Shown: one piece after another, positions 1-57,244 of the stretch
How positions within the stretch are numbered: the stretch's first letter is position 1
Layout of the letters: the number at the start of each line of letters is the position of its first letter
Assembly: GCA_963578565.1 (NCBI GenBank)
Contig: CAUZCX010000001.1
Coordinates: 1-57,244, forward strand
Source of the DNA: Anaerolineae bacterium
GTDB lineage: Bacteria > Chloroflexota > Anaerolineae > Anaerolineales > UBA11657
Direction: 5' to 3'
DNA length: 57,244 bases
Program-made: the position numbers and the translations under genes
Notes under the pieces: generated by a model
Database searches by the model: none
Told to the model about the DNA's origin: nothing
What the model saw: the letters and a program-made list of their open reading frames with translations, nothing else

Positions 1-1
1 T

Positions 2-679
2 CTGTACTCTGGATGCATGCTTACATTAGGTTTTATTTCCTTGATGTTGCCTGATAGGCACATATCCGCCAATGTTCAGTGGAGAGACGGTTTACGTTTG
101 ATTGCAGACAACCGAGCATTACGACTGTTTTTGTTAGGGATAATATGTATTGGTATAACACTGGGTATTGTTAACCAATACTTAGTTGTTTATATGAATG
201 AGTTGAATGCTTCGGCTTGGATAATTGGTGCGACTGTAGCTGTGTCTGCTTTGCCAGAAATACCCATAATGAGTTTTGCAGAGACATTCATACGTAAGTG
301 GGGCTTGCGTATAACCTATGTAGTAGGTATCAGTGCACTACCAGTGCGCTGGTTGTTCAATATGCTAGTTACTGACCCTAATATAGCATTGCCCGTGCAG
401 GCATTACATGGGGTAGCGATGAGCTCATTGCTTTGTGTCGGAGTAATATATATAGACAATGTCTTGCCCAAGACTTGGCGAGCTTCAGGGCAGGCACTTT
501 ACGTATCTAGTTTATATGGTCTTGGTCCTTCTATTGGACTTTTCTTTGCAGGATTGCTTATGAGCTCTGGAAGCACCAAACCCTTATGGGCCTTATGTTT
601 GGGTGCCGGTACAATTGGATGTTATATTGTTAATAGGGCTATGGGAGTTAGGAGTACACCGATACCCGAGGTTAGTTAA
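2..679 (+). CDS. MFS-type transporter, C-terminal part (5' end lies outside the window)
   Basis: The frame is open from nt 2, with no stop before the ATG at 17. The translation is a series of hydrophobic helices with short polar loops (LFLLGIICIGITLGIV, GATVAVSALPEIPIM, LYGLGPSIGLFFAGLL), typical of the second half of a 12-TM MFS permease. Stop TAA at 677-679. Confidence 0.7.
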   Translation: MYSGCMLTLGFISLMLPDRHISANVQWRDGLRLIADNRALRLFLLGIICIGITLGIVNQYLVVYMNELNASAWIIGATVAVSALPEIPIMSFAETFIRKWGLRITYVVGISALPVRWLFNMLVTDPNIALPVQALHGVAMSSLLCVGVIYIDNVLPKTWRASGQALYVSSLYGLGPSIGLFFAGLLMSSGSTKPLWALCLGAGTIGCYIVNRAMGVRSTPIPEVS

Positions 680-685
680 TCCACT

Positions 686-1633
686 TTGGAGCCAGAATAC
701 GTCACTTTCTCGAATCTTATTATTGACGACATCGTCCTCTGGGATGGATCGACACATATGAGCGTGCTTGGTGGTTCAGGAACGCATGCCTTAATTGGCA
801 TGCGAGTGTGGTCCCGGTCTCTGGGTTTTGTGGCTTCCGTAGGGTGCGGCACAACCGAAAGTGTCTATAGACAACCTCTAGAGGCTCTGGGGTGTGTGGA
901 CTTAAGGGCTATTGTACGCCGTGAAAACTATCAGACGGCACGCGCATGGCAGCTTTTCGAGAAGGATGGTACGAGAACCGAGGTGATGCGCACTGACCCT
1001 GCGGAATTTTTGGATAATACCCCCCGTCATGAGGAGATGCCAGATGATTATCGCAATGCAAAGGGATTTCATGTTTTGTGGGGACGCGACTTGGATGAAT
1101 TGAGCAGTCTGCTGGCAAAACTACGCAAGGGTAATCCGACAACCTGCCTGTTGTGGGAACCATCCCCAGACCACGAGAGAGGTGCACCAGATCAGTATAT
1201 GGATATACTTAGGCAGGTCGATGTTTTCTCACCCGACATGCAACAAGCGACATCGATCACAGGGCTTGAAGATGTTGCCGAAATCGCGTCCGTATTTGCT
1301 CACTGGGGCGCTCGGAACATCGCTATCCGGATGGGTGATCAGGGATCCTACGTGGCAACACAGAATGGAAAAGTATGCCATATTCCGGCTGTGGCGAAAA
1401 AGATTGTGGATGTTACCGGAGCCGGTAATGCCTACTGCGGCGGTCTGCTTGTGGGCATTACAGAGGAACTAGATATCCAGGACGCGGCACTTCGCGCTGC
1501 CGTCAGCGCTAGTTTTGCGATGGAACAATTCGGGGTTCCAACATTTGGTGACGACCTGTTCGAGGAAGCAACAACGCGAATGAGTGGGTCGAGACAGAAA
1601 ATAGTGAAGGATGATTGGAGAAAGATAACCTGA
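686..1633 (+). CDS. PfkB-family sugar/nucleoside kinase
   Basis: PfkB C-terminal anion-hole motif VDVTGAGNAYCGGLL and an N-terminal GG region (VLGGSGTHALIG). The track start is TTG at 686, so the exact start is uncertain. Confidence 0.75.
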   Translation: MEPEYVTFSNLIIDDIVLWDGSTHMSVLGGSGTHALIGMRVWSRSLGFVASVGCGTTESVYRQPLEALGCVDLRAIVRRENYQTARAWQLFEKDGTRTEVMRTDPAEFLDNTPRHEEMPDDYRNAKGFHVLWGRDLDELSSLLAKLRKGNPTTCLLWEPSPDHERGAPDQYMDILRQVDVFSPDMQQATSITGLEDVAEIASVFAHWGARNIAIRMGDQGSYVATQNGKVCHIPAVAKKIVDVTGAGNAYCGGLLVGITEELDIQDAALRAAVSASFAMEQFGVPTFGDDLFEEATTRMSGSRQKIVKDDWRKIT

Positions 1634-1682
1634 CAATGGATAAGGTCGTCATCTCATCTGATCCAGATATCGCTAACATCTC

Positions 1683-2627
1683 ATGATACAGACCCGCAAC
1701 CTGACTAAAACATATCCAGAAGTAGAAGCTGTGAAGGACGTCACCCTGAACGTGCGTAAAGGTGAGGTATACGGTTTCTTGGGTCCTAACGGCGCTGGCA
1801 AGAGCACTACAATCGCAATGCTACTCGGTTTGGAGAAACCAACATCAGGTGAACTGTCGCTTTTCGGCTACCATCTTGACAGGAATTATTTTGATATTAA
1901 GAGTGCAATTGGCGTGGTTGGTGAACGACCATTCTTTTTTGATGAAATGACGGCATGGGAATTTCTGGAATTTCACGCAGATTTGTATATGGTTGAATCC
2001 AAAATCCATCGGATATGGCAACTGCTGGAGCATGTCGGTCTCAGCGACTATGCCCACATGCGTCCCAGTGATTACTCTCGGGGCATGCGGCAGAAGTTGA
2101 GCTTTGTCCGAGCGTTACTGCACAGTCCCGATTTACTTATATTGGACGAACCTGTATCAGGGCTGGATCCACATGGGATTAGACAAATCCGCGAATTGAT
2201 TGAAGAGCAGAAGAAAGCTGGCACAACCATCTTCATTTCATCGCATGTTTTATCTGAAATCGAACGTACTGCCGATCGCATTGCAATAATGCACAAAGGT
2301 AGGCTCCTAGTGGAGGACGATCTCGATGGACTCCGCTACAGCGTGGACCAATCAACTCACGTGCAAATTGAGGTCACGCGAATCCCGGACGCACTCTCTG
2401 ATGCGCTTTCTGCTGTGCCACATGTGAAGGAGTATTGCATACAAGGTCTGCAAATAGAAATCAGCCTTGATGGCACCGCAGACTACCGCGCTGAGGTTTC
2501 TTCGGTAATTACTGCGACCGGAACCACAATCATTGGTATGCAGACTAGAAAAGCTAGTTTAGAGGAAACGTTTATGACCTTCACGGATGAGAACGTGGTT
2601 GGAATTTCTCAAGCAGGCGAAACATGA
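1683..2627 (+). CDS. ABC transporter ATP-binding protein (ABC-2 type exporter)
   Basis: Walker A GPNGAGKST, signature-like YSRGMRQKL, Walker B LLILDEP, H-loop SSHVL. The stop overlaps the next start (ATGA at 2624-2627). Confidence 0.9.
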   Translation: MIQTRNLTKTYPEVEAVKDVTLNVRKGEVYGFLGPNGAGKSTTIAMLLGLEKPTSGELSLFGYHLDRNYFDIKSAIGVVGERPFFFDEMTAWEFLEFHADLYMVESKIHRIWQLLEHVGLSDYAHMRPSDYSRGMRQKLSFVRALLHSPDLLILDEPVSGLDPHGIRQIRELIEEQKKAGTTIFISSHVLSEIERTADRIAIMHKGRLLVEDDLDGLRYSVDQSTHVQIEVTRIPDALSDALSAVPHVKEYCIQGLQIEISLDGTADYRAEVSSVITATGTTIIGMQTRKASLEETFMTFTDENVVGISQAGET

Positions 2628-3469
2628 TGATGACTGCAGTTAAGAGCGCTGAACGGATTCGAGCGGTGGTCACAATTCATAAGCGCGATATGCGTTTAGC
2701 ATTGTTTGGACCTGCCTTGCACGTGGTCACTACGTTATCAATTTTGATTGCGGTAGTTATCATAAGAAATTACCTCAATTACATAAAAGCCAATGGCATA
2801 TATCCTATGCCTGACCTATTTTCTTTCCCTTTCAGGTGGGCCATCATAGCAACGGGGGTATACCTGGCATTCTCTACAGTTGTAACCATCTCTCGTGAAC
2901 GTGAAAGCGGTACAATGGAGCTGCTGTTCTACGGACCCGTTGATCACGTTTCGTACGTATTCGGCAAGTATATGGCGCAGGTCACTCTGTACCTCATGAT
3001 TCTAGCGCTGTACACAGTATGTTTTCTGACACTCTCTTGGATGGCACGCATTCAGCTTTCTGCTAGTTTCTTTATCATGATTCTGCTATCAGTGTTCACG
3101 GGTAGTTATCTGATTGCCATAGGAATCTTTGTATCGTCTGTCTCTAGGAGTGTCAGGAATGCTACCTTAGTATTTCTGGGCATCGTAATGGGTGCGCTCT
3201 TGATTCAAGGCATACAATCCTGGCTGTCCAACATCGCGCCGGAATCCGATTACTATAACCCAGTGCTGTTGTTGCAGCAGGTGGTTAGCTGGATTCAGGT
3301 TACCCTAACGTGGTTGTCTCCATTTTCGTATCTGAACCATGGAGTTGACGAAATGCTACGGGGCAACATGAAGGCATTTGTAGGCACGATTGCACTGGCA
3401 ATTTCATTCTGTTTGATCTTTCTTGCGAGCAGCGTTCTGGGTCTTAAATTTCGCGGGGTACGCCAATGA
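2624..3469 (+). CDS. ABC-2 type transporter permease
   Basis: About 6 predicted TM segments. The gene lies directly downstream of the ATPase and is translationally coupled to it; the ATGA overlap was checked at both ends. Confidence 0.75.
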   Translation: MMMTAVKSAERIRAVVTIHKRDMRLALFGPALHVVTTLSILIAVVIIRNYLNYIKANGIYPMPDLFSFPFRWAIIATGVYLAFSTVVTISRERESGTMELLFYGPVDHVSYVFGKYMAQVTLYLMILALYTVCFLTLSWMARIQLSASFFIMILLSVFTGSYLIAIGIFVSSVSRSVRNATLVFLGIVMGALLIQGIQSWLSNIAPESDYYNPVLLLQQVVSWIQVTLTWLSPFSYLNHGVDEMLRGNMKAFVGTIALAISFCLIFLASSVLGLKFRGVRQ

Positions 3470-4821
3470 GAAAGATCATTGGTGCCTTATTAGTACTGGG
3501 GATATGCTCGGTAATTTGTGGCGCAGCCGTTGGTATGGTCTATGCGCAGAGCTCTGATGAGAAGCGCGAAGAATTCGTGTATGGAGTGAACGCTTTCAAC
3601 GGGTCTTTGTATCACGGGACATTTTACCCACCCAGTGTTGACACGCTTTACCTGCTTGCAGACGAGATCAACATTGTCTCACCGCGAAAAACTCTGCTCT
3701 ATTATTGGCCAGTTACCAACGAGTATAAAGCTGACTGGGACACGCTAAGCGAAAATGTGGAGGGTGTGCTGGAAATCATTTCGCAGGGTCAAATGATTGC
3801 TTCCCTGCAGCCTAAGGATTACGTCATTCAGTATCCAAAGGGAATAACGCGAGGCGACCCTCAGATCTTCTTGGGAGACGATGCGCAGACCAAATATGAG
3901 CAGTGGTCCGATGAGTTGCAGGCTTATCGCTTTGCTGTTGCAGCGTATTATGAGGCATCGCGTATTTTTACGGTAACACTCGACGACAAGATCGAGGCAG
4001 GTACCATAACCTCCGCCGATGACGTCCTGGTTTCAGCACCGGATAGGCCCGCTGAATTTGTGTATTCCAGTACAAAAGTGTACAGGGGTATGCCGGTCAC
4101 ATTGTCGTCTGGGAATTACGAGATTCGGTTGCGTAATGGTGAGGGAGAGATCGTAGAAAATAGCGTAAAGAAACTAGTTGTGTTTCAACGGGACAGAGTG
4201 GGTGTTGGCTACACCGTTATTCCTGAGGACAAATGGACTACTCCAGAGGATACTCAGAGGCCAGATGAGATAGTTTATGTGAGATCCAATAATGTGCTTT
4301 ATCTAGAACCTTATTTCGAGAGTGAATATAACGAGCAGTATTTCGTCCACTTGGAAGCACCTCAGGCTCCACGTTTTGGCAACGCCGGCTGGCTATGGGT
4401 AAAGGAAGGTAAGTTTGTGCCCAATGATCTGCAAATTTCACGCGGCAAGATGTGGTTGCGAGCTGTCAGCTTTGAGGACTATATGGTGCGTCAGATCCCA
4501 GGAAAAGCCCTAGGTTACGAGATTCTTGAATGGCAGGAAGGCATTTCGCAAGGCATGCGGGAAAGGTCCCCCGATTTCTCCGCATTTCGCTTGGTTGTGG
4601 ACCACCAGATTCAGGACATTGCGCTGTATCTGGTGGGCGACAATGATGTCGCTGTTGGTGGAAGCAGTAGAACCTTAGATGCGGTCAGGGAATTTGGTTC
4701 TGGCGAATTATGGCTCCCAGCATTGCTTCCAGTTGCAGTTGGGCTTGCTATAGTAGGAACCAGACGATACTCGCTCCGCAGGTATCGCGCTGTCATCACG
4801 GAAGCATCTACAGAGCAGTAA
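3466..4821 (+). CDS. Hypothetical bitopic/exported protein coupled to the ABC-2 exporter
   Basis: N-terminal signal/anchor MRKIIGALLVLGICSVICGAAVG, about 400 aa of soluble sequence with no motif I recognise, and a C-terminal TM plus basic tail (LPALLPVAVGLAIVGTRRYSLRRYR). ATGA overlap with the permease stop at 3466-3469. Confidence 0.6.
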   Translation: MRKIIGALLVLGICSVICGAAVGMVYAQSSDEKREEFVYGVNAFNGSLYHGTFYPPSVDTLYLLADEINIVSPRKTLLYYWPVTNEYKADWDTLSENVEGVLEIISQGQMIASLQPKDYVIQYPKGITRGDPQIFLGDDAQTKYEQWSDELQAYRFAVAAYYEASRIFTVTLDDKIEAGTITSADDVLVSAPDRPAEFVYSSTKVYRGMPVTLSSGNYEIRLRNGEGEIVENSVKKLVVFQRDRVGVGYTVIPEDKWTTPEDTQRPDEIVYVRSNNVLYLEPYFESEYNEQYFVHLEAPQAPRFGNAGWLWVKEGKFVPNDLQISRGKMWLRAVSFEDYMVRQIPGKALGYEILEWQEGISQGMRERSPDFSAFRLVVDHQIQDIALYLVGDNDVAVGGSSRTLDAVREFGSGELWLPALLPVAVGLAIVGTRRYSLRRYRAVITEASTEQ

Positions 4822-4974
4822 CAACATCGTTTCGTTTTGCGTGTCCTACTTAGCCACATCGTTCAGTTACTGTTGGCTCAGCATACCGGCGCGCTACGGC
4901 CCGCTCTAGAGGAAATACGAGCATAGTGCCCTAAGCATGCCTGTTGAATCACCGTAGATGGAGCGCAGCAGACG

Positions 4975-5916
4975 ATGAAAGTCCTTAGCACAGGCGATCT
5001 AGTTGCTGATCTAATTGTTCCAATTCGAGAATTGCCACTCCGTGCCGAAATGCATCAGCTCGCTAATAAACGCTTATTTGAGGCAGGAGGCAGCTGCAAT
5101 TTCCTGATAGTTGCCTCCCGATTGGGTCTAGAAACACAGGCGGTGGGAGCGGTGGGTGACGACTGGCTTGGAGACTTTGTGTTGCAACAACTGCGGGACG
5201 AATCTGTTGGAGTTGGCCACGTTTTCGTTGCTCCGAACACAGATACCACTCTATCAATTGCATTGGTCGACAGCAATGCGGAACACGTCTTTGTAGGCGC
5301 TCTGGGCCATGGACTGGACACTTACCAAATGCCCAGCAATGATGATATGTTTCTTGGGGTGGGCGCTGTGTTTTGTACTAGTTACGCTTTGAGTGACCAC
5401 TCGCTTTTTAGCCCCGCTAGTAGTATGGTAATACTCGAGCAGGCACACGAAAAGGGAACACCCATTTTCTTTGATCTGGGTCCTGCCGCCTTTTCTATAG
5501 ATAGAGGGACGATCAGGAGAGCACTCACCGCTAGCAATACCGTGCTGACTACCCAGGATGAGTTGCTGCGTTGGACAGAGTGCGCGAACACAGCACAAGC
5601 TGCCGCGGAGATTCGAAAGTTGGGGCCTGAGACACTAGTGATCAAAATGGGGAGCCGCGGTTGTACGATTGTATCAACCCATGAAGAAATAAACGTTGAA
5701 GGTTTCGAGGTTACTCCCCGTGACACTGCGGGTGCGGGGGATGCATTTGCAGCAGCTTTTGTGTACGGATACCTGAGGGGTTGTAGCTTTGCCGAAATGG
5801 GAGCAATTGCAAATGCTACAGGTGCCATTACAGTGACTCGTCTGGGAACAGGAAAACAACTTCCACAGCGTGAGGAGATATTTGACCTTCTGCAGCAACA
5901 CGGTTTCGATCTGTAG
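4975..5916 (+). CDS. PfkB-family sugar/nucleoside kinase
   Basis: DTAGAGDAFAAAFVYGYL anion-hole motif, an N-terminal beta-strand and GG region (FEAGGSCNF), ATG start. Confidence 0.8.
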   Translation: MKVLSTGDLVADLIVPIRELPLRAEMHQLANKRLFEAGGSCNFLIVASRLGLETQAVGAVGDDWLGDFVLQQLRDESVGVGHVFVAPNTDTTLSIALVDSNAEHVFVGALGHGLDTYQMPSNDDMFLGVGAVFCTSYALSDHSLFSPASSMVILEQAHEKGTPIFFDLGPAAFSIDRGTIRRALTASNTVLTTQDELLRWTECANTAQAAAEIRKLGPETLVIKMGSRGCTIVSTHEEINVEGFEVTPRDTAGAGDAFAAAFVYGYLRGCSFAEMGAIANATGAITVTRLGTGKQLPQREEIFDLLQQHGFDL

Positions 5917-5980
5917 TAAGACCTCATGAACAACCGTCAGACATGGCAATGAGTCCAGTTTCGAATAAGGAGATCGCACA

Positions 5981-7066
5981 ATGAACACAATGGATGGTAC
6001 GGTTGCATTCAATGTCCCGAAAACCGAACTACATCTTCACCTCGATGGCTCCCTAGATGAAGCGTTCATAGCTAAGCGTGCGCTGGATCGCGGAGTCACT
6101 TTGCCAGCCGCATCGGAGAAGCTGCGGCAATACTTGCATAATATGAAGAGCAAACGTGTCGACAGTGGGAGTAGCGTGCTCCCATCTGCCAATTGGCCGG
6201 CTTTTGATTTCTGCAATCAATTCTTACAGACAGAAGACGAACTAAAGGAAGCAACTTTTTCGTTGTGCAGGGCACTGAGTAATGAAAATGTCGTCGTTGC
6301 TGAGATTCGCTTTTGCCCCGAGTTGCATGTCTTGGAGGGTATGACCGTCAATGACGCGGTAAGTGCAGTGGTTTCTGGTTTTCAATTGTCTCAGCGCAAG
6401 CTGAATGTTCGCGGCGGGATCATAGTATGTGCTCTTCGCTCGTACTCGGTGGATCATTCAATTGAAATGGCAGAATTAGCTGCGGCATGGCTGGGAAATG
6501 GAGTCGTCGGATTCGATATTGCCGGAGATGAGGGGGCTTTCCCGCTCCATATTCATTCTGATAGCGTCAAAGAAGCAGTTCGCAGGCATGTGCCAACTAC
6601 CTTGCATGCAGGGGAGTGGCCGGTAGATACAGTGAAAAATATTGAGCTGGCGGTGGAGTTAGGGGCTAGCCGCATTGGTCATGCTATCACACTTTGTCAG
6701 GACCCGGAGCTAATGGAGAGGGTGGCCGCGCAAGGCATTGCGGTTGAATGTTGCTTGACTAGTAACGTTGGGTGGAAAGTTCCCTCCTATGCGGCGCATC
6801 CAATCCGCAAAATGTTCGATGCAGGGGTTCAGGTATGCATAAACTCTGACAATCTTCTTTTGTCCGGCGCCCATGATCGAGAAGCAATACCGACTGGCGA
6901 ACTGAACAGGTTGGTGAATGACGCAGGCTTTTCTTGGAAGCAAGCGAGACAAGTGCTTTTTAATGGCGTCAGCAATTCTTTCGATACCGGTTTGGATGGC
7001 GATTGGCTTACTAAGTACGAGCAAAGATTGGATCAGGCCCTGAAAACGACCCAGTCTGTAGAATGA
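5981..7066 (+). CDS. Adenosine/adenine-deaminase-family metallohydrolase (divergent C-terminal motif)
   Basis: ELHLHLDGS (HxHxDG metal site), HAGE and RIGHAI motifs. The usual (S/T)DDP block reads INSDNLL. AAGGAG Shine-Dalgarno upstream of ATG 5981. Confidence 0.8.
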   Translation: MNTMDGTVAFNVPKTELHLHLDGSLDEAFIAKRALDRGVTLPAASEKLRQYLHNMKSKRVDSGSSVLPSANWPAFDFCNQFLQTEDELKEATFSLCRALSNENVVVAEIRFCPELHVLEGMTVNDAVSAVVSGFQLSQRKLNVRGGIIVCALRSYSVDHSIEMAELAAAWLGNGVVGFDIAGDEGAFPLHIHSDSVKEAVRRHVPTTLHAGEWPVDTVKNIELAVELGASRIGHAITLCQDPELMERVAAQGIAVECCLTSNVGWKVPSYAAHPIRKMFDAGVQVCINSDNLLLSGAHDREAIPTGELNRLVNDAGFSWKQARQVLFNGVSNSFDTGLDGDWLTKYEQRLDQALKTTQSVE

Positions 7067-7770
7067 GTGTGTGCATCATGGATCATTTCAAAAACATCTA
7101 TCATACCCAGGCTGCAGAATATCACCGAATGATAGAGTTTGAAGATGTGGACGGAAATCTAAAGGAATGTGTCCAATCGTTGTTACCATCAGATGCATCC
7201 CGGGTCCTAGATATCGGCAGTGGTACCGGACGTCTGCCACTGTTGCTCAATTCTACGGGCATGGAAGTTATTGGTCTTGACCTGCACTGGGCAATGCTCC
7301 AAGAGAATCTTCGTCAGAGGGAGCGGTGGGACGGCTTGTGGGGCCTGGTTCAGGGTGACTCTCACACATTGCCAATGCGCGACGGTTCTTTTGATGTTGT
7401 CACCGCGGGATGGGTTCTAGGGCATTCATGTGCCTGGTATACCAACTGGATGGCACAGTTGAAATTAGTGTTACATGAGATGCACAGAGTGGCTGATCAT
7501 TCCGCTGTGCTGATCATTCTCGAAACACTCACCACTGGCAGTGATGTGCCTATACCTCCGACTGATGAGTTGGCTGAGTTTTATCTATGGCTCGAAAACA
7601 AATGGGGATTTGTGAAACGCGAGATCAGAACAGATTACAGTTTCAGCAATGTGAAAGAGGCAAAAACAAACATGGGTTTCTTCTTTGGTGAAGAGCTTAC
7701 GTCCAAGATAACAGAAAGGGATTGGTGCCGTGTCCCTGAATGCACGGGCATATGGAGCAAAATGACGTGA
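7063..7770 (+). CDS. Class I SAM-dependent methyltransferase
   Basis: Motif I VLDIGSGTGRL and post-I acidic GLDL. ATGA overlap with the deaminase stop (7063-7066). Confidence 0.75.
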   Translation: MSVCIMDHFKNIYHTQAAEYHRMIEFEDVDGNLKECVQSLLPSDASRVLDIGSGTGRLPLLLNSTGMEVIGLDLHWAMLQENLRQRERWDGLWGLVQGDSHTLPMRDGSFDVVTAGWVLGHSCAWYTNWMAQLKLVLHEMHRVADHSAVLIILETLTTGSDVPIPPTDELAEFYLWLENKWGFVKREIRTDYSFSNVKEAKTNMGFFFGEELTSKITERDWCRVPECTGIWSKMT

Positions 7771-7869
7771 ATAAGTTTTGGTACCTACAAGAAATGATAG
7801 TTTTTCAGCGTAATGTTTTATCGCATGTTTTAGTTTGCACTGATTCGGTAAGGAGGCTAATTCACTAGC

Positions 7870-8784
7870 GTGAGAATTGTCGTATACGGAAGCATTAATA
7901 TAGACCTGACTGCATATACGCCGACGCTCCCGATCGCTGGTGAGACCCTACTGGGACATTCTTATCTGATGTCGCTCGGAGGAAAAGGTGCTAATCAGGC
8001 GGTAGCATCAGCTCGACTGGGTGCTGAAGTTAGCCTGATAGGACACGTAGGTGATGACACTTTCGGCCAGCGAGCGATGCAACAGCTCAACGGTTATGGC
8101 GTAGATGTTTCTAGGGTAGAAACACTGACAGATCAGGGTACTGGCTTGGCTGTGATAAGTGTGGACGACAATGGCGAAAACACTATCATTGTTCTCTCTG
8201 GCGCCAATATGTATTTTGATGAGAATGATGTCGAGCGATTCCGAGATTTGTTAAGGAAGGCGCAAGTGCTTCTGATGCAACTTGAAGTCCCGGTAGGAGC
8301 AGATTTGGCGGTGGCCAAGATCGCGCATGAGGAGGGGGTCAAGGTGATTTTAGACCCTGCGCCCGCAGCGCAACTTCCGGATGAGCTCTATCACATCGCT
8401 GACATCATGACCCCGAATGAAGTCGAGACTGAAATACTGGTTGGCATTCGGCCTTCTTCACTTGATGAAGCGGCCGAGGCAGCCAACAGACTCCGGGACC
8501 GCGGTCTCGACACCGCTGTCATTACGCTTGGATCAGGAGGTACATATTGTGCTTCAGGTTCCGACAATATCCACTTGCCTGCATTTCAGGTAGATACGGT
8601 TGACACCGTGGCGGCTGGAGATGCGTTCGCAGGAGGTCTGGCTCTGGCAATCTCAGAAGGGCTTCCAATCAATCAGGCCTTGAACTGGGGTGCGGCGGCG
8701 GGTGCCCTCTGCACCACGCGCGCTGGGGCGTCGGTCGCCATGCCCGACAGAGATGAGGTTGTGAAACTGCTGGCGAGTACATAA
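7870..8784 (+). CDS. rbsK: Ribokinase
   Basis: MRIVVYGSINIDL, LGGKGANQAVA, TPNEVE and VAAGDAFAGGL are the classic ribokinase motif set. GTG start as in the track. Confidence 0.8.
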   Translation: MRIVVYGSINIDLTAYTPTLPIAGETLLGHSYLMSLGGKGANQAVASARLGAEVSLIGHVGDDTFGQRAMQQLNGYGVDVSRVETLTDQGTGLAVISVDDNGENTIIVLSGANMYFDENDVERFRDLLRKAQVLLMQLEVPVGADLAVAKIAHEEGVKVILDPAPAAQLPDELYHIADIMTPNEVETEILVGIRPSSLDEAAEAANRLRDRGLDTAVITLGSGGTYCASGSDNIHLPAFQVDTVDTVAAGDAFAGGLALAISEGLPINQALNWGAAAGALCTTRAGASVAMPDRDEVVKLLAST

Positions 8785-8906
8785 TGAGTTTTGCGTTCGC
8801 CAGACTGAACCGCGTGCATCCAAATTTCTAAGCTGTCTTCTGCCTTCGCAGTGACCCTGCCAGGGAAATCTCAGGGCTGGCGCTGTTGCGTTTCCTATCA
8901 AGAAAA

Positions 8907-8940
8907 CTGATAGCGGTTGCGTCACACTCGCTATCAGTTT
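8907..8940 (+). terminator. Candidate hairpin terminator between convergent rbsK and the kinase-Qng1 fusion gene
   Basis: Perfect 9-bp inverted repeat ctgatagcg (8907-8915) / cgctatcag (8929-8937) followed by ttt. The loop is long (13 nt), so the call is weak. Confidence 0.35.
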
Positions 8941-8956
8941 CGCAATTGTGTGGATA

Positions 8957-10744
8957 CTAATAATAGGTTGTTCTGATAACCGGCTGGAACAGCTGTGTGT
9001 CCCTCGCACAGACAGTCTCCAGAATGCACCGTTCGCACTCCGGTTCGCTCATCTCCGGGCATCCGCTCCGCATCTGGAAAAAGAATTGATCGACTGAAAC
9101 CATATCCACACCGGAAACATCCGCTATCATCCTGATGGCCTCATAGACGCTGGATCGGATTGCGTACTCATCTTCATCTGTCATCCGTCTGCGGTCGATG
9201 ACTTGTAAGCGAAGTCCCGGGTCAATCACGTTGACAATGCCTGTCCGCAGCGCGGAACGCATGAGATGGTAGTCAATGCAAGGAGGCAGGGCTTCTCCAG
9301 TTGCGGGCCGCAAGAATCTTTCAGGACGATTCACGAGGATGTAAGCAAGTAGCGCCGATTTTTTCTGCAGTGGGTCATCTTTGTAACCACCAACTTGCCA
9401 CAGAAATCGTAAGAATTCATCAAGTGGCTTCTTTGATTCCTTGGCCCGCCTAAGGATTTCGCTCGGCGTCACTCCTAATTCCAACATATCCCGGCCATAA
9501 GCTCGCGCTTCAGATAGGTGCAGATCTAACGCTGGCATTGGACAGATACCATGATCATCCTCTAAAACCGATGCCAGTTCCTCTTTGGAGAGATTAGCCT
9601 GTCGATCTATATGAAAGAATCCCGGGTCGGATTCCAAAACACGGAAATAAGCAGAAAGCAGGTAGTCAGACCCCTTCAGAGTCTTACCATCAATCTCAGC
9701 AATCATAGGCCGTTGATAGCGCCCATTGCTCTCCTCCCAAAATCCAAACTGTTGAAGGGTAAGTGCGAAAAAGAAGTCCAGGGCACTAGGATGTCCTTCC
9801 GTAGGCTGCCCCGCACCGGTAAACGTATGTGGAGTAGTCGTCTTCTTCGCCTTCAGTAAGCGAGCAATATTGTGTGTTTGGTCACTGTTCACTACCACAC
9901 GACTGCTTGTCGTTGGTTGTGTTCCAAACGCGTCACCGATAAGGCCTTTAGGTCCCAAGTGGCGGACATTGAGTGTAGCTACGTGAACGGCGTTGTTGGC
10001 GGCTAGCACTGGGTGTTGCAGGCGGCACAAATATGCCAGTGTTGCTCCACAGAATGAATCTCCGGCCCCTGTGGGGTCATATGCCTCGGTCGGCACTATA
10101 TGCACACGATGAACATGGTCTCCTTGAATCACACTCAGTCCGCGGTCCCCATGTGTTACGAACAGTATGGTTCCTGGTTGCCACGAATAATCCTGAGGCT
10201 GTCCCAAGAGGGGCTCCGCCTCATGTTCATTCATGAAGCACAGATCGGCTCTCGCAACCAGTTCGTGTAACTTTCCTATCTGATCCTCTGGTAACTTGTG
10301 CCCACCACTAACTGAAACAAAGCGCGCGCGACTGTTCCGACATCTAGCTAATAGGCTGAGCTGTAGATCAATGTTTCCCAACTGCACTATGTGGACGTAG
10401 GTATATGCTGAAAGATCATCTGGCAGGACGGATTCCGTCATCAAGGATTCAGATCGAGGCTCGACAGATGTATAGTCGGCCCTGCCATCAGTATCATAAA
10501 CAATTTCGAAGTGAGGGAGTTCGTCCGGATGCACACTCGGGCCAAACCAATTAATCAACTCATTCACTGGGCGGAGCAATTTTGGCATAGGATCAGGGAA
10601 TGGCGCAAGCATATGTGCCTGCGCTCCAGCTGCCCTTGCACCTAATGCTGTATAAAGGCCTGCTCCCCCAACTGTTTGGTGAGATCTTCCGTCGAGGTGC
10701 AGCACGTCCTGGGATGCGCCTCCTATCACTAATATATTTTCCAT
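8957..10744 (-). CDS. Fusion protein: N-terminal PfkB kinase + C-terminal DUF2419/Q_salvage (Qng1-like) nucleoside-monophosphate glycosylase domain with a Cys4 motif
   Basis: N-terminal half: ILVIGGASQDVLHL, VGGAGLY, DPTGAGDSFCGATLAYL (PfkB). C-terminal half: ALDFFFALTLQQFGFWEE, IDYHLMRSALRTG and the terminal IRTTYY resemble conserved blocks of Qng1 proteins. CPEMSEPECERCILETVC (nt 9008-9061) has C-x7-C-x2-C-x5-C spacing. Confidence 0.8.
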   Translation of the reverse strand: MENILVIGGASQDVLHLDGRSHQTVGGAGLYTALGARAAGAQAHMLAPFPDPMPKLLRPVNELINWFGPSVHPDELPHFEIVYDTDGRADYTSVEPRSESLMTESVLPDDLSAYTYVHIVQLGNIDLQLSLLARCRNSRARFVSVSGGHKLPEDQIGKLHELVARADLCFMNEHEAEPLLGQPQDYSWQPGTILFVTHGDRGLSVIQGDHVHRVHIVPTEAYDPTGAGDSFCGATLAYLCRLQHPVLAANNAVHVATLNVRHLGPKGLIGDAFGTQPTTSSRVVVNSDQTHNIARLLKAKKTTTPHTFTGAGQPTEGHPSALDFFFALTLQQFGFWEESNGRYQRPMIAEIDGKTLKGSDYLLSAYFRVLESDPGFFHIDRQANLSKEELASVLEDDHGICPMPALDLHLSEARAYGRDMLELGVTPSEILRRAKESKKPLDEFLRFLWQVGGYKDDPLQKKSALLAYILVNRPERFLRPATGEALPPCIDYHLMRSALRTGIVNVIDPGLRLQVIDRRRMTDEDEYAIRSSVYEAIRMIADVSGVDMVSVDQFFFQMRSGCPEMSEPECERCILETVCARDTQLFQPVIRTTYY

Positions 10745-10848
10745 ACTCGCTAATTAGGCTCCTACGGTCCGCTCGTTCTTACCAGCCGCACCTGTGACTA
10801 ACACCAGACCTCACTAATCTCCCCTCTGGATCTTTGATCAGCATTGTT

Positions 10849-11526
10849 TTATGGTGGTGGATAGGTTTCCCATAGTTTCATACCGTAATACTCGTCCCAT
10901 AACATAGTCTCATGTTGGACGCTTATCATGAAGATGGTTTCCATCTGTTCGCACTGCTGCGTAGTGCTCACGGCTGCCTGCCTGTCAAGTAAACTTAGGG
11001 CGTGTTCCAAGCCTTCGCGATGTGCAGGATCGCTGTGAAAAGCGAACCAGTCTTGGTACGCATGACCTTTTTTGAGCGGCTTCTCCTTTAGCAAACGGTG
11101 TACAGCCTCACCATAACCCCACTGACAGGCCAATATGGCCGCCTGGACATCCCCCAAGGATCCATGATAGGCACTGGCAAGTTGGTGGCGAGTGTACGAA
11201 TACTTCAGCGGCCCCATCGCGTGGGCAAGAAGGTCCTCTCTTTTCATCCCCGTTCTTTCTGCATGCTTTTCATGATCCCGCATCTCCTCTTGGACGCTTT
11301 GCACGTGACGTAACATAACGGCCACATCGGCAGGATCATCGGCCTTGAGGATACCCAGGGCACACACTTTAATGAAATTGTGCAAATAGGGATAATCCAC
11401 GCGCAGCCAGTATCTGAAAATTTCAACTGGTAAGTCCCCGTTGATAAGTCCTTGTAGGAAAGGTTTTTTGACTTGGGCTTGCATATAGGGCTCGGCTTTG
11501 GAGAGCAGTGTACGACTAAATGACAT
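10849..11526 (-). CDS. tenA: TenA/thiaminase-II family protein (aminopyrimidine aminohydrolase-like)
   Basis: By-eye alignment to B. subtilis TenA: PFLQGLINGDLPVEIFRYWLRVDYPYL (Asp retained), AAILACQWGY (catalytic Cys position retained), ISVQHETMLW (Glu retained). Confidence 0.75.
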   Translation of the reverse strand: MSFSRTLLSKAEPYMQAQVKKPFLQGLINGDLPVEIFRYWLRVDYPYLHNFIKVCALGILKADDPADVAVMLRHVQSVQEEMRDHEKHAERTGMKREDLLAHAMGPLKYSYTRHQLASAYHGSLGDVQAAILACQWGYGEAVHRLLKEKPLKKGHAYQDWFAFHSDPAHREGLEHALSLLDRQAAVSTTQQCEQMETIFMISVQHETMLWDEYYGMKLWETYPPP

Positions 11527-11696
11527 GATTGTCTGTCTCCTTTACACCAACAGGTGCGTCGTGTGCCGATCAGCGGTTCAGGTTCTATATAGTGCTCTCT
11601 GGCACGAGTTACAACGGAAACGGAATGTCGGCCAACTTCAACAGTTTACTAATTAGACGACACCCTATTTCTGTACTGTGCAGAACAATTGCATAA

Positions 11697-12194
11697 TCAT
11701 ACCCCTACGTCTTCATGCCAAATCTCAGGAGAATCCGTGACAAAAACTTGCATGAGCTTAATACATTCATGTAAATCCAGATTGACAACTCCGACTCCAT
11801 GCTCAATCAACCAGTCTTCACACAGAGTTAGGTTTTGCACCGTTCTATTTTCACCAATGACCACACGTGGTATCTTGTACAGGATAATCGTACCCGCACA
11901 CATAGTGCATGGAGAAAGGGTTGTGTATATCGTGGATTCAGAATATGTGCTAGCCCGGAGGCGGCCCGCATCCTGAATGGCTACCATCTCTGCGTGTAGG
12001 ATGGGGTTTTCCCTTTGAACACGCTGGTTGTGTCCCCTTCCTATAATACGGCCCTGTGATACCAGGACAGACCCGATAGGAATGCCGCCTCCCTCTCGTC
12101 CCTTCTTTGCCTCAGCTATAGCCTCGGCCATCCACATTCTGTCAGTATCCATGCTGTGTTCAGCTCCCCACATTGCTTGGCGCTTCACAATCAT
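11697..12194 (-). CDS. Cytosine deaminase of the CDA-fold, yeast FCY1 type
   Basis: HAEMVAIQ and LSPCTMCAGTII zinc motifs. Overall length and blocks (GGIPIGSVLV, IPRVVIGEN, ending SPEIWHEDVGV) parallel yeast Fcy1 as I remember it. Confidence 0.8.
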   Translation of the reverse strand: MIVKRQAMWGAEHSMDTDRMWMAEAIAEAKKGREGGGIPIGSVLVSQGRIIGRGHNQRVQRENPILHAEMVAIQDAGRLRASTYSESTIYTTLSPCTMCAGTIILYKIPRVVIGENRTVQNLTLCEDWLIEHGVGVVNLDLHECIKLMQVFVTDSPEIWHEDVGV

Positions 12195-12203
12195 GCATTG
12201 TGA

Positions 12204-12983
12204 TCATTTCGCTGTGTTCTTGTCAAGCTGAATAAGAAGACGCACGCCTTCAACAGCAGTACGGCACAGTGGCTCAAGACCATCGTGGCTCCCGCCCGCG
12301 ACCATCAAGCCACCCGCCCGTTTCGCGAGCGTACGCGCGATCACAAATAACGCGGCAGCCTCCATCTCGGAGCATAGTACTCCGCCCTGTACCCAGCACT
12401 TCCAGCGTTCTTTGAGCATGTCTGCCAGCGGCATCCTGTCAGGCTCAACTTCACCGTAGAACGAGTCTTTAGAGTGCGAAATACCTACGTGGTAAGGGGC
12501 AGCAGTGACTTCGCATGCCTGCCTGAGGCAAGCGACGACATCTAGGTCTGCCACAGCAGGAAAGGCCATCGGCATGTAATGCAATGCTGTTCCTTCATCG
12601 CGCACTGCGGCAGACACAACAACTAGATCGCCCGGCGAGACCCAATCTTGTAACGTTCCCGACGTCCCTACACGGATAAATGTATCTGCTCCAATCTTCG
12701 CCAGCTCCTCAACTGCGATGGCTGTAGAGGGCCCCCCGATCCCTGTCGAGGTGACAGAGACAGGTGCACCCTCTAGCATTCCGGTGTAGGTTCGATGTTC
12801 TCGATTCTCCGCAACCTGACGGGCACCGTCTAGGAAGGATGCAATGAGCGGCACCCTCCCGGGATCACCCGGCAGGAGCACATATCGGCCAACGTCTCCC
12901 GGCCGCATTTTTATGTGGTACTGTGGGATTGTTTCGTCCGTGGTATCAACAAGCTGGCGCCGGTGTTCCGTTTTCTTAGCCAT
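12204..12983 (-). CDS. Nucleoside phosphorylase, PNP/UDP family 1 (uridine-phosphorylase-like), paralog 1
   Basis: YVLLPGDPGRV, VTSTGIGGPSTAIAVEEL, FIRVGTSG and SEMEAAALF motifs. Confidence 0.8.
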   Translation of the reverse strand: MAKKTEHRRQLVDTTDETIPQYHIKMRPGDVGRYVLLPGDPGRVPLIASFLDGARQVAENREHRTYTGMLEGAPVSVTSTGIGGPSTAIAVEELAKIGADTFIRVGTSGTLQDWVSPGDLVVVSAAVRDEGTALHYMPMAFPAVADLDVVACLRQACEVTAAPYHVGISHSKDSFYGEVEPDRMPLADMLKERWKCWVQGGVLCSEMEAAALFVIARTLAKRAGGLMVAGGSHDGLEPLCRTAVEGVRLLIQLDKNTAK

Positions 12984-12994
12984 GCGGCGTCATC

Positions 12995-13690
12995 CTAGTT
13001 GGGCATTCCGGCAAGAACACCCAACTCATCTCCTTCGCCTGCCCATGGGTCAGACAACTCCCACCCAGCATCAAACGTTGCTATTTGATGCTGGGTGGCC
13101 CTTAGGAAAAGCCAGCACATTTTCTCGCGCTCGTAATCTGTGGTGTTTGCGCCGTACTCGTTAATACCATCCTCGGTTGCTCTCTGCATGTCTCGGTAAA
13201 AGGAATCCGTCCATTGCTTGATCCAATCCTCCTGCAACTCCGAAAGAGTCTTAGGTTGTTCATTTTCATAGCGCACTCCAAATGTCGTGTGGAAACAGTC
13301 GCACGGATAGACAGCACAACATATGTCGCCGAACGTGCCCTGATAGAATGCCCTGACGAAAAAGTTGATGAATGCTTCCCTGCGAGGTCTAGCTGCCCAG
13401 CGGGTCAGCGCACACTCATCGTAGTCTTCCAGCATGCGTAACTCCACGCGCGATTCAGCCACACGGACACCATATTCTGTTTGAAGCTTCACCAACTGAT
13501 TATGCGGTGGCACTTTTGCGAAGGCTACCTGTGCTGAATCTTCGCCGATGTAAGGAAGATATTGGATCAGCCAATAGCGAAACCGTTCCTCGTCGAGTTG
13601 CCCAGCAAAGAGAGCTTCGATCCAGGGATGATGGATATATCTCTGCCAACTGGGTCCTGAAAATACATTACATTTTTCCAGAAATGACAA
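12995..13690 (-). CDS. Divergent TenA/haem-oxygenase-like fold protein
   Basis: HPWIEALFAGQLDEERFRYWLIQYLPYI aligns with the TenA N-terminal block. CAVYPCDCF retains the Cys position, but the Asp and Glu positions appear substituted (by-eye alignment). Confidence 0.6.
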   Translation of the reverse strand: MSFLEKCNVFSGPSWQRYIHHPWIEALFAGQLDEERFRYWLIQYLPYIGEDSAQVAFAKVPPHNQLVKLQTEYGVRVAESRVELRMLEDYDECALTRWAARPRREAFINFFVRAFYQGTFGDICCAVYPCDCFHTTFGVRYENEQPKTLSELQEDWIKQWTDSFYRDMQRATEDGINEYGANTTDYEREKMCWLFLRATQHQIATFDAGWELSDPWAGEGDELGVLAGMPN

Positions 13691-13694
13691 CGTT

Positions 13695-14444
13695 TTACCT
13701 CCCTACATGATCTTGTTCAATCAGGATCTTAATAGCAGACACAGACGTTTCAAGTAAACTGGATAGATCGTCGTGAGTGCCCCCGGCGAGCATGATCCCC
13801 CCGGCCCGACATTGCAATATTCTCGCAACGACAAAAATAGTTGAGGCCTCCATTTCGGAGGACAACGTACCACCTTCTATCCAAGCCCGCCAGCGGTCCT
13901 GCAGTTCCCCGGCAATAGGCATGCGCTCGGGTTCGTGTTGCCCGTAGAAAGAGTCTTTGGATTGACTTAAACCGACGTGGTGGCGAAGATTGTGATTTCG
14001 TGCAGCTTGCCTTAATGCTAGGGTCACATCGAGGTCAGCGATCGCTGGATACTCTAAGGGCATGTATTGTTGCGAAGTGAATTCATCTCGGACGGCACCC
14101 CAAGCAATCAACAGGTCACCAGGCTCGATGAATTCCTGCATAGGTCCAGACGTGCCTACTCGAATGAACGTATCAGCGCCAGCCATTGTCAATTCTTCCA
14201 CCGCTATTGCTGTCGACGGGCATCCCATTCCAGTCGAGGTTACCGAGACTTTCTCTCCTGAGAGTTCTCCCGTGTAGGTCAGATACTCCCGATTATGTGC
14301 GACCTCTTGGGCATCATCTAGTAGACCCGCAATCATGGGGACCCGACCAGGGTCTCCAGGAAGGAGAACATACCGGCCGATATCGCCACGCCGGCATCCG
14401 ATGTGATACATGATTGACTTATTGAGCTCAGTAGCTGTGCTCAT
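13695..14444 (-). CDS. Nucleoside phosphorylase, PNP/UDP family 1, paralog 2
   Basis: Same motif set as paralog 1 (YVLLPGDPGRV, VTSTGMGCPSTAIAVEEL, FIRVGTSG, SEMEASTIF). I place the start at ATG 14444 (MSTATEL), which overlaps the upstream TGA as ATGA. The track ORF extends to 14525. Confidence 0.8.
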   Translation of the reverse strand: MSTATELNKSIMYHIGCRRGDIGRYVLLPGDPGRVPMIAGLLDDAQEVAHNREYLTYTGELSGEKVSVTSTGMGCPSTAIAVEELTMAGADTFIRVGTSGPMQEFIEPGDLLIAWGAVRDEFTSQQYMPLEYPAIADLDVTLALRQAARNHNLRHHVGLSQSKDSFYGQHEPERMPIAGELQDRWRAWIEGGTLSSEMEASTIFVVARILQCRAGGIMLAGGTHDDLSSLLETSVSAIKILIEQDHVGR

Positions 14445-15031
14445 ACATTCGCCTTTCTCCAGAAATATACCATTGTACCAATAAATGTGACCGCAGCTCC
14501 CACAACCATTGTAACGGAGAGCCATCCGGGCATGAAGGCAATCTCACTCCATTCAAGCTGTTTACGATAAGAGATGAGCAACCAAGTGCCGGCGATCGTG
14601 ATGGCCACCCCCACGATACCAGACACATAGTCTTTCGTTGAGACTCTGATGTCACGAATGTTGGTCTTATGCCCTTTTGAACCAAATGCTCGTGATGCTA
14701 GGCTCATAGATAATTGCTGTACACGATCAATTGTGCCCGCGAACACGGGCACGATGCTCGGGATTGCTGCACCGAAACCCGTCACTTGCATCGCCCGCGA
14801 CTGCTGTGCGCTAAGAACGATCATGAACTCTCTCTGGACTATTGGGATCAACTGAATGCTCGCGGAAACCATGAAATTGAGTTCATGCGGCATGCCGAGC
14901 TTTTGGAGTGCTGCGAAGAGATGGCTATGCGTGCTGCTACTTGCTCGAAGAAGTGCCTTGATGCTGCTTTTTTTACCTGCATCAGTACTAATGACGCTGA
15001 CAGTCCGCAGGATGTGAAATTCTGGTTACAT
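14441..15031 (-). pseudogene. ECF-transporter T component (EcfT/CbiQ) remnant: C-terminal half only, codon 2 is a stop
   Basis: SASIQLIPIVQREFMIVLSAQQSRAM and SMSLASRAFGSKGHKTNIRDIR match the two EcfT coupling-helix motifs (RFIP..AQ.ARG; A..RGF). Homology continues 44 codons upstream of ATG 14893 to an in-frame TAA (15026-15028). That TAA directly follows an ATG (15029-15031) with an AGGAGG Shine-Dalgarno 6 nt upstream. No N-terminal TM helices are encoded. Confidence 0.55.
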
Positions 15032-15191
15032 AATGTACCTCCTCATTCGTACAAACATGGGTGTGTACGCCGTCAAAATCGGGGGGACGCGTGTACGATG
15101 GCCGATTACAAGATAAATATGCGATCCTACTTTGGTCCCTCGCAGCTCCCGTCCGGAACGAGCTAGGAGTGCTCATAACTAACGTCATCAG

Positions 15192-15668
15192 TTAAGAGTA
15201 CATCGAAACGTTGATGTGTAGTTGCTTTGGGCCGAATGCATATGGCAGAAGCTCTTCAATCGTTGTAACAGCAATGTTCGTCTTGTCAGCGGTAGCTAAA
15301 ATGATTTCAATGTCGCATCCGGAAACCTGTGAAAACTCATAAATTACCTGCCGGCAGCTACCACATGGGCCAGCGGTTATCTGGCTTTTCTCGAAGTTAT
15401 CCGAGCGCCCAGTGACCGCAATTGCAATAATGTCACGGGCACCACCCGAGTTAGCTTTTCCGATAGCCATTCTCTCCGCGCATATGGTTGAACCATAAGC
15501 CGCGTTCTCAACGTTTGATGCCGAGAATAAGGCTCCACTTCGAGTACGCACGGCTGCGCCCACAAAATACCCAGAGTACGGATTGTATGCGGTCTCTAAC
15601 GCAGCAATGGCAGCATCCACCAGTTCATCTTGATCTTGGGTTAGATTCTCCGTCGCCACAGTTTTCAT
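15192..15668 (-). CDS. cdd: Cytidine deaminase (homotetrameric type)
   Basis: CAERMAIGKA and PCGSCRQVIYEF zinc motifs. I prefer ATG 15668 (MKTVATE) over the track start at 15692. Confidence 0.85.
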   Translation of the reverse strand: MKTVATENLTQDQDELVDAAIAALETAYNPYSGYFVGAAVRTRSGALFSASNVENAAYGSTICAERMAIGKANSGGARDIIAIAVTGRSDNFEKSQITAGPCGSCRQVIYEFSQVSGCDIEIILATADKTNIAVTTIEELLPYAFGPKQLHINVSMYS

Positions 15669-15883
15669 TACAATTGACCCCCATGATACCAAAAGGATTG
15701 GACAGAATTATATGAGGATGTGATGGTGGTTTGAATTTACCACAACATGCAATATCATGCTAACACAACAGTTACTATACAATATAGTATGGTAACGCAA
15801 CACTCAGCAAGAACCCAGATATGCGCATTGCCAAAGTCGCTTCATAGTTATGTGCAGGCTCAGGCATAAGTTTCATTGAATTG

Positions 15884-17098
15884 TCATGGTTTTCTTCCAG
15901 GAAGGGCCTGATTAAAATCACGAATGATGTCATCGGCATCTTCCAGTCCTACGGATACGCGGATCATGCCGTCGCGAATATTCATTTGTTCCCTCTGTTC
16001 TTTTGGGACGTCTAGAAAAGCCATCGTAGCAGGAACCTGAGTGATGGTGCGGACGCTTCCCAAACTACCGGCGAACGCGCACAGTTCTAGGGCATCACAT
16101 ACCTTGACTGCTGATTTGCTATCCTCTACCTCGAAGGTAAGCATCGCACCATAATTCGGTATTTGTTCTTTGGCGGTCTGGTGCTCAGGATGAGAGACAA
16201 GACCCGGATAAAGCACTCTCTTGACAAACGGATTACCCTCTAGCCATGTTGCTAACGTCATCGCTGTTTTGCATTGACGTTCCATGCGCACCGGCAGTGT
16301 TTGCAGACCTCGTAGCAGCATCCATGCATTGAAGGGTGACAGTACTCCACCCAGCTTTACTAGTGATGACCAGCGCAACTCGTGCAGAAAGTCAACGGGA
16401 AGATGTCCGTACTTCACAGCTATGATGCCACCTATCACATCGTTGTGCCCACCCATAAACTTGGTCGCACTTTCCACAACAATGTCCACCCCCCAATCAA
16501 GTGGGCGTATTAGATACGGACTGGCGAATGTGTTGTCACATACCACTAAGACGTCATGGTCATGAGCCAAATCAATGAGAGGAGGAATGGCTGCCACGCG
16601 CATTGTGGGATTGGCAATCGTCTCGAAATAAACGATTCTTGTCTTGTCTGTCAACGATCGTTCTACTTGACCGATGTCAGTGGTGTCTACAAAAGTGGTC
16701 TCTATACCGTAATCTGGTAGCCGATGATCGAACAATTCATGCGTGGAGCTATAGGTTGTCCAGTCAGAGACGATGTGGTCACCTGCCCGAAGTAGAGCGA
16801 AGCAGGTGGTAAACACTGCTGCCATGCCGGATGCGACCGCCAGACAACCGTCAGCATTTTCTAGCACAGCCACCTGTTCTTCTAGGGCATACTCGCTCGG
16901 ATTTCCACATCTACCGTATATGTTGATCTGTTCCCGCTCACCGTCGACAATCCGTTTGTGGGTTTCCGCATCATACTGGAAATTGTTGGACAAATATATC
17001 GGCGCATTTAGAGATTTGGTTTCTGGATCCGGATCGTAATAAACCGCTTTGCTAGCAAACGACAATGCATCTTTAGTTTCCTGTCTCATATTGCTCAT
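15884..17098 (-). CDS. Cys/Met-metabolism PLP-dependent enzyme (cystathionine gamma-synthase / methionine gamma-lyase family)
   Basis: YGRCGNPS, ASGMAAV and SATKFMGGHNDVIGG (PLP lysine) motifs. Possible starts are GTG 17119, ATG 17098 or ATG 17089, with a GGGAGG box at 17101-17106. Confidence 0.8.
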   Translation of the reverse strand: MSNMRQETKDALSFASKAVYYDPDPETKSLNAPIYLSNNFQYDAETHKRIVDGEREQINIYGRCGNPSEYALEEQVAVLENADGCLAVASGMAAVFTTCFALLRAGDHIVSDWTTYSSTHELFDHRLPDYGIETTFVDTTDIGQVERSLTDKTRIVYFETIANPTMRVAAIPPLIDLAHDHDVLVVCDNTFASPYLIRPLDWGVDIVVESATKFMGGHNDVIGGIIAVKYGHLPVDFLHELRWSSLVKLGGVLSPFNAWMLLRGLQTLPVRMERQCKTAMTLATWLEGNPFVKRVLYPGLVSHPEHQTAKEQIPNYGAMLTFEVEDSKSAVKVCDALELCAFAGSLGSVRTITQVPATMAFLDVPKEQREQMNIRDGMIRVSVGLEDADDIIRDFNQALPGRKP

Positions 17099-17293
17099 TA
17101 CCTCCCATACTGGCCGCACAATCGTAAATCACCTTGAATAAACTGCGATATCTCGACTCTCGGTAGCACCATACAAGCTGGGAACACCTCAGCATCCCCG
17201 ATTGTATGATTGTACACTTGACAATGACTTGCCCTAATATCAGGAATCAACGAGTCTGTGCACAATCCGCGGATGTGTTGTTAAGTGCCACCT

Positions 17294-18313
17294 TTATATC
17301 AATTTGAGCAGCTTCCGCCTAAGCTTCGGGTCATTAATAAATGCCGCCGTAATTCCCATATGTTGCACACGTTTTATTTCTTCTAGACTAAACTTAAAAT
17401 TATTTTGCAAGACCGTTAACTCCTGGGATACCCTAGTCCTAGAGGTGATGGGGTCATCATCTCCAACAGAGATGTAAATGCCTTGCTCGTAGAGCTTACG
17501 TATTGGATGGTTTTCAATGCCGTTGACAGTGTTAGTATGGACGTTGCTCGTCGGGCATAACTCGAGCAGAACACTCTGCTGACGAAGCATTGCAAGCACC
17601 GCTTCGGATTCCATGCTATTGACCCCATGTCCTATTCGCGAGGCTTTCAGTTTTTCAACAGCGTAGCGCACATTTTCTGCACCGTCTGCCTCGCCTGCGT
17701 GTACCGTGATCCCTAAACCGCCTTCTCGAGCCACTCTAAATGCTTCAGCGTGAATTTGGGCCGGGTAGCCGGCCTCATCGCCGGCTAAATCAAAACCTAC
17801 CACTCCGTCCTTTTGAAACTCCAGCGCAATATGTGCCAGTACCACATTAATCTTAGGGTCATGGTGTCTCAGAGCAGAGATAATCAAACGACATTCTATG
17901 TCATATTGTTGTTGGGCCTGATGCAGCCCCTGTAAAATGCTTGCGATCACATCTTCGACGGCGAAATCGGAGCTACTATGTGTAACTGGCCCAGCCCTCA
18001 ATTCAAGATAGATGACGCCATCTAGAGCAGCGTCCTCTGCGGCTTCATAAGATATCCGTTGTACCTCTTGTTTTCCCACAAACACCTGGTAACCGAATGC
18101 GATTTTTTTTAGGTAGTCGACCAAGTTTCGCTCATCACCGGTAACTTGCATTGCATCTGCTATAGCTTCGCTTGCGAGTTCCACGTCTAGACCGTGCAAT
18201 TTCGCTATCTCCCTGAAAGTACTGGGTCGTACTGATCCCTCCAGATGAGTGTGAATGTTGCATTTGGGCAACGCTTTCAAAATCGGGTCAGGCGATGGAG
18301 CAAAGAACCGCAT
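17294..18313 (-). CDS. add: Adenosine deaminase family protein (canonical motifs)
   Basis: NIHTHLEGS, VHAGE, RIGHGV and GDDDP motifs. Confidence 0.8.
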   Translation of the reverse strand: MRFFAPSPDPILKALPKCNIHTHLEGSVRPSTFREIAKLHGLDVELASEAIADAMQVTGDERNLVDYLKKIAFGYQVFVGKQEVQRISYEAAEDAALDGVIYLELRAGPVTHSSSDFAVEDVIASILQGLHQAQQQYDIECRLIISALRHHDPKINVVLAHIALEFQKDGVVGFDLAGDEAGYPAQIHAEAFRVAREGGLGITVHAGEADGAENVRYAVEKLKASRIGHGVNSMESEAVLAMLRQQSVLLELCPTSNVHTNTVNGIENHPIRKLYEQGIYISVGDDDPITSRTRVSQELTVLQNNFKFSLEEIKRVQHMGITAAFINDPKLRRKLLKLI

Positions 18314-18336
18314 GGCTGGAGACCGAATATCTTCTC

Positions 18337-19110
18337 CTATTGTCCGTCGTTCTCGTATCGGTAGATACCCTCAAGTGCTATAGAGATAGCGTCGTCCCAA
18401 GCTTTCGTGAGACGAGTATTCTCACTCTCATACTCCACATCAGCAGTGACTAAGTTTCCCGACACCCCACATATCATCGCAGCTTTTAGTCCTCGCATGT
18501 GAGCGATGGAGAATATTGCGGCGCTTTCCATTTCAACATTGAGCAATTTGTGCTTCGAGAGCATCTCGATCCATTCAGGCGTCTCACCATAGAAGGCGTC
18601 GTCACTGGCATTCAGACCAATGTGAAGCATGTAGTCACTTTTGTCGCATAATTCTCGCCCAGCTTCTATGAGTGCATGAGTGAGAAAATGGTCCGCCACT
18701 GCCGGAAAACCATCTGGGACATAGAACCTAGTGGTTCCTTCATTACGCATTGAGGCAGTATTGATAATTACATCACCGGTTTGAATCCCAGGCTGTAAAG
18801 CACCTGTGCTTCCAACCCGGACAAAGTGCGTGGCCCCGACATTTGCCAGCTCTTCGATAGCAATTGCTGCAGAAGGACATCCTATACCAGTCGATGTAGC
18901 ACTAATATTGATGCCTTTGTAAAGGCCAGAACATGTCCTGTACTCTCGATGAAACACAATCTGTTTAGCACTTTCAAGATGTCTCGCAATTCGAAGCACG
19001 CGGTCTGGATCGCCTGGAAGCAAGACATACTTCCCGACATCTCCCGGCTTCAGCCGAAGATGATACTGCATTTTGCCTTTAGTAGTATCGGCTTTGTTTA
19101 ACGTAGGCAT
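18337..19110 (-). CDS. Nucleoside phosphorylase, PNP/UDP family 1 (uridine-phosphorylase-like), paralog 3
   Basis: YVLLPGDPDRV, TSTGIGCPSAAIAIEEL, FVRVGSTG and VEMESAAIF motifs. Confidence 0.8.
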   Translation of the reverse strand: MPTLNKADTTKGKMQYHLRLKPGDVGKYVLLPGDPDRVLRIARHLESAKQIVFHREYRTCSGLYKGINISATSTGIGCPSAAIAIEELANVGATHFVRVGSTGALQPGIQTGDVIINTASMRNEGTTRFYVPDGFPAVADHFLTHALIEAGRELCDKSDYMLHIGLNASDDAFYGETPEWIEMLSKHKLLNVEMESAAIFSIAHMRGLKAAMICGVSGNLVTADVEYESENTRLTKAWDDAISIALEGIYRYENDGQ

Positions 19111-19545
19111 TTTCTTTTTGTTCCTCCTAATCTGAGATGCTAGATGGTAAGTTGCATCCGTTTGTCCATATTGCGTAATACAAGATTAGCGATTATGTTG
19201 AGCGACATGATATGCCTAACCAACAGTATTTTGTCATCAATTTCAAATGACCGCAACTATGTTTGATAGCCTAACCAATGATGATTTGTGAAATGAATTA
19301 GTCATATCGTCTGATATTTCCTATAGTTTGTTACTCGTCTAAGGTACCCTATATCAGCCGCGACGTTTTTTTAATAAAATTGTTTGTTTACCGGAGGAAT
19401 TTTTTATTAATGTAATTTGCTTCTAGTGTGGCAGTATCAAACCAGTCATTAAGACATTAGACTAGCCAAGGGCCATTCATACAATGTTTTATTTGGCGTT
19501 AGAATAGTTTTGACATCGAATTTGCTATCAAGGGGAAACCTCACA

Positions 19546-19962
19546 ATGAATTTACCAATTGTTTTGGCCTTGGGAGGCCTAGTGGGATTTGGCTTGTCCA
19601 GTTTTTTCTGGAAAATTTCTGGTCTCAGTAAAGTTTATCCGCCCAGTTTTATGGTGGTTGAGACCCTCTGTGTACTTCTAGTCGCGATAGCCGTGCACCT
19701 TGTTCAGAAACAGCCTTTTGCTCTGTCGCCAAGAATGGCAGGTGTGGCGTCACTGGCAGGTCTAAGTGCGGGTCTTGCAATTCTAGCAACCATGACCGCA
19801 TTCCGTCTGGGTGGGGAGGCAAGCATTGTTTCGCCCATCACAAGCCTTGGGTTTGTGGTAGCGGTTCTTCTAGCCTACTTTTTGCTTCGAGAGTCAATGA
19901 CTACGGCAAAATTAGTTGGTTTCGGCTTAGCTGTTGCCGCCATTGTTGTGCTGTCTCGTTGA
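19546..19962 (+). CDS. Small DMT-superfamily membrane protein (single EamA-like domain)
   Basis: About 5 TM helices in 138 aa and a C-terminal LLRESMTTAKLVGFGLAVAAIVVL block typical of EamA repeats. AGGGGA Shine-Dalgarno before ATG 19546; the track starts at TTG 19510. Confidence 0.6.
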   Translation: MNLPIVLALGGLVGFGLSSFFWKISGLSKVYPPSFMVVETLCVLLVAIAVHLVQKQPFALSPRMAGVASLAGLSAGLAILATMTAFRLGGEASIVSPITSLGFVVAVLLAYFLLRESMTTAKLVGFGLAVAAIVVLSR

Positions 19963-20380
19963 GCCATAAGTGGTTTCAGTGAGGAGTGATTCTTTGTACT
20001 AATATCTCTTCATCAATAGGCCCCTTTCGTCAAATTGCCGAGAATAATCATAACTTTTGTTACCCTCATTATTTTCTAGCTGTGTGTGATGTTAATCTCT
20101 AAACTATCTTGCCTCGTTTTGTTGTCGCATTATTCTGCCTAGCGGTCCAATTTTCCCTTAGAATATATGGGCAATGGGCAAAATAGTTTCATGCTGATGG
20201 TAGCAAGAAAGTTTCGCTAGGGGGGAACGCTATAACTGGCACTACACATCATAAGCCATTGATTGCGCGTCAGGTTTTGTCGTTTGCGTTATCCGTTTTC
20301 TTGCACGGTTAACGCTCTTCTGTTAATGGCAATGATTGAAAAGAGGCTTCGCAGAGAATTGGGGCGGTAGGCTGTACGAT

Positions 20381-21136
20381 TTATCCCTGGAGTACCGAGT
20401 CTGGCTGGCTGAGTATCGCCCAGGCAAATCGGGGCAGCGCCAACATGCGCCGCCAGCGCCAGGGCTGTAGGCAGAGGCGGTGCAGCCACTCCATCCCTAG
20501 ACCCTGCGCCCAAAGAGGCGCGCGCGGGGTCACGCCGGCCACAAAATTAAACGCTCCGCCCACCCCCATCATCAATGGTACGCACAATGCCTCGCGGTGA
20601 TGGTCGATCCATAGTTCCTGTGTCGGTGCTCCAAAGGCCACTAGAAGAATATCCGCCTGGGCAGCGCGTACAGAGTCCACAATTTGCGTTGCATCCTCCG
20701 GTCTCGGACTGCCCTCCATGGTCTCTATATCAGGCAGATCCGGATACTGTTGCTCCAGATGCGCAGCGGCGCGCGCGGCGACTCCAGGGGCTGCCCCAAG
20801 GAAAAACATGCGCCATCCGAGTGTGGCTGCGCGCGCTGCAAGCAGGCCGATCAGGGTGGAACCGGCCACGCGTTCGCGCAGCGGAGTACCGCGCCAGCGC
20901 GCGGCCCAGAGCATACCCTGACCGTCAGGCAGGCACAGGTCAGCGTTTTGGAGTACGCGGAGGAATTGGGCGTGCCTCTGTGCCGTCATCACGAATTCCG
21001 GGTTGACGGTACAGAGGTGGTGCGGTATGCCTGCGGCTATGGCACGTTCAACCCAAACCAGCGTCTCAGCGTAGGTGACGTCGTGTACCGGGACGGATAG
21101 GAATTGGCGACGTCCGGGAGTTGATAGGCGGATCAT
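20381..21136 (-). CDS. tagA: WecB/TagA/CpsF-family glycosyltransferase
   Basis: HHLCTVNPEFVM, LCLPDGQGMLWAARWRG, FFLGAAPGV and LLVAFGAPTQELWI blocks. I place the start at ATG 21136, overlapping the upstream TGA (ATGA). The long track N-terminus is Arg-rich and overlaps the GT4 gene. Confidence 0.8.
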   Translation of the reverse strand: MIRLSTPGRRQFLSVPVHDVTYAETLVWVERAIAAGIPHHLCTVNPEFVMTAQRHAQFLRVLQNADLCLPDGQGMLWAARWRGTPLRERVAGSTLIGLLAARAATLGWRMFFLGAAPGVAARAAAHLEQQYPDLPDIETMEGSPRPEDATQIVDSVRAAQADILLVAFGAPTQELWIDHHREALCVPLMMGVGGAFNFVAGVTPRAPLWAQGLGMEWLHRLCLQPWRWRRMLALPRFAWAILSQPDSVLQG

Positions 21137-22263
21137 AGCTGAAAAGTGCTCTCCAAAACCGTCAACGTTTTTTCGGCGGAGTGCTGCAATGGGAATTGGT
21201 GGCAGCGCTGCAGACCTTTTGCAATTAGTCTTTTCCGTAAATCGGTCTCCTCTAGCAAGCGGCGGATAGCAACTGCCAGCCCTGCGGCGTCCCTGGCTGG
21301 CACGGTTAGTGCGGCATCGCCTACCACCTCGGGCAGAGAGCCTGCTAGGCTGCAAATTACTGGTGTCCCCGCAGCCATGCTCTCCAGTGGAGTGAACCCG
21401 AAGCCCTCATAGAGCGAGGGCAGCAGCAGCATGCTCGCCTGCCGGTAGAGTGCCCGCAGGTGTTCATGCGGGACGTAATCGAGGAAACGTACGCGCTTTT
21501 TCAATCTGAGTGCTTCAACTTGGCGCATAATCGGTCCGTACATCCACCCGGGGCGTCCGGCACATACGAGCGTAGGCCGGGCGGGATGGTCGCGCAGCGC
21601 GGACAGAGCCTCGAGTAAGAAAGATAATCCCTTGCGGGGCTGTATGGTGCCAACGTGCAGCAGGTAGGTTTCAGGTAGATCCAGAAGCGCAGGTGTGACC
21701 GGGGCCGCCGCGAAAGGCGCGGGGTCGAAACCTGGATAGACTACGGTGATGCGCTTCGGGTCAGTGTGATAATAGTTGATCAAATCGTTCCGTGTGGCCT
21801 CGGAATCGGCGATAATATGCGTGGCATTGCGCGCGCTGTGGCGGGTGGACCAGTGCAGGTACGCGCGTTGTCGGCGCGGGTGCATGCTGGGGAAATGTAG
21901 GTAACCCAGATCGTGCACTGTGACCACAGTGGGCGCGGGGCAGAACAGGGGGAGCGTGTGAGCTGGAACAAAAAGGCCGGCGGGAGTGCGCAGAGCCAGC
22001 TCAGCACCAAGCCGTACATGCGTCCAAAGGCGCGGAAAGGGGATGATGCGCTGCTCTATGCGGGCTGATGCTGGAAACAGCCCGGGCGGGGGCTCATCGC
22101 GGAAATACAGCCGCCAGCAGTGGCGCGCGGGCAGCTGCAGCAATGCGCGGATTAGTTGAAGCGAGTATGTTTCAGTACCGGTGCGCTGCTTGGCTGTACT
22201 GCGGCTGGCATCTATGCCGAACACGGCTGTTGGGGTCCCGCGCGGGGAGTCGCCCGCGTTCAC
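21133..22263 (-). CDS. Glycosyltransferase family 4 (GT-B, Glycos_transf_1)
   Basis: C-terminal LLLPSLYEGFGFTPLESMAAGTPVI motif (E-x7-E type). The proposed GTG start at 22263 overlaps the upstream TGA (GTGA), checked on the sequence. Confidence 0.75.
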   Translation of the reverse strand: MNAGDSPRGTPTAVFGIDASRSTAKQRTGTETYSLQLIRALLQLPARHCWRLYFRDEPPPGLFPASARIEQRIIPFPRLWTHVRLGAELALRTPAGLFVPAHTLPLFCPAPTVVTVHDLGYLHFPSMHPRRQRAYLHWSTRHSARNATHIIADSEATRNDLINYYHTDPKRITVVYPGFDPAPFAAAPVTPALLDLPETYLLHVGTIQPRKGLSFLLEALSALRDHPARPTLVCAGRPGWMYGPIMRQVEALRLKKRVRFLDYVPHEHLRALYRQASMLLLPSLYEGFGFTPLESMAAGTPVICSLAGSLPEVVGDAALTVPARDAAGLAVAIRRLLEETDLRKRLIAKGLQRCHQFPLQHSAEKTLTVLESTFQL

Positions 22264-24218
22264 GGGATCGCGTCCTGTAGGTAAAAGAACGGGTGCCGGC
22301 GGATGGTCCATGCTTGTGCAGGAGTTATGATGAAATCTTGGACCACGCCGCTGCTCTGCCAGAACATGTAATTGTCGGCACCGGTCTGTGTGCACTCGGT
22401 GTCCTCCACCTTGCCGCTCGCGTCGGTATCGTAAACCTTGGCGGGGCAGTCGGGCGTGTCAGCAAACAGGTCGAAAACGATCCCGTCCGACTCCGTGGTG
22501 TGTGGCAGGCCGAGAAAGTGCGAACCCTCGTGTACTATTGTGGTGCCGAGCTCATTAAAATCGCCCTCGTGCGCCTCCCACGCAATTATGCCGCATGAGT
22601 TCAGCGAACCCGGCGCAAACGCGCTACCGGGAAGGGGCGCCATGCCGAACACTGGCTCCGCTTCGCCGTTGTCCTCCGTGAATATCCGATACTCATCCAC
22701 CAGCGCCATGTTCCAGGCACGCTTACTGCCGACCTTGAGCGCCATGGTCTGACAGATTGTAGCCAGAGCATTTTCATCGCTTCGCGCTAAGCGTACTTTT
22801 TCGTCTTGGCTAGCCTCGAAGAAACGTATTTTTCCCAGCCGCATCTCTTGCTGGTTGAGAATGCGGTCGATGGCAGCGCGGATATCTGCTTGCAACCTGG
22901 CGCGCTGCTCAGGCTGATTAACCTCCGGCGCCTCGCTGAGTACCCACAAATTCAGATCAATTGCCTGCATACCTAGCGCCGAGCCGGTGCGGATGACGGC
23001 GGCCGCATCACATATGGGTTGACCGCCGGCGGTGTAAAGCTCGATTTTATACTCGCCGGATCGGAGAGGGTGTTGTGGCACGGGCGGCAAATAAAACGTC
23101 AACTCGCCTTCGCTCTGCAGCGGCTGCGAGAAATACGCGCTGCTGAAATCGGCGCTGCTCAGATCATTCAAATGGTAGAGAATCTCACCGTCAGGCGCGG
23201 TTATAGATTCAACAACCACAATATCATCATGGGCGGCCGTCTGGGCCGAGAACAGTAACGAGATATCCTCGTCATTCACTGGCACGCGCGCTACCGCGTC
23301 GGCGCCCAGGGGACCAAAGTTCAACATACGGATATCAGTACCGGTGTATGCGCTAACTGTACTTGGCGGTATGAGCTGGCAATTGGCCGATGGCGGCAGG
23401 CTGCGAAGTATATAATCGGTCACTTGCAGACTGTTGAAGGTCACACTGTCGGGGTGCTCCACCGTCCAGGCGACTAGGCCAATCCCGCCTCCGGTGAGCA
23501 TTTCGTCCTCCATAGTCGTGAGAAGCGAATCGTTGGCGAAGACCTGGAAGCGGTTGGACTCTACGTCCACGCGAATTCGCTCTGTCAGGAAAAGGCCATC
23601 GGAAAGTTGCGGTGCCCAGGAACCATGCAGTAACTCCAAATCGCCAGCGATAATTTTGAAGACCATGTAATTGGCTTGGCCGTCCAGAACATAAAGGTAG
23701 TAATTTTGCTTATCCTGTACTCGAAACGCCAGGCCTAGCAATGTATCAGCATGATTGCCGAAGGTTATTTCCGCGCTTATAGAAAGATCTGCGGGGAATG
23801 GAAATGCATAGGCGCTCAATTGCAGGAATTCCGGATCGTGGATCTGTATACGGAATCCAAGCGGGCCGTAATTAGTGGTCAGGTTGGTAAACGTCTCCTG
23901 TAGCAGGCCACTGGCCCGGTCGCTGAAGTCTTCCACAAATGGCAGCGCCTGCAGCGCTATCGTTGTTGCCGTGGGTGTGATTGTCGGGGTGGGTGTGTAC
24001 GTGGGAGTGGTGGTGTGAGTGGGTGTTTGGGTCCGTGTGGGTGTGATTGTCGGGATGGGCGTGTACGTGGGAGTGGTGGTGTGAGTGGGTGTCGGCGTGC
24101 GCGAGTCTGTCGGTGTTGTGGTGGGACGCAGGCTTGGGACTAGATCGCACCCGGAGATACCTGCGGTCAGGATGTACAGCACCGCAAACGCGGTCGAGGG
24201 CTGTTTTCGGGATTCCAT
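22260..24218 (-). CDS. Lipoprotein zinc metalloprotease, metzincin (M43 pappalysin/ulilysin-like), with a Thr/Pro-rich repeat linker and a lectin/DUF1080-like middle domain
   Basis: Lipobox LTAGISGC after a signal peptide. Two 22-aa TP-rich repeats. FRVQDKQNYYLYVLDG resembles concanavalin-like/DUF1080 domains. HEGSHFLGLPH is HExxHxxGxxH, followed by DTPDC and NYMFW. Confidence 0.75.
   Translation of the reverse strand: MESRKQPSTAFAVLYILTAGISGCDLVPSLRPTTTPTDSRTPTPTHTTTPTYTPIPTITPTRTQTPTHTTTPTYTPTPTITPTATTIALQALPFVEDFSDRASGLLQETFTNLTTNYGPLGFRIQIHDPEFLQLSAYAFPFPADLSISAEITFGNHADTLLGLAFRVQDKQNYYLYVLDGQANYMVFKIIAGDLELLHGSWAPQLSDGLFLTERIRVDVESNRFQVFANDSLLTTMEDEMLTGGGIGLVAWTVEHPDSVTFNSLQVTDYILRSLPPSANCQLIPPSTVSAYTGTDIRMLNFGPLGADAVARVPVNDEDISLLFSAQTAAHDDIVVVESITAPDGEILYHLNDLSSADFSSAYFSQPLQSEGELTFYLPPVPQHPLRSGEYKIELYTAGGQPICDAAAVIRTGSALGMQAIDLNLWVLSEAPEVNQPEQRARLQADIRAAIDRILNQQEMRLGKIRFFEASQDEKVRLARSDENALATICQTMALKVGSKRAWNMALVDEYRIFTEDNGEAEPVFGMAPLPGSAFAPGSLNSCGIIAWEAHEGDFNELGTTIVHEGSHFLGLPHTTESDGIVFDLFADTPDCPAKVYDTDASGKVEDTECTQTGADNYMFWQSSGVVQDFIITPAQAWTIRRHPFFYLQDAIP
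23971..24102 (-). repeat. Tandem 66-nt coding repeat (2 copies) encoding TPTHTTTPTYTP(I/T)PTITPT...
   Basis: Copies at 23971-24036 and 24037-24102. The first 56 nt of each copy differ at 2 positions by direct comparison. Confidence 0.85.
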
Positions 24219-24231
24219 GGTGTCCGATTGG

Positions 24232-24885
24232 CTAGCCAGCTGCCTTTAGGGCCACGCGCAGCTGCGCTGCTGTCACTGGCCCATCGCGCAGCACTGTGGG
24301 CGGGTATATGCTGCAGTCCGCGATCGTGGAAGGCCTTCCGCCTGGAGCTGGTCCGCCGTCGATTATCAATTCAATATGGTATCCGAGCGCGGCGCGCACC
24401 GGGCCGGCAGAGAGCTTAGGGGGTTTGCCAGATCGGTTTGCGCTGCTGACAGCCAGCGGGCCTACTGTTTGCAACAGCGCCAGTAGCCACTCATGAGCGG
24501 GCATGCGCACAGCCACGGTGGTACCGGGCGCAACGACTGCGGGTACTTTTTCGTGGCGCTTTAGTATCAATGTGAGTGCGCCCGGCCAGAAGGCCTCCGC
24601 AAGTGCCCGCGCAGTCGGTGGGAAGTCTGCGGCAATCCCCTCGGCATCGGATAGAGCGCCGATGAGTAATGGAATCGCTTTTTCCGGTGGGCGCCCTTTG
24701 ACCGCGTAAAGGCGGCGTACCGCTGGGAGGTCGTCGTATTTTGCAGCGAGGCCATATACAGTGTCGGTCGGGCAAGCCACCAGGCAGCCTCGTTTCAGAG
24801 CCGAGGCAGCCTGCGGAATTGAGTTTTCATCGGAGGCTGATAGCGTCTGTGCGTCATCGTGCCTGCACGGTTCTAGCGACCTCAC
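24232..24885 (-). CDS. tsaC: L-threonylcarbamoyladenylate synthase (Sua5/YrdC/YwlC family)
   Basis: GCLVACPTDTVYGLAA, AVKGRPPEKAIPLLI and SSANRSG motifs. The proposed GTG start at 24885 overlaps the prmC TGA (GTGA). Confidence 0.75.
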   Translation of the reverse strand: MRSLEPCRHDDAQTLSASDENSIPQAASALKRGCLVACPTDTVYGLAAKYDDLPAVRRLYAVKGRPPEKAIPLLIGALSDAEGIAADFPPTARALAEAFWPGALTLILKRHEKVPAVVAPGTTVAVRMPAHEWLLALLQTVGPLAVSSANRSGKPPKLSAGPVRAALGYHIELIIDGGPAPGGRPSTIADCSIYPPTVLRDGPVTAAQLRVALKAAG

Positions 24886-25730
24886 GCGGAATTGACCCGG
24901 AGCACTCGTGCTCGTCCAGATATATCGGGCAGGACGCAGCACTTCGCCCATGGGAGTCTGGCGTGCGACAGCTTCAGTACCGCACTGCGATGCCCGGCGC
25001 CGATTTCGAGCAGTAGGCTGCCTCCGGGACCCAGGTGGCGGCGCACGCTTGAAAGCAATCGGTCGATGACGCGCAGGCCGTCATGGCCGCCATCCAGCGC
25101 CAACCGGGGTTCGTGCTGTGCCACGGCAAGGGTGTCCAACTCCTTGGTACTGATGTAGGGCAGATTGGCGCAGATGAGATCGAATCTGCCTAAGCCCGCG
25201 AGCAGGTCAGACTGGACACAATGGACGCGAGAGCTCACATCGTGGTGATGGGCATTTTCGCGCGTCAGATACAGCGCCGATCGTGAAATATCGCTGGCGG
25301 TAATGCGCGCGAGGGGTAGGCGGAGCGCCAACGTGACCGCGATGATTCCGCAGCCGGCGCCGACATCCGCGATGGTGAAACCGCTGCTCGTGACGCACCT
25401 CTGGCTAATGCCAATTGCCTCTTCCACCATCAGTTCCGTTTCCGGGCGCGGAATAAGCGCGCGTGCGTCTACGCTGAAATCCAGTCCGAAAAATTCCCAG
25501 CGCCCGAGCAGGTAAGGTAGCGGCCGGCCCGCTTCGCGGTGTTTCAGGTGCTCGCTGTAGTGCTCGTACTGCGCGCCATTCAGTGGCGTTTCAGGGTGTG
25601 CGTGCAGCCAGCTGCGTGACACGTGCAGCGAATGCGCGAGCAGCAGTTCGGCCTCTAGTCGTGAGTTCTCGGTGGGCAACTGACGCACTCCGTGGCGGAG
25701 TGCAGTGCGGATTGTGGCGGGGGTGCTCAC
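24882..25730 (-). CDS. prmC: Release-factor glutamine N5-methyltransferase
   Basis: IADVGAGCGIIAV motif I and position directly after prfA. The catalytic tetrapeptide reads NLPY instead of NPPY. GTG start verified. Confidence 0.85.
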   Translation of the reverse strand: MSTPATIRTALRHGVRQLPTENSRLEAELLLAHSLHVSRSWLHAHPETPLNGAQYEHYSEHLKHREAGRPLPYLLGRWEFFGLDFSVDARALIPRPETELMVEEAIGISQRCVTSSGFTIADVGAGCGIIAVTLALRLPLARITASDISRSALYLTRENAHHHDVSSRVHCVQSDLLAGLGRFDLICANLPYISTKELDTLAVAQHEPRLALDGGHDGLRVIDRLLSSVRRHLGPGGSLLLEIGAGHRSAVLKLSHARLPWAKCCVLPDISGRARVLRVNSA

Positions 25731-25748
25731 GGGCGAACTGTACCGGGA

Positions 25749-26810
25749 TTAAATACTGGCCTCAGCAAGGCGGGCGGCTTCCTTGCGGGTAGCGATTTCG
25801 TTGATGAAATCATCAATGTCGCCATTCAGCACGCCTTCCAGATTGTGCAGGGTCATTCCGATGCGGTGGTCGGTGACGCGATTCTGGGGAAAGTTGTAAG
25901 TGCGGATTTTTTCGCTGCGGTCTCCGGTGCCTACCTGTGCGCGTCGTGTGGCTTCCTCCTCGCTTCGTCTTTTTTCCTCTTCGATTTCGTAGAGGCGGGC
26001 TCGTAGGACGACCATGGCCCGCATCCGATTCTGTAGCTGGGAGCGTTCATCCTGGCATTGAGAGACTAAGCCGGTGGGTATGTGCGTGAGACGCACAGCC
26101 GTAGAATTCTTCTGCACACTTTGGCCGCCTGCACCGCCGGCTCTGTAAACCTCCATCTTGATATCACTTTCCGGAATATCAATCTCGACTTCGTCCACCT
26201 CTGCCATTACGGCTACTGTTGCAGTTGAGGTATGTATGCGGCCTTGCGTCTCGGTTTCGGGAACTCGTTGTACACGATGCACACCAGGCTCGTACTTCAG
26301 GCGAGAGAAGGCGCCCGTTCCTTTGACGCCGAAAATCACTTCCTTGAAACCGCCAATGCCACTGGCGTTGGAGGAGATTATTTCGGCGCGCCAGCGGCGG
26401 TTTTCGGCATAGCGAGCGTACATGCGGTATAGGTCGGCTGCAAACAGCCCGGCTTCGTCTCCGCCAGCGCCTGCGCGGATTTCCACGATGATATTTCGCT
26501 CGTCGCGCGGGTCCGTGGGCAGAAGCAGACGGCGGATGTGCAGCTCTATCTTTTCTATGGCCAGGCCCAGCGCAGCTATTTCCGCCTCAGCCATAGCGCG
26601 CATCTCGGGTTCTTTCAGCAGCGCCTCCGTATCTTCTAGCGTCTTGATGCTTTCACGGTGCTGCCGTGCTAGCGATACAATGGGTTCGAGGCGCGCGCGC
26701 TCCTGCGCGTATTCGCTCACTCTAGTGTAATCGTTGGCTACTTCGGGGTCGGCGAGCAGCTCGTTTATTTCCTCAAAGCGCGCTTCGATTCCGGACAGTT
26801 TTTCTTGCAT
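25749..26810 (-). CDS. prfA: Peptide chain release factor 1
   Basis: GGQSVQKNSTAVRLTHIPTG (GGQ) and a PET tripeptide at the RF1 PxT position. ATG start verified. Confidence 0.95.
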   Translation of the reverse strand: MQEKLSGIEARFEEINELLADPEVANDYTRVSEYAQERARLEPIVSLARQHRESIKTLEDTEALLKEPEMRAMAEAEIAALGLAIEKIELHIRRLLLPTDPRDERNIIVEIRAGAGGDEAGLFAADLYRMYARYAENRRWRAEIISSNASGIGGFKEVIFGVKGTGAFSRLKYEPGVHRVQRVPETETQGRIHTSTATVAVMAEVDEVEIDIPESDIKMEVYRAGGAGGQSVQKNSTAVRLTHIPTGLVSQCQDERSQLQNRMRAMVVLRARLYEIEEEKRRSEEEATRRAQVGTGDRSEKIRTYNFPQNRVTDHRIGMTLHNLEGVLNGDIDDFINEIATRKEAARLAEASI

Positions 26811-26901
26811 GATTACACGTTAATTGCGGAGCCGCGAGTTCAGGTTTATTGCCTCGTAGCTACCGGGCATCTCTGACCTTCTATAGCTCTTCGGTTTCTG
26901 T

Positions 26902-27099
26902 TTAATGAATAAATAACGAGAGCAACACCAGCGCCAGAATCAGCGCGGACCCGAGCATGGCGATGCGCTTCAGGTCAGCGCGAATGTGCGCGTAGTCGTT
27001 TGGGAGCGAATGGTGGGCGCGGACGCGTTGTAGGATGCGGTTAGCTGCCCGCGGTGCAGTGCGCAGGCTTCGGCGTCGTCTGCTCTGGCGTTTGCTCAT
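26902..27099 (-). CDS. Small hypothetical protein: basic N-terminus plus C-terminal TM anchor
   Basis: 65-aa ORF on the same strand as its neighbours. MSKRQSRRRRSLR then ...MLGSALILALVLLSLFIH. No family recognised. Confidence 0.3.
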   Translation of the reverse strand: MSKRQSRRRRSLRTAPRAANRILQRVRAHHSLPNDYAHIRADLKRIAMLGSALILALVLLSLFIH

Positions 27100-27264
27100 G
27101 ACGAGTGATGTCTCTGTACGCTACATGATACCTGCTGCGCTCGGATTCGTACAGGGTCAGACTGTGCTTAGTAAAGCCTCTTGTTTCCAGTCGGAAGTGT
27201 GCTGTCAGGTCGGGTTGCGTGTACGGAAGGAATGACTACTCATCCTTTTCAGTCTAATTGAGTG

Positions 27265-28146
27265 CTAGGCCGAATCTTCCAGTTCGGCGAAAACAACGAT
27301 GCGCTTGTTATCCACCAGATATGGGTAGCAGGAAATCAGCGTTGCCGTGGGACTGCTGGTGGGATTCATCACCTCCACCTCGGTGGGCTGGACCACGTCG
27401 CTCCCGGTGATTACATAGTTGAACTGCTCGCCCATGGTGTGGATTGTGATGATGTCTCCCGGCACCAGCCTATCTAGGTCGCGGAAGATTTCGCCAAATA
27501 TGTCGTTGTGGGCGGATACCACCAGATTCCCGTTTTGTCCGGGTCTGGCAGTGCCGACGTGCTGCCCGACGCCGCGCCGCAATTGCTCCCAGCTGTCGCC
27601 TTGTACCACTGGTGCATCGATATTGATCGCTGGGATGACGATGCGTGTCGCCTGTCCAGAGCCGGGGGTGGGGATGATCACTGCCGGCAGCGCCTGCACG
27701 AGCGGGCGCAGGTTTTCGGGAATCTCGGCTTCGTTCGGGCGAGCGCCAGCCGGGTCGGTGGGAGGAGTATGGCCGCTGGGCAACACCAGTGCCGTTATCA
27801 TTGGGGTGGGCACAGCCGTGGGCGCGCTCTCCGCTGAAATCATCTCCTGCACCTCCTCGTTTATCTTCTCGCGCGCTTGCCAGAAGTCGTATGCCAGATA
27901 CACCAGTCCGGATACGGCGGCTACCTCCAGCAACCAGAGGGCCCAGCTGGCCATGCGGCCTAGGCGTAACCGGCGGGGAGGCGGAGTCCAATCCTCGGGA
28001 TGGTCCCCCGCCACCTGCGCCCGCAGCGCCCGGCCGGTTACGCGGAACTGCCGTAGGCGCTCCTCACGCGTACGCTGTTTCTTTATCTTCAGGATGCGCT
28101 CAAGCTCCCCGATGGAAAGGTCGTCCACCGAGCGGCGGTCTTTCAT
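27265..28146 (-). CDS. Sortase family transpeptidase, membrane anchored
   Basis: VVSAHNDIFGEIFRDLDRLVPGDII (His block), TLISCYPY (TLxTC Cys block), NKRIVVFAEL (Arg block), N-terminal TM WALWLLEVAAVSGLVYLAY. Confidence 0.8.
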   Translation of the reverse strand: MKDRRSVDDLSIGELERILKIKKQRTREERLRQFRVTGRALRAQVAGDHPEDWTPPPRRLRLGRMASWALWLLEVAAVSGLVYLAYDFWQAREKINEEVQEMISAESAPTAVPTPMITALVLPSGHTPPTDPAGARPNEAEIPENLRPLVQALPAVIIPTPGSGQATRIVIPAINIDAPVVQGDSWEQLRRGVGQHVGTARPGQNGNLVVSAHNDIFGEIFRDLDRLVPGDIITIHTMGEQFNYVITGSDVVQPTEVEVMNPTSSPTATLISCYPYLVDNKRIVVFAELEDSA

Positions 28147-28149
28147 TTC

Positions 28150-28959
28150 TTACTCGGCCCGCCAAGCGACTGCGAAAACCTCGCGCTGGAAGAACCAGCG
28201 AAATGGTGGCAAAGCGAAAAACACGTTTCGCAAGGCTGTCAGCAGCCCGGGCTCAATGCGATTCTGGGGCGGGCTTTGTAGCCACACCCGACCCCGAAAG
28301 CCGGCCCTACGCAACGTCAGCCAAAGGCTGAACGCGCTTTGCTCGTTAACGTGCACATCCACATTTGCGGCCACGTTCAGCGCGCGTGGGTTGGCCGGAT
28401 AAGCGGCGCCTTGCCCGCACAGAATTCGAAAGAGGCGGACAAATGGATAGGCATAACGGTCATACCATGCGTTCGGAGCGGTGTGCACAGCCAGCAGGCC
28501 ATCCGGCTTCATTACGCGGCGAGCCTCCAGCAGTGCCTGCTGCAGTTCCCAGGGGAACAGGTGTTCCACCACGTCGAACAGCAGTACACGGTCAAATTCC
28601 TCATCAGGTAAAGGTAACGCCTTCGCGTCCGCCCGGGAGACCGGATTTTCGGTCACGGTGTTCTCGCCAGATCCCTCGCGAGCGATAGAAACAGCTGCAG
28701 GAGCGTAATCTACTCCGCAGGCGTGTGCGCCTAGCCGCGTGCAGTGGCGCAGAATCTCGCCGCGTCCGCAGCCGACATCTAACACGCGCATGCCTGGGAT
28801 GATTTCCGCCAAAGCAAAGGCAGCCTGTAGTCGTCGTGAAAGGCGCTCGCCGCGTGTTTCATTAAACTCGTGGAATCCCTCGCAGGCGCCGCGGAAATAC
28901 TCCTCGGTGTAAAGATCGGGCGAGAGAGAGGGATGCTTTGCGGGTTGCGATGTCATCAT
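28150..28959 (-). CDS. Class I SAM-dependent methyltransferase
   Basis: Motif I VLDVGCGRGE and LLFDVVEHL. Confidence 0.75.
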   Translation of the reverse strand: MMTSQPAKHPSLSPDLYTEEYFRGACEGFHEFNETRGERLSRRLQAAFALAEIIPGMRVLDVGCGRGEILRHCTRLGAHACGVDYAPAAVSIAREGSGENTVTENPVSRADAKALPLPDEEFDRVLLFDVVEHLFPWELQQALLEARRVMKPDGLLAVHTAPNAWYDRYAYPFVRLFRILCGQGAAYPANPRALNVAANVDVHVNEQSAFSLWLTLRRAGFRGRVWLQSPPQNRIEPGLLTALRNVFFALPPFRWFFQREVFAVAWRAE

Positions 28960-28965
28960 CGATGA

Positions 28966-30588
28966 TTATAAGGGATTGCGGCGGCGTATTAGGTGCGCAG
29001 CAAGCTTCATTTCTGGGACTTTCATCGCGTTCATCAGGGCCAGATAAGTGGCCGCCCCGATAGTGCCGGGCAGTACCACTGCAGCCAGTGCGCCCAGCAG
29101 CTGGCCCGGCCAACTTATCTGGCCCACGGCCCACAGGGTGGCCATAGTCAGGATTGCCATCACGCCGGCGGCCAATACTGCTCTCGAACTTGTGTGGCCC
29201 AACCGTTGGCCGCGCAGACTACCTATGCGGCGGTGCAGCAGAAGCCACATGGTGAGCGCATGAAAGGTGAGCTGTATGGCGTTGGCGATTATCAGGTCGC
29301 TGAGCTGCATCGGCCGGAAAAAGGTTGGCGCGAGTGCGGCAGCTAGATACACGCATACTCCTGCTAGGCCGACGAATGCAGGCGTCCATGCGTCTTGGCG
29401 AGCGTAGAATGCGTTAATGAGCGGCAGGTCTATGGCGGCGGAGATGATTCCCAGTAAGTACAGCCGCAACACCATGGTAGTCATTGTTGTGTCAGTAGTC
29501 AGGAAATCACCATGCTCGAAAATTAGTGCGACCACCGGCTGCGCCAGCACGAAAAGGCCCACCGTTGCCGGGATAATGAGCACCAGCACCAAACGTAATC
29601 CGTGCGCCAGTGTGGCCATAAAATCGCGGTTGTCCTCCGGTAGAGACCAACCCTCCGCCTGCCGCGCCAGCGTTGGCAAGATAGCCACGGAGATGGCGGT
29701 GGAGGTTATCCCGAGCGGGAACTGCATCAGAGTGGTAGCATAGTCCATCCAGGCTATGCTCTGGTCGCCGGTCGTGGATGCCAGGCGGTACGAGATGGCG
29801 CGGCTGAACATGTCCACTAAGAGACCAAGCATAATGGGAAAGTACAACCGGGCGATGCGTCGCAGGGCCGGATGACTCCAGTCCAGAACCGGGCGCAAGT
29901 GCGTGTCCCGTAAACCGGGCAGCTGGAGCAGCACCTGCAGCACTGCGCCTGCCAGTAAACCGGCCGCCATGGCACGCACGCCGTACGGGCGCGCGAAAAG
30001 GAGCGTGACCGCCACAATGCCTAGGTTGAAAATGGCCGCGTTGAATGCGGATAGTGTGAAGCGTTTCAGTGAGTAAAGCAGCCCGGTCAGGATGCCGGCG
30101 AAGTTCAGGAAGAGCATGGCCGGTATTGTCAGGCGCAGGATGCTGGCGGTCAGCCGCAACATCTCCGTGCTCATGCCGCCGCTTATCAGCCATGCGATTT
30201 GGGGTGAGAACAACTCTCCCAGCAGAACGAGTGGGGTCATCAGAGTGACACAGAGAGTGAGCAGAAAGGAGGCGATCAGCCATAACTCTGTGCGTTTCTC
30301 ATGGCGGGCATATGTGCTGAACACAGGGACAAGCGCCGCGCTGACCATGCCGCCCGCTAACAAATCGTAAAACCACATTGGCACCTTGGCGGCGATGTTG
30401 AAGGCGCTCACCACCCCTGTTGCGCCGAAGAAATACGATTTCGCGATGTCGCGCGCTAGGCCGAGTATGCGCGAAACAATGTTTCCGGCAGCTATGATGG
30501 ATGCTGCACGGGCCACACCCGCCAGTTCGGATGGTGGTGGCTGCGCTCTAGGGGCTAATCCGGATGTGCTGCTGAGTGCAGTGGGCAT
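28966..30588 (-). CDS. murJ: Lipid II flippase MurJ/MviN
   Basis: GNIVSRILGLARDIAKSYFFGATG, AFNIAAKVP, about 14 TM helices, 540 aa. Confidence 0.85.
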   Translation of the reverse strand: MPTALSSTSGLAPRAQPPPSELAGVARAASIIAAGNIVSRILGLARDIAKSYFFGATGVVSAFNIAAKVPMWFYDLLAGGMVSAALVPVFSTYARHEKRTELWLIASFLLTLCVTLMTPLVLLGELFSPQIAWLISGGMSTEMLRLTASILRLTIPAMLFLNFAGILTGLLYSLKRFTLSAFNAAIFNLGIVAVTLLFARPYGVRAMAAGLLAGAVLQVLLQLPGLRDTHLRPVLDWSHPALRRIARLYFPIMLGLLVDMFSRAISYRLASTTGDQSIAWMDYATTLMQFPLGITSTAISVAILPTLARQAEGWSLPEDNRDFMATLAHGLRLVLVLIIPATVGLFVLAQPVVALIFEHGDFLTTDTTMTTMVLRLYLLGIISAAIDLPLINAFYARQDAWTPAFVGLAGVCVYLAAALAPTFFRPMQLSDLIIANAIQLTFHALTMWLLLHRRIGSLRGQRLGHTSSRAVLAAGVMAILTMATLWAVGQISWPGQLLGALAAVVLPGTIGAATYLALMNAMKVPEMKLAAHLIRRRNPL

Positions 30589-30600
30589 GGCCTCGGAGGC

Positions 30601-32463
30601 TTACAATAGTTCCTTGACTGACTTTGCTGCAGGGCGAGTCATTCCGTTCGCCTGTAGTAAATCCGCTAGGCTTGCGGCGCGAATGTGCTCGAGCGAACCA
30701 AAGTGGCGGAGCAGTGCTTTCCGCCGCGCTGGACCGATGCCCGGCACGCTATCCAGCTGCGAAGCCAGGCCGGATTTGGTGCGGCGCTGGCGGTGGTGCG
30801 CCAACGCGAAACGATGGGCCTCATCACGGATGCGCTGCGCGAGAAAAATCGCTGGTGAGCGCTTCGGCACAGCAACCGGTTCGGAATGTGATGGCACGAA
30901 AAGTTCCTCGTTCTGTTTGGCAAGTGCGGCGACGGCAACAGTATTGCTGAGTTTAAATTCGCGCAGCACCGCCTCCGCGATTGCCAAATGACCCTTGCCT
31001 CCATCCACCAGCAGTAGGTCTGGCAGTCGCGCAAATGCCTCGTTCCGCTTAGTGTCAGCATCCCGTTGTTCGCAGCTTTGCTGCCAACGACGGAAACGGC
31101 GCATAAGCATCTCACGCATACCAGCGTAATCATCCGGCCCGTCCACTGTCCGGATGGTGAAGCGGCGGTAGTGGGATTTCTCAGGTGTGCCCTGATGGAA
31201 GACCACCATGCTGCCAGTGGCGGCTGCGCCCTGCGTGTTGGAGATGTCGAAACACTCGATGCGGTTGGGTGGTCCAGGCAGCCGCAGAGCCGCCTGGAGC
31301 TCTGTCAGTGCTACTTCCTGCCTCAAACCATCGGCCTGCCATTGCGCGCGCATCGCGCTGAGTTTCTCGGATGCATTTTCCGCCGCCATCCGTACCAGGT
31401 TTCGTTTCGCCCCACGCCTCGGAACGGTGAGAGTAACCTTGCGGCCTCCGCGTCGGTCGCGGAGCCACTCTTTGATTATCGTGGCATCTGCAATCTTGTC
31501 AGGCAGCAGTACCTCCTGCGGCACGAAGGCGGCTTTGTGGTAAAACTGTTTCACGAAGGCAGTAAGTATCCTCTCGTTATCCTCGTCCGCGGTACCATCT
31601 AAGACGAAAAATTCGCGTCCGATGAGCTTGCCGGCACGGATGAAGAAGACCTGTACACACGCGTCGTTGGACTCGTGGGCGAAGGCGATAACATCGATGT
31701 CAACATCCTTTGGGCTGATGACCTGCTGCTTTTCAACGATACGTTCGATGGCTAGCAGCTGGTCGCGTAGACCGGCTGCTAGCTCGTAGCGCTGCTCGTG
31801 GGCGGCTGCCTGCATCTCATCGTGCAGCCGTCGCATAATTGGTTTGGTGCGTCCTTGCATGAAGTGACTCAGGTCTGCAATCATGGTGCGGTACTCATCC
31901 TGGTCGCATGCGCCAATGCAGGGAGCGCTGCACAGCTTGATGTCCCAGTATAAACAGGCGCGCGTGTCGTTGCCGGTTATCACGCGATCACAGGTCAAAT
32001 ATGGGAAAACCTTGCGCAGTACGTCCAAGCTCTGGTGTACTGCCCACATGCTAGTGTACGGTCCGAAATAGCGGTTTCCGTCGTTGTGCTCCGCCCTGCG
32101 CCTCGTGACCGTGACCTTCGGGAAGGGGTCTTTCCAGTGAACCTTGATGTAGGGGTAACGCTTGTCGTCCTTCCAGCGCACGTTGTATTTGGGCTTGAAG
32201 CGGTTTATCAGGTTGTGTTCCAGCAGCAGGGACTCCAACTCGGTTTTCTGGATGATCCAGTCGATGTCCTCGATCTTGCGTACTAGTTCGCGGGTGCGCG
32301 CACTGTGATTGGCGGAGGCGTGGAAATAAGAGCGCACGCGCGCGCGCAGGTTTATCGCTTTTCCCACGTAAAGCACCGTGCCGTAGCGATCCTTCATTAG
32401 ATAGCAGCCAGGTCGGTTGGGCAGGTTTTGCAGCCGCTTCTGGATTTGTTTGGAACTGGTCAT
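30601..32463 (-). CDS. uvrC: Excinuclease ABC subunit C
   Basis: GIY-YIG block GCYLMKDRYGTVLYVGKAINLRARVRSYF and a C-terminal (HhH)2 LDSVPGIGPARRKALLRHFGSLEHI. I place the start at ATG 32463 (MTSSKQ); the track extends to 32505. Confidence 0.9.
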   Translation of the reverse strand: MTSSKQIQKRLQNLPNRPGCYLMKDRYGTVLYVGKAINLRARVRSYFHASANHSARTRELVRKIEDIDWIIQKTELESLLLEHNLINRFKPKYNVRWKDDKRYPYIKVHWKDPFPKVTVTRRRAEHNDGNRYFGPYTSMWAVHQSLDVLRKVFPYLTCDRVITGNDTRACLYWDIKLCSAPCIGACDQDEYRTMIADLSHFMQGRTKPIMRRLHDEMQAAAHEQRYELAAGLRDQLLAIERIVEKQQVISPKDVDIDVIAFAHESNDACVQVFFIRAGKLIGREFFVLDGTADEDNERILTAFVKQFYHKAAFVPQEVLLPDKIADATIIKEWLRDRRGGRKVTLTVPRRGAKRNLVRMAAENASEKLSAMRAQWQADGLRQEVALTELQAALRLPGPPNRIECFDISNTQGAAATGSMVVFHQGTPEKSHYRRFTIRTVDGPDDYAGMREMLMRRFRRWQQSCEQRDADTKRNEAFARLPDLLLVDGGKGHLAIAEAVLREFKLSNTVAVAALAKQNEELFVPSHSEPVAVPKRSPAIFLAQRIRDEAHRFALAHHRQRRTKSGLASQLDSVPGIGPARRKALLRHFGSLEHIRAASLADLLQANGMTRPAAKSVKELL

Positions 32464-32629
32464 TACTACGATTGTAGCACGTAGGTGCGCGAGAGTGCGG
32501 TACACTCAAACCGCTGCGGCTGTGTGCTATAATGCACGCCCTGCGGTTTAGTATCGTCTGGTTTGTGGGACTGCGTAGCCGGAACGCCAAAGCGCGGCGG
32601 TATAGCACACTTTTTAATCGGATTATGCG

Positions 32630-34165
32630 ATGATTGGCATCAGAAGCACACAGATGCGATTGAGATGGGCCCTCCTACTGGCTGCGTGTGTGCTGTTGTT
32701 GGCAAGCATGCTACCGGCGGTCTCGCTGGCAGCTCCGACGCAACAAACTAATCTACTCACTAACTCTGGGTTCGAATCCACTTTCGCGGCCGACGGCGTC
32801 GGTGATGCCTGGCTCAAGTGGGTGGTTTCCGGCACGCCAGCATATAAACAGATTACCAGCAGTACTGACTCCCGGCGCGTGAAAGCCGGCTCAAGTGCCC
32901 AACAGATGGAAGGGATTAATGTATCATACGTGGCCGGTCTGCAACAGACTGTGACGGGCATCACTGTGGGTAAGACATACCGCTTCACTATTTATGGTCA
33001 TGCTTGGGCAAATACCGGTGATAATACAGATGTATCCACAGGCACAATCACCATGAAAGTCGGGATTGGGCCTGGCAACACCAATGCGGCTGACCCCAAT
33101 ATCACTTGGTCGGGCGCGTACACGTACACGGACAACTTTGGCCTGTTAAGTGTTGAAGTTGTAGCCACGGATACCACAGTGACTGTGTTCACTCATGCGG
33201 GCACCACGGCCTTGCAGAAACATAACGATGTGTACTGGGATGATGCCGTCCTGGTGGAAGTCGGCGCGGTGACTAGCACGCCGGCAGCCACGACTGCGGT
33301 CACCGCCGAGGCTACCCAGGCTGCTCAGGCGAACCAATCGAGTGGTGAACTGGTGGCCCCGACCGATTTTCCGATTCCCACCCCGGACGACACCGGTCAG
33401 ATCATCTACTATGTAAAGCCGAACGACAATCTGGTGCATATTGCCACTATTGCTTGTGGGGAGACGCTGGAATGCCTGGAGCAAATAAAGCTCGCCAATG
33501 GGCTTGTCGGGGATATCATTTACCCGGGTCAGAGGCTCGTGATAGGGCCTCTGGCAGGGACGCAATCGGCGGTGGCGGTCGCGGAGGTGCAGAATACTCC
33601 CGTGCCGTCCGGATCTGATGCTGCTGCTGTCGCTACCGGAACGGCATCCGAGGATGCGGTGGATGGCGATCCTGAAGAAGATGATGAGGCGGAAGCTGCC
33701 GCTGCCGCGGCAACTCTGCCGCCTGGGGCAACTGGAGCAGTATGCGTGACGTTGTACGCCGACGCCAATGGCAATGGAGTTTTGGATGCGGGCGAGCAGC
33801 TGGTGGCTGAAGGTATTTTCAACCTAGTCAACTTGGATAATGGCGAGACTATTGACAGCTACATTACTGATGGGTCGAGTGAGCCGTACTGTTTTTCCGG
33901 TCTGGCGACCGGTACTTTTCGGGTGATTTCGGCTTCACCATCTGGCCATACTCCTACCACGCGAGTGGACTGGGACCTGACGCTGGCTGCCGGCAGTACC
34001 GCAAACCTAGAATTTGGAGCACAGTTTACCGGCGAGGAAGTGGTTCCCACCGAAGTACCCGAGAGTGCACCACTGCGGCCGGCTCTGATCGGGGCTTTTG
34101 GGGTTGTGCTGCTCCTCTCGGCGGCAGGAATCGCCGGTTACTTAGTGCTCACCCGCCGCGGATAA
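32630..34165 (+). CDS. Secreted, C-terminally anchored surface protein with CBM-like, LysM and SdrD/Cna-B-like segments
   Basis: Signal peptide MRLRWALLLAACVLLLASMLPAVSLA. NLLTNSGFES (CBM4/9-like start). LysM-like YYVKPNDNLVHIATIACGE...IYPGQRLVIGP. VCVTLYADANGNGVLDAGE. C-terminal TM plus RRG. Confidence 0.7.
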   Translation: MIGIRSTQMRLRWALLLAACVLLLASMLPAVSLAAPTQQTNLLTNSGFESTFAADGVGDAWLKWVVSGTPAYKQITSSTDSRRVKAGSSAQQMEGINVSYVAGLQQTVTGITVGKTYRFTIYGHAWANTGDNTDVSTGTITMKVGIGPGNTNAADPNITWSGAYTYTDNFGLLSVEVVATDTTVTVFTHAGTTALQKHNDVYWDDAVLVEVGAVTSTPAATTAVTAEATQAAQANQSSGELVAPTDFPIPTPDDTGQIIYYVKPNDNLVHIATIACGETLECLEQIKLANGLVGDIIYPGQRLVIGPLAGTQSAVAVAEVQNTPVPSGSDAAAVATGTASEDAVDGDPEEDDEAEAAAAAATLPPGATGAVCVTLYADANGNGVLDAGEQLVAEGIFNLVNLDNGETIDSYITDGSSEPYCFSGLATGTFRVISASPSGHTPTTRVDWDLTLAAGSTANLEFGAQFTGEEVVPTEVPESAPLRPALIGAFGVVLLLSAAGIAGYLVLTRRG

Positions 34166-34242
34166 AAACGCAGCGCGCAACTTGCTTTTGATTGTGATTC
34201 CCATCAGCGTGAAACAGACCCCCTTTTTTTCCTTTTGGTTGG

Positions 34243-35112
34243 CTATTCGGGTAGCGGGGTGCCGTCAGCATCGCAAAACTCGACTGCTTGCTCAGCAAAG
34301 CGTTTGCGCATCACGCGGATAGCAGCCGGATTGTTGTCCATTAGCATGAATTGCCTTCCTAGTTCAAGGGCGGCCGCGCCCGTAGTGCCGCTTCCGGCGA
34401 AGAAATCGATCACCAAGTCGCCTGGTCGCGAGGATGCCTGCACGATGCGACGCAGCACCCCGAGCGGTTTCTGGGTCGGGTAGCCGGTCTTTTCTTTGCC
34501 GGTCGGGCTGACGATTGTGTGCCACCAGGTATCAGTGGGCAGCTTGCCGCGGGCGGCTTTTGCCTTTCCTACCAGGCCCGGTGCCATGTACGGAATTCGC
34601 TCCACCGCATCGGCGTCGAAGAAGTAATCCTTACGCTGCTTGACATACAGGAGAATGTTATCGTGTTTCGGCGGCCATCTGTTCTTTGGCCGAGCTCCGT
34701 AATCATATGCCCAGATAATTTCGTTGAGGAAGTTCTCGCGACCGAAAATTTGGTCGAGCAGCACCTTACAATAGTGAGCCTCGCGGTAGTCAATGTGGAA
34801 GTAGAGCGATCCGTACGGGCTCAGGATACGTCGCGCCTCCTCGAGACGCGGTTTGATGAATGCGTGAAAATCCTCGAAGTTGTCCTGAAAAGATTCGCTG
34901 CCAACTCGCTCGGTGATGTACCTTTCGCCTTTGAAACCAGTGCGGTCACCCTGTGTGCTGCGGATAGTGCGCAGCTGTGTCCGCGTCTGGGTGCGGCCGG
35001 TGTTGAAAGGAGGGTCAATGTAAATCAGCTGCACAGAGCCAGTCTGCAGCTGCTGAAGAGCTGGCAGGTTATCTGTAAAGATGACCCTGTTGGGCCTAAA
35101 TTCAGCATTCAT
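34243..35112 (-). CDS. DNA methyltransferase, beta-class N6-adenine/N4-cytosine family (N6_N4_Mtase)
   Basis: Motif IV IYIDPPFNTG near the N-terminus and motif I VIDFFAGSGTTGAAA near the C-terminus, preceded by YPTQKPLGVLRRIV. No nuclease gene is adjacent. Confidence 0.85.
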   Translation of the reverse strand: MNAEFRPNRVIFTDNLPALQQLQTGSVQLIYIDPPFNTGRTQTRTQLRTIRSTQGDRTGFKGERYITERVGSESFQDNFEDFHAFIKPRLEEARRILSPYGSLYFHIDYREAHYCKVLLDQIFGRENFLNEIIWAYDYGARPKNRWPPKHDNILLYVKQRKDYFFDADAVERIPYMAPGLVGKAKAARGKLPTDTWWHTIVSPTGKEKTGYPTQKPLGVLRRIVQASSRPGDLVIDFFAGSGTTGAAALELGRQFMLMDNNPAAIRVMRKRFAEQAVEFCDADGTPLPE

Positions 35113-35170
35113 ATACTTGTATCCGCCTCATTTGTGCCAGCGCCGCTCGCGGCGATGCTATAATTTTTCC

Positions 35171-37120
35171 GTGTCCCGACTCGGTCGCAGCGCCAACAAT
35201 ACGGCAATTTTACTCTCACTGGCCGCTTTTGTGCTACGTGTGGTACGTCTGGATTACCGCGCACTGTGGTGGGACGAGGGCCGTAACGTCTTCTTTGCAG
35301 GTGTGGACTGGATCAGCGCTGCCCAAATCGCGGTCCGCAGCGGAGATGTCAATCCGCCGATATACCGGCTGCTACTGGGTGTATGGATGCAGCTGTCCGG
35401 ATCATCTCCTTTTGCTGTGCGGTTGCTCTCGGTTTTTTTCGGGGTGCTTGCGGTGGCTTTGATCTATCGCCTGGCGGCTGCACTGTACCATGAGCGCGTG
35501 GCTGTCATTGCTGGCGCGCTGGCTGCGGTTGCGCCTCCGCTAGTTTACTATTCGCAGGAGGCAAAAGGATACTCCTTGGTCCTACTGGGCACTGTCTGTT
35601 CGGCCTGGCTATGGTTTAGGCTTCACCGTCAGTCCTGCGTCTCATCGGGTGCTGGCCCGTGGGCCTGGTTTGGTATTGCCACGCTGCTGGCGGTCGGGTC
35701 GCACTATTTTGCACTCCTGTTTCTGTTGGTGCAAAACCTGTGGACTGTTGTGTGGTGGCGTGATAATGCCTCCGTTATGACCAAGGTAGGGATGTGGCAG
35801 CATTTGTCCAAATGGGTGAGTGTACAGATCCTAGCAATGGCGCCCTTGCTGGTATATACAGGGTGGTCTGTAGCGGCGCTGATGGGTTCTTCGGCGCGCT
35901 CCTTATTCGGCGTAAGTATGCCGGCTTGGCCGCGTTTGGCAGATATGGCGCGCTGGGGTGCGACCAGCGTTGCGCAATGGTCCCACCCCAGCTCGCACCT
36001 ACTGATTTTTCTTCGTGCGTTCGGGCACGAAATCGCGGGTGGTCCAGCGGCTACGCTTATTTTGGCTAGCGCCGCCGGGATTGTGCTCCTAGTACTAATC
36101 GTGGCGAGTTGGCCTGATTGTACGTCTAGCGGGTTCCACCGAGCTAACTGGGCTCTATGGCTGGGAGCTCCGCTTCTGCTGAGCGTATTTTTTTCGCTGC
36201 GCTTCAGTTATTATTTCCCCCGATTTCTGATTTTCATCTTACCATGCGTGCTGCTGCTGGCCGCGGTAGGAGCGGAGCGATTGTGGCGGCGCAGCCGAGC
36301 AGCGGCACTGCCATTGGGGTTGTTTCTTTTCGGTTTATGGGCGGCGGTGCTCGCTGGTCATTACTTGGACCCTGGGGATCCAGATGAAGACTGGCGTGGG
36401 TTAGCGCAACGCTTCGCGCAGCTACAGCGACGCGGCGATCTGGTCGTGCATTCCTATGATTGGATTCAGGGTTACCTGCACTCGTATCTGCTCCCTACCG
36501 CGCAACCGGATTATCTTTTCTTTTCTAGCGCAGAGGTCGAGGTGTTGGAGCAAGTGGCGCGGCCTCACTCTAGAGTGTGGTTTCTGGATTATCAGACTAC
36601 ACCCTTCGCGATCGGCAATCGAGCCGGAGAATGGATGCGAGAGCATTACGGGCTCGCGGCCAGCGAGACTTTCGGCCATGCGACTCTAACCCTTTTTGCC
36701 CGACCGGTCGTCGCGGATGCATTTAGTGAGAGTGTGCGGTTCTCCAACGGGATTGGATTGCGCTGGCGCGGCTTAGCAACCCAGGTGACATCGGGCGATG
36801 TGCTCGTGGTGGAGATTATCTGGCGTGCTCCATCCGTGCCCGTGGACGCCTATCAGGTTTTTATGCATCTTCTGGACGAGGATGGTATTCTGTGGGTCGG
36901 GCGCGATGGCGGGCCAGCGAATGACCTTCGGCCTACCGTCAGCTGGCAGCGCGCAGAAAGTGTGCGCAGCCCACACGCAATACTGCTGCCGCTCGAGTTA
37001 CCGGCCGGTGAGTATCAGCTCCACGTCGGTATGTACAGCCTAGAATACGGAACGCGTCTGTTGACGAGCGCGGGCTCCGATTCTGTTCTGATAGGTAGGG
37101 TACAGGTTTCATCACCCTAA
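35171..37120 (+). CDS. Polytopic membrane glycosyltransferase, GT39/ArnT-PMT_2-like
   Basis: RALWWDEG motif after the first TM, more than 10 TM helices, soluble C-terminal domain. I place the start at GTG 35171 so it does not overlap the divergent methyltransferase. Confidence 0.7.
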   Translation: MSRLGRSANNTAILLSLAAFVLRVVRLDYRALWWDEGRNVFFAGVDWISAAQIAVRSGDVNPPIYRLLLGVWMQLSGSSPFAVRLLSVFFGVLAVALIYRLAAALYHERVAVIAGALAAVAPPLVYYSQEAKGYSLVLLGTVCSAWLWFRLHRQSCVSSGAGPWAWFGIATLLAVGSHYFALLFLLVQNLWTVVWWRDNASVMTKVGMWQHLSKWVSVQILAMAPLLVYTGWSVAALMGSSARSLFGVSMPAWPRLADMARWGATSVAQWSHPSSHLLIFLRAFGHEIAGGPAATLILASAAGIVLLVLIVASWPDCTSSGFHRANWALWLGAPLLLSVFFSLRFSYYFPRFLIFILPCVLLLAAVGAERLWRRSRAAALPLGLFLFGLWAAVLAGHYLDPGDPDEDWRGLAQRFAQLQRRGDLVVHSYDWIQGYLHSYLLPTAQPDYLFFSSAEVEVLEQVARPHSRVWFLDYQTTPFAIGNRAGEWMREHYGLAASETFGHATLTLFARPVVADAFSESVRFSNGIGLRWRGLATQVTSGDVLVVEIIWRAPSVPVDAYQVFMHLLDEDGILWVGRDGGPANDLRPTVSWQRAESVRSPHAILLPLELPAGEYQLHVGMYSLEYGTRLLTSAGSDSVLIGRVQVSSP

Positions 37121-37130
37121 GGCAGTGCAC

Positions 37131-38177
37131 TCATGACAGCCACTTCATCAGACGGATAATGCCCATTTGCGCTGGTCTGCGGTGCGATGAAGCATAGCGC
37201 CGCTGCGCGATTTCGGCTCGATGATGGCTGTAATATTGGTAAGCGCGCAGCAGCATCTCGCTGTTACTGAGCGTAGGCTTCCAGCCCAACACTGCCTTAA
37301 TGCGGCTGGTGTCAAATTGAAAATCCTCAGCGATCATTTTGTATTGATAGGGCCCTAGTGGTGATAGCCGCAGCCAGTGTGCCACTCGCATTGCGAGCAA
37401 CGTGGGCGTTTTTGGTAGGGGGCGCACTCTCGAGCCGGTGGCGGCGTGATCGATGACATACTGGTATACACTACGTAGCGGCTCTACATTGTCAGAGCCG
37501 ACATTGAAGACGCATGCCCCTTGGTAGTGCATCGCGCGCATGCAAGCATCCGCAAGGTCGGGCGCGAAAACGAACTGATAGCGGTTCTCGCCCGTGCCAA
37601 CAGTCCAGATGGTGCGTCCCTCGTCGATGAACTCGAAGAGGATGGCCAGCAAGCCTAGGCGACCGCTGTCAACTATGGTAGGGCAGCGCAGGATGACCAC
37701 GTTCAATTGGTCGGAGTAGTCTAGCAATATTTTTTCTGCTTCCCATTTTGACTTGCCGTAAATCTCTATAGGGTCGGGCGGGTCGTCCTCGCGCACCGAT
37801 CGGGCGAAACTGTGACCCCACAGGCAGTTAGATGAAGTGAACACTATGCTGGCCGTGCCACTATCAGCTGCCACTTGTGCGATGTTGCGGGTACCCTCTA
37901 CGTTTGATTGCCAGAGCGCTGTATGGTCGGGGATGTCGTGTGCAAGCATGGCGGCACAGTGAAAAACCGCATCGAAATGGTGCGCCGTAAAGATACGCTC
38001 CAGCAGCTCGCGGTCGCGGATATCACCCTGCACCGAGATAAGATTAGGATGTCGCTGTTCATCCTTCTGCAGATCTACACTCACGCATGTTGCACCGTGC
38101 TCGAGCAGTTCTCGCTTGAGGACGGTGCCGAAGAATCCGGCGCCGCCGGTGAGCAGCACGGGTCTGTTCTCGGTCAT
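37131..38177 (-). CDS. NAD-dependent epimerase/dehydratase (extended SDR)
   Basis: VLLTGGAGFFG Rossmann motif and YGKSKWEAE (YxxxK). Confidence 0.85.
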   Translation of the reverse strand: MTENRPVLLTGGAGFFGTVLKRELLEHGATCVSVDLQKDEQRHPNLISVQGDIRDRELLERIFTAHHFDAVFHCAAMLAHDIPDHTALWQSNVEGTRNIAQVAADSGTASIVFTSSNCLWGHSFARSVREDDPPDPIEIYGKSKWEAEKILLDYSDQLNVVILRCPTIVDSGRLGLLAILFEFIDEGRTIWTVGTGENRYQFVFAPDLADACMRAMHYQGACVFNVGSDNVEPLRSVYQYVIDHAATGSRVRPLPKTPTLLAMRVAHWLRLSPLGPYQYKMIAEDFQFDTSRIKAVLGWKPTLSNSEMLLRAYQYYSHHRAEIAQRRYASSHRRPAQMGIIRLMKWLS

Positions 38178-38373
38178 GGTTTTCCTGCCCTTGACGCTAT
38201 GTCATTATAACCCCGCACGGTGCTCACGCTACAGCGGAGTTCAGATTAAGACTTGACAGTTATAGTGGTGCTAGATACTCTATGTGTAGTTGCCCTGGCA
38301 TGGCGGTAGTTTGCCGGGGCATTTTGCTCTGAACTTTTTGAAGACAATGCAGGAATTGATACGCAACAAAGCA

Positions 38374-40545
38374 ATGAAATTTTTCTTCCAGTCAGCGGCG
38401 TGGTTACTTGCACTGTGCGTTTTGGGATGGTCTCACGGAATTGTGCGGGCGGCGCAGCCAGAGCAAGCATCGAGTGTAGATGCGCAATGTGTCAGCGCTG
38501 CGTTGACAGTGCAGGTACGCTCCGGGCCGGGGACCGAGTATCTTCAGGTTGGCTCGCTCGCAACTGGAGTGGCGGTGAACGTGGCCGAGTCCGCGGCTGG
38601 CTGGTATCGGCTTGCGGAGGGCAGCGCGGCGCAGGGTTGGGTAGCCGCCCGGCTGTTTGCGCCGTGCGACCCCACCGTGAGTCCTATGTCCGGCGGAAAG
38701 AGCGAAGCGGAAATGCGCAGTGAGCTTGCCGCCGCCGGGTACCCTTTCGCGGGTACGGCCGGCGTGGATGAAATTCAGAGAGTGTATGCGCAGACGGCTG
38801 TAGAATATGTTGGGGGTGTAATTGTGGAGGGCAGCGCCGCTGGGTACCATCCGGCCGGTAGTCCGCTGTTCACGCGCTGGGCGGCGCAGGTTTCGCCGAC
38901 AAACTCGCTCCCCGAATACCCACGTCCACAGCTGGTGCGCCCGCGGTGGCTGAGCCTGAATGGGATGTGGGAGTTTCAGCAGGCGCAGGCCGATGATGTT
39001 CCACCCATCGGCCGGTCTCTGGCAGAAAAAATTCTGGTGCCTTTTCCGGTTGAATCGGCTTTATCTGGGGTGATGCGTCACGTTGACCGCGCGTGGTATC
39101 GGCGGGTGTTTGAACTTCCATCAGTGTGGGCAGGGCAGCGCGTGTTGCTGCATTTCGGCGCGGTGGATTGGGAGGCCAGCGTATACGTCAACGGGCAGCC
39201 ACTCGGCACCCATCAGGGTGGCTACGATTCTTTCGAATTTGATATTACCGATGTTCTTCGGCCGGAGGGATCGCAGGAGATTGTGGTGGGCATCTTCGAT
39301 CCGACCGACAGCGGTGAGCAGCCGCGCGGAAAACAGGTGCACAAACCGGTCGATATCTGGTACACTGCATCCACCGGAATCTGGCAAACGGTGTGGTTGG
39401 AGCCGGTTCCCGCCACGCGCGTGGCAAGCCTGCGTATCACCCCTGACGTCGATCTTGGCGGTGTGCTCGTGGAGGTGAACGTTACCGGTGGTGCTGGTGC
39501 GGCATGGGCTCAAGTCGCGGTCAATATAGATGGTCATTCTGTGGCGGTGCAATCCGGGTCGGCGTCCGGAGGGTTTTTCCTGCCAATCCCCAATGTAATT
39601 CTGTGGTCGCCTGCGAATCCACATCTGTATGATCTGGAAGTTAAGCTGTTTGGAGATGGTGCCTTAATCGATAATGTGGGTAGCTACTTTGGCATGCGCA
39701 AGATTTCAACCGCTCCGGTTGACGGTGTTCCGCGGATGCATCTCAACGGGCAACCGCTCTTTCAGGTGGGTGTGCTAGACCAGGGTTATTGGCCGGATGG
39801 CCTTTACACAGCGCCCACCGATGATGCCCTCCGCTACGATATTGAAACAGCGCGTGCCCTCGGTTACAACCTCATCCGCAAACACATGAAGGTCGAGCCG
39901 GCGCGTTGGTACTATTGGGCGGACCGGCTAGGGATGCTGGTCTGGCAGGACATGCCTATGGGGAACAATTGGTCTGAATGGGGTCGCGAGCATTATCGTG
40001 ATGAACTTGGCCGCATGCTTGCGCAGCTGCACAATCATCCATCGGTGATTACATGGGTGCTCTTTAATGAGCGCTGGGGCGAATTCGATGTGGCGAACAT
40101 GGCTGCTACGGTCAAGTCGCTAGACCCGACGCGGCTGGTAATTGGCGCAACTGGTTATGCCGATCAGGGTGTGGGCGATGCAATTAGTTTTCACTCCTAT
40201 AACCGGGTGGAATTTCCCGCGGTGGGGACCGGCGCGGCGCGCGTGCTGGCTGAGTGGGGCGGCTTAGGTTGGCCGCTGAGCGGGCATCTGTGGGCAGCCG
40301 ATGATTTGCGTTGGGCGGAGCCCACTTATGTAGAATCGGCACCAAGCGCAGTCGGGCTGCTGGCACGATACAGCCATTATACCTATCAAATCAGCGCATT
40401 GCGTGACAATATCGGGCTTAGCGCGGCGGTGTATTCACAACTTACCGATGTTGAAAGGGAAACCACCGGTTGGCTCACTTACGACCGGGAAGTGACGAAA
40501 GCGGACGCAGGACATGTCCGTGCCATCAACAGCCTGTTGGACTGA
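38374..40545 (+). CDS. Secreted glycoside hydrolase family 2-like enzyme with an N-terminal SH3b-like domain
   Basis: Signal peptide MKFFFQSAAWLLALCVLG. SH3b-like LTVQVRSGPGTEYLQVGSLATG...GWVAARLF. GH2 sugar-binding start LSLNGMWEF...VPFPVES. NLIRKHMKVE and VLFNERWGE blocks. Start chosen at ATG 38374. Confidence 0.75.
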   Translation: MKFFFQSAAWLLALCVLGWSHGIVRAAQPEQASSVDAQCVSAALTVQVRSGPGTEYLQVGSLATGVAVNVAESAAGWYRLAEGSAAQGWVAARLFAPCDPTVSPMSGGKSEAEMRSELAAAGYPFAGTAGVDEIQRVYAQTAVEYVGGVIVEGSAAGYHPAGSPLFTRWAAQVSPTNSLPEYPRPQLVRPRWLSLNGMWEFQQAQADDVPPIGRSLAEKILVPFPVESALSGVMRHVDRAWYRRVFELPSVWAGQRVLLHFGAVDWEASVYVNGQPLGTHQGGYDSFEFDITDVLRPEGSQEIVVGIFDPTDSGEQPRGKQVHKPVDIWYTASTGIWQTVWLEPVPATRVASLRITPDVDLGGVLVEVNVTGGAGAAWAQVAVNIDGHSVAVQSGSASGGFFLPIPNVILWSPANPHLYDLEVKLFGDGALIDNVGSYFGMRKISTAPVDGVPRMHLNGQPLFQVGVLDQGYWPDGLYTAPTDDALRYDIETARALGYNLIRKHMKVEPARWYYWADRLGMLVWQDMPMGNNWSEWGREHYRDELGRMLAQLHNHPSVITWVLFNERWGEFDVANMAATVKSLDPTRLVIGATGYADQGVGDAISFHSYNRVEFPAVGTGAARVLAEWGGLGWPLSGHLWAADDLRWAEPTYVESAPSAVGLLARYSHYTYQISALRDNIGLSAAVYSQLTDVERETTGWLTYDREVTKADAGHVRAINSLLD

Positions 40546-40554
40546 TCAGTACAC

Positions 40555-41682
40555 TCAGTTGGCAGCGCGTTGATATATGCGCAGGGTCTCGCGCGCAGTC
40601 TGTCCCCAGCTGAAGCGCGCAGCCTGCTTCAATCCACGCGCACGCAGCTCGCTCGCGAGTTCGGTGTCAACGATCGTGCTGATGATCGCCGCTCCTAGTT
40701 TACGCGTATCGGACGGGTCAGAAACTAGATAGGCAGCATCACCCACTACCTCAGGGAGAGAGGCAGCTCCGGTGGTGACCACTGGTACGCCGCACGCCAT
40801 GGCTTCCAATGGCGGCAAGCCAAAACCCTCGTAACTGGAAGGAAAGACAAAGCAGCTGGCGCCCTGATACAGCGCTGGCTTGTCGGACTCAGTCACAGCG
40901 CCGATGAAGCGCACGCTTTCGGCGGTTCCTTGCTGGGATGTGAGCGCGGGCAGGTCCTGATACAGGCGTTTATCCGGGCGCACTGGGAGATGACCAGCAA
41001 TTACAAGCTGGCATCCATCGGGCATTGCCGAGTGCGCCCATGTCCACGCCGTTAGCAGGTGATGCACGTTTTTTCGGCGTTGGAATCCGCCCAGATACAG
41101 CACGTAGGCCTCGGGCAGTCCGTATTTTGCTTGTAGGCTGCTGATAGGTTGTGTTCCTACTGGTGGCGTAAACTGTGCCTCGGCTGCGAGATGTACCGTG
41201 TGAACGCGGTCGGCGGGCAAGTGAAGGCGAGAGAGGATGTCACAGCGGGAGCTGTGCGAGTCGGCGATGACCTGCGTCGCGCCGCGAGTGCCGGCAGCCG
41301 CCAGGGCGGTGTAACATCGTTTCGGCAGTGAGCCGCGATGTTCTGGGAGCAGCAGTGGGATGATGTCGTGCACCGTGACCACCAGCGGTGTGGGTGATCG
41401 CAATGGCGGTGCCCAGTAGGGAATGTGGACCACATCTGCCTGCAGCTGCCGGGCTGCACGTGGTATTTCCAGTTGCTCAAATCGTAGCTTGGCCAGCGGT
41501 TTGCTTCTCGCGGCCCGTACATGCAGCTGCCAGCCTGGCGGCGGCGGGCTCGGTTGTGGTACGATCACATGTAGGTCGAGGTCAGCCGCCTGTGCAGGCA
41601 TATGGCGAAGCAGCGCATGCAGATATTGTCCTGAACCTGTATCTGTACGCGATAGGAACCAACCGTTGACGATCACTCGCAT
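40555..41682 (-). CDS. Glycosyltransferase family 4 (GT-B)
   Basis: FVFPSSYEGFGLPPLEAMACGVPVV motif and a typical N-terminal MRVIVNGWF. Confidence 0.8.
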   Translation of the reverse strand: MRVIVNGWFLSRTDTGSGQYLHALLRHMPAQAADLDLHVIVPQPSPPPPGWQLHVRAARSKPLAKLRFEQLEIPRAARQLQADVVHIPYWAPPLRSPTPLVVTVHDIIPLLLPEHRGSLPKRCYTALAAAGTRGATQVIADSHSSRCDILSRLHLPADRVHTVHLAAEAQFTPPVGTQPISSLQAKYGLPEAYVLYLGGFQRRKNVHHLLTAWTWAHSAMPDGCQLVIAGHLPVRPDKRLYQDLPALTSQQGTAESVRFIGAVTESDKPALYQGASCFVFPSSYEGFGLPPLEAMACGVPVVTTGAASLPEVVGDAAYLVSDPSDTRKLGAAIISTIVDTELASELRARGLKQAARFSWGQTARETLRIYQRAAN

Positions 41683-41793
41683 TGCGGCTGCCCGGGTGCG
41701 AGTGTGGATAATCCCAGCCTAGACAAAAACGCCTCGCTTGGTTAAAATTGATGTCTCACAACAATAAGCGAAGTTTTGACTGAGGGGATACCA

Positions 41794-42066
41794 GTGGCAA
41801 ATATAAGATCTGCGCAAAAGCGCATTCGTGCTGATGCCAGAAAAACGGAACGCAATCGAAGTCGTAAGGCGGAGGTGCAAACCGCGGTGCGGCGCGCTCG
41901 CGAGGCTCTGGAGGACAAGCAGGTAGAAACGGCGCGGGTGGAGGTGCTGAACGCGGTCAGCAAGTTGGATAAGGCTGCTGAAAACGGTCTCATTCATCGT
42001 AACAATGCCTCTCGGCGCAAGGGCAGCCTTATGCGCAGCTTGGCCGTTCTGGAGGCCGAAGCCTGA
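41794..42066 (+). CDS. rpsT: 30S ribosomal protein S20
   Basis: ANIRSAQKRIRADARKTERNRSRK. GTG 41794 preceded by GAGGGG (41782-41787). Confidence 0.9.
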   Translation: MANIRSAQKRIRADARKTERNRSRKAEVQTAVRRAREALEDKQVETARVEVLNAVSKLDKAAENGLIHRNNASRRKGSLMRSLAVLEAEA

Positions 42067-42102
42067 CGCCGCCGCGGTATATTGCCTTTTTCTGTCTAAA
42101 GC

Positions 42103-42130
42103 AACCCGCCAATGCTTCCGGTGGGTTATT
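42103..42130 (+). terminator. Candidate intrinsic terminator after rpsT
   Basis: AACCCGCC / GGUGGGUU 8-bp stem (one G-U pair) with a 9-nt loop, followed by AUU. The U-tract is poor. Confidence 0.4.
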
Positions 42131-42202
42131 GCATTAATCCTGCACGCAGCGCCGGTCGACCACGCGTGTGACGGGGTTGCTGCTGATAATCAGGCATTGG
42201 TC

Positions 42203-42880
42203 TCAGGCATTCTTCGCACCGGAAAGATCGAGGCGATAACCTTCTCCCCGTACGGTCTGAAGCAATCGGGGTTGCAGGGGGTTCTTTTCAATTGCTCGCC
42301 GCAGCCAGCTGATGTGCACATCGAGCGTGCGCGTGTCTCCGAGGTAGTCGGTTTCCCATACATGTTTTATCAGGTACTTGCGAGAGACCGTGTTGCCGGC
42401 GCGATTCAGCAACACCTGCAACAGTCGGGTCTCTTTTGGCGTCAGACGTTTTTCTTCACCCCAGCACTGCACTCGGCGCTGCTTGACGCTTAACCGCAGC
42501 GGCCCGATATGACGCCAATTTCCTTCGGGGAGCGGGTGCAGTCGTTTCACTGCGTTAAGCACCTTGCGCCCGGTGAATGGCTGCACAAGCGTTATGTCCG
42601 CGCCCCATTTCGAGTCTGGTGTGATGTGGCTTTCCACTAGGTGTATCAAGCGGCATGGGTGACAGGTGCGGCGGATGCGGAAGCACATGCGGTTACCGAC
42701 CGTGCGCATGGACGCAGAATCTAGAATGATGATGTCAGGCATAAGGCGGTTGGCATGCTTTATCGCGGTTGAGACTTTGTTCGCTATGTACAATGCGTAT
42801 CCACTTTTCTCCAAATCAACAGAAAAGGAAGCCGCAGTTTTCCTGTGTGTTTCAATCAGCAGCAGATTTACTACCGTCAT
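42203..42880 (-). CDS. OmpR/PhoB-family response regulator with an atypical receiver domain, no adjacent kinase
   Basis: Winged-helix LTPKETRLLQVLL...VRGEGYRL. The receiver retains the IIILD Asp but has LLIETH for the acidic pair and LVQPF for the conserved KPF. Confidence 0.8.
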   Translation of the reverse strand: MTVVNLLLIETHRKTAASFSVDLEKSGYALYIANKVSTAIKHANRLMPDIIILDSASMRTVGNRMCFRIRRTCHPCRLIHLVESHITPDSKWGADITLVQPFTGRKVLNAVKRLHPLPEGNWRHIGPLRLSVKQRRVQCWGEEKRLTPKETRLLQVLLNRAGNTVSRKYLIKHVWETDYLGDTRTLDVHISWLRRAIEKNPLQPRLLQTVRGEGYRLDLSGAKNA

Positions 42881-43051
42881 ATGTTAACTTGGTGTTTTAG
42901 GTAAGTCATGTTTATTGAAACCGCACCAAATCTGGAGAACTGTGCGGGTTAGGAACCGCATTATACAAAACCATTGTTAGGGATGCAAGGTGCCGTGCCG
43001 GAGGCTGTCGGCGGCTAGCAGTGCTCGCTGGGGTGTATAATCGTGAGAACA

Positions 43052-44518
43052 ATGTGGAAGCAACCTGTAACCAAAGTTTTGCGCAAAACCAGAATCATCT
43101 GTACCATCGGCCCGGCTTCGCAATCTGATGATAGGTTGGCCGCGTTGATTGCAGCAGGCATGAACGTGGCCCGGCTTAATTTCTCTTACGACACGCATGA
43201 TGACCACGCGGATGTCATCAACCGGATCCGCAGAATCGCTGCTGACATGGGGAAACCGGTGGCAATTTTGCAGGATTTGCAAGGACCGCGCATTCGCATA
43301 GGTACCTTCGAGCATGGTACCACAGTTGAGCTGCAAGCCGGCGCTCCCTTCACTATCACCACGCAGGTGGTGGCAGGAAACAGGGAGCGAGTAAGCACCA
43401 CTTATGCGGGCCTGCCCGCCGATGTGCAGCGTGGCGACAGGATACTACTCGATGATGGAAATCTGGAGTTGCAGGTGGAAATCGCCCGTGACACTGAGGT
43501 GGTGACGCGCGTGAAAGTAGGCGGGACCTTGCGGGCGCGTAAGGGTATCAACCTTCCGGGCGTGCACATGGCAATTCAGGGCCTGACGGAAAAGGACCGC
43601 GTAGACCTCGCCTTCGGGCTTGAGAAAGGGGTCGATTATGTTGCTGTCTCTTTCGTGCAGAATGAACAGGACCTTGTGAATGTGCGTACCGCCATGCGCG
43701 AAATTAATCTTGAACGTGCGAACACTCCCATCATCGCAAAATTGGAGCGGCCAGCTGCTCTCGACAATCTGCCGCAGATACTTGACCATTGCGAGGGAGT
43801 GATGGTGGCGCGCGGTGACCTCGGGGTGGAAATCAGCGCACAGAAAGTTCCCTCGGCGCAAAAGTACATTATTGCGTTTGCCAACGAGCGCGGCAAGCTT
43901 GTGGTGACGGCAACGCAGATGCTTGAGAGCATGATTAATTCGCCGCGCCCTACGCGCGCGGAGGCATCCGATGTGGCAAACGCGATTTTCGATGGTACCG
44001 ATGCGGTCATGCTTTCAGCCGAAACTGCGGTGGGTAAATATCCGCTGGAATCCGTCCGCACAATTGTGGAGATAATCGAAGAGGCCGAGCAACACGAGAG
44101 TGAATGGGGGTACAGCAGCGAACATGAGGGACTGCGGACCACACCAATCACGGCAGTGGCGCTTGCGCGTGCGGCGCGCGACCTGGCACACACACTTAAT
44201 GCTGATGCCATAGTCGTCTTCACGCGCAGTGGCCGTAACGTGCGTCTGGTTTCCAAAACACGTCCTAAGGTGCCGATAATGGCTTTCACCGTAGACGCAG
44301 AAACTTACACCCGCATGGCTTTGTTTCGTGGGGCGATACCCTTTCAGGTGCCGCGTGCGATGACGCTTGAAGAAATTATTAGGTCTGCTGAACATGTACT
44401 GCTCCAATCGTCTCGGCTGGAGGTCGGGGATCAGATTGTTATCATTGCTGGAATCCCAATCGTGGAGATGCGTTCAGCGAACAACTTATTGCTGCACACT
44501 ATTGGTGGCGAAATCTGA
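43052..44518 (+). CDS. pyk: Pyruvate kinase
   Basis: RKTRIICTIGPAS, MNVARLNFSYDTHDDH, MVARGDLGVEI and TQMLESM blocks. ATG 43052 is preferred over GTG 43043. Confidence 0.9.
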   Translation: MWKQPVTKVLRKTRIICTIGPASQSDDRLAALIAAGMNVARLNFSYDTHDDHADVINRIRRIAADMGKPVAILQDLQGPRIRIGTFEHGTTVELQAGAPFTITTQVVAGNRERVSTTYAGLPADVQRGDRILLDDGNLELQVEIARDTEVVTRVKVGGTLRARKGINLPGVHMAIQGLTEKDRVDLAFGLEKGVDYVAVSFVQNEQDLVNVRTAMREINLERANTPIIAKLERPAALDNLPQILDHCEGVMVARGDLGVEISAQKVPSAQKYIIAFANERGKLVVTATQMLESMINSPRPTRAEASDVANAIFDGTDAVMLSAETAVGKYPLESVRTIVEIIEEAEQHESEWGYSSEHEGLRTTPITAVALARAARDLAHTLNADAIVVFTRSGRNVRLVSKTRPKVPIMAFTVDAETYTRMALFRGAIPFQVPRAMTLEEIIRSAEHVLLQSSRLEVGDQIVIIAGIPIVEMRSANNLLLHTIGGEI

Positions 44519-44534
44519 GCAGAACGGCGCGGCG

Positions 44535-45179
44535 TCAGCCTTGCGGGTTCTGGTAGGCCTGGATGCGGAAACGCATCAACTGCGCCTCAATCATGCCATC
44601 AATGAGATCGGGCGGTACGCGGATCCCGTGCTGGGCAAGATAATCTGTCGCTAGGTTGACGGCATACGTCTTTTTTTCCTCAGCGAGGTTCAAACCGGAT
44701 TCTAGGGCGCGACGTTTTAACCCGCTTTGCTCGGCGGCAAGCACGGCTGTGCGCGCGGCTCTGGAGAGCAAAGCTGAGCGCACTTGGGCGGAGTCTGAGG
44801 ACCCGGATGAGTTGTGAAACTGGCGCATCACCTCCGCTTCAATTAGGCCGGCAATTGAAGCGGCGTCCATATTAATGTCAAGGCGGCGGAAATAACCGCG
44901 TGCCATGGCCATCGCGAATTTCTTTTTCTCAGGCCCGGAAACAAGCACACCGTTGTTGGCATTTTGCTCGGCGGCGCGCACCACAAGGTCTCCCACAGCC
45001 TGCACCATCTGCAATTGCTGGTTGTTCAGACGCTGAGAGAGTTCTTTGGAGCGCGAGCGGAGCCATGATGCAATAGAGGCCACTACGAACGGGAGGGCAG
45101 CTGTCAACAGCCCGGCGGCTAGCAAACCGATAAAACTCATCACTGTCTCGGATAGGTTCTTGACGGTCTCGGCGTTCAT
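44535..45179 (-). CDS. Membrane-anchored protein with a duplicated LL-H-holin-like module
   Basis: One N-terminal TM (FIGLLAAGLLTAALPFVVASIASWL). Two related segments follow: EKKKFAMAMARGYFRRLDINMDAASIAGLIEAEVMRQF and EEKKTYAVNLATDYLAQHGIRVPPDLIDGMIEAQLMRFR. The pattern recalls the Holin_LLH family. Confidence 0.45.
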   Translation of the reverse strand: MNAETVKNLSETVMSFIGLLAAGLLTAALPFVVASIASWLRSRSKELSQRLNNQQLQMVQAVGDLVVRAAEQNANNGVLVSGPEKKKFAMAMARGYFRRLDINMDAASIAGLIEAEVMRQFHNSSGSSDSAQVRSALLSRAARTAVLAAEQSGLKRRALESGLNLAEEKKTYAVNLATDYLAQHGIRVPPDLIDGMIEAQLMRFRIQAYQNPQG

Positions 45180-45355
45180 GGTTATTGTTCGTTCTCAGCA
45201 CGGACGAACGTATACTGGAGAGATTATAGCCCACACTTGTATCGGGTTGCAATAAATAAAGCGGGCTGGATACTCTTCAATTGGAGCGATCAAGCGCTGG
45301 GGCTACATCCACCCACCGCACCCGCATTCATTGCAAGAAATATGCCCTTCCGTGC

Positions 45356-46360
45356 TCAGTTATCGAAGGGAAGCGCGGTTACTGTCGCCCGCAGCGCGGG
45401 TTCGTAATCTCCCACCGTCATCTCCGCACCCGACATGGCTGCGGCTGGTTTGACCAAGGCGAGACCAATCCATCCTAACCGCGGGGAGTGCACGGTGCTA
45501 GTCACCATGCCGGCGCTGCCGTTGGGTGTGCGTAGCGCGGCACCCCGGGGAAGCTGCTGCCTTGAGCGTAGACCTACCATGGTCTTGGCCAATTTTCCGC
45601 GTGTATCCATGCGCGCAATGATTTCCTGTCCCGTGTAACAGCCTTTGCTGAAACTGATGGCCTCACGTAGTCCTACTTCGAGAGGAATAAAGGCAGGCTC
45701 AATTTCATGGCCCGCTCCGGGCAGTCCAGTCTCCACGCGCAGAATCTCATGCAGGCCTGATGGTGCCATTTCAGCGCCCGCATCCAACGCCCGCTCCTCC
45801 CAGCGTTTCAATACTGTGGTTGATGCGATTACCTCATAACCGATGCCGGACGGCGGGGATCCGCGTAGCAGCCAGGCGTTCTCCTCTAGTGGGAGTGCGA
45901 GGTGGGGTGGCAGTTGGGCCGCAGCGCTTATTAGCTGCGTGGCTACTGTGCTGGCCTGCGTGCCATATAGACCGAACTGTTTTAACTCCGAAGTGGCATC
46001 TTGCAGCTTAATGTCATCCTGAAAGAAAATGAAGCTGCGCAGCCAATGCTGCACTGCTTCTGATTGGCCCGGACTGGTAAGCAACAGTGCGCGCTCCTCC
46101 AGATTAAGCACTAACAGAAGATCCACGATGCGCCCGACCGAGGTAGTAAGCACGGTCGGGCGACTCTCGTACAGGGCCATTGCACTCAGGTCGTTTGTGG
46201 AGAGGCGCTGCAGCAGGTCCAGACGGTCTGTCCCGTACACCCAGATGCGGCCCACCGCGCTGCGGTTGATGATGACGCAGCCGGAACGCGCGATGTGGTA
46301 GCTCTCTGAAAGCTCTCCAGGCGAGGTTGGAGTCATCTCTTTCTGGTCAGAGTTACCCAA
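45356..46360 (-). CDS. ygfZ: Folate-binding YgfZ/GcvT-family protein
   Basis: KGCYTGQEIIARM signature. Confidence 0.8.
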   Translation of the reverse strand: MGNSDQKEMTPTSPGELSESYHIARSGCVIINRSAVGRIWVYGTDRLDLLQRLSTNDLSAMALYESRPTVLTTSVGRIVDLLLVLNLEERALLLTSPGQSEAVQHWLRSFIFFQDDIKLQDATSELKQFGLYGTQASTVATQLISAAAQLPPHLALPLEENAWLLRGSPPSGIGYEVIASTTVLKRWEERALDAGAEMAPSGLHEILRVETGLPGAGHEIEPAFIPLEVGLREAISFSKGCYTGQEIIARMDTRGKLAKTMVGLRSRQQLPRGAALRTPNGSAGMVTSTVHSPRLGWIGLALVKPAAAMSGAEMTVGDYEPALRATVTALPFDN

Positions 46361-46361
46361 G

Positions 46362-47390
46362 TTACATTCCGGCCATTATTTTGTGCAGGGATTCTTCTCG
46401 GGGACGTAATTCGGCCTCGGGGAGGTGCGCGAGTGGGACCTCGGTTAGCATTTCCGTCTCGACTATGCTGGCGCGTCCAGGGTTGCAATATATCAATCCA
46501 GTTACCAATGTCCCTTCCTCCTTGGCGTGTTCCAGCGCCCGTATCGCGGTGACCCGGTCTGAAGGGTCATAGGTCTTATCTAGTTTTCGCAATATTATGT
46601 GAGAACCGTCATGCAGGGTGACGGTTCTGGTTTCGCCTGGTTCATAGTCTGCCGTGATTTCCTCGCGCAGTGGCACATAAGTGATGTCGTGCAGGGGTGC
46701 GTCGTGGTCGCGGACCCATTCGTACCCCTTGGTGGAAGCAGCTGAGTTGTTGAATGCGACGCACGGGCTAATGATATCCAGGAGCGCGGTGCCATTGTAG
46801 CTGATGGCGGCTTTGAGAAGTGGCCTCAGCTGTTTTGGGTCCCCGGCAAACGAGCGAGCCACAAAGCCGCCATCAGATACAATGGCCTCTAGGCATAAAT
46901 CCATAGAGGGCAGTTCGTTTTTACCGTAATATTTTGACATTTGACCATCATCGGCAGTGACTGAGAATTGACCCTTAGTGAGACCATAGACTCCGTTATT
47001 CTCAACGATATAAACCATCGGTGTGTTGCGCCTTATGGTGTGCTTGAACTGCCCGAGGCCGATACTGCCGGTGTCACCATCGCCGCTGATTCCGAGAGTT
47101 ATCAGGTCTCGGTTGGCCAACATTGCCCCGCTCGCTACGGATGGCATGCGCCCATGCAGCGCGTTAAATGCAAATGATCGGTTGAGGAAATATGCTGGGC
47201 TCTTGCTGGAGCAGCCTATGCCACTGATTTTTACTATCTTCTCTGGCTGTAGACCGAGTTCGTAGGCTATGGTGATTATCTGTGATCCAATGGAGATGTG
47301 ACCACAACCGGCGCACAGTGTGGTGTCATCACCGCGGTAATCATTCTTATGCAACCCGATAGCGTTGGTCTTACCGCGTGTGTGTGCCAT
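46362..47390 (-). CDS. korB: 2-oxoacid:ferredoxin oxidoreductase, beta (TPP-binding) subunit
   Basis: CAGCGH near the N-terminus and the GISGDGDTGSIGLGQF TPP motif. Follows the alpha subunit with a 20-nt overlap. Confidence 0.85.
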   Translation of the reverse strand: MAHTRGKTNAIGLHKNDYRGDDTTLCAGCGHISIGSQIITIAYELGLQPEKIVKISGIGCSSKSPAYFLNRSFAFNALHGRMPSVASGAMLANRDLITLGISGDGDTGSIGLGQFKHTIRRNTPMVYIVENNGVYGLTKGQFSVTADDGQMSKYYGKNELPSMDLCLEAIVSDGGFVARSFAGDPKQLRPLLKAAISYNGTALLDIISPCVAFNNSAASTKGYEWVRDHDAPLHDITYVPLREEITADYEPGETRTVTLHDGSHIILRKLDKTYDPSDRVTAIRALEHAKEEGTLVTGLIYCNPGRASIVETEMLTEVPLAHLPEAELRPREESLHKIMAGM

Positions 47391-49245
47391 ATTTATCGCC
47401 CTCCTTTGCTAGCACCGCTGTCACTATCCAGTTTGCAGTCAATGGTTGACCGTCGCAGTGAGCCAGCGAGCACAGCCCTACAGCCAGTGTGGGTAACTGC
47501 AGCTGTATGAGTTTGTGCAGCTGTCCGTCAACATTCATTTCGATCACATAAACCCGGTCATGTGCTTCTACAAAATCTCGTATAGTCGCGCTTGCGGGCA
47601 GTGCACGTAGGCGCAGGTAGCTGCTTGTAACCCCGGCGGCAGCCAGAAGGTCTCGTGCCTCAGTAATAGGTGGGTCAGTTGATCCGAAACCGATGAGCCC
47701 AATGTTTGAGTTTGGCTCTAACACTGTCACCGGCAGCGGCAACTGTTCGCGGGCTGTCTCGAACTTCTTTTGTAGCCGCGCCATGTTGTCTAAATAGTCT
47801 TGGCTGTCCTCACTATAGTTGGCTGCTGCGTTGTGGCCGCTACCGCGTGTGAAGTATGCCGCTCCCGCCTGCTCGGTTCCGGGTATGGTTCGATAGGGGA
47901 TGCCGTCGCCGTCCACATCGAGATAGCGCTGAAATCCGTTGGACGCGACCTGTTCAGCAGTGAGAACTTTTCCACGATCCATAGACTGTTCCGGGTAATT
48001 GAAAGGTTCTGTCATCCAGGAGTTCATGCCCAAATCAAGGTCGCTGAGCACGAACACTGGGGTCTGGTAGCGATCAGCAATGTCGAAGGCACGCCAGCCA
48101 AACTCGAAGCATTCGGCTGCGTTTCCGGGTAACAGGCATATGTGCTTTGTGTCGCCGTGCCCAGACCAATAGCAAGCGGTCACGTCACCCTGGGATACAC
48201 GCGTGGGTAAGCCGGTGCTCGGGCCCATGCGCTGTATGTTCCAGATGACTGCCGGAATCTCGGCGTAATAACCAAAACCGGCGAATTCGGACATCAAGCT
48301 GATGCCCGGTCCGGATGTGGCAGTCATCGCACGCGCTCCAGCCCAACCCGCCCCAATTACCATGCCTATGGCAGCAAGTTCGTCTTCGGCTTGCACGATT
48401 GCGTAAGTGGCTTTGCCCTCATTATCTGTGCGAAGCATTTTCGCATAATGGGATAGATTGTCTGCTAGGCTAGTAGATGGCGTGATAGGATACCATGACA
48501 TCACTGTCATACCGCCGTAAATGGCGCCGAGCGCTGCGGCCGAGTTACCGTCAATCATTATCAAGCCTTCAGTGGCGCTGCTGCGCTTAATTTGGTAGGG
48601 ATCCGTTTTTGTGAGGTGTTGCGCTGCCCATTCTGCGGCGGATCTGATGACGCTAATATTATTATGGACAAGCTTGTCTCGGTTTGAGAAATGCCATTGC
48701 AGCGCAGCCTCTATCTCGGTCAGATCTATGCCGAGGATTTGCGATAGCACGCCGATGTATACCATGTTAGCAATGTATGTGCGCATTGATGTGGATACGT
48801 CCGCCTGTTTGGAAAGCTGCTTTACTGGCATGGGATAGTAAGTCAGGTCGTCGCGTGTCAGTTCATAGCCGGCGCTTTCAGGGTAAAAACATACGCCACC
48901 AGCTTCTACTTTGGCGAGGTCACTGGTCGCAGTTTCTGGATTCATTAGCACTGCGATTTCCACCTGCTCGCGCCGGGCTACGTAACCATCTTGGCTGCAG
49001 CGGATGGTGTACCATGTGGGCATGCCCTGTATGTTGGAGGGGAATAGGTTTTTACCGTTGCTGGGTATGCCCATCTTGAAGAGGGCGCGCAGCAGTACCA
49101 GATTGGATGTCTGGCTGCCTGAACCGTTGGGAGTTGCTACCAGAATGGAAAAGTCGTTTATCACCTGGCTATCCTGTTTCGCTTCAGTTGCGCTGCTGTA
49201 GGTTTTGATATCTTTGACGGCCATGTGTTCTCCGGCGCTTTGCAT
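47371..49245 (-). CDS. korA: 2-oxoacid:ferredoxin oxidoreductase, alpha subunit (gamma-alpha fused type)
   Basis: A 624-aa protein with an N-terminal POR gamma-like domain (LVATPNGSGSQTSN) and then a pyrimidine-binding domain (GNSAAALGAIYGG...WYPITPST). The start may instead be ATG 49227. Confidence 0.85.
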   Translation of the reverse strand: MQSAGEHMAVKDIKTYSSATEAKQDSQVINDFSILVATPNGSGSQTSNLVLLRALFKMGIPSNGKNLFPSNIQGMPTWYTIRCSQDGYVARREQVEIAVLMNPETATSDLAKVEAGGVCFYPESAGYELTRDDLTYYPMPVKQLSKQADVSTSMRTYIANMVYIGVLSQILGIDLTEIEAALQWHFSNRDKLVHNNISVIRSAAEWAAQHLTKTDPYQIKRSSATEGLIMIDGNSAAALGAIYGGMTVMSWYPITPSTSLADNLSHYAKMLRTDNEGKATYAIVQAEDELAAIGMVIGAGWAGARAMTATSGPGISLMSEFAGFGYYAEIPAVIWNIQRMGPSTGLPTRVSQGDVTACYWSGHGDTKHICLLPGNAAECFEFGWRAFDIADRYQTPVFVLSDLDLGMNSWMTEPFNYPEQSMDRGKVLTAEQVASNGFQRYLDVDGDGIPYRTIPGTEQAGAAYFTRGSGHNAAANYSEDSQDYLDNMARLQKKFETAREQLPLPVTVLEPNSNIGLIGFGSTDPPITEARDLLAAAGVTSSYLRLRALPASATIRDFVEAHDRVYVIEMNVDGQLHKLIQLQLPTLAVGLCSLAHCDGQPLTANWIVTAVLAKEGDKYGTHTR

Positions 49246-49265
49246 GGTTATGGGTGCAGTCGTGA

Positions 49266-49949
49266 TTACGAATCCTGCGGCGGGGAAGTATCCCGTGCGC
49301 GGAGCAGCTCGGTGTGCTCTACAAGTGCGCGGCGCGCGGAGGTGATATCACCATTGATAATGCCGGCAACGATCTGCGCATGGTAGTCCCATACCTCGCG
49401 AAGATAATCGATATCCGCGTAAACATTTAGTTCCACCGCCTCGTATGCTTCCCAGTATGCTTCCAGTAGGCCGTGCACGAACGGGTTCTGCAACCTCTGG
49501 AAAATCCCCATATGCAAGGCGCGGTGCTCCTGATGCGGAATGCGGATGGGCTCACCGTCCAGTTTCCGCCGTGCGGCCTGCACCAGGTAGTTCAGCGCGG
49601 ATTTGTCTGCGTTAGTCAATTGCGCCACTGCCTCTGGAAAAAAACTAACCTCCACGTGGTGACGTAGTGCGCTGAATGCACCAAAAAGGTTACTATCTAG
49701 TGCTAGTGCGAACAGTAAGCTGAGTTTTATGGCTGGCAAAAAAGTGTATTCAGAGCATTGAATGCCGGAGCGTGGCTTGACCTCCACAAGGCCGAGATGG
49801 CGAGCTACTTCCAGCTGCTCACGCAGTTTGCTCATGCTCAATCCTAGCTGTAGCTTTAGCTTTTCCAGTGGGGGCAGCCGGTCACCCGGCCGGCAGGCGT
49901 TCGTGACCAGATAACGCAGAAAGTCAGAATCGATCTTGGATGCGATCAT
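49266..49949 (-). CDS. GntR-family transcriptional regulator with an FCD-type C-terminal domain
   Basis: wHTH RLPPLEKLKLQLGLSMSKLREQLEVARHLGLVEVKPRSGI and an all-helical C-terminal domain. Confidence 0.75.
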   Translation of the reverse strand: MIASKIDSDFLRYLVTNACRPGDRLPPLEKLKLQLGLSMSKLREQLEVARHLGLVEVKPRSGIQCSEYTFLPAIKLSLLFALALDSNLFGAFSALRHHVEVSFFPEAVAQLTNADKSALNYLVQAARRKLDGEPIRIPHQEHRALHMGIFQRLQNPFVHGLLEAYWEAYEAVELNVYADIDYLREVWDYHAQIVAGIINGDITSARRALVEHTELLRARDTSPPQDS

Positions 49950-50106
49950 GTGGCGCAGTGTATTATTTTAACTATAATAATCTGATTATACTGATTATAG
50001 CGCTGATTTGTGGCTGCTGTCAATCCGCGAATCTGTGCGTTACATCTCTTTGTTTCCCGGGGCGTGGTATACTCGCTGGCGCTGTGAGTACTGTGGAGGT
50101 GTATCG

Positions 50107-50331
50107 ATGGTGAGTGAGGAATTGTTGGAAATTCTGCGCTGTCCGGCATGCGTGCAGGAGGCCGAAGGGGCGCTGGAAATGACGCACGACACGTGGCTGG
50201 TTTGTCAGGAAGAGGGTTGCGGCCGCAAGTACCCAATCCGGGATGACATTCCGGTGATGCTGATCGATGAGGGCGATAAGTGGGCGCAAACGGCTGTGGC
50301 TGATCTTCCGGTGCCGCCGCCGGCAGACTGA
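50107..50331 (+). CDS. Trm112-family small zinc-ribbon protein
   Basis: LLEILRCPAC...LVCQEEGCGRKYPIRDDIPVMLIDE. ATG 50107 lies inside the longer track ORF. TGgTATACT extended -10 at 50065-50073. Confidence 0.75.
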   Translation: MVSEELLEILRCPACVQEAEGALEMTHDTWLVCQEEGCGRKYPIRDDIPVMLIDEGDKWAQTAVADLPVPPPAD

Positions 50332-50376
50332 TTGTCGTACCATCATATTCATCCTCCTGCTCATGTCCCCGCGGCT

Positions 50377-50949
50377 ATGAGCCTACGGAGGTTGCTGAAG
50401 CAACTCAATTGCGGCGACGACGAACTTGCGGAGGTGGCTGCGAAGGCGCTCCCCGAGTTTGGAGACTATGCACTGGCCGCACTGAGAGATCTGTGCGCCA
50501 GCGAGAAGGTGGATTCACGCTGGTGGGCTACTCGCGTGCTGGGTGAGTTTCCGGGTCCCGAAGCGACTGATCTTCTGGTTAAACTCCTGAAAGATGAAGA
50601 TGCGGAGGTGTGTGCCGTGGCGATCTTATCGCTCGGACAGAGGGACGACCCGGCCGCCGTGAATCCTTTGGCCGCTATATTGATGGAATCGGACGGATAC
50701 CTAGCGCGTCATGCTGCAGATGCGCTGGCGCGGCTGGGAGATCCGGCTTCGCCCGCTCTGGTTGATGCGTTGATCGCTGACGATCCCGGCGTGCGCGCGA
50801 ATGCCGCTCGGGCATTGGCGCGTTTTAGCGACGGCGCGGCTGTTCCGGCTCTGGCCAAGGCGCTGGAAGACCAATCTGCGGTTGTTGCTCATTGGGCCGC
50901 AGTCGCGCTCGAGAGGCGGGGGGTTGGTATGCTTTTTTTTGAGCCGTAA
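50377..50949 (+). CDS. HEAT-repeat (PBS-lyase-type) protein
   Basis: Repeated xxVRxxAxxALGxxGDPxAVPxL units (for example RWWATRVLGEFPGPEATDLLVKLLKD and GVRANAARALARFSDGAAVPALAKAL). ATG 50377 is preferred; the track starts at TTG 50332. Confidence 0.7.
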   Translation: MSLRRLLKQLNCGDDELAEVAAKALPEFGDYALAALRDLCASEKVDSRWWATRVLGEFPGPEATDLLVKLLKDEDAEVCAVAILSLGQRDDPAAVNPLAAILMESDGYLARHAADALARLGDPASPALVDALIADDPGVRANAARALARFSDGAAVPALAKALEDQSAVVAHWAAVALERRGVGMLFFEP

Positions 50950-50956
50950 TGTTGCA

Positions 50957-51450
50957 TCAACCTCGCCATACCCACTCTATCCACACCCCCATCATCAGCA
51001 TCGCCGCCGCTACCTCCAGTAGATATCCAGCCCCGAATCCGAGCAGGAGGCCTCGGGTGGCTTTCCATGCTTTCGTTTTGTCGCGCGTGCGGCTGTATTC
51101 GGTGAAGTAAATTCCGAGCACTCCACCGATTATGCGCCGATGAGGGGTAATACGAAAAACCCCATTACTGCTAGTGTCAGCCCGAGCAGCATGGACTGGC
51201 GCGAGGCTCCGCCCCGGATAGATCCGGACTTTGCGAGCCAGAGCCTCACTGTCCCGGAAGCGATAGCTAGCAGTGCCATCGTTACCAATAATTGGCCGCC
51301 GCGCTCTCCGGAGCCGTTCAGTAAACAATAGCCTGCCGCCACGAGTAAGATCAGCGTTGGTCCGGGCAGCACGGAAACTATTGTGCCCGCAAGGCCCATC
51401 AGCATCACCAGTCCGGTGAGAATAAGGATCAGTAATTCTGAGATTGGCAT
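50957..51450 (-). pseudogene. DUF456-family membrane protein gene interrupted by a frameshift
   Basis: The N-terminal 106 aa (51130-51450, MPISELLILILTGLVMLMGLAGTIVSVLPGP...VLPLIGA*) and the C-terminal part in another frame (IIGGVLGIYFTEY...GFGAGYLLEVAAAMLMMGVWIEW, ending 50957) together give a normal DUF456 protein. The junction GGCGCATAATCGG (minus strand, near 51130-51140) needs +1 nt or -2 nt to restore the frame. Confidence 0.65.
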
Positions 51451-51462
51451 TGCAACCTCTCG

Positions 51463-52731
51463 TTATGCGCTGATCACAACCTCGCCCGGCATCCACTGGC
51501 GCAGCACCTCTGGGATTACCACGCTTCCATCGGCCTGCTGGTAGTTCTCAAGTACGGCTATGAGTGTGCGAGGCAGGCCGAGGCCAGACCCGTTCAACGT
51601 GTGCACGAACGTCGGCTTGGCGCCTTTCTTTGGCCTGAACCGCGTGTTGGCGCGGCGTGCCTGGAAGTCACCACAATTGGATACCGAGGATACTTCCAAC
51701 CACTCATCGCAGCCTGGTGACCATGCCTCGATGTCGTAAGTGATGCGCGAACTGAATCCCAGATCCCCGCTGCATAGCTGACGTACGCGGTAGGGTAACC
51801 CGAGCTCCACGCAGGTCTGCTCCGCGTCGGCGACCAATTTGTGAAGCGCGTCTGATGATTGGTCTGGTCGGGTGAAGGCATACATCTCCACTTTGTCGAA
51901 CTGGTGCCCGCGCTTGATTCCGCGTACGTCCTTACCTGCGGCTACCTTCTCGCGGCGGAAGCACGGCGTGTATGCAGTGTAGTAGCGCGGTAGCTCGTCC
52001 GTGGATAGGATTTCATCTCGATGAAGATTTGTGAGCGGGACTTCCGCGGTCGTTACCAACCAGGCGTCATCCTCGGCGTCGTGGTAGATGTTGTCGGCGA
52101 ATTTGGGCAGTTGGCCGGCGGCTTCAAAGTTCACCTCTTTCACTATGAAAGGCAGATATCGCTCTGCATAACCCTGCCGCTCGTGCTGTGCCAGCATGAA
52201 ACTGATAAGCGCGCGCTGCAGGCGTGCACCGGCGCCATTGAGCACGTAAAACCTCGAACCGCTCAATTTAACTCCGCGCTCGAAATCGATGATTCCCAAT
52301 TCATAACCGATTTCCCAGTGTGGTTTTGGGTAGAAATCGAAATCTCGCCGTACTCCGACCTCGCGCATAGTCACATTGTGCTCATCACTCTCGCCGTGCG
52401 GCGTGCCAGGTTCCGGCATGTTAGGGATTTCCAGCATGAGGGCGCGGAGCCTATTTTCGACTGCGCGTACCTGCTCATCCAGGCTGGATATGCGGTCGCC
52501 GACGGCGCGCATTTCCGTGATGCGATTCTCTAGATCGGTGGCAGCCTTCATACGGCCGATTTCCTTGGAGACGCGATTGCGCTCAGATTTGAGCGTCTCG
52601 GTCTGTTGCAGCAGCTCACGTCGCTCAACGTCCAACGCCAGCACGTCCTCCAGGTTTGCCTCGGCATTACGCAGCGAGAGCGCGGCTCTCACTTGTTCTG
52701 GCTGTTGGCGGATGAAATTGATGTCAAGCAT
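51463..52731 (-). CDS. serS: Seryl-tRNA synthetase
   Basis: MLDINFIRQQPEQV, a coiled-coil arm, and class II motifs (FRRE...G, GSGLGLPRTLIAVLENYQ). ATG 52731 with a GGAG 8 nt upstream. Confidence 0.92.
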   Translation of the reverse strand: MLDINFIRQQPEQVRAALSLRNAEANLEDVLALDVERRELLQQTETLKSERNRVSKEIGRMKAATDLENRITEMRAVGDRISSLDEQVRAVENRLRALMLEIPNMPEPGTPHGESDEHNVTMREVGVRRDFDFYPKPHWEIGYELGIIDFERGVKLSGSRFYVLNGAGARLQRALISFMLAQHERQGYAERYLPFIVKEVNFEAAGQLPKFADNIYHDAEDDAWLVTTAEVPLTNLHRDEILSTDELPRYYTAYTPCFRREKVAAGKDVRGIKRGHQFDKVEMYAFTRPDQSSDALHKLVADAEQTCVELGLPYRVRQLCSGDLGFSSRITYDIEAWSPGCDEWLEVSSVSNCGDFQARRANTRFRPKKGAKPTFVHTLNGSGLGLPRTLIAVLENYQQADGSVVIPEVLRQWMPGEVVISA

Positions 52732-52734
52732 GGT

Positions 52735-52992
52735 AGTCTCCGCGTTGTAACAAGATACAAACAGCCCCGCATCCATGGTAGGACGGGGCCCCCCTCGTGG
52801 TTCCAGCTACCTTCGTTAGGCATAACCCCTGACCTCATTCAGGGTTAACGGGTGTTCCCAGCCGACCTTTCGGTGCCGGCTTTGCTGGAGTGGAACCGTC
52901 AGGACACCCCACTGTCTTGCAGCCACCGGCAGCTCTCTGCACGGGTGTTTCCGTGGCGATGGGTCTTCATTGGCCATTATGTGTTGTGAAGT
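52735..52992 (-). promoter_or_regulatory. Candidate T-box leader (tRNA-sensing riboswitch) of serS
   Basis: Read on the minus strand. AGAGAG bulge (complement of 52933-52938) inside an ACACCC/GGGGUGU helix. GNRA-capped hairpin at 52858-52888. Hairpin UAACCCUGA/UCAGGGgUUA at 52823-52847. T-box core AGC-UGGAACC-ACG (complement of 52794-52807) flanked by GGUAG/CUACC, the antiterminator geometry. A competing GCCCCG/CGGGGC hairpin (52764-52789) is followed by UGUUUGUAUCUUGUU, then the SD and ATG. Confidence 0.6.
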
Positions 52993-52998
52993 GGGATG

Positions 52999-53028
52999 AT
53001 TATAAGCGCGTCTTGGCTGCTTGTGCAA
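52999..53028 (-). promoter_or_regulatory. Candidate sigma-70-type promoter for the serS leader
   Basis: Minus strand TTGCAC (53023-53028), an 18-nt spacer, then TATAAT (52999-53004). Confidence 0.45.
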
Positions 53029-53087
53029 ATTGCGCTTGTTGTCGGCTGGGGCGGATTGATTGCAGATGGATTTGTGTAACAGCGTTG

Positions 53088-53912
53088 TCAGGACTCTTTG
53101 CGAAACTGTAGGCAGTAATGGTGAAAGGTATTACTTACCCATGCGCTACCCATCCCGTATGGCGCAAGGCGTTGATTATCCTGACACCAAATACGTTCGT
53201 CCTTTAACGCGAAGATCTTGCTGAGCTCTCGGGCAAGATCCCAGGCGAGTGGATAAATCCTGCCACCTTTCTTAATGTTTTTTACTATTATCGTAAGATA
53301 CGCATTTGCCTTCATCAGTGGGTGAAGAGATGTGTATATGTCACAGAGCTGTATAAGGAACTCGTCGTAATCCTGTATGTTGCCCAGATCGCGCTGGTCA
53401 TTAGAGTAAAAGACATCTAGATCCGCAGCGGCGCGACGATTCTTTTGTGTATTAGAGCCACGCATGTGCAGCATGTCCCAGTATGGAGGTGATGTGATGA
53501 CATAATCTATTGGGGGCAGCGATTGCCTGAAAGCGGTTCTACAGTCAGCATGGATGACCGAAGCCGAAACTCCTTTGGCGGCACAACCCAATGTGGCTTG
53601 TTCGGCTGCGACCACTTGCCGGGCTATGGCAGTGTATTTCTCGCTGAGCTCAATGCCTATACCGTTACGTCCACTGTGCAGGCACGCAACGAGAGTGCTG
53701 CCGGTTCCCGCCATTGGGTCGAGCACGATGTCTCCCGCCTTGGTGAAGAACTCTATGAAGCTTTGAACGAGCGTCTCCGGGAATTTTGCTGGATGACGGA
53801 TCACACCTTTCTTGCGCGGCGGTGGGTTGTGGATGAACCATGATTTCTGGAATTGCAGCCATGCCTTTGGGTTGAGTTCGTTGAGTCGGTTCCGGAATGG
53901 CTTTTTTCGCAT
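53088..53912 (-). CDS. DNA (N4-cytosine or N6-adenine) methyltransferase with motif order X-I...IV
   Basis: RHPAKFPETLV (motif X-like), VLDPMAGTGSTLVA (motif I), then about 60 aa later ITSPPYWDM (motif IV, SPPY). ATG 53912 is preferred; the track starts at GTG 53960. Confidence 0.8.
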   Translation of the reverse strand: MRKKPFRNRLNELNPKAWLQFQKSWFIHNPPPRKKGVIRHPAKFPETLVQSFIEFFTKAGDIVLDPMAGTGSTLVACLHSGRNGIGIELSEKYTAIARQVVAAEQATLGCAAKGVSASVIHADCRTAFRQSLPPIDYVITSPPYWDMLHMRGSNTQKNRRAAADLDVFYSNDQRDLGNIQDYDEFLIQLCDIYTSLHPLMKANAYLTIIVKNIKKGGRIYPLAWDLARELSKIFALKDERIWCQDNQRLAPYGMGSAWVSNTFHHYCLQFRKES

Positions 53913-53990
53913 GTTAGCGACGGTCTGGTTCAATATATGACCGTGGGAGGATTGTAGCACGGTTGCCGCGCCCGCGGCTATAATGTTGAG

Positions 53991-54665
53991 ATGGTCAACG
54001 CCAAGTTGAAACGAAAAGCCGAGCTAGTGCAGAACATGCTTATGAAAACCTACGGGGAGCCGGTATGGCGTCAACTGCTGCCGCCCCTGGACGAACTGGT
54101 ATCCACCATACTTTCGCAGAATACTAATGACAGCAATCGTGACCGCGCCTTCGATGCGCTGCGCGGCGCTTTCGCAGACTGGGCTGCGGTGCGTGATGCG
54201 CCTGCGGAGGCGGTCATAACCGCCATTCGTCCTGCGGGTCTGGCTAAACAGAAAGGCCCACGTATTCAGCAGGTGCTGCGTCAGATAACCGCGGAGCGCG
54301 GCGATCTATCGCTTCAATTTCTGGGGAGGATGCCAGTGGAAGAGGCGCGGCGGTGGTTGCTGCGCTATAAGGGTGTCGGGCCGAAGACGGCAGCAATCGT
54401 ACTGCTCTTTGCTTTGCAGCTGCCTGCGTTTCCGGTGGATACTCATGTCCATCGCGTTACCGGTCGCCTAGGTCTGCGCCCGAGCGGTATGAGCGCCGAG
54501 GCGTCCCATCCGCATTTGGAGGCGGTGTTCTGTCAGGAGCATTATTATGCGGCTCACATGAATCTTATACGGTTGGGACGAGAAATATGCCGGGCGCGCC
54601 GTCCGAGATGCCCAGAATGCGCGCTGCGCAATCTGTGTGATTATTGGAACATGACCTGGGCTTAG
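53991..54665 (+). CDS. Endonuclease III-like HhH-GPD DNA glycosylase with a [4Fe-4S] loop
   Basis: HhH LLRYKGVGPKTAAIVLLFAL, catalytic Asp block FPVDTHVHRV, and CRARRPRCPECALRNLC (C-x6-C-x2-C-x5-C). Confidence 0.85.
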   Translation: MVNAKLKRKAELVQNMLMKTYGEPVWRQLLPPLDELVSTILSQNTNDSNRDRAFDALRGAFADWAAVRDAPAEAVITAIRPAGLAKQKGPRIQQVLRQITAERGDLSLQFLGRMPVEEARRWLLRYKGVGPKTAAIVLLFALQLPAFPVDTHVHRVTGRLGLRPSGMSAEASHPHLEAVFCQEHYYAAHMNLIRLGREICRARRPRCPECALRNLCDYWNMTWA

Positions 54666-54696
54666 AGCCCATAAGTAGGTGGATCGGAAGCGTGAT

Positions 54697-55251
54697 TTAT
54701 CCTGTGAACAGTGGCAGATGGCCAAGCGCGTAAATGTGTTCCCATTGCGAGCGGTCGCCCTCGGTCAGTATGGCTGCTTCGGCAGCAACCTCCGCGCCAG
54801 CTTTGGACATGAGTAGACGCATTGCCTGAAGGGTGGAACCCGTGCTAATTACGTCGTCTATGAGTGCGATGCGCTTGCCTGCAATCAAGTCACGGTCCTT
54901 GGCATCCAGATAAAGTGTCTGGGGTTTGCCAGTGGTGATTGAGAGCGTCTCAGCATGTAGACTATCCCCCATGTAGGGCTTGTGCGTTTTGCGCAGCACT
55001 ACATATGGTTTTTCAGCGGCTAGGGCAAGCGCGCAGATTAGTGGGATGCTCTTTGCCTCTGCGGTCACCAGCACACCGTAATCCACATCGGCCAGTTTGT
55101 GTGCGAGTGCGGCTGCTGCTGCTTGCACCAGTTCGGTGTCCCCGAGTATGTTTAACACCGCGATGCGCAGCCCAGTTTTAACCTCCATGAGTGGCAGCTC
55201 TCGACGCACACCAGCCACTTCTATTTGAAATACTTGTCCGTCAATGCTCAT
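54697..55251 (-). CDS. Type I phosphoribosyltransferase (adenine/purine PRTase-like)
   Basis: PRPP-binding loop RIALIDDVISTGSTL. ATGA overlap with the upstream gene stop (55248-55251). Confidence 0.75.
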   Translation of the reverse strand: MSIDGQVFQIEVAGVRRELPLMEVKTGLRIAVLNILGDTELVQAAAAALAHKLADVDYGVLVTAEAKSIPLICALALAAEKPYVVLRKTHKPYMGDSLHAETLSITTGKPQTLYLDAKDRDLIAGKRIALIDDVISTGSTLQAMRLLMSKAGAEVAAEAAILTEGDRSQWEHIYALGHLPLFTG

Positions 55252-56165
55252 TCTTCCTCCTTAGACAGTTGCTGTTCCCGAAAGTCGTAGATTCCGTCCC
55301 TGACAATACATATACGCCCACAGTTTGGACAGTGGAGCTCACTCTCTCTCTCCGTGAGTGCGGTGCTAGTACAGCGTGGGCAACGGAAGAAGGCTTGCGC
55401 TGGCGCGACTGGCCCGGTCGGACGTGCAGATGCGCACAACATTACGCTAGGAGTGAGCTGCCAATGGTCTCCACTTGGCTGCAGGGCTGCATCTACGGAT
55501 GATAGCCACTCAGCTGGCACAATGCGTTTCAGTGCAGGCAGCCGAAAGTGGGAAAGACTGCGCTGCTGTCCGATTGCGAAGCCTACCTCGTGCAACCATG
55601 AGCGTATGATCCTCGGATGGAAATTGAAATTGAGTCTAGTGAACTCCACTGTTTCTGGGCTGAACGGGTTCCAACTCTGCAGACCGAGCCAGTAACGCAT
55701 GATTGCCTTAGCATTCCGCTTGTTGGCGAACTCCATTACCAGTGTACCGCATGGACGGAGGGTGGCATGAATGCCGGTTAGGGCAGTGCGCGGGTCCACA
55801 AGGTGATGAATGACGCGCACCATCAGGGCTGCATCAAAGAGGCCGTCTACGAACGGTAGACGGTAAACATCGGCAGCCACATAGACGAAGCGTGCGCCAC
55901 GTCCCAGCCGCTCTTGTGCCTGCTGTAGCTGTGTGTGCGAATAATCTAACAGCGTCACGCGGTCAAAGTGAGCCAGTTCGTCGGTCAGGCGACCGGCACC
56001 GGCGCCGACTTCGAGACAGAGCGGGCCGCCCTCAGGAAGCAGATGGCGCAGCGCTATGCGCTCGACGCGGTCTTCGTATTCACGTCCGCCCTCTTCCCAG
56101 AACTCAGACTGATAACGCGAGCCCTCGTAGTCACAGATAGGATTGGTTGAATCGGAACCCATCAT
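55248..56165 (-). CDS. Class I SAM-dependent methyltransferase with a C-terminal Trm112-like zinc ribbon
   Basis: CLEVGAGAGRL motif I. C-terminal FFRCPRCTSTAL...LHCPNCGRICIVRDGIYDF. ATGA overlap with the gatB stop (56162-56165). Confidence 0.75.
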   Translation of the reverse strand: MMGSDSTNPICDYEGSRYQSEFWEEGGREYEDRVERIALRHLLPEGGPLCLEVGAGAGRLTDELAHFDRVTLLDYSHTQLQQAQERLGRGARFVYVAADVYRLPFVDGLFDAALMVRVIHHLVDPRTALTGIHATLRPCGTLVMEFANKRNAKAIMRYWLGLQSWNPFSPETVEFTRLNFNFHPRIIRSWLHEVGFAIGQQRSLSHFRLPALKRIVPAEWLSSVDAALQPSGDHWQLTPSVMLCASARPTGPVAPAQAFFRCPRCTSTALTERESELHCPNCGRICIVRDGIYDFREQQLSKEEE

Positions 56166-57244
56166 TGGGTGTTGCTGGTACCGACTCCTTTTTGCAACGC
56201 TTCCTGCAGCACTGAGCGCACCACCTGCGGGTTTGCCTTGCCGCCCATGGCGCGCATCACCTGCCCGAAGAACCAGTTGGCGAGCGTCTCCTTGCCGGCC
56301 AGAAATCTCTCAACCTGCTCAGGATGGTCGGCTAGCACGCTTTCGACCGCCTGCGCGATGGTGTCGGTGTCGCTCACTTGTTCAAGCCCTCGCTGAGTGA
56401 TGATTGCCTTTGGCTCCGCGCCTGTTGCCAGCATTTCGCGTAGTACCTGCTTGGCGCTGCTGGCGCTTATGCGATCGGCTTCCAGCAGCACCAGCAAATC
56501 CACCAGCTGCTCTGGGCGGATTTGCATCTCTTCTATTTCGGTTCCGGCGGTGTGCAGCAGCCCGAATAGATGGCTGCTCAACCAGTTGGCGATAGTCTTG
56601 GCTTGTACGGACGGGTCTGCCTTTGTCCCGTTGTGCACTGCGGCTTCGAAAAACTCTGCTACCGGACGCTTTGCCACCAGTACCTGCCTATCGTACTCGT
56701 TTAATCCCATTTTGCGGAAGCGCTCAGTTTTTTCAGCGGGCAATTCGGGAAGGGTGGTGCTGATCTGCTCTACCCAGATCGGGTCAATTTGCAACGGTGG
56801 TAAATCTGGCTCCGGAAAATAGCGGTAATCGTGAGCATGCTCCTTACTGCGCTGCGCTACTGTAACTTCGTGGGCCTCGTCCCAGCCTAGGGTTTGTTGC
56901 TGCACGGCCTCGCCAGAAGTGCGCGCGGTAATCTGTCGCTCAATTTCATATTGTGTACTGCGCTGGAGGGCGCGGAACGAGTTCAGGTTCTTGATTTCGG
57001 TGCGGGTGTTCAGATTCTTACTCCCGGTCGTGCGTACCGATATGTTGGCTTCAAACCGGATAACCCCCTTTTCCATATCGCCGCTGTTAACGTTCAGATA
57101 GGTAAGGATTTTGCGTAACTCCTTTGCATAGGTTACCGCCTCTGCCGCAGAGCGCATGTCTGGCTCACTCACGATCTCCAGCAATGGTACGCCGGCGCGG
57201 TTCAAGTTCACCAATGAGACGCCGTGCCCTCCGGTGCCACTTTC
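56162..57244 (-). CDS. gatB: Asp/Glu-tRNA amidotransferase subunit B, C-terminal about 360 aa (5' end outside the window)
   Basis: NRAGVPLLEIVSEPDMRS, FEANISVR and a GatB/YqeY C-terminal domain. The frame is open to the window edge. Confidence 0.9.
   Translation of the reverse strand, partial: ESGTGGHGVSLVNLNRAGVPLLEIVSEPDMRSAAEAVTYAKELRKILTYLNVNSGDMEKGVIRFEANISVRTTGSKNLNTRTEIKNLNSFRALQRSTQYEIERQITARTSGEAVQQQTLGWDEAHEVTVAQRSKEHAHDYRYFPEPDLPPLQIDPIWVEQISTTLPELPAEKTERFRKMGLNEYDRQVLVAKRPVAEFFEAAVHNGTKADPSVQAKTIANWLSSHLFGLLHTAGTEIEEMQIRPEQLVDLLVLLEADRISASSAKQVLREMLATGAEPKAIITQRGLEQVSDTDTIAQAVESVLADHPEQVERFLAGKETLANWFFGQVMRAMGGKANPQVVRSVLQEALQKGVGTSNTQ

Follow-up and report, generated by a model that had tools for sequence, protein, structure and literature searches.

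The first 19,962 nucleotides of the window (the whole stretch of 57,244 nucleotides analysed, from an uncultured marine Chloroflexota bacterium, Anaerolineales) belong to what we consider, at odds of roughly two in three, a horizontally acquired broad-spectrum island for nucleoside and nucleobase uptake and breakdown, built of separately inherited modules. It rests on what was shown for the genes present and their synteny, for base composition, and for folds and conserved residues.

Extent and composition of the island

Positions 1-19962 form the right-hand portion (~55%) of a genomic island that is low in GC and at least 35 kb long. This size is a lower bound, the left boundary lying beyond the contigs compared. 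The initial annotation took the island for a 20-kb unit starting at position 1; identical metagenome contigs continue it leftward for at least 15.3 kb. This part encodes a CUT1 ABC importer, three IU-nucleoside hydrolases, an ADP-ribosylglycohydrolase-family protein, two SIS proteins and two PfkB kinases. The right boundary is marked by a rise in GC.
19963..20380, no strand: right boundary (GC from ~0.45-0.49 to 0.58-0.60)
Beyond it are found WecG, GT4, Sua5, PrmC, RF-1, sortase and MurJ. Six independent assemblies (contigs L004-L009) span this junction. Boundary repeats were searched for at the island and none was found.

GC content is ~49% in the island versus 57% in the remaining window. 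Flanks are at 0.57-0.66 versus 0.49 for the island, in both the window lineage and its close relative L095; in low-GC relatives, the same cluster is present at each relative's own genomic GC. Horizontal transfer from a relative of lower GC is the most likely origin of the island. Its compositional character had not been mentioned in the initial annotation.

Gene content

The 21 island genes were classified by Pfam and NCBIfam profile searches. Cut-offs are those of the NCBIfam models.

Left arm:
17..679, +: MFS nucleoside:H+ symporter-type permease, C-terminal 220 of 385 aa (Pfam MFS_1_like, Nuc_H_symport)
686..1633, +: PfkB_A, divergent PfkB kinase (PfkB 84.8 bits; no NCBIfam equivalog reached)
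1683..2627, +: ABC transporter ATPase, DrrA-like (ABC_tran; TIGR01188 235 bits, under cut-off)
2624..3469, +: ABC-2 family permease (ABC2_membrane_2); overlaps the ATPase gene by 4 bp
3466..4821, +: 451-aa protein with hydrophobic N- and C-terminal segments; overlaps the permease gene by 4 bp
4975..5916, +: PfkB_B kinase (PfkB 156 bits; under every equivalog cut-off)
5981..7066, +: ADA_1, divergent adenosine-deaminase-family protein (A_deaminase 180 bits; TIGR01430 198.2 < 216.55)
7063..7770, +: class I SAM methyltransferase (Methyltransf_11/25); overlaps/abuts ADA_1
7870..8784, +: ribokinase RbsK (TIGR02152 335.1, cut-off 299.65)

The permease gene at 17 begins left of the window, whose edge cuts it; its full length is L010 7840-8997. 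PfkB_A starts at 758 in public gene calls and has Chlorobium nucleoside kinase 3kd6 as closest solved structure. The 451-aa protein has no match in Pfam, NCBIfam or PADLOC. ADA_1 scores 106 bits against ADA and 49 bits against the N6-mAMP deaminase ADAL, which places it nearer to ADA. RbsK, the final gene of the arm, is convergent with the fusion gene described below.

Right arm, with the divergent EamA gene:
8957..10744, -: 595-aa fusion protein joining a PfkB nucleoside-type kinase to a Qng1-fold N-glycosidase domain; closes the arm
10849..11526, -: TenA_1, thiaminase II-type (TIGR04306 141.5, cut-off 130)
11697..12194, -: FCY1-type (CDA-fold) cytosine deaminase (E = 3e-35 to yeast cytosine deaminase 1ysb)
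12204..12983, -: Udp_1, uridine-phosphorylase-like NP-I phosphorylase (PNP_UDP_1; TIGR01718 252.1 < 280.3)
12995..13690, -: TenA_2 (TENA_THI-4 42.7 bits; TIGR04306 51.6 < 130)
13695..14525, -: Udp_2, uridine-phosphorylase-like (PNP_UDP_1; TIGR01718 269.3 < 280.3)
14441..14893, -: 3' remnant of EcfT (weak CbiQ match)
15192..15692, -: cytidine deaminase Cdd (NF004064 121.1 > 74; TIGR01354 120.6 > 113.65)
15884..17119, -: PLP-dependent Cys/Met-family enzyme, methionine gamma-lyase-like (Cys_Met_Meta_PP 427 bits; under all equivalog cut-offs)
17294..18313, -: ADA_2, adenosine deaminase (TIGR01430 290.8 > 216.55)
18337..19110, -: Udp_3, NP-I phosphorylase, Udp/DeoD-like (PNP_UDP_1; TIGR01718 216.1 < 280.3); first gene of the arm
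19510..19962, +: half-size EamA (DMT) transporter (EamA 41 bits), divergent from the right arm

The TenA_2 gene is flanked on both sides by phosphorylase genes. Its product belongs to a small, distinct subfamily (75 clusters, every one at least 52% identical) with an invariant Cys130 and motifs of its own. Udp_2 is called at 13695-14444 in public gene calls; its closest solved relative is the S. pyogenes uridine phosphorylase 3qpb (246 bits). The best solved relatives of the PLP enzyme are methionine gamma-lyases (~326 bits). The window lacks a 3.4-kb segment of L095 (2444-5885, blastn) that carries the ECF transporter genes together with the 5' portion of EcfT, with a deletion junction at ~14922-14926; intact ECF genes stand before the phosphorylases in L095 and L094.

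All 21 family assignments of the initial annotation hold at the coordinates it gave, including the MFS, ABC-2, EcfT-remnant and EamA transport genes, the remnant being explained by the L095 comparison. The two TenA proteins, which it described as TenA-like C-N hydrolases, both retain the catalytic Cys. The paralog density that it pointed out is far above chance: five nucleoside/nucleobase enzyme families account for 13 of the 21 island genes versus 0 of the 30 annotated genes elsewhere in the window (Fisher p = 4e-7). Family paralogs share just 23-42% identity (ADA_1 and ADA_2, 27%; Udp_3 and either of the other phosphorylases, ~40%), except Udp_1 and Udp_2 (61%); apart from this pair, they are therefore not recent duplicates.

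As had been noted, the 21 genes encode no HTH regulator, integrase or transposase. The island has no tRNA gene and no riboswitch or other Rfam match, even at E <= 1, and its intergenic gaps are all at most ~420 bp. No phosphopentomutase linking ribose-1-phosphate to central metabolism was seen.

Kinase/Qng1-like fusion protein

9920..10744, -: kinase domain, aa 1-275 (intact GG motif; DPTGAGD signature, aa 223-229)
8960..9907, -: Qng1-fold domain, aa 280-595 (Foldseek and hhalign)
9008..9061, -: CX7CX2CX5C motif (C562, C570, C573, C579), invariant in 28 homologs

The kinase motifs are invariant alignment columns among homologs. The best solved relatives of this domain are the nucleoside kinases 3kd6 and 2c49 and ribokinases. 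The Q_salvage match is under the Pfam threshold (22.7 < 25 bits). The Qng1-like domain reported in the initial annotation is nevertheless real: judged from the AF2 model (pLDDT 88.5, pTM 0.91), it has a true Qng1 fold (Foldseek TM 0.72-0.75 to 7u1o, 7u07, 7ulc and 7ugk, E = 1e-10; 0.75 to StQng1), and hhalign to Qng1 gives 97% (E = 9e-11).

Residue roles in Qng1 are taken from PMC9881137. The catalytic Lys and Asp-Tyr are kept (K462, D491-Y492), as is F335. Unlike in Qng1, T329, Q332 and I469 stand for D69, N72 and D207, and Y93/W94 are also replaced; the domain has neither the proton relay nor the queuine pocket. As evidence for queuosine, it is ruled out by these replacements. The terminal Y595 is invariant. 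The four-cysteine motif, seen in most family members, fused or standalone, matches in pattern and relative position the CX6CX2CX5C motif of the EndoIII-like protein that the window itself encodes, and is probably a [4Fe-4S] cluster loop.

The Qng1-like domain family is unannotated (~635 representative clusters), and its members often occur beside a PfkB kinase or joined to one. The two parts are fused in frame at 24 loci and are separate adjacent genes at 2. A nucleoside-type kinase joined to a four-cysteine Qng1 relative is an undescribed combination.

Proposed function

In the scheme that follows, substrates are inferred throughout, and so is the direction of flux. Four modules are proposed: A, the left arm, including its part left of the window; B, the fusion; C, the right-arm core of TenA_1, cytosine deaminase, Udp_1, TenA_2 and Udp_2, which would formerly have been supplied by the ECF importer, since deleted; D, Cdd, the PLP enzyme, ADA_2, Udp_3 and EamA. 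Imported nucleosides would lose their amino groups, ADA converting A to I and Cdd converting C to U, and the FCY1-type enzyme would turn cytosine into uracil; glycosidic bonds would then be cleaved by three parallel routes. Hydrolases would free ribose, to be phosphorylated by RbsK; NP-I phosphorylases would yield ribose-1-phosphate; the fusion protein would add a phosphate at the 5' position of a nucleoside, after which its Qng1-fold domain would hydrolyse the nucleotide to free base and ribose-5-phosphate. The natural substrate of Qng1 is a 5'-monophosphate produced by an unidentified kinase (PMC9881137). TenA-type enzymes may cut C-N bonds on pyrimidine-base side chains.

The initial annotation proposed that modified nucleosides are dismantled, as opposed to canonical salvage. 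The genes and the paralog density from which it argued are as it described them. Specialisation on modified nucleosides is plausible but unproven, because canonical scores are reached by five enzymes: RbsK, ADA_2, Cdd and TenA_1 by equivalog cut-offs and the FCY1-type deaminase by full-length alignment to 1ysb (residues 18-164). The Qng1-like domain has none of the queuine-specific residues. TenA_1 may simply serve thiamine-pyrimidine salvage. The sub-threshold, deeply diverged paralogs are compatible with a wider substrate range; under the broad-spectrum reading, the most likely role of these old paralogs is to extend that range past A, C, U and G. ABC-2 systems are usually exporters, so this one fits an uptake island poorly. 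Other points against scavenging are the methyltransferase, the methionine gamma-lyase-like enzyme and two proteins without family match, all without a clear role, the missing phosphopentomutase, and the lack of a regulator or mobility gene that would back co-regulation or a transfer mechanism.

Conservation and modularity in relatives

Linkage in the island is conserved module by module. Five related lineages show synteny with the left arm, which is seen in L012, L096, L097, L098 and L100-L102. The 451-aa protein is kept together with the ABC-2 pair in L012, L096 and L097; the ADA_1-methyltransferase pair is found in these and in L098. The TenA/cytosine-deaminase/phosphorylase core recurs in three more lineages and partly in a fourth; L095 and L096 have it, and L019 has it in part. 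Both the left arm and this core are found again in related Anaerolineales.

The initial annotation named scattered genes without conserved linkage as the outcome that would refute it; the relatives show conserved linkage instead. In ~22 more distant genomes the fusion gene stands alone, without conserved neighbours. Its tie to the other island genes may therefore be circumstantial; TenA_1 adjoins it in L019, L095 and L096. Its isolation in distant genomes argues for lineage-specific accretion of modules rather than one ancient pathway. The PLP enzyme gene belongs to a 4.6-kb module missing in L095. One relative, with 89% identity in the fusion protein, differs from the window in the presence or absence of three modules.

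Gene content and extent of the island

ORF calling and HMM scans (Pfam, NCBIfam) bore out the family content and the coordinates that the initial annotation had assigned to the 21 genes of the island (1-19962). The observation was an understatement.

Genes of the island found in the window (a)

686 (PfkB_A), 4975 (PfkB_B), 7870 (RbsK) and 8957 (fusion): PfkB kinases, four
5981 (ADA_1) and 17294 (ADA_2): A_deaminase proteins, two
11697 (cytosine deaminase) and 15192 (Cdd): CDA-fold deaminases, two
12204 (Udp_1), 13695 (Udp_2) and 18337 (Udp_3): PNP_UDP_1 phosphorylases, three
10849 (TenA_1) and 12995 (TenA_2): TENA_THI-4 proteins, two
15884: Cys/Met-family PLP enzyme
7063: SAM methyltransferase (MTase)
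17: MFS/nucleoside-symporter fragment
1683 and 2624: ABC ATPase (DrrA-like) and ABC-2 permease, with a 451-aa partner protein
14441: CbiQ/EcfT-like fragment
19510: half-size EamA protein

a Families were assigned by Pfam/NCBIfam. Left arm, + strand: from the MFS fragment to RbsK. Right arm, - strand: from Udp_3 to the fusion. Fusion: 595-aa PfkB kinase/Qng1-like protein, 8957-10744.

Five nucleoside and nucleobase families account for 13 of the 21 island genes and for none of 30 genes elsewhere in the window (Fisher p = 4e-7). The rest of the window (about 30 annotated genes) is given to housekeeping and cell envelope; the non-island genes include those encoding WecG, GT4, Sua5, PrmC, RF-1, sortase, MurJ, UvrC, pyruvate kinase, OFOR, GcvT, SerRS and GatB.

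To the left, the island continues for at least 15.3 kb past position 1 in two contigs that are 100% identical to the window (L010 1-9951, L099 1-8779), with a GC content of 42-51%. This length is a lower bound set by the end of the longest identical contig, and the left boundary lies beyond it. The whole island thus spans at least 35 kb and holds about 38 genes, with at least six PfkB kinases.

Genes of the left extension

L099 370-681: truncated EamA copy
CUT1-type ABC importer (solute-binding protein and two permeases)
IU-nucleoside hydrolases, three
ADP-ribosylglycohydrolase-family protein
Double-SIS proteins, two, each adjoining a PfkB kinase
PfkB kinases, two, in addition to the four of the window
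389-aa protein without family match
YjbQ
Full-length MFS permease, NupG-like (left extension/window edge)

The double-SIS/PfkB arrangement is reminiscent of FrlB/FrlD. The nearest named relatives of the host proteins are from Anaerolineales MAGs, Tara and ALOHA material among them. Taken as a whole, the island is a nucleoside catabolic or salvage locus.

Composition, junctions and mobility

GC content is 49% in the island, against 57% in the rest of the window and 59-66% in the immediate flank. The island/flank junction and identical proteins are found in six independent contigs (ENA, JGI and Logan assemblies), one of them of 204 kb. An assembly chimera at the GC step was ruled out, since these six contigs come from different samples and span the step. 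Where the relatives are of low GC (35-41%), cluster and flanks do not differ in GC content, whereas in this lineage and in its close relative L095 it lies 8-15 GC points below them; this pattern points to a transfer from a lower-GC Anaerolineales donor. The two marks of a genomic island, a composition unlike that of the flanks and a variable presence in close relatives, are both found.

The absence of any regulator, integrase or transposase, already remarked in the initial annotation, holds for the island in the window and for the left extension. No integrase, transposase, tRNA target or flanking direct repeat was found in the window or in the 15-kb left extension. The island contains no tRNA and no match to Rfam RNAs or riboswitches, at the gathering threshold or even at E <= 1. 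No convincing boundary repeat, att-like repeat or shared operator was detected, and promoter-like sites are as frequent as in shuffled sequence. A 21-nt imperfect direct repeat (GCCTAACCAA...ATTTGT, 19214-19234 and 19269-19289, 55 bp apart) lies between the divergent genes of Udp_3 and EamA; it may serve as operator for a regulator whose gene lies elsewhere, or be due to chance.

Half-size, co-oriented EamA copies are found near both known ends of the island (L099 370-681 and window 19510-19962; tblastn, about 36% identity). The possibility that they are the two halves of a split target gene was rejected: the ORFs align co-linearly and are therefore paralogous copies, the left one being truncated. 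Outside the island, between the GT4 and Sua5 genes, a 652-aa protein without Pfam match is encoded at 22260-24218 (- strand), a position kept in all related contigs.

Conservation of linkage in relatives

The two arms converge at 8784/8957, where the left one (+ strand) closes with RbsK and the right one (- strand), running from Udp_3, closes with the fusion. The initial annotation had called for a comparison of gene neighbourhoods. Linkage is kept among related Anaerolineales, module by module, but no neighbour of the fusion gene is conserved in about 22 more distant genomes (24 loci searched across phyla), which belong to other Chloroflexota, Gemmatimonadota, Marinimicrobia, Acidimicrobiia and Acidobacteria.

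Related loci sorted by identity of the fusion protein (a)

L095: 89%; same WecG/GT4 chromosomal site as the window island
L096: 69%; both arms, full synteny
L097, L012, L098: 60-53%; left arm convergent with the fusion
L019 (Promineifilaceae): 44%; TenA_1 adjoins the fusion
L100-L102: not applicable; long left block

a L-numbers: homologous contigs or loci from metagenomes or relatives.

The right arm is swapped for unrelated genes in L012 and L098, and the L097 contig stops just upstream of the fusion. In L019, Udp_1, TenA_2 and Udp_2 (69-76% identity) are found together about 5 kb from the fusion. L095 encodes Cdd, ECF transporter genes, Udp_2, TenA_2, Udp_1, cytosine deaminase, TenA_1 and the fusion, and has neither the left arm nor the PLP-ADA_2-Udp_3-EamA block. 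As L100 comes from the same sample, the left block is apparently on a different contig in that population. The L095 copy of Udp_1 (7824-8600) was called as a 126-aa fragment, although tblastn gives 85% identity over the full length; a frameshifted pseudogene or an error of sequencing is the probable explanation.

Relative to L095, 3.4 kb of ECF genes is missing from the window: EcfA, EcfA', the 5' part of EcfT and two unannotated small genes, which perhaps encode the ECF S component. The deletion junction lies at about 14922-14926 (within 14893-15192), and an EcfT remnant is left. This clean deletion leaves the phosphorylase-TenA_2 block without its dedicated importer in this lineage.

Family assignment of the enzymes

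All four kinases of the window exceed the Pfam PfkB threshold (25.8 bits). The RbsK cut-off (TIGR02152, 299.65 bits) is reached by 7870-8784 only (335.1 bits); PfkB_A, PfkB_B and the fusion score 62, 112 and 38, and all these kinases are far under the cut-off of the pseudouridine kinase model. For adenosine deaminase (TIGR01430, cut-off 216.55), ADA_2 passes (290.8) and ADA_1 fails (198.2). An ADAL/MAPDA-type N6-methyl-AMP deaminase was considered for ADA_1 and ruled out, the protein being nearer to ADA than to ADAL. Cdd passes both of its models (NF004064, 121.1 for a cut-off of 74; TIGR01354, 120.6 for 113.65), and the CDA-fold protein at 11697 shows a full-length match to yeast cytosine deaminase (E = 3e-35).

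Udp_1, Udp_2 and Udp_3 are all clear NP-I (PNP_UDP_1) members, none of which reaches the uridine phosphorylase cut-off (TIGR01718, 280.3; scores of 252.1, 269.3 and 216.1, respectively). The nearest solved relative of Udp_2 is the Streptococcus pyogenes uridine phosphorylase 3qpb (246 bits). PfkB_A, PfkB_B and the PLP enzyme, which is closest to methionine gamma-lyases, also lie under the curated cut-offs of canonical families. Identities between paralogs are 23-33% for PfkB pairs, 27% for ADA_1/ADA_2, 23% for TenA_1/TenA_2 and about 40% for Udp_3 against Udp_1 or Udp_2; Udp_1/Udp_2 is the sole close pair (61%). Judged by their sequence divergence (23-42% identity), the paralogs are ancient.

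TenA_1 passes the thiaminase II model (TIGR04306, 141.5 for a cut-off of 130) with its catalytic Cys, and may be explained by thiamine-pyrimidine salvage. TenA_2 scores only 51.6 with this model, yet its Cys130 is invariant in its family. This family comprises 75 clusters, all at least 52% identical, with the invariant catalytic Cys and motifs of its own. Its contexts vary: phosphorylases and an ECF transporter in L094, nothing related in L093. On a 1-Mb contig (L092, homolog P0300), the gene stands beside those of a xanthine-dehydrogenase-type molybdoenzyme, an AtzD/barbiturase-family amidohydrolase and AllH and beside a carbamate-kinase-like gene, surroundings that are those of oxidative pyrimidine/purine ring degradation. 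The L092 context is a further hint that TenA_2 may act on free pyrimidine-type bases.

The kinase/Qng1-like fusion

The kinase half of the fusion has intact PfkB motifs (G26-G27 and D223-P-T-G-A-G-D229 are invariant or nearly so) and is closest to archaeal and Chlorobium nucleoside kinases and ribokinases. The second domain (aa 280-595) is barely seen by sequence searches: it scores 22.7 bits with PF10343 (Qng1/DUF2419), under the Pfam cut-off of 25 and over model positions 3-127 only, and a search of PDB sequences with the fusion matched Qng1 weakly (E = 2e-5) in the N-lobe only. Some homologs at 45-60% identity do have a precomputed PF10343 match.

As a Foldseek search with the whole fusion is dominated by kinase matches, residues 280-595 were modelled alone (pLDDT 86.6). 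With this model, the top 11 matches are all Qng1 structures (TM 0.72-0.75, about 307 columns, E = 1e-10, 16-18% identity); DNA glycosylases (MutY, TDG) reach only TM of about 0.42. The modelled domain has the two-lobe HhH-glycosylase fold with the Qng1-specific insertions.

Residues were mapped by hhalign against Qng1 sequences (97%, E = 9e-11), with residue roles taken from the description of Qng1, where D231-Y232 is catalytic, K199 is the HhH Lys, F75 stacks on the ribose and D69/N72/D207 form a strictly conserved proton relay (PMC9881137).

Correspondence between Qng1 and fusion residues (a)

K199: K462, conserved
D231-Y232: D491-Y492, conserved
F75: F335, conserved
I203: L465, aliphatic base-stacking residue conserved
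D69/N72/D207: T329/Q332/I469, proton relay not kept
Y93/W94: S359/D360 (A-F in some homologs), aromatic queuine/cyclopentenediol pocket not kept

a K462, D491-Y492 and F335 are invariant in 28 homologs. The pocket comparison rests on Y93/W94; W48, P46 and H53 are unmapped.

At the C-terminus, D552-(W/Q)-F-F-F556 is similar to the base-recognising D298-W299-x-x-W302 of Qng1, and the invariant terminal Y595 to the Tyr (with its carboxylate) at the Qng1 C-terminus; this comparison (D298/W302/Y323) is at motif level only, as the retrieved Qng1 sequences, mostly fragments or short isoforms, end before the region. The distance from the D552-type motif to the C-terminus is 43 residues against 25 in Qng1, and becomes equal once an 18-residue Cys insert is removed. 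These extra residues form an invariant CX7CX2CX5C motif, which mirrors the CX6CX2CX5C iron-sulfur loop of the EndoIII-like protein encoded in the same window.

An exhaustive profile search retrieved 635 representative clusters (392 with E <= 1e-10), whose members are fused proteins of about 600 aa or standalone ones of about 320 aa; roughly 65% are standalone. Nearly all members have the Cys motif, 'DYH' and the terminal Tyr, and none of 92 full-length relatives carries the canonical Qng1 signature DTLNFSFW...ADYR. Their annotation says nothing beyond 'carbohydrate kinase'. The two domains are fused in frame in 24 fetched loci. In two Acidimicrobiia MAGs (L036, L038) they are adjacent on the same strand in different frames, with gaps of 198-266 nt, and are either separate genes or frameshifted fusions. 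No paper on a kinase/Qng1-like fusion was found in the literature.

The Qng1-like domain is not a Qng1 orthologue. It is nevertheless predicted to act in the manner of Qng1, splitting as an N-glycosidase a nucleotide that the kinase supplies. The most novel element of the island is this four-cysteine family, a sister of Qng1 that is so far unannotated and is linked to a PfkB kinase.

Comparison with known systems

The two-lobe HhH-glycosylase fold is common to Qng1 and to the fusion domain across the whole domain. Qng1 acts on a 5'-nucleotide, which agrees with the kinase fused in the island protein, and its terminal Tyr is, at motif level, also invariant in the fusion family. It differs in being reportedly metal-independent, in that the fusion domain has the 18-residue Cys insert, and in that the fusion-family domain is fused or adjacent to a PfkB kinase. 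The next-best structural matches, far weaker, are the [4Fe-4S] HhH DNA glycosylases (EndoIII/Nth, MutY, MIG), which share the HhH fold, the catalytic Asp and a four-Cys loop of near-equal spacing at the same C-terminal position. Unlike them, the fusion domain has the Qng1-specific beta-hairpin insertions closing the cleft; its link to a small-molecule kinase also argues for a nucleotide rather than a DNA substrate. In evolutionary terms, the family seems to connect the iron-sulfur HhH DNA glycosylases with Qng1.

PsuK and PsuG, fused in some eukaryotes, are a PfkB kinase and a nucleotide glycosidase for pseudouridine. The two-step logic is the same: the 5'-monophosphate of a non-canonical nucleoside is made, then split into base and ribose-5-phosphate. 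The fold of PsuG is unrelated, its substrate is a C-glycoside, and no PsuG homolog is present.

With the classical deo/udp/cdd/add/rih/rbsK operons and with the nucleoside-scavenging loci of other bacteria, the island shares clustered cytidine and adenosine deaminases, NP-I phosphorylases, IU-nucleoside hydrolases, a ribokinase and a NupG-type permease. It differs from these systems by its size (about 38 genes in at least 35 kb, with at least six PfkB kinases among them), by the lack of a CytR, DeoR or RihR regulator and of deoB and deoC, by the addition of TenA, Qng1-like, SIS, ADP-ribosylglycohydrolase, PLP and MTase genes, and by its place on a compositional island whose modules are present or absent according to the relative. 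The uncharacterised yegTUV genes of E. coli encode a nucleoside-type MFS permease, an ADP-ribosylglycohydrolase-family protein and a PfkB kinase. At family level, the left extension shows the same combination, with a NupG-like permease and more than one PfkB kinase, but these genes are interleaved with those of IU-nucleoside hydrolases and SIS proteins.

Possible functions of the island

Uptake would rely on the NupG-like MFS permease and on the CUT1 ABC system, and in the past would also have used the ECF transporter. The deaminases would act on A (giving I), on C (giving U) and on cytosine (giving uracil). Cleavage could follow three routes: hydrolases giving ribose, then phosphorylated by RbsK; NP-I phosphorylases giving ribose-1-phosphate; or kinase and Qng1-like glycosidase giving ribose-5-phosphate. 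TenA-type enzymes would split C-N bonds on pyrimidine side chains. This mechanism as a whole is inferred.

A rival reading, judged less likely than not, takes up the interpretation of the initial annotation, which is partly supported: the island would be specialised for taking up modified nucleosides (from tRNA, rRNA or phage-DNA debris) and dismantling them step by step, rather than for canonical A/C/U/G salvage. The ancient paralogs (23-42% identity), the position of ADA_1, the three Udp-like proteins, TenA_2, PfkB_A, PfkB_B and the PLP enzyme under canonical cut-offs, and the TenA and Qng1-fold components all fit it. Both TenA proteins keep the catalytic Cys, and TenA_2 lies between two phosphorylase genes, as it does in L019, L095 and L096; Cys attack at pyrimidine C6 could in principle free C5-methylene substituents (nm5U and mnm5U bases). 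Modified-nucleoside catabolism is described as largely unexplored (PMC12709175). Several points weaken this reading: RbsK, ADA_2, Cdd and TenA_1 pass canonical equivalogs and 11697 is a full-length cytosine deaminase match, the Qng1-like domain is without queuine pocket and proton relay, ADA_1 is nearer to ADA than to N6-methyl-AMP deaminase, and the island has no demodifying enzyme (dioxygenase, demethylase or desulfidase). These five canonical scorers can also be read as ordinary salvage of canonical nucleosides and ribose, in which paralogs would split kinetic, regulatory or purine/pyrimidine/deoxy labour and clustering would result from co-transfer selection. Such a salvage is possible, if doubtful: the Udp-like proteins are just under the uridine phosphorylase cut-off (Udp_2 having 246 bits to a solved member), and IU-nucleoside hydrolases with RbsK, or ADA/Cdd with phosphorylases, are textbook catabolic pairs, but far fewer genes would be needed than at least six PfkB kinases, three phosphorylases, three hydrolases, two ADA and two TenA proteins, and no role would be left for TenA_2, the fusion, the ADA_1-MTase pair, the methionine-gamma-lyase-like enzyme or the ADP-ribosylglycohydrolase.

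It is unlikely that the TenA part is a vitamin-precursor module for thiamine pyrimidine (AmMP/HMP) which stands by chance beside nucleoside genes. TenA_1 exceeds the thiaminase II equivalog cut-off, ECF transporters, typically vitamin importers, precede the phosphorylase-TenA_2 block in L095 and L094, and YjbQ is encoded in the left extension; the YjbQ family is reported to have weak thiamine-phosphate synthase activity. However, ThiD, ThiE and ThiM are absent from the island, TenA_2 is far under the cut-off and between phosphorylases, and this lineage has deleted the ECF transporter while retaining the enzymes. A cluster for the biosynthesis of, or self-resistance to, a nucleoside natural product would account for horizontal acquisition and for kinases, deaminases, MTase, PLP enzyme, DrrA-like ABC-2 and MFS exporters, all typical accessories. 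It is very improbable, as core biosynthetic enzymes are absent (no radical SAM, oxidoreductase, glycosyltransferase, NRPS/PKS or 7-deazapurine genes); moreover, all enzyme families present are catabolic or salvage ones and importers are found (SBP-dependent ABC, NupG-like MFS, ECF remnant). Some defence systems use ADA, CDA-fold or PNP-fold effectors, and an anti-phage island depleting or modifying nucleotides would agree with a content that differs between close relatives and with domain-level PADLOC matches (ADA proteins to CARF-ADA, the CDA-fold protein to dCTP deaminase, the MTase to mad2). This explanation is hardly credible and was rejected, since the matches are limited to catalytic domains and the full sensor-plus-effector architecture, with a CARF, ATPase or like sensor domain, is absent; PADLOC also gives no match for the phosphorylases or the fusion, and transporters and sugar kinases prevail in the island.

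A further proposal, also rather unlikely, is that the 595-aa protein is an iron-sulfur Qng1 sister fused to PfkB (or, in Acidimicrobiia, beside it), forming a self-contained two-step device for modified purine nucleosides, and that the island is a dedicated pathway for recycling modified nucleosides. A nucleoside (for example of 7-deazaguanine, preQ1 or queuosine type) would be phosphorylated at 5', then hydrolysed to base and ribose-5-phosphate, and the island, phosphorylase-TenA_2-phosphorylase triad included, would recycle modified nucleosides from oceanic RNA/DNA debris. The biological substrate of Qng1 is queuosine-5'-monophosphate, whose producing kinase is listed as unidentified (PMC9881137); if true, the proposal would give a first genetic handle on this step of queuosine-type salvage. 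In the manner of a Rosetta stone, the fusion ties a PfkB kinase to a putative nucleotide glycosidase of Qng1 fold, and its family is a directly testable candidate for kinase-to-Qng1 logic. The conserved triad suggests a possible route for dismantling C5-substituted pyrimidine bases. Dissolved nucleic acids and nucleosides are a major currency of oceanic carbon, nitrogen and phosphorus. In this island, an uncultured lineage of marine Chloroflexota has brought together, it seems through horizontal transfer, a modular set of tools for the use of these compounds that is unusually complete.

Other features of the window

44535-45179, - strand: 214-aa Holin_LLH (phage holin) protein
34243-35112: N6_N4 DNA methylase, full-length
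53088-53960, - strand: second N6_N4 DNA methylase
53991-54665, + strand: EndoIII-like HhH-GPD glycosylase

The holin gene adjoins that of pyruvate kinase in housekeeping surroundings, with no other phage genes nearby. No restriction-enzyme partner is evident for either methylase. For the methylase at 53088-53960, the Pfam match is limited to the C-terminal third of the model, and its gene is divergent from that of the EndoIII-like glycosylase, which carries the CX6CX2CX5C loop.

Follow-up and report, generated by a model that had tools for sequence, protein, structure and literature searches.

What role could two TenA-family genes play among nucleoside phosphorylases and a cytosine deaminase? 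The block that raises this question lies in a 57,244-nt stretch of DNA from an Anaerolineae bacterium (the window). We consider the breakdown of unusual pyrimidine nucleosides, rather than vitamin B1 recycling, to be its most likely function.

A conserved block within a nucleoside island

Open reading frame and Pfam/NCBIfam checks identified five real genes on the minus strand—PNP2, TenA2, PNP1, an FCY1-type cytosine deaminase, and TenA1—separated by 4, 11, 9, and 170 nt; the order and the first three gaps agree with a first-pass annotation (Table 1). That annotation also placed the PNP2 start at Met28, which is likely the true start; PNP2 homologues span 246–249 aa, and this start codon overlaps the stop codon of an ecfT remnant (ATGA). 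In one related locus (L005), PNP2 and TenA2 overlap by 4 nt.

Table 1. Features of the block and its flanks (window positions)
Feature	Position	Strand	Match or remark
Ribokinase	7870..8784	+	TIGR02152 335 bits, cut-off 300
PfkB-family kinase fused to Qng1 (DUF2419)-like domain	8957..10744	-	595 aa
TenA1	10849..11526	-	PF03070 118 bits; TIGR04306 141.5 bits, cut-off 130
FCY1-type cytosine deaminase	11697..12194	-	full-length match to yeast Fcy1 structures, E=3e-35
PNP1	12204..12983	-	PF01048 124 bits
TenA2	12995..13690	-	TTG start; PF03070 42.7 bits
PNP2	13695..14444 (ORF to 14525)	-	PF01048 122 bits; TIGR01718 269 bits, cut-off 280
EcfT remnant (C-terminal half of ECF-transporter T component)	14441..14893	-	
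Cytidine deaminase (upstream neighbour of the block)	15192..15692	-	NF004064 121 bits, cut-off 74
Cys/Met-metabolism PLP enzyme, methionine gamma-lyase-like (MGL)	15884..17119	-	PF01053 427 bits
Adenosine deaminase	17294-18313	-	TIGR01430 291 bits, cut-off 217
PNP3 (third NP-I phosphorylase)	18337-19110	-	PF01048 138 bits

The nucleoside island also has a purine-side module, made up of adenosine deaminase and PNP3, which is found in L014, L069, and L072 too; the ribokinase would handle released ribose. The EcfT remnant is 92% identical to residues 148–297 of the intact 297-aa EcfT in L063 and L064, and the truncation is identical in L066; this genome has lost the ECF genes for S, A, and A′ by deletion, together with the 5′ half of T.

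The block is found again in over 25 Anaerolineales/Chloroflexota loci and represents a conserved cluster of Anaerolineae-type bacteria. The order PNP2-TenA2-PNP1-CD-TenA1 (CD, cytosine deaminase) is kept in L005–7, L010–14, L045, L061, L063–64, L066, and L069–75, the wider conserved order being MGL-CDA-PNP2-TenA2-PNP1-CD-TenA1; rearranged versions occur in L008, L009, L015, L017, L019, L027, L029, L060, L062, and L079. PNP2, PNP1, and at least one TenA-family gene make up the recurrent set, usually with an FCY1-type deaminase. Its recurrent partners are transporters (a dedicated ECF system and MFS), cytidine deaminase, nucleoside hydrolases (IU-type among them), nucleoside 2-deoxyribosyltransferase-family proteins, and ribokinase. 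Each of the 20 close metagenomic relatives of TenA1 belongs to the cluster unless its contig ends too soon for any neighbours to be seen. TenA–phosphorylase adjacency is thus strongly conserved across Chloroflexota loci, and the pairs are no peculiarity of this genome. The grouping of PNP1, deaminase, and TenA1 against PNP2 and TenA2 has exceptions: TenA1 occurs in L060 with neither deaminase nor TenA2, and L062 has TenA2 and deaminase but no TenA1.

The phosphorylases differ at base-recognition residues

PNP1 and PNP2 share 61% identity over 233 aa and contain the motifs from which their close relationship had been proposed. Both score just below the TIGR01718 cut-off (PNP1, 252 bits; PNP2 in Table 1). 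Uridine phosphorylase of S. pyogenes presumably binds uracil through Lys162, Gln168, and His169. PNP2 keeps equivalents of all three residues, and its motif SKDSFYGQHEP is retained in all PNP2 orthologues. PNP1 was aligned to the S. pyogenes enzyme (UP-2 subfamily; PDB 3QPB), its best PDB match at 227 bits, and to E. coli-type uridine phosphorylases; it keeps only the lysine (Lys172), with Glu178 and Val179 at the Gln168 and His169 positions (numbering checked). The difference is systematic: in every cluster locus PNP1 orthologues carry GE[VITLM]xP and PNP2 orthologues GQHEP, and 112 of the 120 closest PNP1 homologues have glutamate plus an aliphatic residue here (motif SKD[SA]F[YF][GAS]E[VITML], not found by pattern in the other 8). 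The two proteins are putative UP-2-type paralogues of divergent base recognition; unlike the S. pyogenes enzyme, they are invariably encoded side by side as a pair. The earlier description of two phosphorylase/TenA pairs stands as to pairing; the pairs are not equivalent, since their phosphorylases differ at these residues.

The cytosine deaminase, whose first-pass identification is borne out by its full-length alignment with yeast Fcy1 (PDB 1UAQ/1P6O), keeps all of the Zn, catalytic, and cytosine-binding residues (His62, Glu64, Cys91, Cys94, Asn51, Trp152, and Asp155). Unlike Fcy1, it is bacterial and shares an operon with a phosphorylase, and in the deaminase clade adjoining PNP1 the lid residue Phe114 is replaced by Val, and Asn113 by Thr.

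Two TenA paralogues with distinct active sites

TenA1 matches B. subtilis TenA (thiaminase II, TenA_C class; PDB 1YAF/2QCX) at E=1e-26 by phmmer. Alignment confirms the Asp/Cys/Glu retention read by eye in the first pass: D44, C134, and a glutamate occupy the Asp44, Cys135, and Glu205 positions, and Tyr47, Tyr112, and Tyr139 are kept as well. The catalytic Cys, common to TenA1 and TenA2, is invariant in the TenA1 clade, which has specific changes elsewhere (Tyr163 to His, Phe208 to Leu, and Tyr136 to Gln).

TenA2 has Y44, C130, and Q202 at the three catalytic positions. Cys and Gln, as first read, hold across its homologues (n=75, 52–94% identity): Cys130 in 67 of 73 (6 unresolved) and Gln202, where B. 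subtilis TenA has Glu205, in 72 of 73 (1 unresolved). The Asp-to-Tyr change is real in this protein but not family-wide, position 44 being Asp in 44 and Asn in 25 homologues (4 unresolved). A reciprocal Tyr136-to-Asp change accompanies it in the window copy, and Tyr44 is half of a D44Y/Y136D swap peculiar to that copy rather than a family trait. TenA2 further differs from B. subtilis TenA in Phe/Leu for Tyr112, Trp for Tyr163, and an arginine cluster at 97–113 (Arg97/101/104/113/140 are conserved in the family). An AF2 model (pLDDT 86), with B. subtilis TenA as best Foldseek match (TM 0.76), confirms the predicted TenA fold. At E<=1e-30, only 11 clusters among 1.84 billion representatives contain TenA2 relatives; TenA2 belongs to a small, distinct Cys/Gln subfamily.

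Outside Chloroflexota, TenA2 homologues lie inside pyrimidine-catabolism operons of the uracil/thymine-degrading kind, which fits the pyrimidine-base substrate suggested earlier. A Planktomarina operon encodes PreT/PreA-type dihydropyrimidine dehydrogenase, a RutR-type TetR regulator, an M20 family peptidase, dihydropyrimidinase, and TenA2, followed by an ABC transporter. A marine Acidimicrobiia locus combines SBP, CN-hydrolase, class-III aminotransferase, dihydropyrimidinase, and Mo-hydroxylase large-subunit genes with TenA2; in an Acidimicrobiales locus the partners are AllF/AllH, AtzD-TrzD (barbiturase-type), Mo-hydroxylase subunits, NmrA, and a carbamate-kinase family member. Reductive pyrimidine catabolism (PreT/PreA-PydB-PydC with RutR) as described includes, to our knowledge, no TenA-family member, and no paper in the library searched ties TenA to phosphorylases or pyrimidine catabolism. 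About one-third of TenA2 loci (e.g., L001) lack nearby nucleoside or pyrimidine genes.

Thiamin salvage as an alternative

An ECF or NMT1-type ABC transporter beside TenA is the classic arrangement of thiamin-pyrimidine salvage (ykoEDC, thiXYZ-tenA), and such operons are under TPP-riboswitch control and lack phosphorylases and deaminases. TenA1, perhaps with TenA2, could accordingly hydrolyse 4-amino-5-aminomethyl-2-methylpyrimidine to HMP, its place in a nucleoside island reflecting shared scavenging of environmental pyrimidines. TenA1 does pass the NCBI thiaminase II equivalog threshold (TIGR04306; Table 1) and keeps the Asp, Cys, Glu, and three Tyr residues listed above. As in B. halodurans thiXYZ-tenA-ylmB and B. 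subtilis ykoEDC, dedicated importers also adjoin TenA genes here: an ECF system including the S component in relatives of the block, and ABC transporters with NMT1/THI5-type binding proteins (the ThiY family) next to TenA2 homologues of Acidimicrobiia and Planktomarina. The latter transporters, however, are encoded together with dihydropyrimidinase and a regulator of the RutR type, and the partners overall are nucleoside or pyrimidine-degradation enzymes. No TPP riboswitch was found in the window or 19 related loci from three phyla, Rfam gave zero matches within the operon, and thiD/thiE/thiM-type genes were absent from the window and the gene tables of related loci, in line with the first-pass view that this is not a thiamin-salvage context. 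The TenA1 clade was never observed outside the phosphorylase cluster (some contigs being too short to tell), and all TenA2 homologues lack the Glu205 equivalent. We regard thiamin salvage as unlikely, though the most probable of the alternatives.

A proposed route for C5-modified pyrimidine nucleosides

At about even odds (0.5), we read the block as the central part of a conserved Chloroflexota (Anaerolineae-type) locus that takes up and degrades pyrimidine nucleosides, the inferred substrate probably being C5-modified with a CH2-X side chain. The nucleoside would be imported, in close relatives by the ECF system deleted here. PNP2, with uracil-type recognition residues, would convert uridine-type nucleosides to base and ribose-1-phosphate, and PNP1 would cleave nucleosides with a different N3/C4 edge. 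Because replacing Gln by Glu and His by an aliphatic residue removes the donor/cation pair reading O4/N3-H and adds a carboxylate, 4-amino (cytosine-type) bases would be its simplest targets. The PfkB-Qng1-like fusion could provide a third route, from nucleoside through 5′-monophosphate to base and ribose-5-phosphate. TenA chemistry requires a pyrimidine C6 acceptor; in the TenA paralogues the Cys would add at C6 and expel the group carried by the C5-methylene, yielding a 5-hydroxymethyl base. TenA1 (Asp/Glu) may suit 4-amino bases, and TenA2 (Gln202 and arginine cluster) a base with a 4-oxo group, an anionic leaving group, or both. Cytosine deaminase would then turn cytosine-type into uracil-type products for pyrimidine catabolism or salvage. 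Counting against this route are TenA1's score at the thiaminase II threshold, the non-strict pairing, and the TenA2 loci devoid of pyrimidine genes; a cytidine-type phosphorylase would also be partly redundant for unmodified cytidine, given the cytidine deaminase in the same locus.

Ordinary nucleoside catabolism, in which the TenA-family proteins would serve in regulation or ligand binding instead of catalysis (roles suggested for some members), would suit the ribokinase and the adenosine and cytidine deaminases of ordinary type in the island, and a TenA-family transcriptional activator was recently reported (PMC12817078). Conservation of the catalytic Cys and pocket residues in both paralogues and tight coupling to phosphorylase genes make it improbable, and the reciprocal D44Y/Y136D swap argues for selection on active-site geometry.

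Least probable, and very unlikely, is salvage of queuosine, another 7-deazapurine, or a modified purine, in which ECF import would be followed by base release by the fusion and cleavage of a C-CH2-N side chain by a TenA-like enzyme. The fusion follows TenA1 on the minus strand after a gap of 104 nt, an adjacency shared by L015, L063–L067, and L080 across three lineages, and relatives have IU-nucleoside hydrolases and the ECF system. Its C-terminal domain is predicted to be a Qng1-like nucleotide N-glycosidase from a profile match to human QNG1 (E=5e-9) and Foldseek TM scores of 0.73–0.76 to Qng1 structures versus <=0.46 to other HhH glycosylases, with a Pfam score of its own (22.7) below the cut-off of 25. 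It shares the fold of the queuosine-5′-monophosphate N-glycosylase Qng1/DUF2419 (PDB 7U1O, 7UGK; PMC9881137), and its invariant Lys172/173 and Asp202 are spaced like Lys199 and Asp231, mutated in deposited Qng1 structures; the kinase producing queuosine-5′-phosphate is still missing (PMC9881137). The fusion is, however, only 17% identical to Qng1 and adds the PfkB kinase and a C-terminal Cys4 motif (Cys-x7-Cys-x2-Cys-x5-Cys), so its specificity may differ. No preQ1 riboswitch was found in the window or 19 related loci, nor tgt among called genes in loci with gene tables. Deazapurines also conflict with the C6 requirement of TenA chemistry. The fusion does hint at the deazapurines named in the first pass, but the other enzymes of the block, all pyrimidine-type, weigh more heavily: two UP-type phosphorylases, cytosine and cytidine deaminases, and a TenA2 with relatives in pyrimidine catabolism.

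Organization and Conservation of the Locus

We read the five-gene block and its neighbors as a conserved locus that imports and dismantles pyrimidine nucleosides, probably those carrying C5-CH2-X modifications, and we give this reading a probability of about one-half. Two specialized phosphorylases (the UP-2-type paralogues PNP1 and PNP2), together with a kinase/glycosidase, would free bases from nucleosides; TenA-type cysteine chemistry would take off the side chain; and the cytosine deaminase (CD) would funnel cytosine-type products to uracil-type ones. The block forms part of a nucleoside island that occupies the first 19.5 kb of the window (see the table of features).

Features of the nucleoside island
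Feature	Position	Strand	Remark
MFS/nucleoside-symporter-like			3' part only
451-aa protein	3466-4821	plus	
ABC-2 exporter-like pair			
PfkB kinases besides the fusion (three)			one a bona fide ribokinase
Adenosine-deaminase family (two)			
Methyltransferase			
PfkB + Qng1/DUF2419-like fusion, 595 aa	8957-10744	minus	PfkB kinase N-terminal, Qng1-like domain C-terminal
TenA1	10849-11526	minus	TenA family
CD	11697-12194	minus	CMP/dCMP-deaminase-fold protein
PNP1	12204-12983	minus	phosphorylase
TenA2	12995-13690	minus	TenA family; TTG start
PNP2	13695-14525 (ORF)	minus	phosphorylase; real start very probably Met28 at 14444, giving a homologue-typical 249 aa
ECF T component fragment (150-aa ORF)	14441-14893	minus	
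150-aa ORF	14714-15166	plus	no family match
Cytidine deaminase (CDA)			
Methionine-gamma-lyase-like PLP enzyme (MGL)			
Adenosine deaminase			
PNP3, third phosphorylase	18337-19110	minus	NP-I phosphorylase

From PNP2 through TenA2, PNP1, and CD to TenA1, the intergenic gaps are 4, 11, 9, and 170 nt, and the Met28 ATG of PNP2 shares an ATGA with the stop of the upstream ORF. PNP1 and PNP2 are 61% identical, TenA1 and TenA2 only 24%. The first-pass annotation had described this block accurately in its gene order, its gaps, the kinship of the phosphorylases, and the FCY1-type deaminase, which the alignment to yeast Fcy1 confirms. The 170-nt CD–TenA1 spacer was considered as a conserved RNA and rejected: Lengths of 152-167 nt are confined to close relatives of the window, and other lineages have 66-72 nt.

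Our conservation survey combined locus look-ups with two collection scans. The exact window order MGL-CDA-PNP2-TenA2-PNP1-CD-TenA1 is repeated in many marine Anaerolineales contigs (loci L005-7, L010-14, L045, L061, and L069-75), and variants (L008, L009, L060, and L062) add IU-nucleoside hydrolase, nucleoside 2-deoxyribosyltransferase-family, MFS, URO-D-family, PhyH-family, and NmrA-family genes. Because a core of PNP1, PNP2, and at least one TenA-family gene is invariant across arrangements, the TenA–phosphorylase pairing recurs elsewhere, the opposite of the nonconservation that had been named at the outset as counting against the proposal. A strict division into two branches (PNP1, CD, and TenA1 versus PNP2 and TenA2) was rejected as a rule, since L060 carries PNP2-PNP1-TenA1 without CD or TenA2 and L062 carries TenA2 and CD without TenA1. 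Each of the 20 close metagenomic relatives of TenA1 (55-89% identity) lies in the cluster or on a contig too short for neighbors.

Genes for a PhyH-family dioxygenase, for nucleoside 2-deoxyribosyltransferase-family and URO-D-family proteins, and for NmrA-like reductases next to TenA2 are found at 7594-9442 of L009, 9431-10087 of L060, and 13946-15133 of L008, and in L027/L029. These families of the related clusters would fit a modified-nucleoside theme; some PhyH-family members have recently proved to be 2'-O-methyl-nucleoside demethylases (PMC12709175).

In L008, L017, L019, L027, L029, L062, L063, L064, and L079, the cluster comes after an ECF transporter with its full set of components (S-like, A, A', and T). 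In the close relatives L063/L064, CDA and a full-length T gene are separated by the S-like, A, and A' genes, and the ECF T fragment of the window is 92% identical to residues 148-297 of their intact 297-aa EcfT. The ECF importer is lost in the window's genome. The same truncation is present in L066 and is therefore a real population variant. The plus-strand ORF of the table lies in the ~300 nt between this remnant and the cytidine deaminase gene; its assignment as a phosphoesterase fragment (GNHE) was dropped, as Pfam support is absent.

Two Phosphorylases with Distinct Base-Reading Residues and a Cytosine Deaminase

Both phosphorylases have the NP-I fold with its phosphate and ribose motifs (PF01048; PNP1 124 bits, PNP2 122 bits). 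None of the three phosphorylases reaches the TIGR01718 equivalog cut-off of 280.3 bits (PNP1 252.1, PNP2 269.3, PNP3 216.1). The closest structural relative of PNP1 and PNP2 is the Streptococcus pyogenes uridine phosphorylase (UP; 3QPB), to which PNP1 aligns at 227 bits. Uracil is reportedly contacted in that enzyme by Lys162, Gln168, and His169, as described by Tran et al. in 2011; the residue numbering was checked and is consistent with a 23-residue tag.

PNP2 has all three residues, and its orthologues retain the motif SKDSFYGQHEP. PNP1 keeps the lysine and places Glu178 and Val179 at the Gln168 and His169 positions, a pattern seen as SKDSFYGE(V/T/I/L/M)xP in the orthologues of every locus; the Glu motif is found in 112 of the 120 nearest database homologues. 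Judged from sequence, the amide reading O2/N3-H would give way in PNP1 to a carboxylate, and the cationic/donor residue at O4 to an aliphatic side chain. One would predict such a change in an enzyme that takes a 4-amino (cytosine-type) base or that makes room near C4/C5, and the Glu could serve as a general acid at N3.

PNP3 adjoins an adenosine deaminase gene and is 42% identical to PNP1. Its 'FYGETPEW' motif has Glu at the Gln168 position, as in PNP1, with a shorter loop and Asp for Lys162; it is possibly a purine or MTA-type enzyme.

CD lies directly after PNP1 and matches yeast Fcy1 structures over its full length (E=3e-35), including the C-terminal W..ED.G. It retains the Zn ligands (His62, Cys91, and Cys94), the catalytic Glu64, the cytosine contacts (Asn51, Asp155, and Trp152), and the C-terminal lid helix. 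The sole lid change is Phe114 to Val, at a position that we take to be a lid residue of the yeast structures.

Two TenA Families and the Lack of a Thiamin Signal

The TENA/THI-4 domain is present in both TenA paralogues (PF03070, cut-off 22; TenA1 118 bits, TenA2 42.7 bits), and the AF2 model of TenA2 (pLDDT 86) has a TenA-like all-helical fold (TM 0.76 to Bacillus subtilis TenA, 2QCX). At the TIGR04306 equivalog cut-off of 130 bits, TenA1 scores above (141.5) and TenA2 below (51.6). Residues were compared by alignment to B. subtilis TenA, with counts taken over 73 TenA2 homologues. The catalytic Cys135 corresponds to Cys134 in TenA1 and to Cys130 in TenA2, the latter in 67/73 homologues (6 unresolved).

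The TenA1 clade retains Asp44, Tyr47, Tyr112, Cys135, Tyr139, and Glu205, with clade-constant changes of Tyr163 to His, Phe208 to Leu, and Tyr136 to Gln; the Asp, Cys, and Glu positions that the first-pass annotation had matched by eye are therefore borne out by alignment. TenA1 has both of the residues that bind the 4-aminopyrimidine, Asp44 and Glu205, whereas TenA2 lacks this pair. For TenA2, the by-eye reading of a kept Cys and of Gln in place of Glu holds across the family (Gln202 in 72/73 homologues, 1 unresolved), but the Tyr reported in place of Asp belongs to the window copy alone: Position 44 is Asp in 44 homologues, Asn in 25, and unresolved in 4. The family also retains Tyr47 and has Phe/Leu at Tyr112 and Trp at Tyr163.

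A homologue 94% identical to the window TenA2 (P0001) has Asp44 and Tyr136 where the window copy has Tyr44 and Asp136. Such a reciprocal exchange of two active-site residues points to neighboring side chains and to a pocket under selection; gene decay was rejected as an explanation of Tyr44 because Y136D reciprocates it. An arginine set in 'TRWAARPRRE..NF..R' (R97, R101, R104, and R113), plus R140, is invariant in the TenA2 family. Since this segment aligns to the KPSPTAYSY stretch of TenA, which bears Tyr112, we infer that what TenA2 binds or releases differs from the ligand or leaving group of TenA and may be anionic. More speculatively, a side chain with a carboxylate, cmnm5 for example, would match the arginine cluster.

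Homologues of TenA2 number 75 (52-94% identity) and come mostly from Anaerolineales and Actinomycetota MAGs. The family is small: A search of 1.84 billion representatives at E<=1e-30 gives 11 clusters. It is surrounded by a wider shell of distant Cys/Gln TenA-like proteins, including those of the cultured Mesorhizobium quangtriensis (WP_349016326.1) and Streptomyces sp. NPDC050658 (WP_363276266.1).

Ordinary thiamin-pyrimidine salvage, weighed with the equivalog-level score of TenA1, is an unlikely account of the locus. An Rfam scan at the gathering threshold, covering the window and 19 related loci of three phyla, detected neither a TPP nor a preQ1 riboswitch, and a scan of 10500-16000 at E<=1 returned nothing in the operon; the sole matches (a pheS T-box, an rRNA, and tRNAs) all lie outside the operon. 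Riboswitch or leader control of the operon was rejected on this result. No ThiD/ThiE/ThiM-type families occur in the gene tables of the window and related loci, where Phos_pyr_kin matches all overlap stronger PfkB/ribokinase matches. The statement made from the DNA alone, that this is not a thiamin-salvage context, fits both the riboswitch and the thi-gene results. Scans for promoters and terminators yielded as many hits as expected from shuffled sequence.

TenA2 in Pyrimidine-Degradation Operons outside Chloroflexota

In Planktomarina (L021 and L024), the TenA2 gene sits between dihydropyrimidinase and an ABC transporter, in an operon that includes a PreT/PreA-type dihydropyrimidine dehydrogenase, a TetR regulator with a YcdC/RutR C-terminal domain, and an M20 family peptidase. 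In marine Acidimicrobiia (L028, L032, L033, and L035), it is the last gene of an operon encoding an SBP, a CN-hydrolase, a class-III aminotransferase, dihydropyrimidinase, and a Mo-hydroxylase large subunit. Three further loci (L002, L039, and L057) place it next to Mo-hydroxylase subunits and NmrA, L002 also with an AtzD/TrzD (barbiturase-type) amidohydrolase, AllF/AllH, and a carbamate-kinase-family gene.

These loci are contexts of reductive and oxidative pyrimidine-ring degradation. The RutR-type regulator, PreT/PreA, dihydropyrimidinase, and M20 peptidase/CN-hydrolase are reductive, whereas Mo-hydroxylase, AtzD/TrzD, AllF/AllH, and the carbamate-kinase-family gene look oxidative. About one-third of TenA2 loci, such as L001, have no pyrimidine-degradation neighbors. 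Set beside the retained catalytic cysteine, the view that general nucleoside catabolism uses the TenA proteins in a nonenzymatic capacity is quite improbable. The homologues in pyrimidine-degradation operons are annotated merely as 'thiaminase/TenA'.

A Kinase Fused to a Qng1-like Domain

TenA1 is followed by the PfkB fusion in the window and also in L015, L063-67, and L080. The window fusion scores 22.7 bits against a cut-off of 25 for Pfam PF10343, over profile positions 3-127 only, and many of its homologues bear PF10343, alone or with PF00294. Plain phmmer against the PDB missed Qng1, which was found only by profile and fold searches: A profile of the C-terminal domain matches human QNG1 (E=5e-9), and Foldseek with the AF2 model (pLDDT 87.8) gives TM 0.73-0.76 to Qng1 (7U1O, 7U07, and 7ULC) at 17% identity, with HhH glycosylases next at <=0.46. 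Lys172/173 and Asp202 of the fusion are invariant, with spacing like that of Lys199/Asp231, which are mutated in deposited Qng1 structures. An invariant Cys-x7-Cys-x2-Cys-x5-Cys in the Qng1-like domain is reminiscent of the Fe-S loop of EndoIII/MutY.

We read the fusion, from its domain content, as a putative kinase plus nucleotide-glycosidase route that would free the base from nucleosides that the phosphorylases do not take. Qng1 acts on queuosine-5'-monophosphate, and the kinase producing that substrate is still to be found (PMC9881137); a kinase and a nucleotide N-glycosidase in one chain hint, as a Rosetta-stone clue, at a queuosine kinase. Queuosine or deazapurine salvage as the role of the locus itself, Qng1 likeness notwithstanding, is very improbable. 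The main reading and its three rivals together do not take up the whole probability, and the remainder is assigned to none of them.

A Candidate Route for Modified Pyrimidine Nucleosides

Within pyrimidine-nucleoside catabolism as we read it here, the substrate candidates of the first-pass annotation are speculative. One tentative and rather doubtful extension is an undescribed recycling route for C5-(X-methyl) pyrimidine nucleosides. Its candidate substrates would be tRNA-derived cmnm5U, mnm5U, and nm5U, hm5C/hm5U derivatives, and glucosylated hydroxymethyl bases of phage/protist DNA. PNP1 would then be a natural cytosine-type nucleoside phosphorylase in which Glu178 serves as the acid/acceptor at N3/N4; the Cys/Gln TenA2 subfamily would strip off the side chain and pass plain (hydroxymethyl)uracil to reductive/oxidative pyrimidine catabolism in at least three phyla; and the fusion would supply a kinase plus nucleotide-glycosidase bypass. 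If so, the fusion would also point to the sort of kinase that makes queuosine-5'-phosphate.

Few enzymes have so far been found that degrade free modified nucleosides from RNA/DNA turnover, 2'-O-methyl nucleoside demethylases being one example (PMC12709175). Conserved in abundant Chloroflexota of marine and engineered systems, the locus is a candidate pathway that holds three candidate enzyme novelties: a non-thiamin-linked TenA subfamily, a paralogue of uridine phosphorylase whose base-reading pair is altered, and a kinase–Qng1-like fusion. The folds are all known; what is new is the conserved gene combination, a Cys/Gln TenA subfamily associated with pyrimidine catabolism, a UP-2 paralogue of the Glu/aliphatic type, and the fusion, and a literature search found no description of any of these. 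Searches on TenA with phosphorylase or pyrimidine catabolism, cytidine phosphorylase, 5-aminomethyluracil, and modified-nucleoside catabolism returned nothing relevant. Annotations as 'thiaminase II/TenA' serve to infer vitamin B1 salvage in metagenomes and may mislead for the TenA2 family and possibly for the cluster-bound TenA1 clade.

Composition and Other Genes of the Window

The G+C content of the nucleoside island is 0.45-0.53 vs. 0.53-0.61 beyond 20 kb, and the island may be acquired or compositionally distinct. The rest of the window (20001-57244) codes for glycosyltransferases, Sua5, and others. Downstream of the ABC-2 ATPase/permease pair, the 451-aa protein has no match in Pfam or NCBIfam and is 87% identical to its counterpart in L065.

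Follow-up and report, generated by a model that had tools for sequence, protein, structure and literature searches.

The leader of serS, the seryl-tRNA synthetase gene of a metagenome-assembled Anaerolineales genome (1.63 Mb, 55% G+C, 152 contigs, 88% complete), raises a question of molecular matching. The specifier, the gene and the tRNA set all say serine and G73, whereas the variable base N of the UGGN acceptor-binding bulge says U73, which makes this leader a clean natural exception to the pairing rule for N and base 73. Is the element a genuine T-box riboswitch, is its mismatch real, and would such a switch still respond to its tRNA? An earlier note, drawn from the window (the whole 57,244-nt stretch of DNA that was analysed), had proposed a T-box with an unexpected UGGA tetrad at this locus. 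We find that the serS leader is a genuine promoter-driven transcriptional T-box for serine, a known kind of element and ordinary in kind. The host group is the marine Anaerolineales of the Chloroflexota, and the genome is a small one.

The serS leader and its RNA family

A tblastn search of the whole assembly (88% complete) did not find a second serS, leaving one locus. The leader before it is about 260 nt long, with the T-box element at 52992-52749 of the minus strand, and the following features frame it.

51463-52731, minus strand: serS, seryl-tRNA synthetase, 422 aa (TIGR00414, 479 bits, cut-off 302)
52738-52741, minus strand: Shine-Dalgarno sequence GGAG (from the sequence), outside the terminator; the serS ATG is at 52731
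52999-53004, minus strand: -10 box TATAAT (from the sequence and a promoter scan)
53023-53028, minus strand: -35 box TTGCAC (from the sequence), with an 18-nt spacer to the -10 box

The TTGCAC-18-TATAAT promoter that had been proposed upstream is found at these positions. The promoter scan places it at TGCACA-17-TATAAT with 10 of 12 matches, as the sole promoter-like site in the region (0.4 expected), and it is sigma-70-like in type. Transcription would start near 52992, as predicted from the promoter spacing. The promoter is kept in genomes of the same genus (G001, G002 and G003), including G001, in which the T-box has been lost.

With relaxed filters, the segment 52982-52776 aligns with positions 1-219 of the RF00230 model at 31.9 bits and an E-value of 2e-5 in a 501-base search (1.6e-5 per genome). 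The family search recommended in the earlier note thus gives a full-length match, but one below the gathering score, which is 93 bits in the Rfam copy used; at the curated threshold, RF00230 has no match anywhere in the window. The same cut-off is passed by none of the 16 related Chloroflexota serS leaders that were scored (41-90 bits, all full length, E-values down to 3e-18) and by two of the six control genomes having a match.

Because the RF00230 score is sub-threshold, T-box membership rests on homology, that is, on collinear related leaders and covarying helices. The motif GG-UGG-C/U-ACC-ACGAG lies upstream of serS in about 20 Chloroflexota loci reached via the SerRS protein; among the Firmicutes and other non-Chloroflexota serS loci of our set (L024-L084), a pattern search found no upstream T-box core, and these loci contributed no base to the census of N. 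In a MAFFT alignment of 23 leaders, comprising this genome and 22 Chloroflexota serS leaders, all 22 relatives are collinear with the leader studied here. Counted over distal Stem I, the helix below the AG bulge, Stem IIA and the antiterminator helices A1 and A2, 90.5% of cells are paired; with slid partners the figure is 31-56%. The covariation that the earlier note had asked for in orthologous leaders is present: 12 pairs have changed on both sides, a score reached by 0 of 500 shuffles. Minimum-free-energy folding of the whole leader was uninformative (z = -0.61), as expected for a two-state RNA.

In sum, the full-length RF00230 match, the TIGR00414 gene and the covariation in 23 leaders bear out the proposal of a T-box architecture controlling serS. 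We note that serS T-boxes are conserved across Firmicutes and that T-boxes have been reported in Chloroflexi (Wels et al. 2008, PMC2494555).

Stem I, the specifier and the alternative helices

The elements of the leader are as follows, from its 5' side.

52887-52968, minus strand: Stem I (RF00230 alignment), with P1 pairing GAAG (52968-52965) with CUCC (52890-52887)
52934-52938, minus strand: AG bulge AGAGA (columns invariant or nearly so in the 23-leader alignment; aligns with AGAGA of RF00230)
52911-52933, minus strand: distal helix GCUGCC/GACAGU, 6 bp (six of six pairs change on both sides)
52891-52894, minus strand: specifier UCC (Ser) at 52894-52892, with purine A52891 (Infernal specifier columns)
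52861-52880, minus strand: short Stem II-like hairpin GCCGGC-ACCGAAAG-GUCGGC (RF00230 Stem II alignment; pairing by eye)
52846-52860, minus strand: Stem IIA/B, UGGG-AACA-CCCG and then UUA (pairing in the 23-leader alignment)
52816-52832, minus strand: Stem III, weak, UCAGG...CCUAA with a C.A mismatch (RF00230 alignment; pairing by eye, ambiguous)
52777-52811, minus strand: antiterminator, with A1 GGUAG (52811-52807)/CUACC (52781-52777), the 7-nt bulge and A2 ACGAG/CCCGU
52799-52805, minus strand: T-box bulge UGGAACC (from the sequence), with variable base N = A52802
52764-52789, minus strand: GC-rich terminator hairpin GCCCCGUCC-UACCAU-GGA(UG)CGGGGC
52749-52763, minus strand: U-rich tract UGUUUGUAUCUUGUU (from the sequence), imperfect and interrupted

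Stem I is the homologue of the canonical Anaerolineae Stem I, with the S-turn consensus lost. Its basal helix P1 covaries in the 23 leaders (GGAG:CUCC, AAAG:CUUU, CAAG:CUUG and CGAG:CUCG), with one A.C mismatch in this genome. P1 was kept out of the formal pair count, MAFFT having shifted the Stem I base of the genus by two columns, and both P1 and the specifier were extracted by anchors. An extension of P1, GAUGGAG/UUCCAUC, is kept in the genus as judged by eye, and this genome has lost two of its pairs (52971 G>A and 52885 U>G).

Since P1 covaries, the register of the specifier is fixed. The triplet is UCC in 22 of the 23 leaders and the synonymous serine codon UCU in G003, always one nucleotide before the P1 3' strand, so that the conserved serine specifier sought in orthologues is found in every leader. 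Here it stands in the context GGU-UCC-A, and tRNA-Ser(GGA) is encoded in the genome. Two UCC triplets had been put forward as candidates, and this one occupies the specifier position. The other, GUGUCCUGA (about 52906-52898), belongs to the 3' strand of upper Stem I and was rejected; it is not conserved in the genus, other genomes of which read GAG-CCGGG and GAG-UCGGG.

The AG bulge forms one half of a tRNA-elbow platform that is predicted from the conserved bulge and the distal loop. The latter, GGUGGCUGCAA, is conserved and counts 11 nt (52927-52917) rather than the 15 nt first described, the 6-bp closing helix with its one C.A mismatch having made it look larger. Within the alignment, 99.2% of the cells of the distal helix are paired, the only unpaired one being C52929.A52915 of this genome. 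The S-turn consensus AGUA/GAA is absent, with CAUC/GGU in the genus, and is kept in order-level relatives. No G.A tandem of a K-turn could be placed by eye in basal Stem I, and the Infernal alignments of the relatives lack the K-turn columns. K-turn and S-turn are typical of T-boxes but not universal, and because reduced T-boxes without them are known, their absence does not exclude membership. Further downstream, order-level relatives have a Stem II far longer than the Stem II-like hairpin seen here. The CGGG/CCCG helix of Stem IIA/B is 100% paired in 22 distinct rows, with U.G here versus C-G in all others, and Stem III is a perfect 6-bp helix in G003 (UCAGGC/GCCUGA).

The antiterminator reads GGUAG-C-UGGAACC-ACGAG...CCCGU-C-CUACC, with the core AGC-UGGAACC-ACG at 52808-52796. 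Three of the five A1 pairs change on both sides in the alignment; in helix A2, 96% of cells are paired and the one A.C cell (A52795.C52786, pair 340/350) is that of this genome. We calculate an antiterminator energy of -7.0 kcal/mol in the canonical register and of -9.0 to -10.7 kcal/mol in an alternative register. The terminator hairpin alone has -16.5 kcal/mol and overlaps the antiterminator by 13 nt (52789-52777), so the two structures are mutually exclusive. Together with a small downstream hairpin, it makes up a 56-nt 3' segment with a minimum free energy of -20.4 kcal/mol, versus -17 to -27 kcal/mol in the relatives, and the gap between terminator and antiterminator is -9.7 kcal/mol, the 22 relatives spanning -4.8 to -17.3. 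Substitutions unique to this genome at 52790, 52789 and 52786 shift the register of the terminator and keep its pairing. With its bulged stem and imperfect U tract, the terminator was not called by a simple terminator scan. The AG bulge, the core, the antiterminator pairings and the GC-rich hairpin with its U-rich tract all lie on the minus strand where the earlier note had placed them. Because the Shine-Dalgarno sequence sits beyond the terminator, control is transcriptional and not translational.

Compared with class I T-boxes such as B. subtilis tyrS and glyQS (RF00230), the leader has the same succession of parts: Stem I with specifier loop, AG bulge and distal loop, followed by Stem II, Stem IIA/B and Stem III, a 7-nt UGGNACC antiterminator bulge, a mutually exclusive terminator and an aminoacyl-tRNA synthetase gene downstream. 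As in those, the specifier has C as its last base and a purine after it. The leader differs from them in its 31.9-bit score, in having CAUC...GGU for the S-turn AGUA...GAA, no convincing K-turn and a short hairpin as Stem II, in N = A against G73, and in being GC-rich with a poor U tract. The Anaerolineae/Chloroflexota serS leaders (L006-L023, L043) are its direct homologues. They share the UCC specifier, the same platform and the core GG-UGG-N-ACC-ACGAG...UCGUCC, and they too lie below the Rfam cut-off. However, they keep an AAGUA/GAAA S-turn, longer Stems II and III, C or U at N, and fully paired distal and A2 helices; an A at N is seen in this genome alone, as is a C within UCGUCC, which is invariant in all the others. 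Actinobacteria have translational T-boxes (ileS), reportedly described by Sherwood, Grundy and Henkin in 2015. These resemble the present case in occurring outside Firmicutes, in GC-rich genomes and with a reduced Stem I; unlike here, they hide the Shine-Dalgarno sequence, which in the serS leader lies more than 20 nt past the terminator, downstream of a full-length Stem I with an elbow platform.

The UGGA bulge and the discriminator base

All four tRNA-Ser genes of the genome (CGA, UGA, GCU and GGA) carry G73, as the earlier note had anticipated, and so does tRNA-Sec; among these five genes there is no tRNA-Ser or tRNA-Sec with another base at this position. A52802 therefore faces G73, a purine-purine mismatch in which the fourth acceptor pair is missing. 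The pairing of N with base 73 is kept in the other T-box leaders of the same genome, with UGGA and U73 for thrS and with N = U and A73 for both pheS and leuS. According to the TBDB paper, N pairs with base 73 in the majority of T-boxes, His being exempt, and the only exception named there is the G.U wobble: 46% of Trp T-boxes have a U facing G73 (PMC7778990). Such pairing is a covariation rule and does not define the family.

Nineteen of the 22 relatives have C at N and three (L010, L011 and L015) have U; the six closest leaders (G002, G003 and four metagenome contigs) all have C. A metagenome scan with the core and N left open returned no further A allele; it yielded six unrelated chance matches and another four leaders of the genus, each with UGGC. 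Of the membership features tested, the discriminator mismatch is the one that sets this leader apart from its 22 relatives. Because these relatives, the six closest included, have C or U, A52802 is, to judge from the aligned leaders, a real, derived C-to-A substitution specific to the species.

It might be objected that the A results from a fault in the assembly or consensus, or that most of the population has C and the A is a minority allele; the window comes from a metagenome-assembled genome in many contigs, and the A is seen in this species only. We consider this very unlikely. An independent Logan assembly of the single run SRR9039920 encodes an identical SerRS and is identical over about 360 nt upstream, UGGAACC included; the exact SerRS protein is seen on 5 contigs; and the same leader has 34 other species-specific differences, among which the A is not an isolated oddity. 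A true A could also mean that the leader has changed its partner and pairs with a tRNA that has U73, for example tRNA-Thr, by way of the ACU (52891-52889) that directly follows UCC in this genome. All three tRNA-Thr genes do carry U73, and the thrS leader of the genome itself combines ACU with UGGA. However, the covarying P1 3' strand (CUCC) begins with the C and U of this ACU, which are thus paired rather than presented, and UCC-ACU also occurs in L090 and L092, there with UGGC. Alternative specifier frames are given as -1, 0 and +1 only, and not +3, in the TBDB paper (PMC7778990). Control of serS by a threonine tRNA would moreover be without physiological rationale, and such a switch of partner is hardly credible.

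What remains is a serine T-box with a presumably weakened acceptor contact. From nearest-neighbour energies, UGGA:GCCA falls short of UGGC by about 2-3.6 kcal/mol, and of UGGU, the natural wobble variant of three relatives, by only about 0.7-1.5 kcal/mol. Grundy, Rollins and Henkin are said to have found in 1994 that mismatches at this place in B. subtilis tyrS cut induction strongly unless the tRNA discriminator was matched. The Trp T-boxes with U opposite G73 (Marchand et al. 2020, PMC7778990) are comparable in that a weakening of the fourth acceptor pair is accepted; unlike the present case, their G.U still pairs, and an A.G73 mismatch is not among the exceptions listed in the TBDB text consulted.

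Constraint and erosion of the T-box leaders

How might the serS switch operate with such a contact? In the mechanism that we propose, transcription would start at the TTGCAC/TATAAT promoter, Stem I would offer UCC to the anticodon of tRNA-Ser(GGA), and the AGAGA bulge and distal loop would grip the tRNA elbow. The 3' end of an uncharged tRNA would then pair with the UGGA bulge and stabilise the antiterminator (52811-52777), permitting read-through into serS, and with a charged tRNA the terminator (52789-52764) would form instead. Such a class I (transcription-terminating) T-box would make transcription of serS depend on how far tRNA-Ser is charged. From the features of the leader we infer that the switch probably remains responsive to tRNA-Ser but binds its acceptor end more weakly, and hence has a lower gain or a shifted set point.

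The pattern of substitutions is consistent with such a function. The leader is about 80% identical to those of the same genus, compared with 55-60% at four-fold degenerate sites of serS, and is therefore constrained. It has 35 changes specific to this genome, of which 27 fall outside the assigned helices and eight within them (80 helix positions). Five of these eight keep the pair, a count that leans towards kept pairs, the helices having been assigned partly on this very sequence. At otherwise invariant columns, the genome has four unique departures, as many as L017 and one more than L043 (three); three of the four are the terminator substitutions at 52790, 52789 and 52786 noted above.

The other T-box leaders of the genome place these changes in a wider setting. 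It has four such leaders (thrS, pheS, leuS and serS), all of which score under their orthologues with RF00230.

thrS: 69 in this genome, 89 in G002, 87 in G003
pheS: 43 in this genome, 87 in G002, 71 in G003
leuS: 24 in this genome, not assigned in G002, 85.5 in G003
serS: 32 in this genome, 49 in G002, 64 in G003

The thrS leader is the only intact one of the four. The pheS leader (specifier UUC) has CAGAA-UUGUAAU-ACGGG, versus CAGGG-UGGUACC-GCGGG in G002 and UGGUAUC in G003, and its terminator is unchanged; the leuS leader has CAAGA-UGGUGCC and an AG bulge of AAAGAA, versus CAGGG-UGGUACC and AGAGA in G003. Both cores are more damaged than that of serS. In this genome, three T-boxes are thus damaged in the acceptor-binding core or the elbow platform while their terminators are intact, and the derived changes that degrade the consensus motifs in these three of four leaders are mostly GC-to-AT. 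G002 and G003 have five T-boxes each, near-canonical, and G001 has one clear match. RF00230 finds no serS T-box upstream of the gene in G001 or in five sister-genus genomes, even at E<=1. The serS leader of G001 keeps the promoter and is collinear but 58% identical, about the neutral level, with T-box core and terminator both gone. This loss in close relatives shows that the element is dispensable in the group. As far as the compared leaders indicate, UGGA belongs to a lineage-wide, AT-biased erosion of T-box motifs, and the switches appear to be in the course of being lost in this clade. Genus and sister genus may perhaps capture a stepwise erosion and loss of T-boxes in small-genome marine Anaerolineales, a reading that we offer tentatively. 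The series would run from the five near-canonical T-boxes of G002 and G003 over the four of this genome to the single one of G001 with its dead serS leader, and on to the sister genus with no serS T-box.

The serS T-box may itself be decaying. In that case, tRNA-Ser would no longer stabilise the antiterminator effectively, serS expression would depend on polymerase leaking, independently of tRNA, past a terminator whose U tract is poor, and A52802 would be one of several unselected AT-biased changes on the way to the loss observed in G001 and the sister genus. The low scores of all four leaders, the degraded pheS and leuS motifs, the missing serS T-boxes of the sister genus and the near-neutral leader left behind the kept promoter in G001 speak for this account. 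So do the genome-specific changes of the serS leader, which run 17 GC>AT against 7 AT>GC and of which five break pairs in Stem I and A2 (in part by eye), as well as the interrupted U tract. A score half that of G003 and far under 93 bits, the C.A and A.C cells that are the only unpaired ones of the distal helix and A2, the lost pairs of the P1 extension and the weak Stem III count against a working switch as well. However, the identity of the leader exceeds that of neutral sites, and most changes fall outside helices or keep pairs. The terminator is held by coordinated changes, its energy lying within the range of the family, and a strong terminator that could not be opened before a single essential gene should be selected against; in G001, where the T-box died, the terminator was lost too. 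The serS leader also retains its specifier, AG bulge and distal loop undamaged, together with the UGG and ACC of the core. Decay is the foremost alternative, but seems to us less likely on balance. The switch is more likely alive, because a strong terminator stands before the only serS, because platform and specifier are intact, and because G001 lost sensor and terminator together.

We note two practical consequences. Neither this element nor any of the Chloroflexota serS T-boxes scored reaches the 93-bit RF00230 cut-off, and because the standard model misses these T-boxes, the regulation of aminoacyl-tRNA synthetases is under-called in Chloroflexota. Tools that weight the discriminator in predicting the cognate tRNA could also mis-assign this T-box.

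Either outcome leaves the established model of T-box action unchanged. If still functional, the serS leader would be a natural test case for the contribution of the fourth acceptor pair. If the switches of this genome work, full UGGN:NCCA pairing would not be required for natural T-box antitermination, and a purine-purine mismatch at position 73, or even the U opposite C75 in pheS, would be tolerated. If they do not, the genus would offer a graded series for how riboswitches before essential genes are dismantled during genome reduction, and could show which is lost earlier, the sensor or the terminator.

Loss of the serS T-box among relatives

Locus L103 (contig G001:C1), 330 nt upstream of serS: the serS upstream region of G001, a genome of the same genus

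In G001, the serS promoter is nearly identical and is followed by a collinear leader about 260 nt long. Within the 330 nt upstream of serS, we nevertheless found neither UGGNACC nor a terminator, and a T-box search gave no match at E<=1; the leader therefore looks like a dead T-box remnant. In the sister genus g2 (L104-L108), the sequence in front of serS is short (about 130-150 nt) and AT-rich, adjoins a divergent gene and contains no T-box. Consequently, the serS T-box is the ancestral state in Anaerolineae, with at least one loss, and probably two, in this family, whose genomes measure 1.5-2.6 Mb.

Window 53088-53960, minus strand: ORF of 290 aa that immediately precedes the serS promoter

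Matches of this ORF to DNA adenine methyltransferase families are limited to residues about 51-125 and reach 35-61 bits, far under the family cut-offs; the ORF is a methyltransferase that is either divergent or truncated.

Other T-box leaders of the source genome

Locus L002 (G000:C21), about 1524-1536, minus strand: core of the pheS T-box, sequence compared with same-genus genomes G002 and G003
Locus L004 (G000:C48), about 1500-1740, minus strand: leuS T-box leader, 24 bits
Locus L001, 1749-1822 (G000:C12:25099-25174), minus strand: tRNA-Val(GAC) gene

The pheS core reads UUGUAAU in the source genome (G000), as opposed to UGGUACC in G002 and UGGUAUC in G003, such that a U now faces tRNA C75. 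Helix A1 carries GAA in place of GGG, and in total 5-6 substitutions fall among 13-14 of the most conserved bases, while the terminator is the same as in the relatives. In the leuS leader, which scores 24 bits against 85.5 bits for its G003 orthologue, the core is CAAGA-UGGUGCC versus CAGGG-UGGUACC in G003, and the AG bulge, AGAGA in the orthologue, is degraded to AAAGAA.

The match to the thrS T-box leader begins 17 nt downstream of the tRNA-Val(GAC) gene, and both are on one strand. This leader may be co-transcribed with the tRNA, or may have no promoter of its own.

G002 and G003 each carry a fifth T-box (74-81 bits; matches on G002:C118, G002:C278 and G003:C100) with no counterpart among the four matches of the source genome, whose own copy may fall within the 12% of the genome missing from the assembly.

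Detection by the Rfam model

The gathering score of RF00230, the T-box leader covariance model, is 93 bits in the Rfam copy used. None of the Chloroflexota T-box matches scored (4 + 16 + 12) attains this value, the best reaching 90.0 bits; among the six control genomes with an RF00230 match, two attain it. All Chloroflexota T-box loci tested would thus escape standard annotation.
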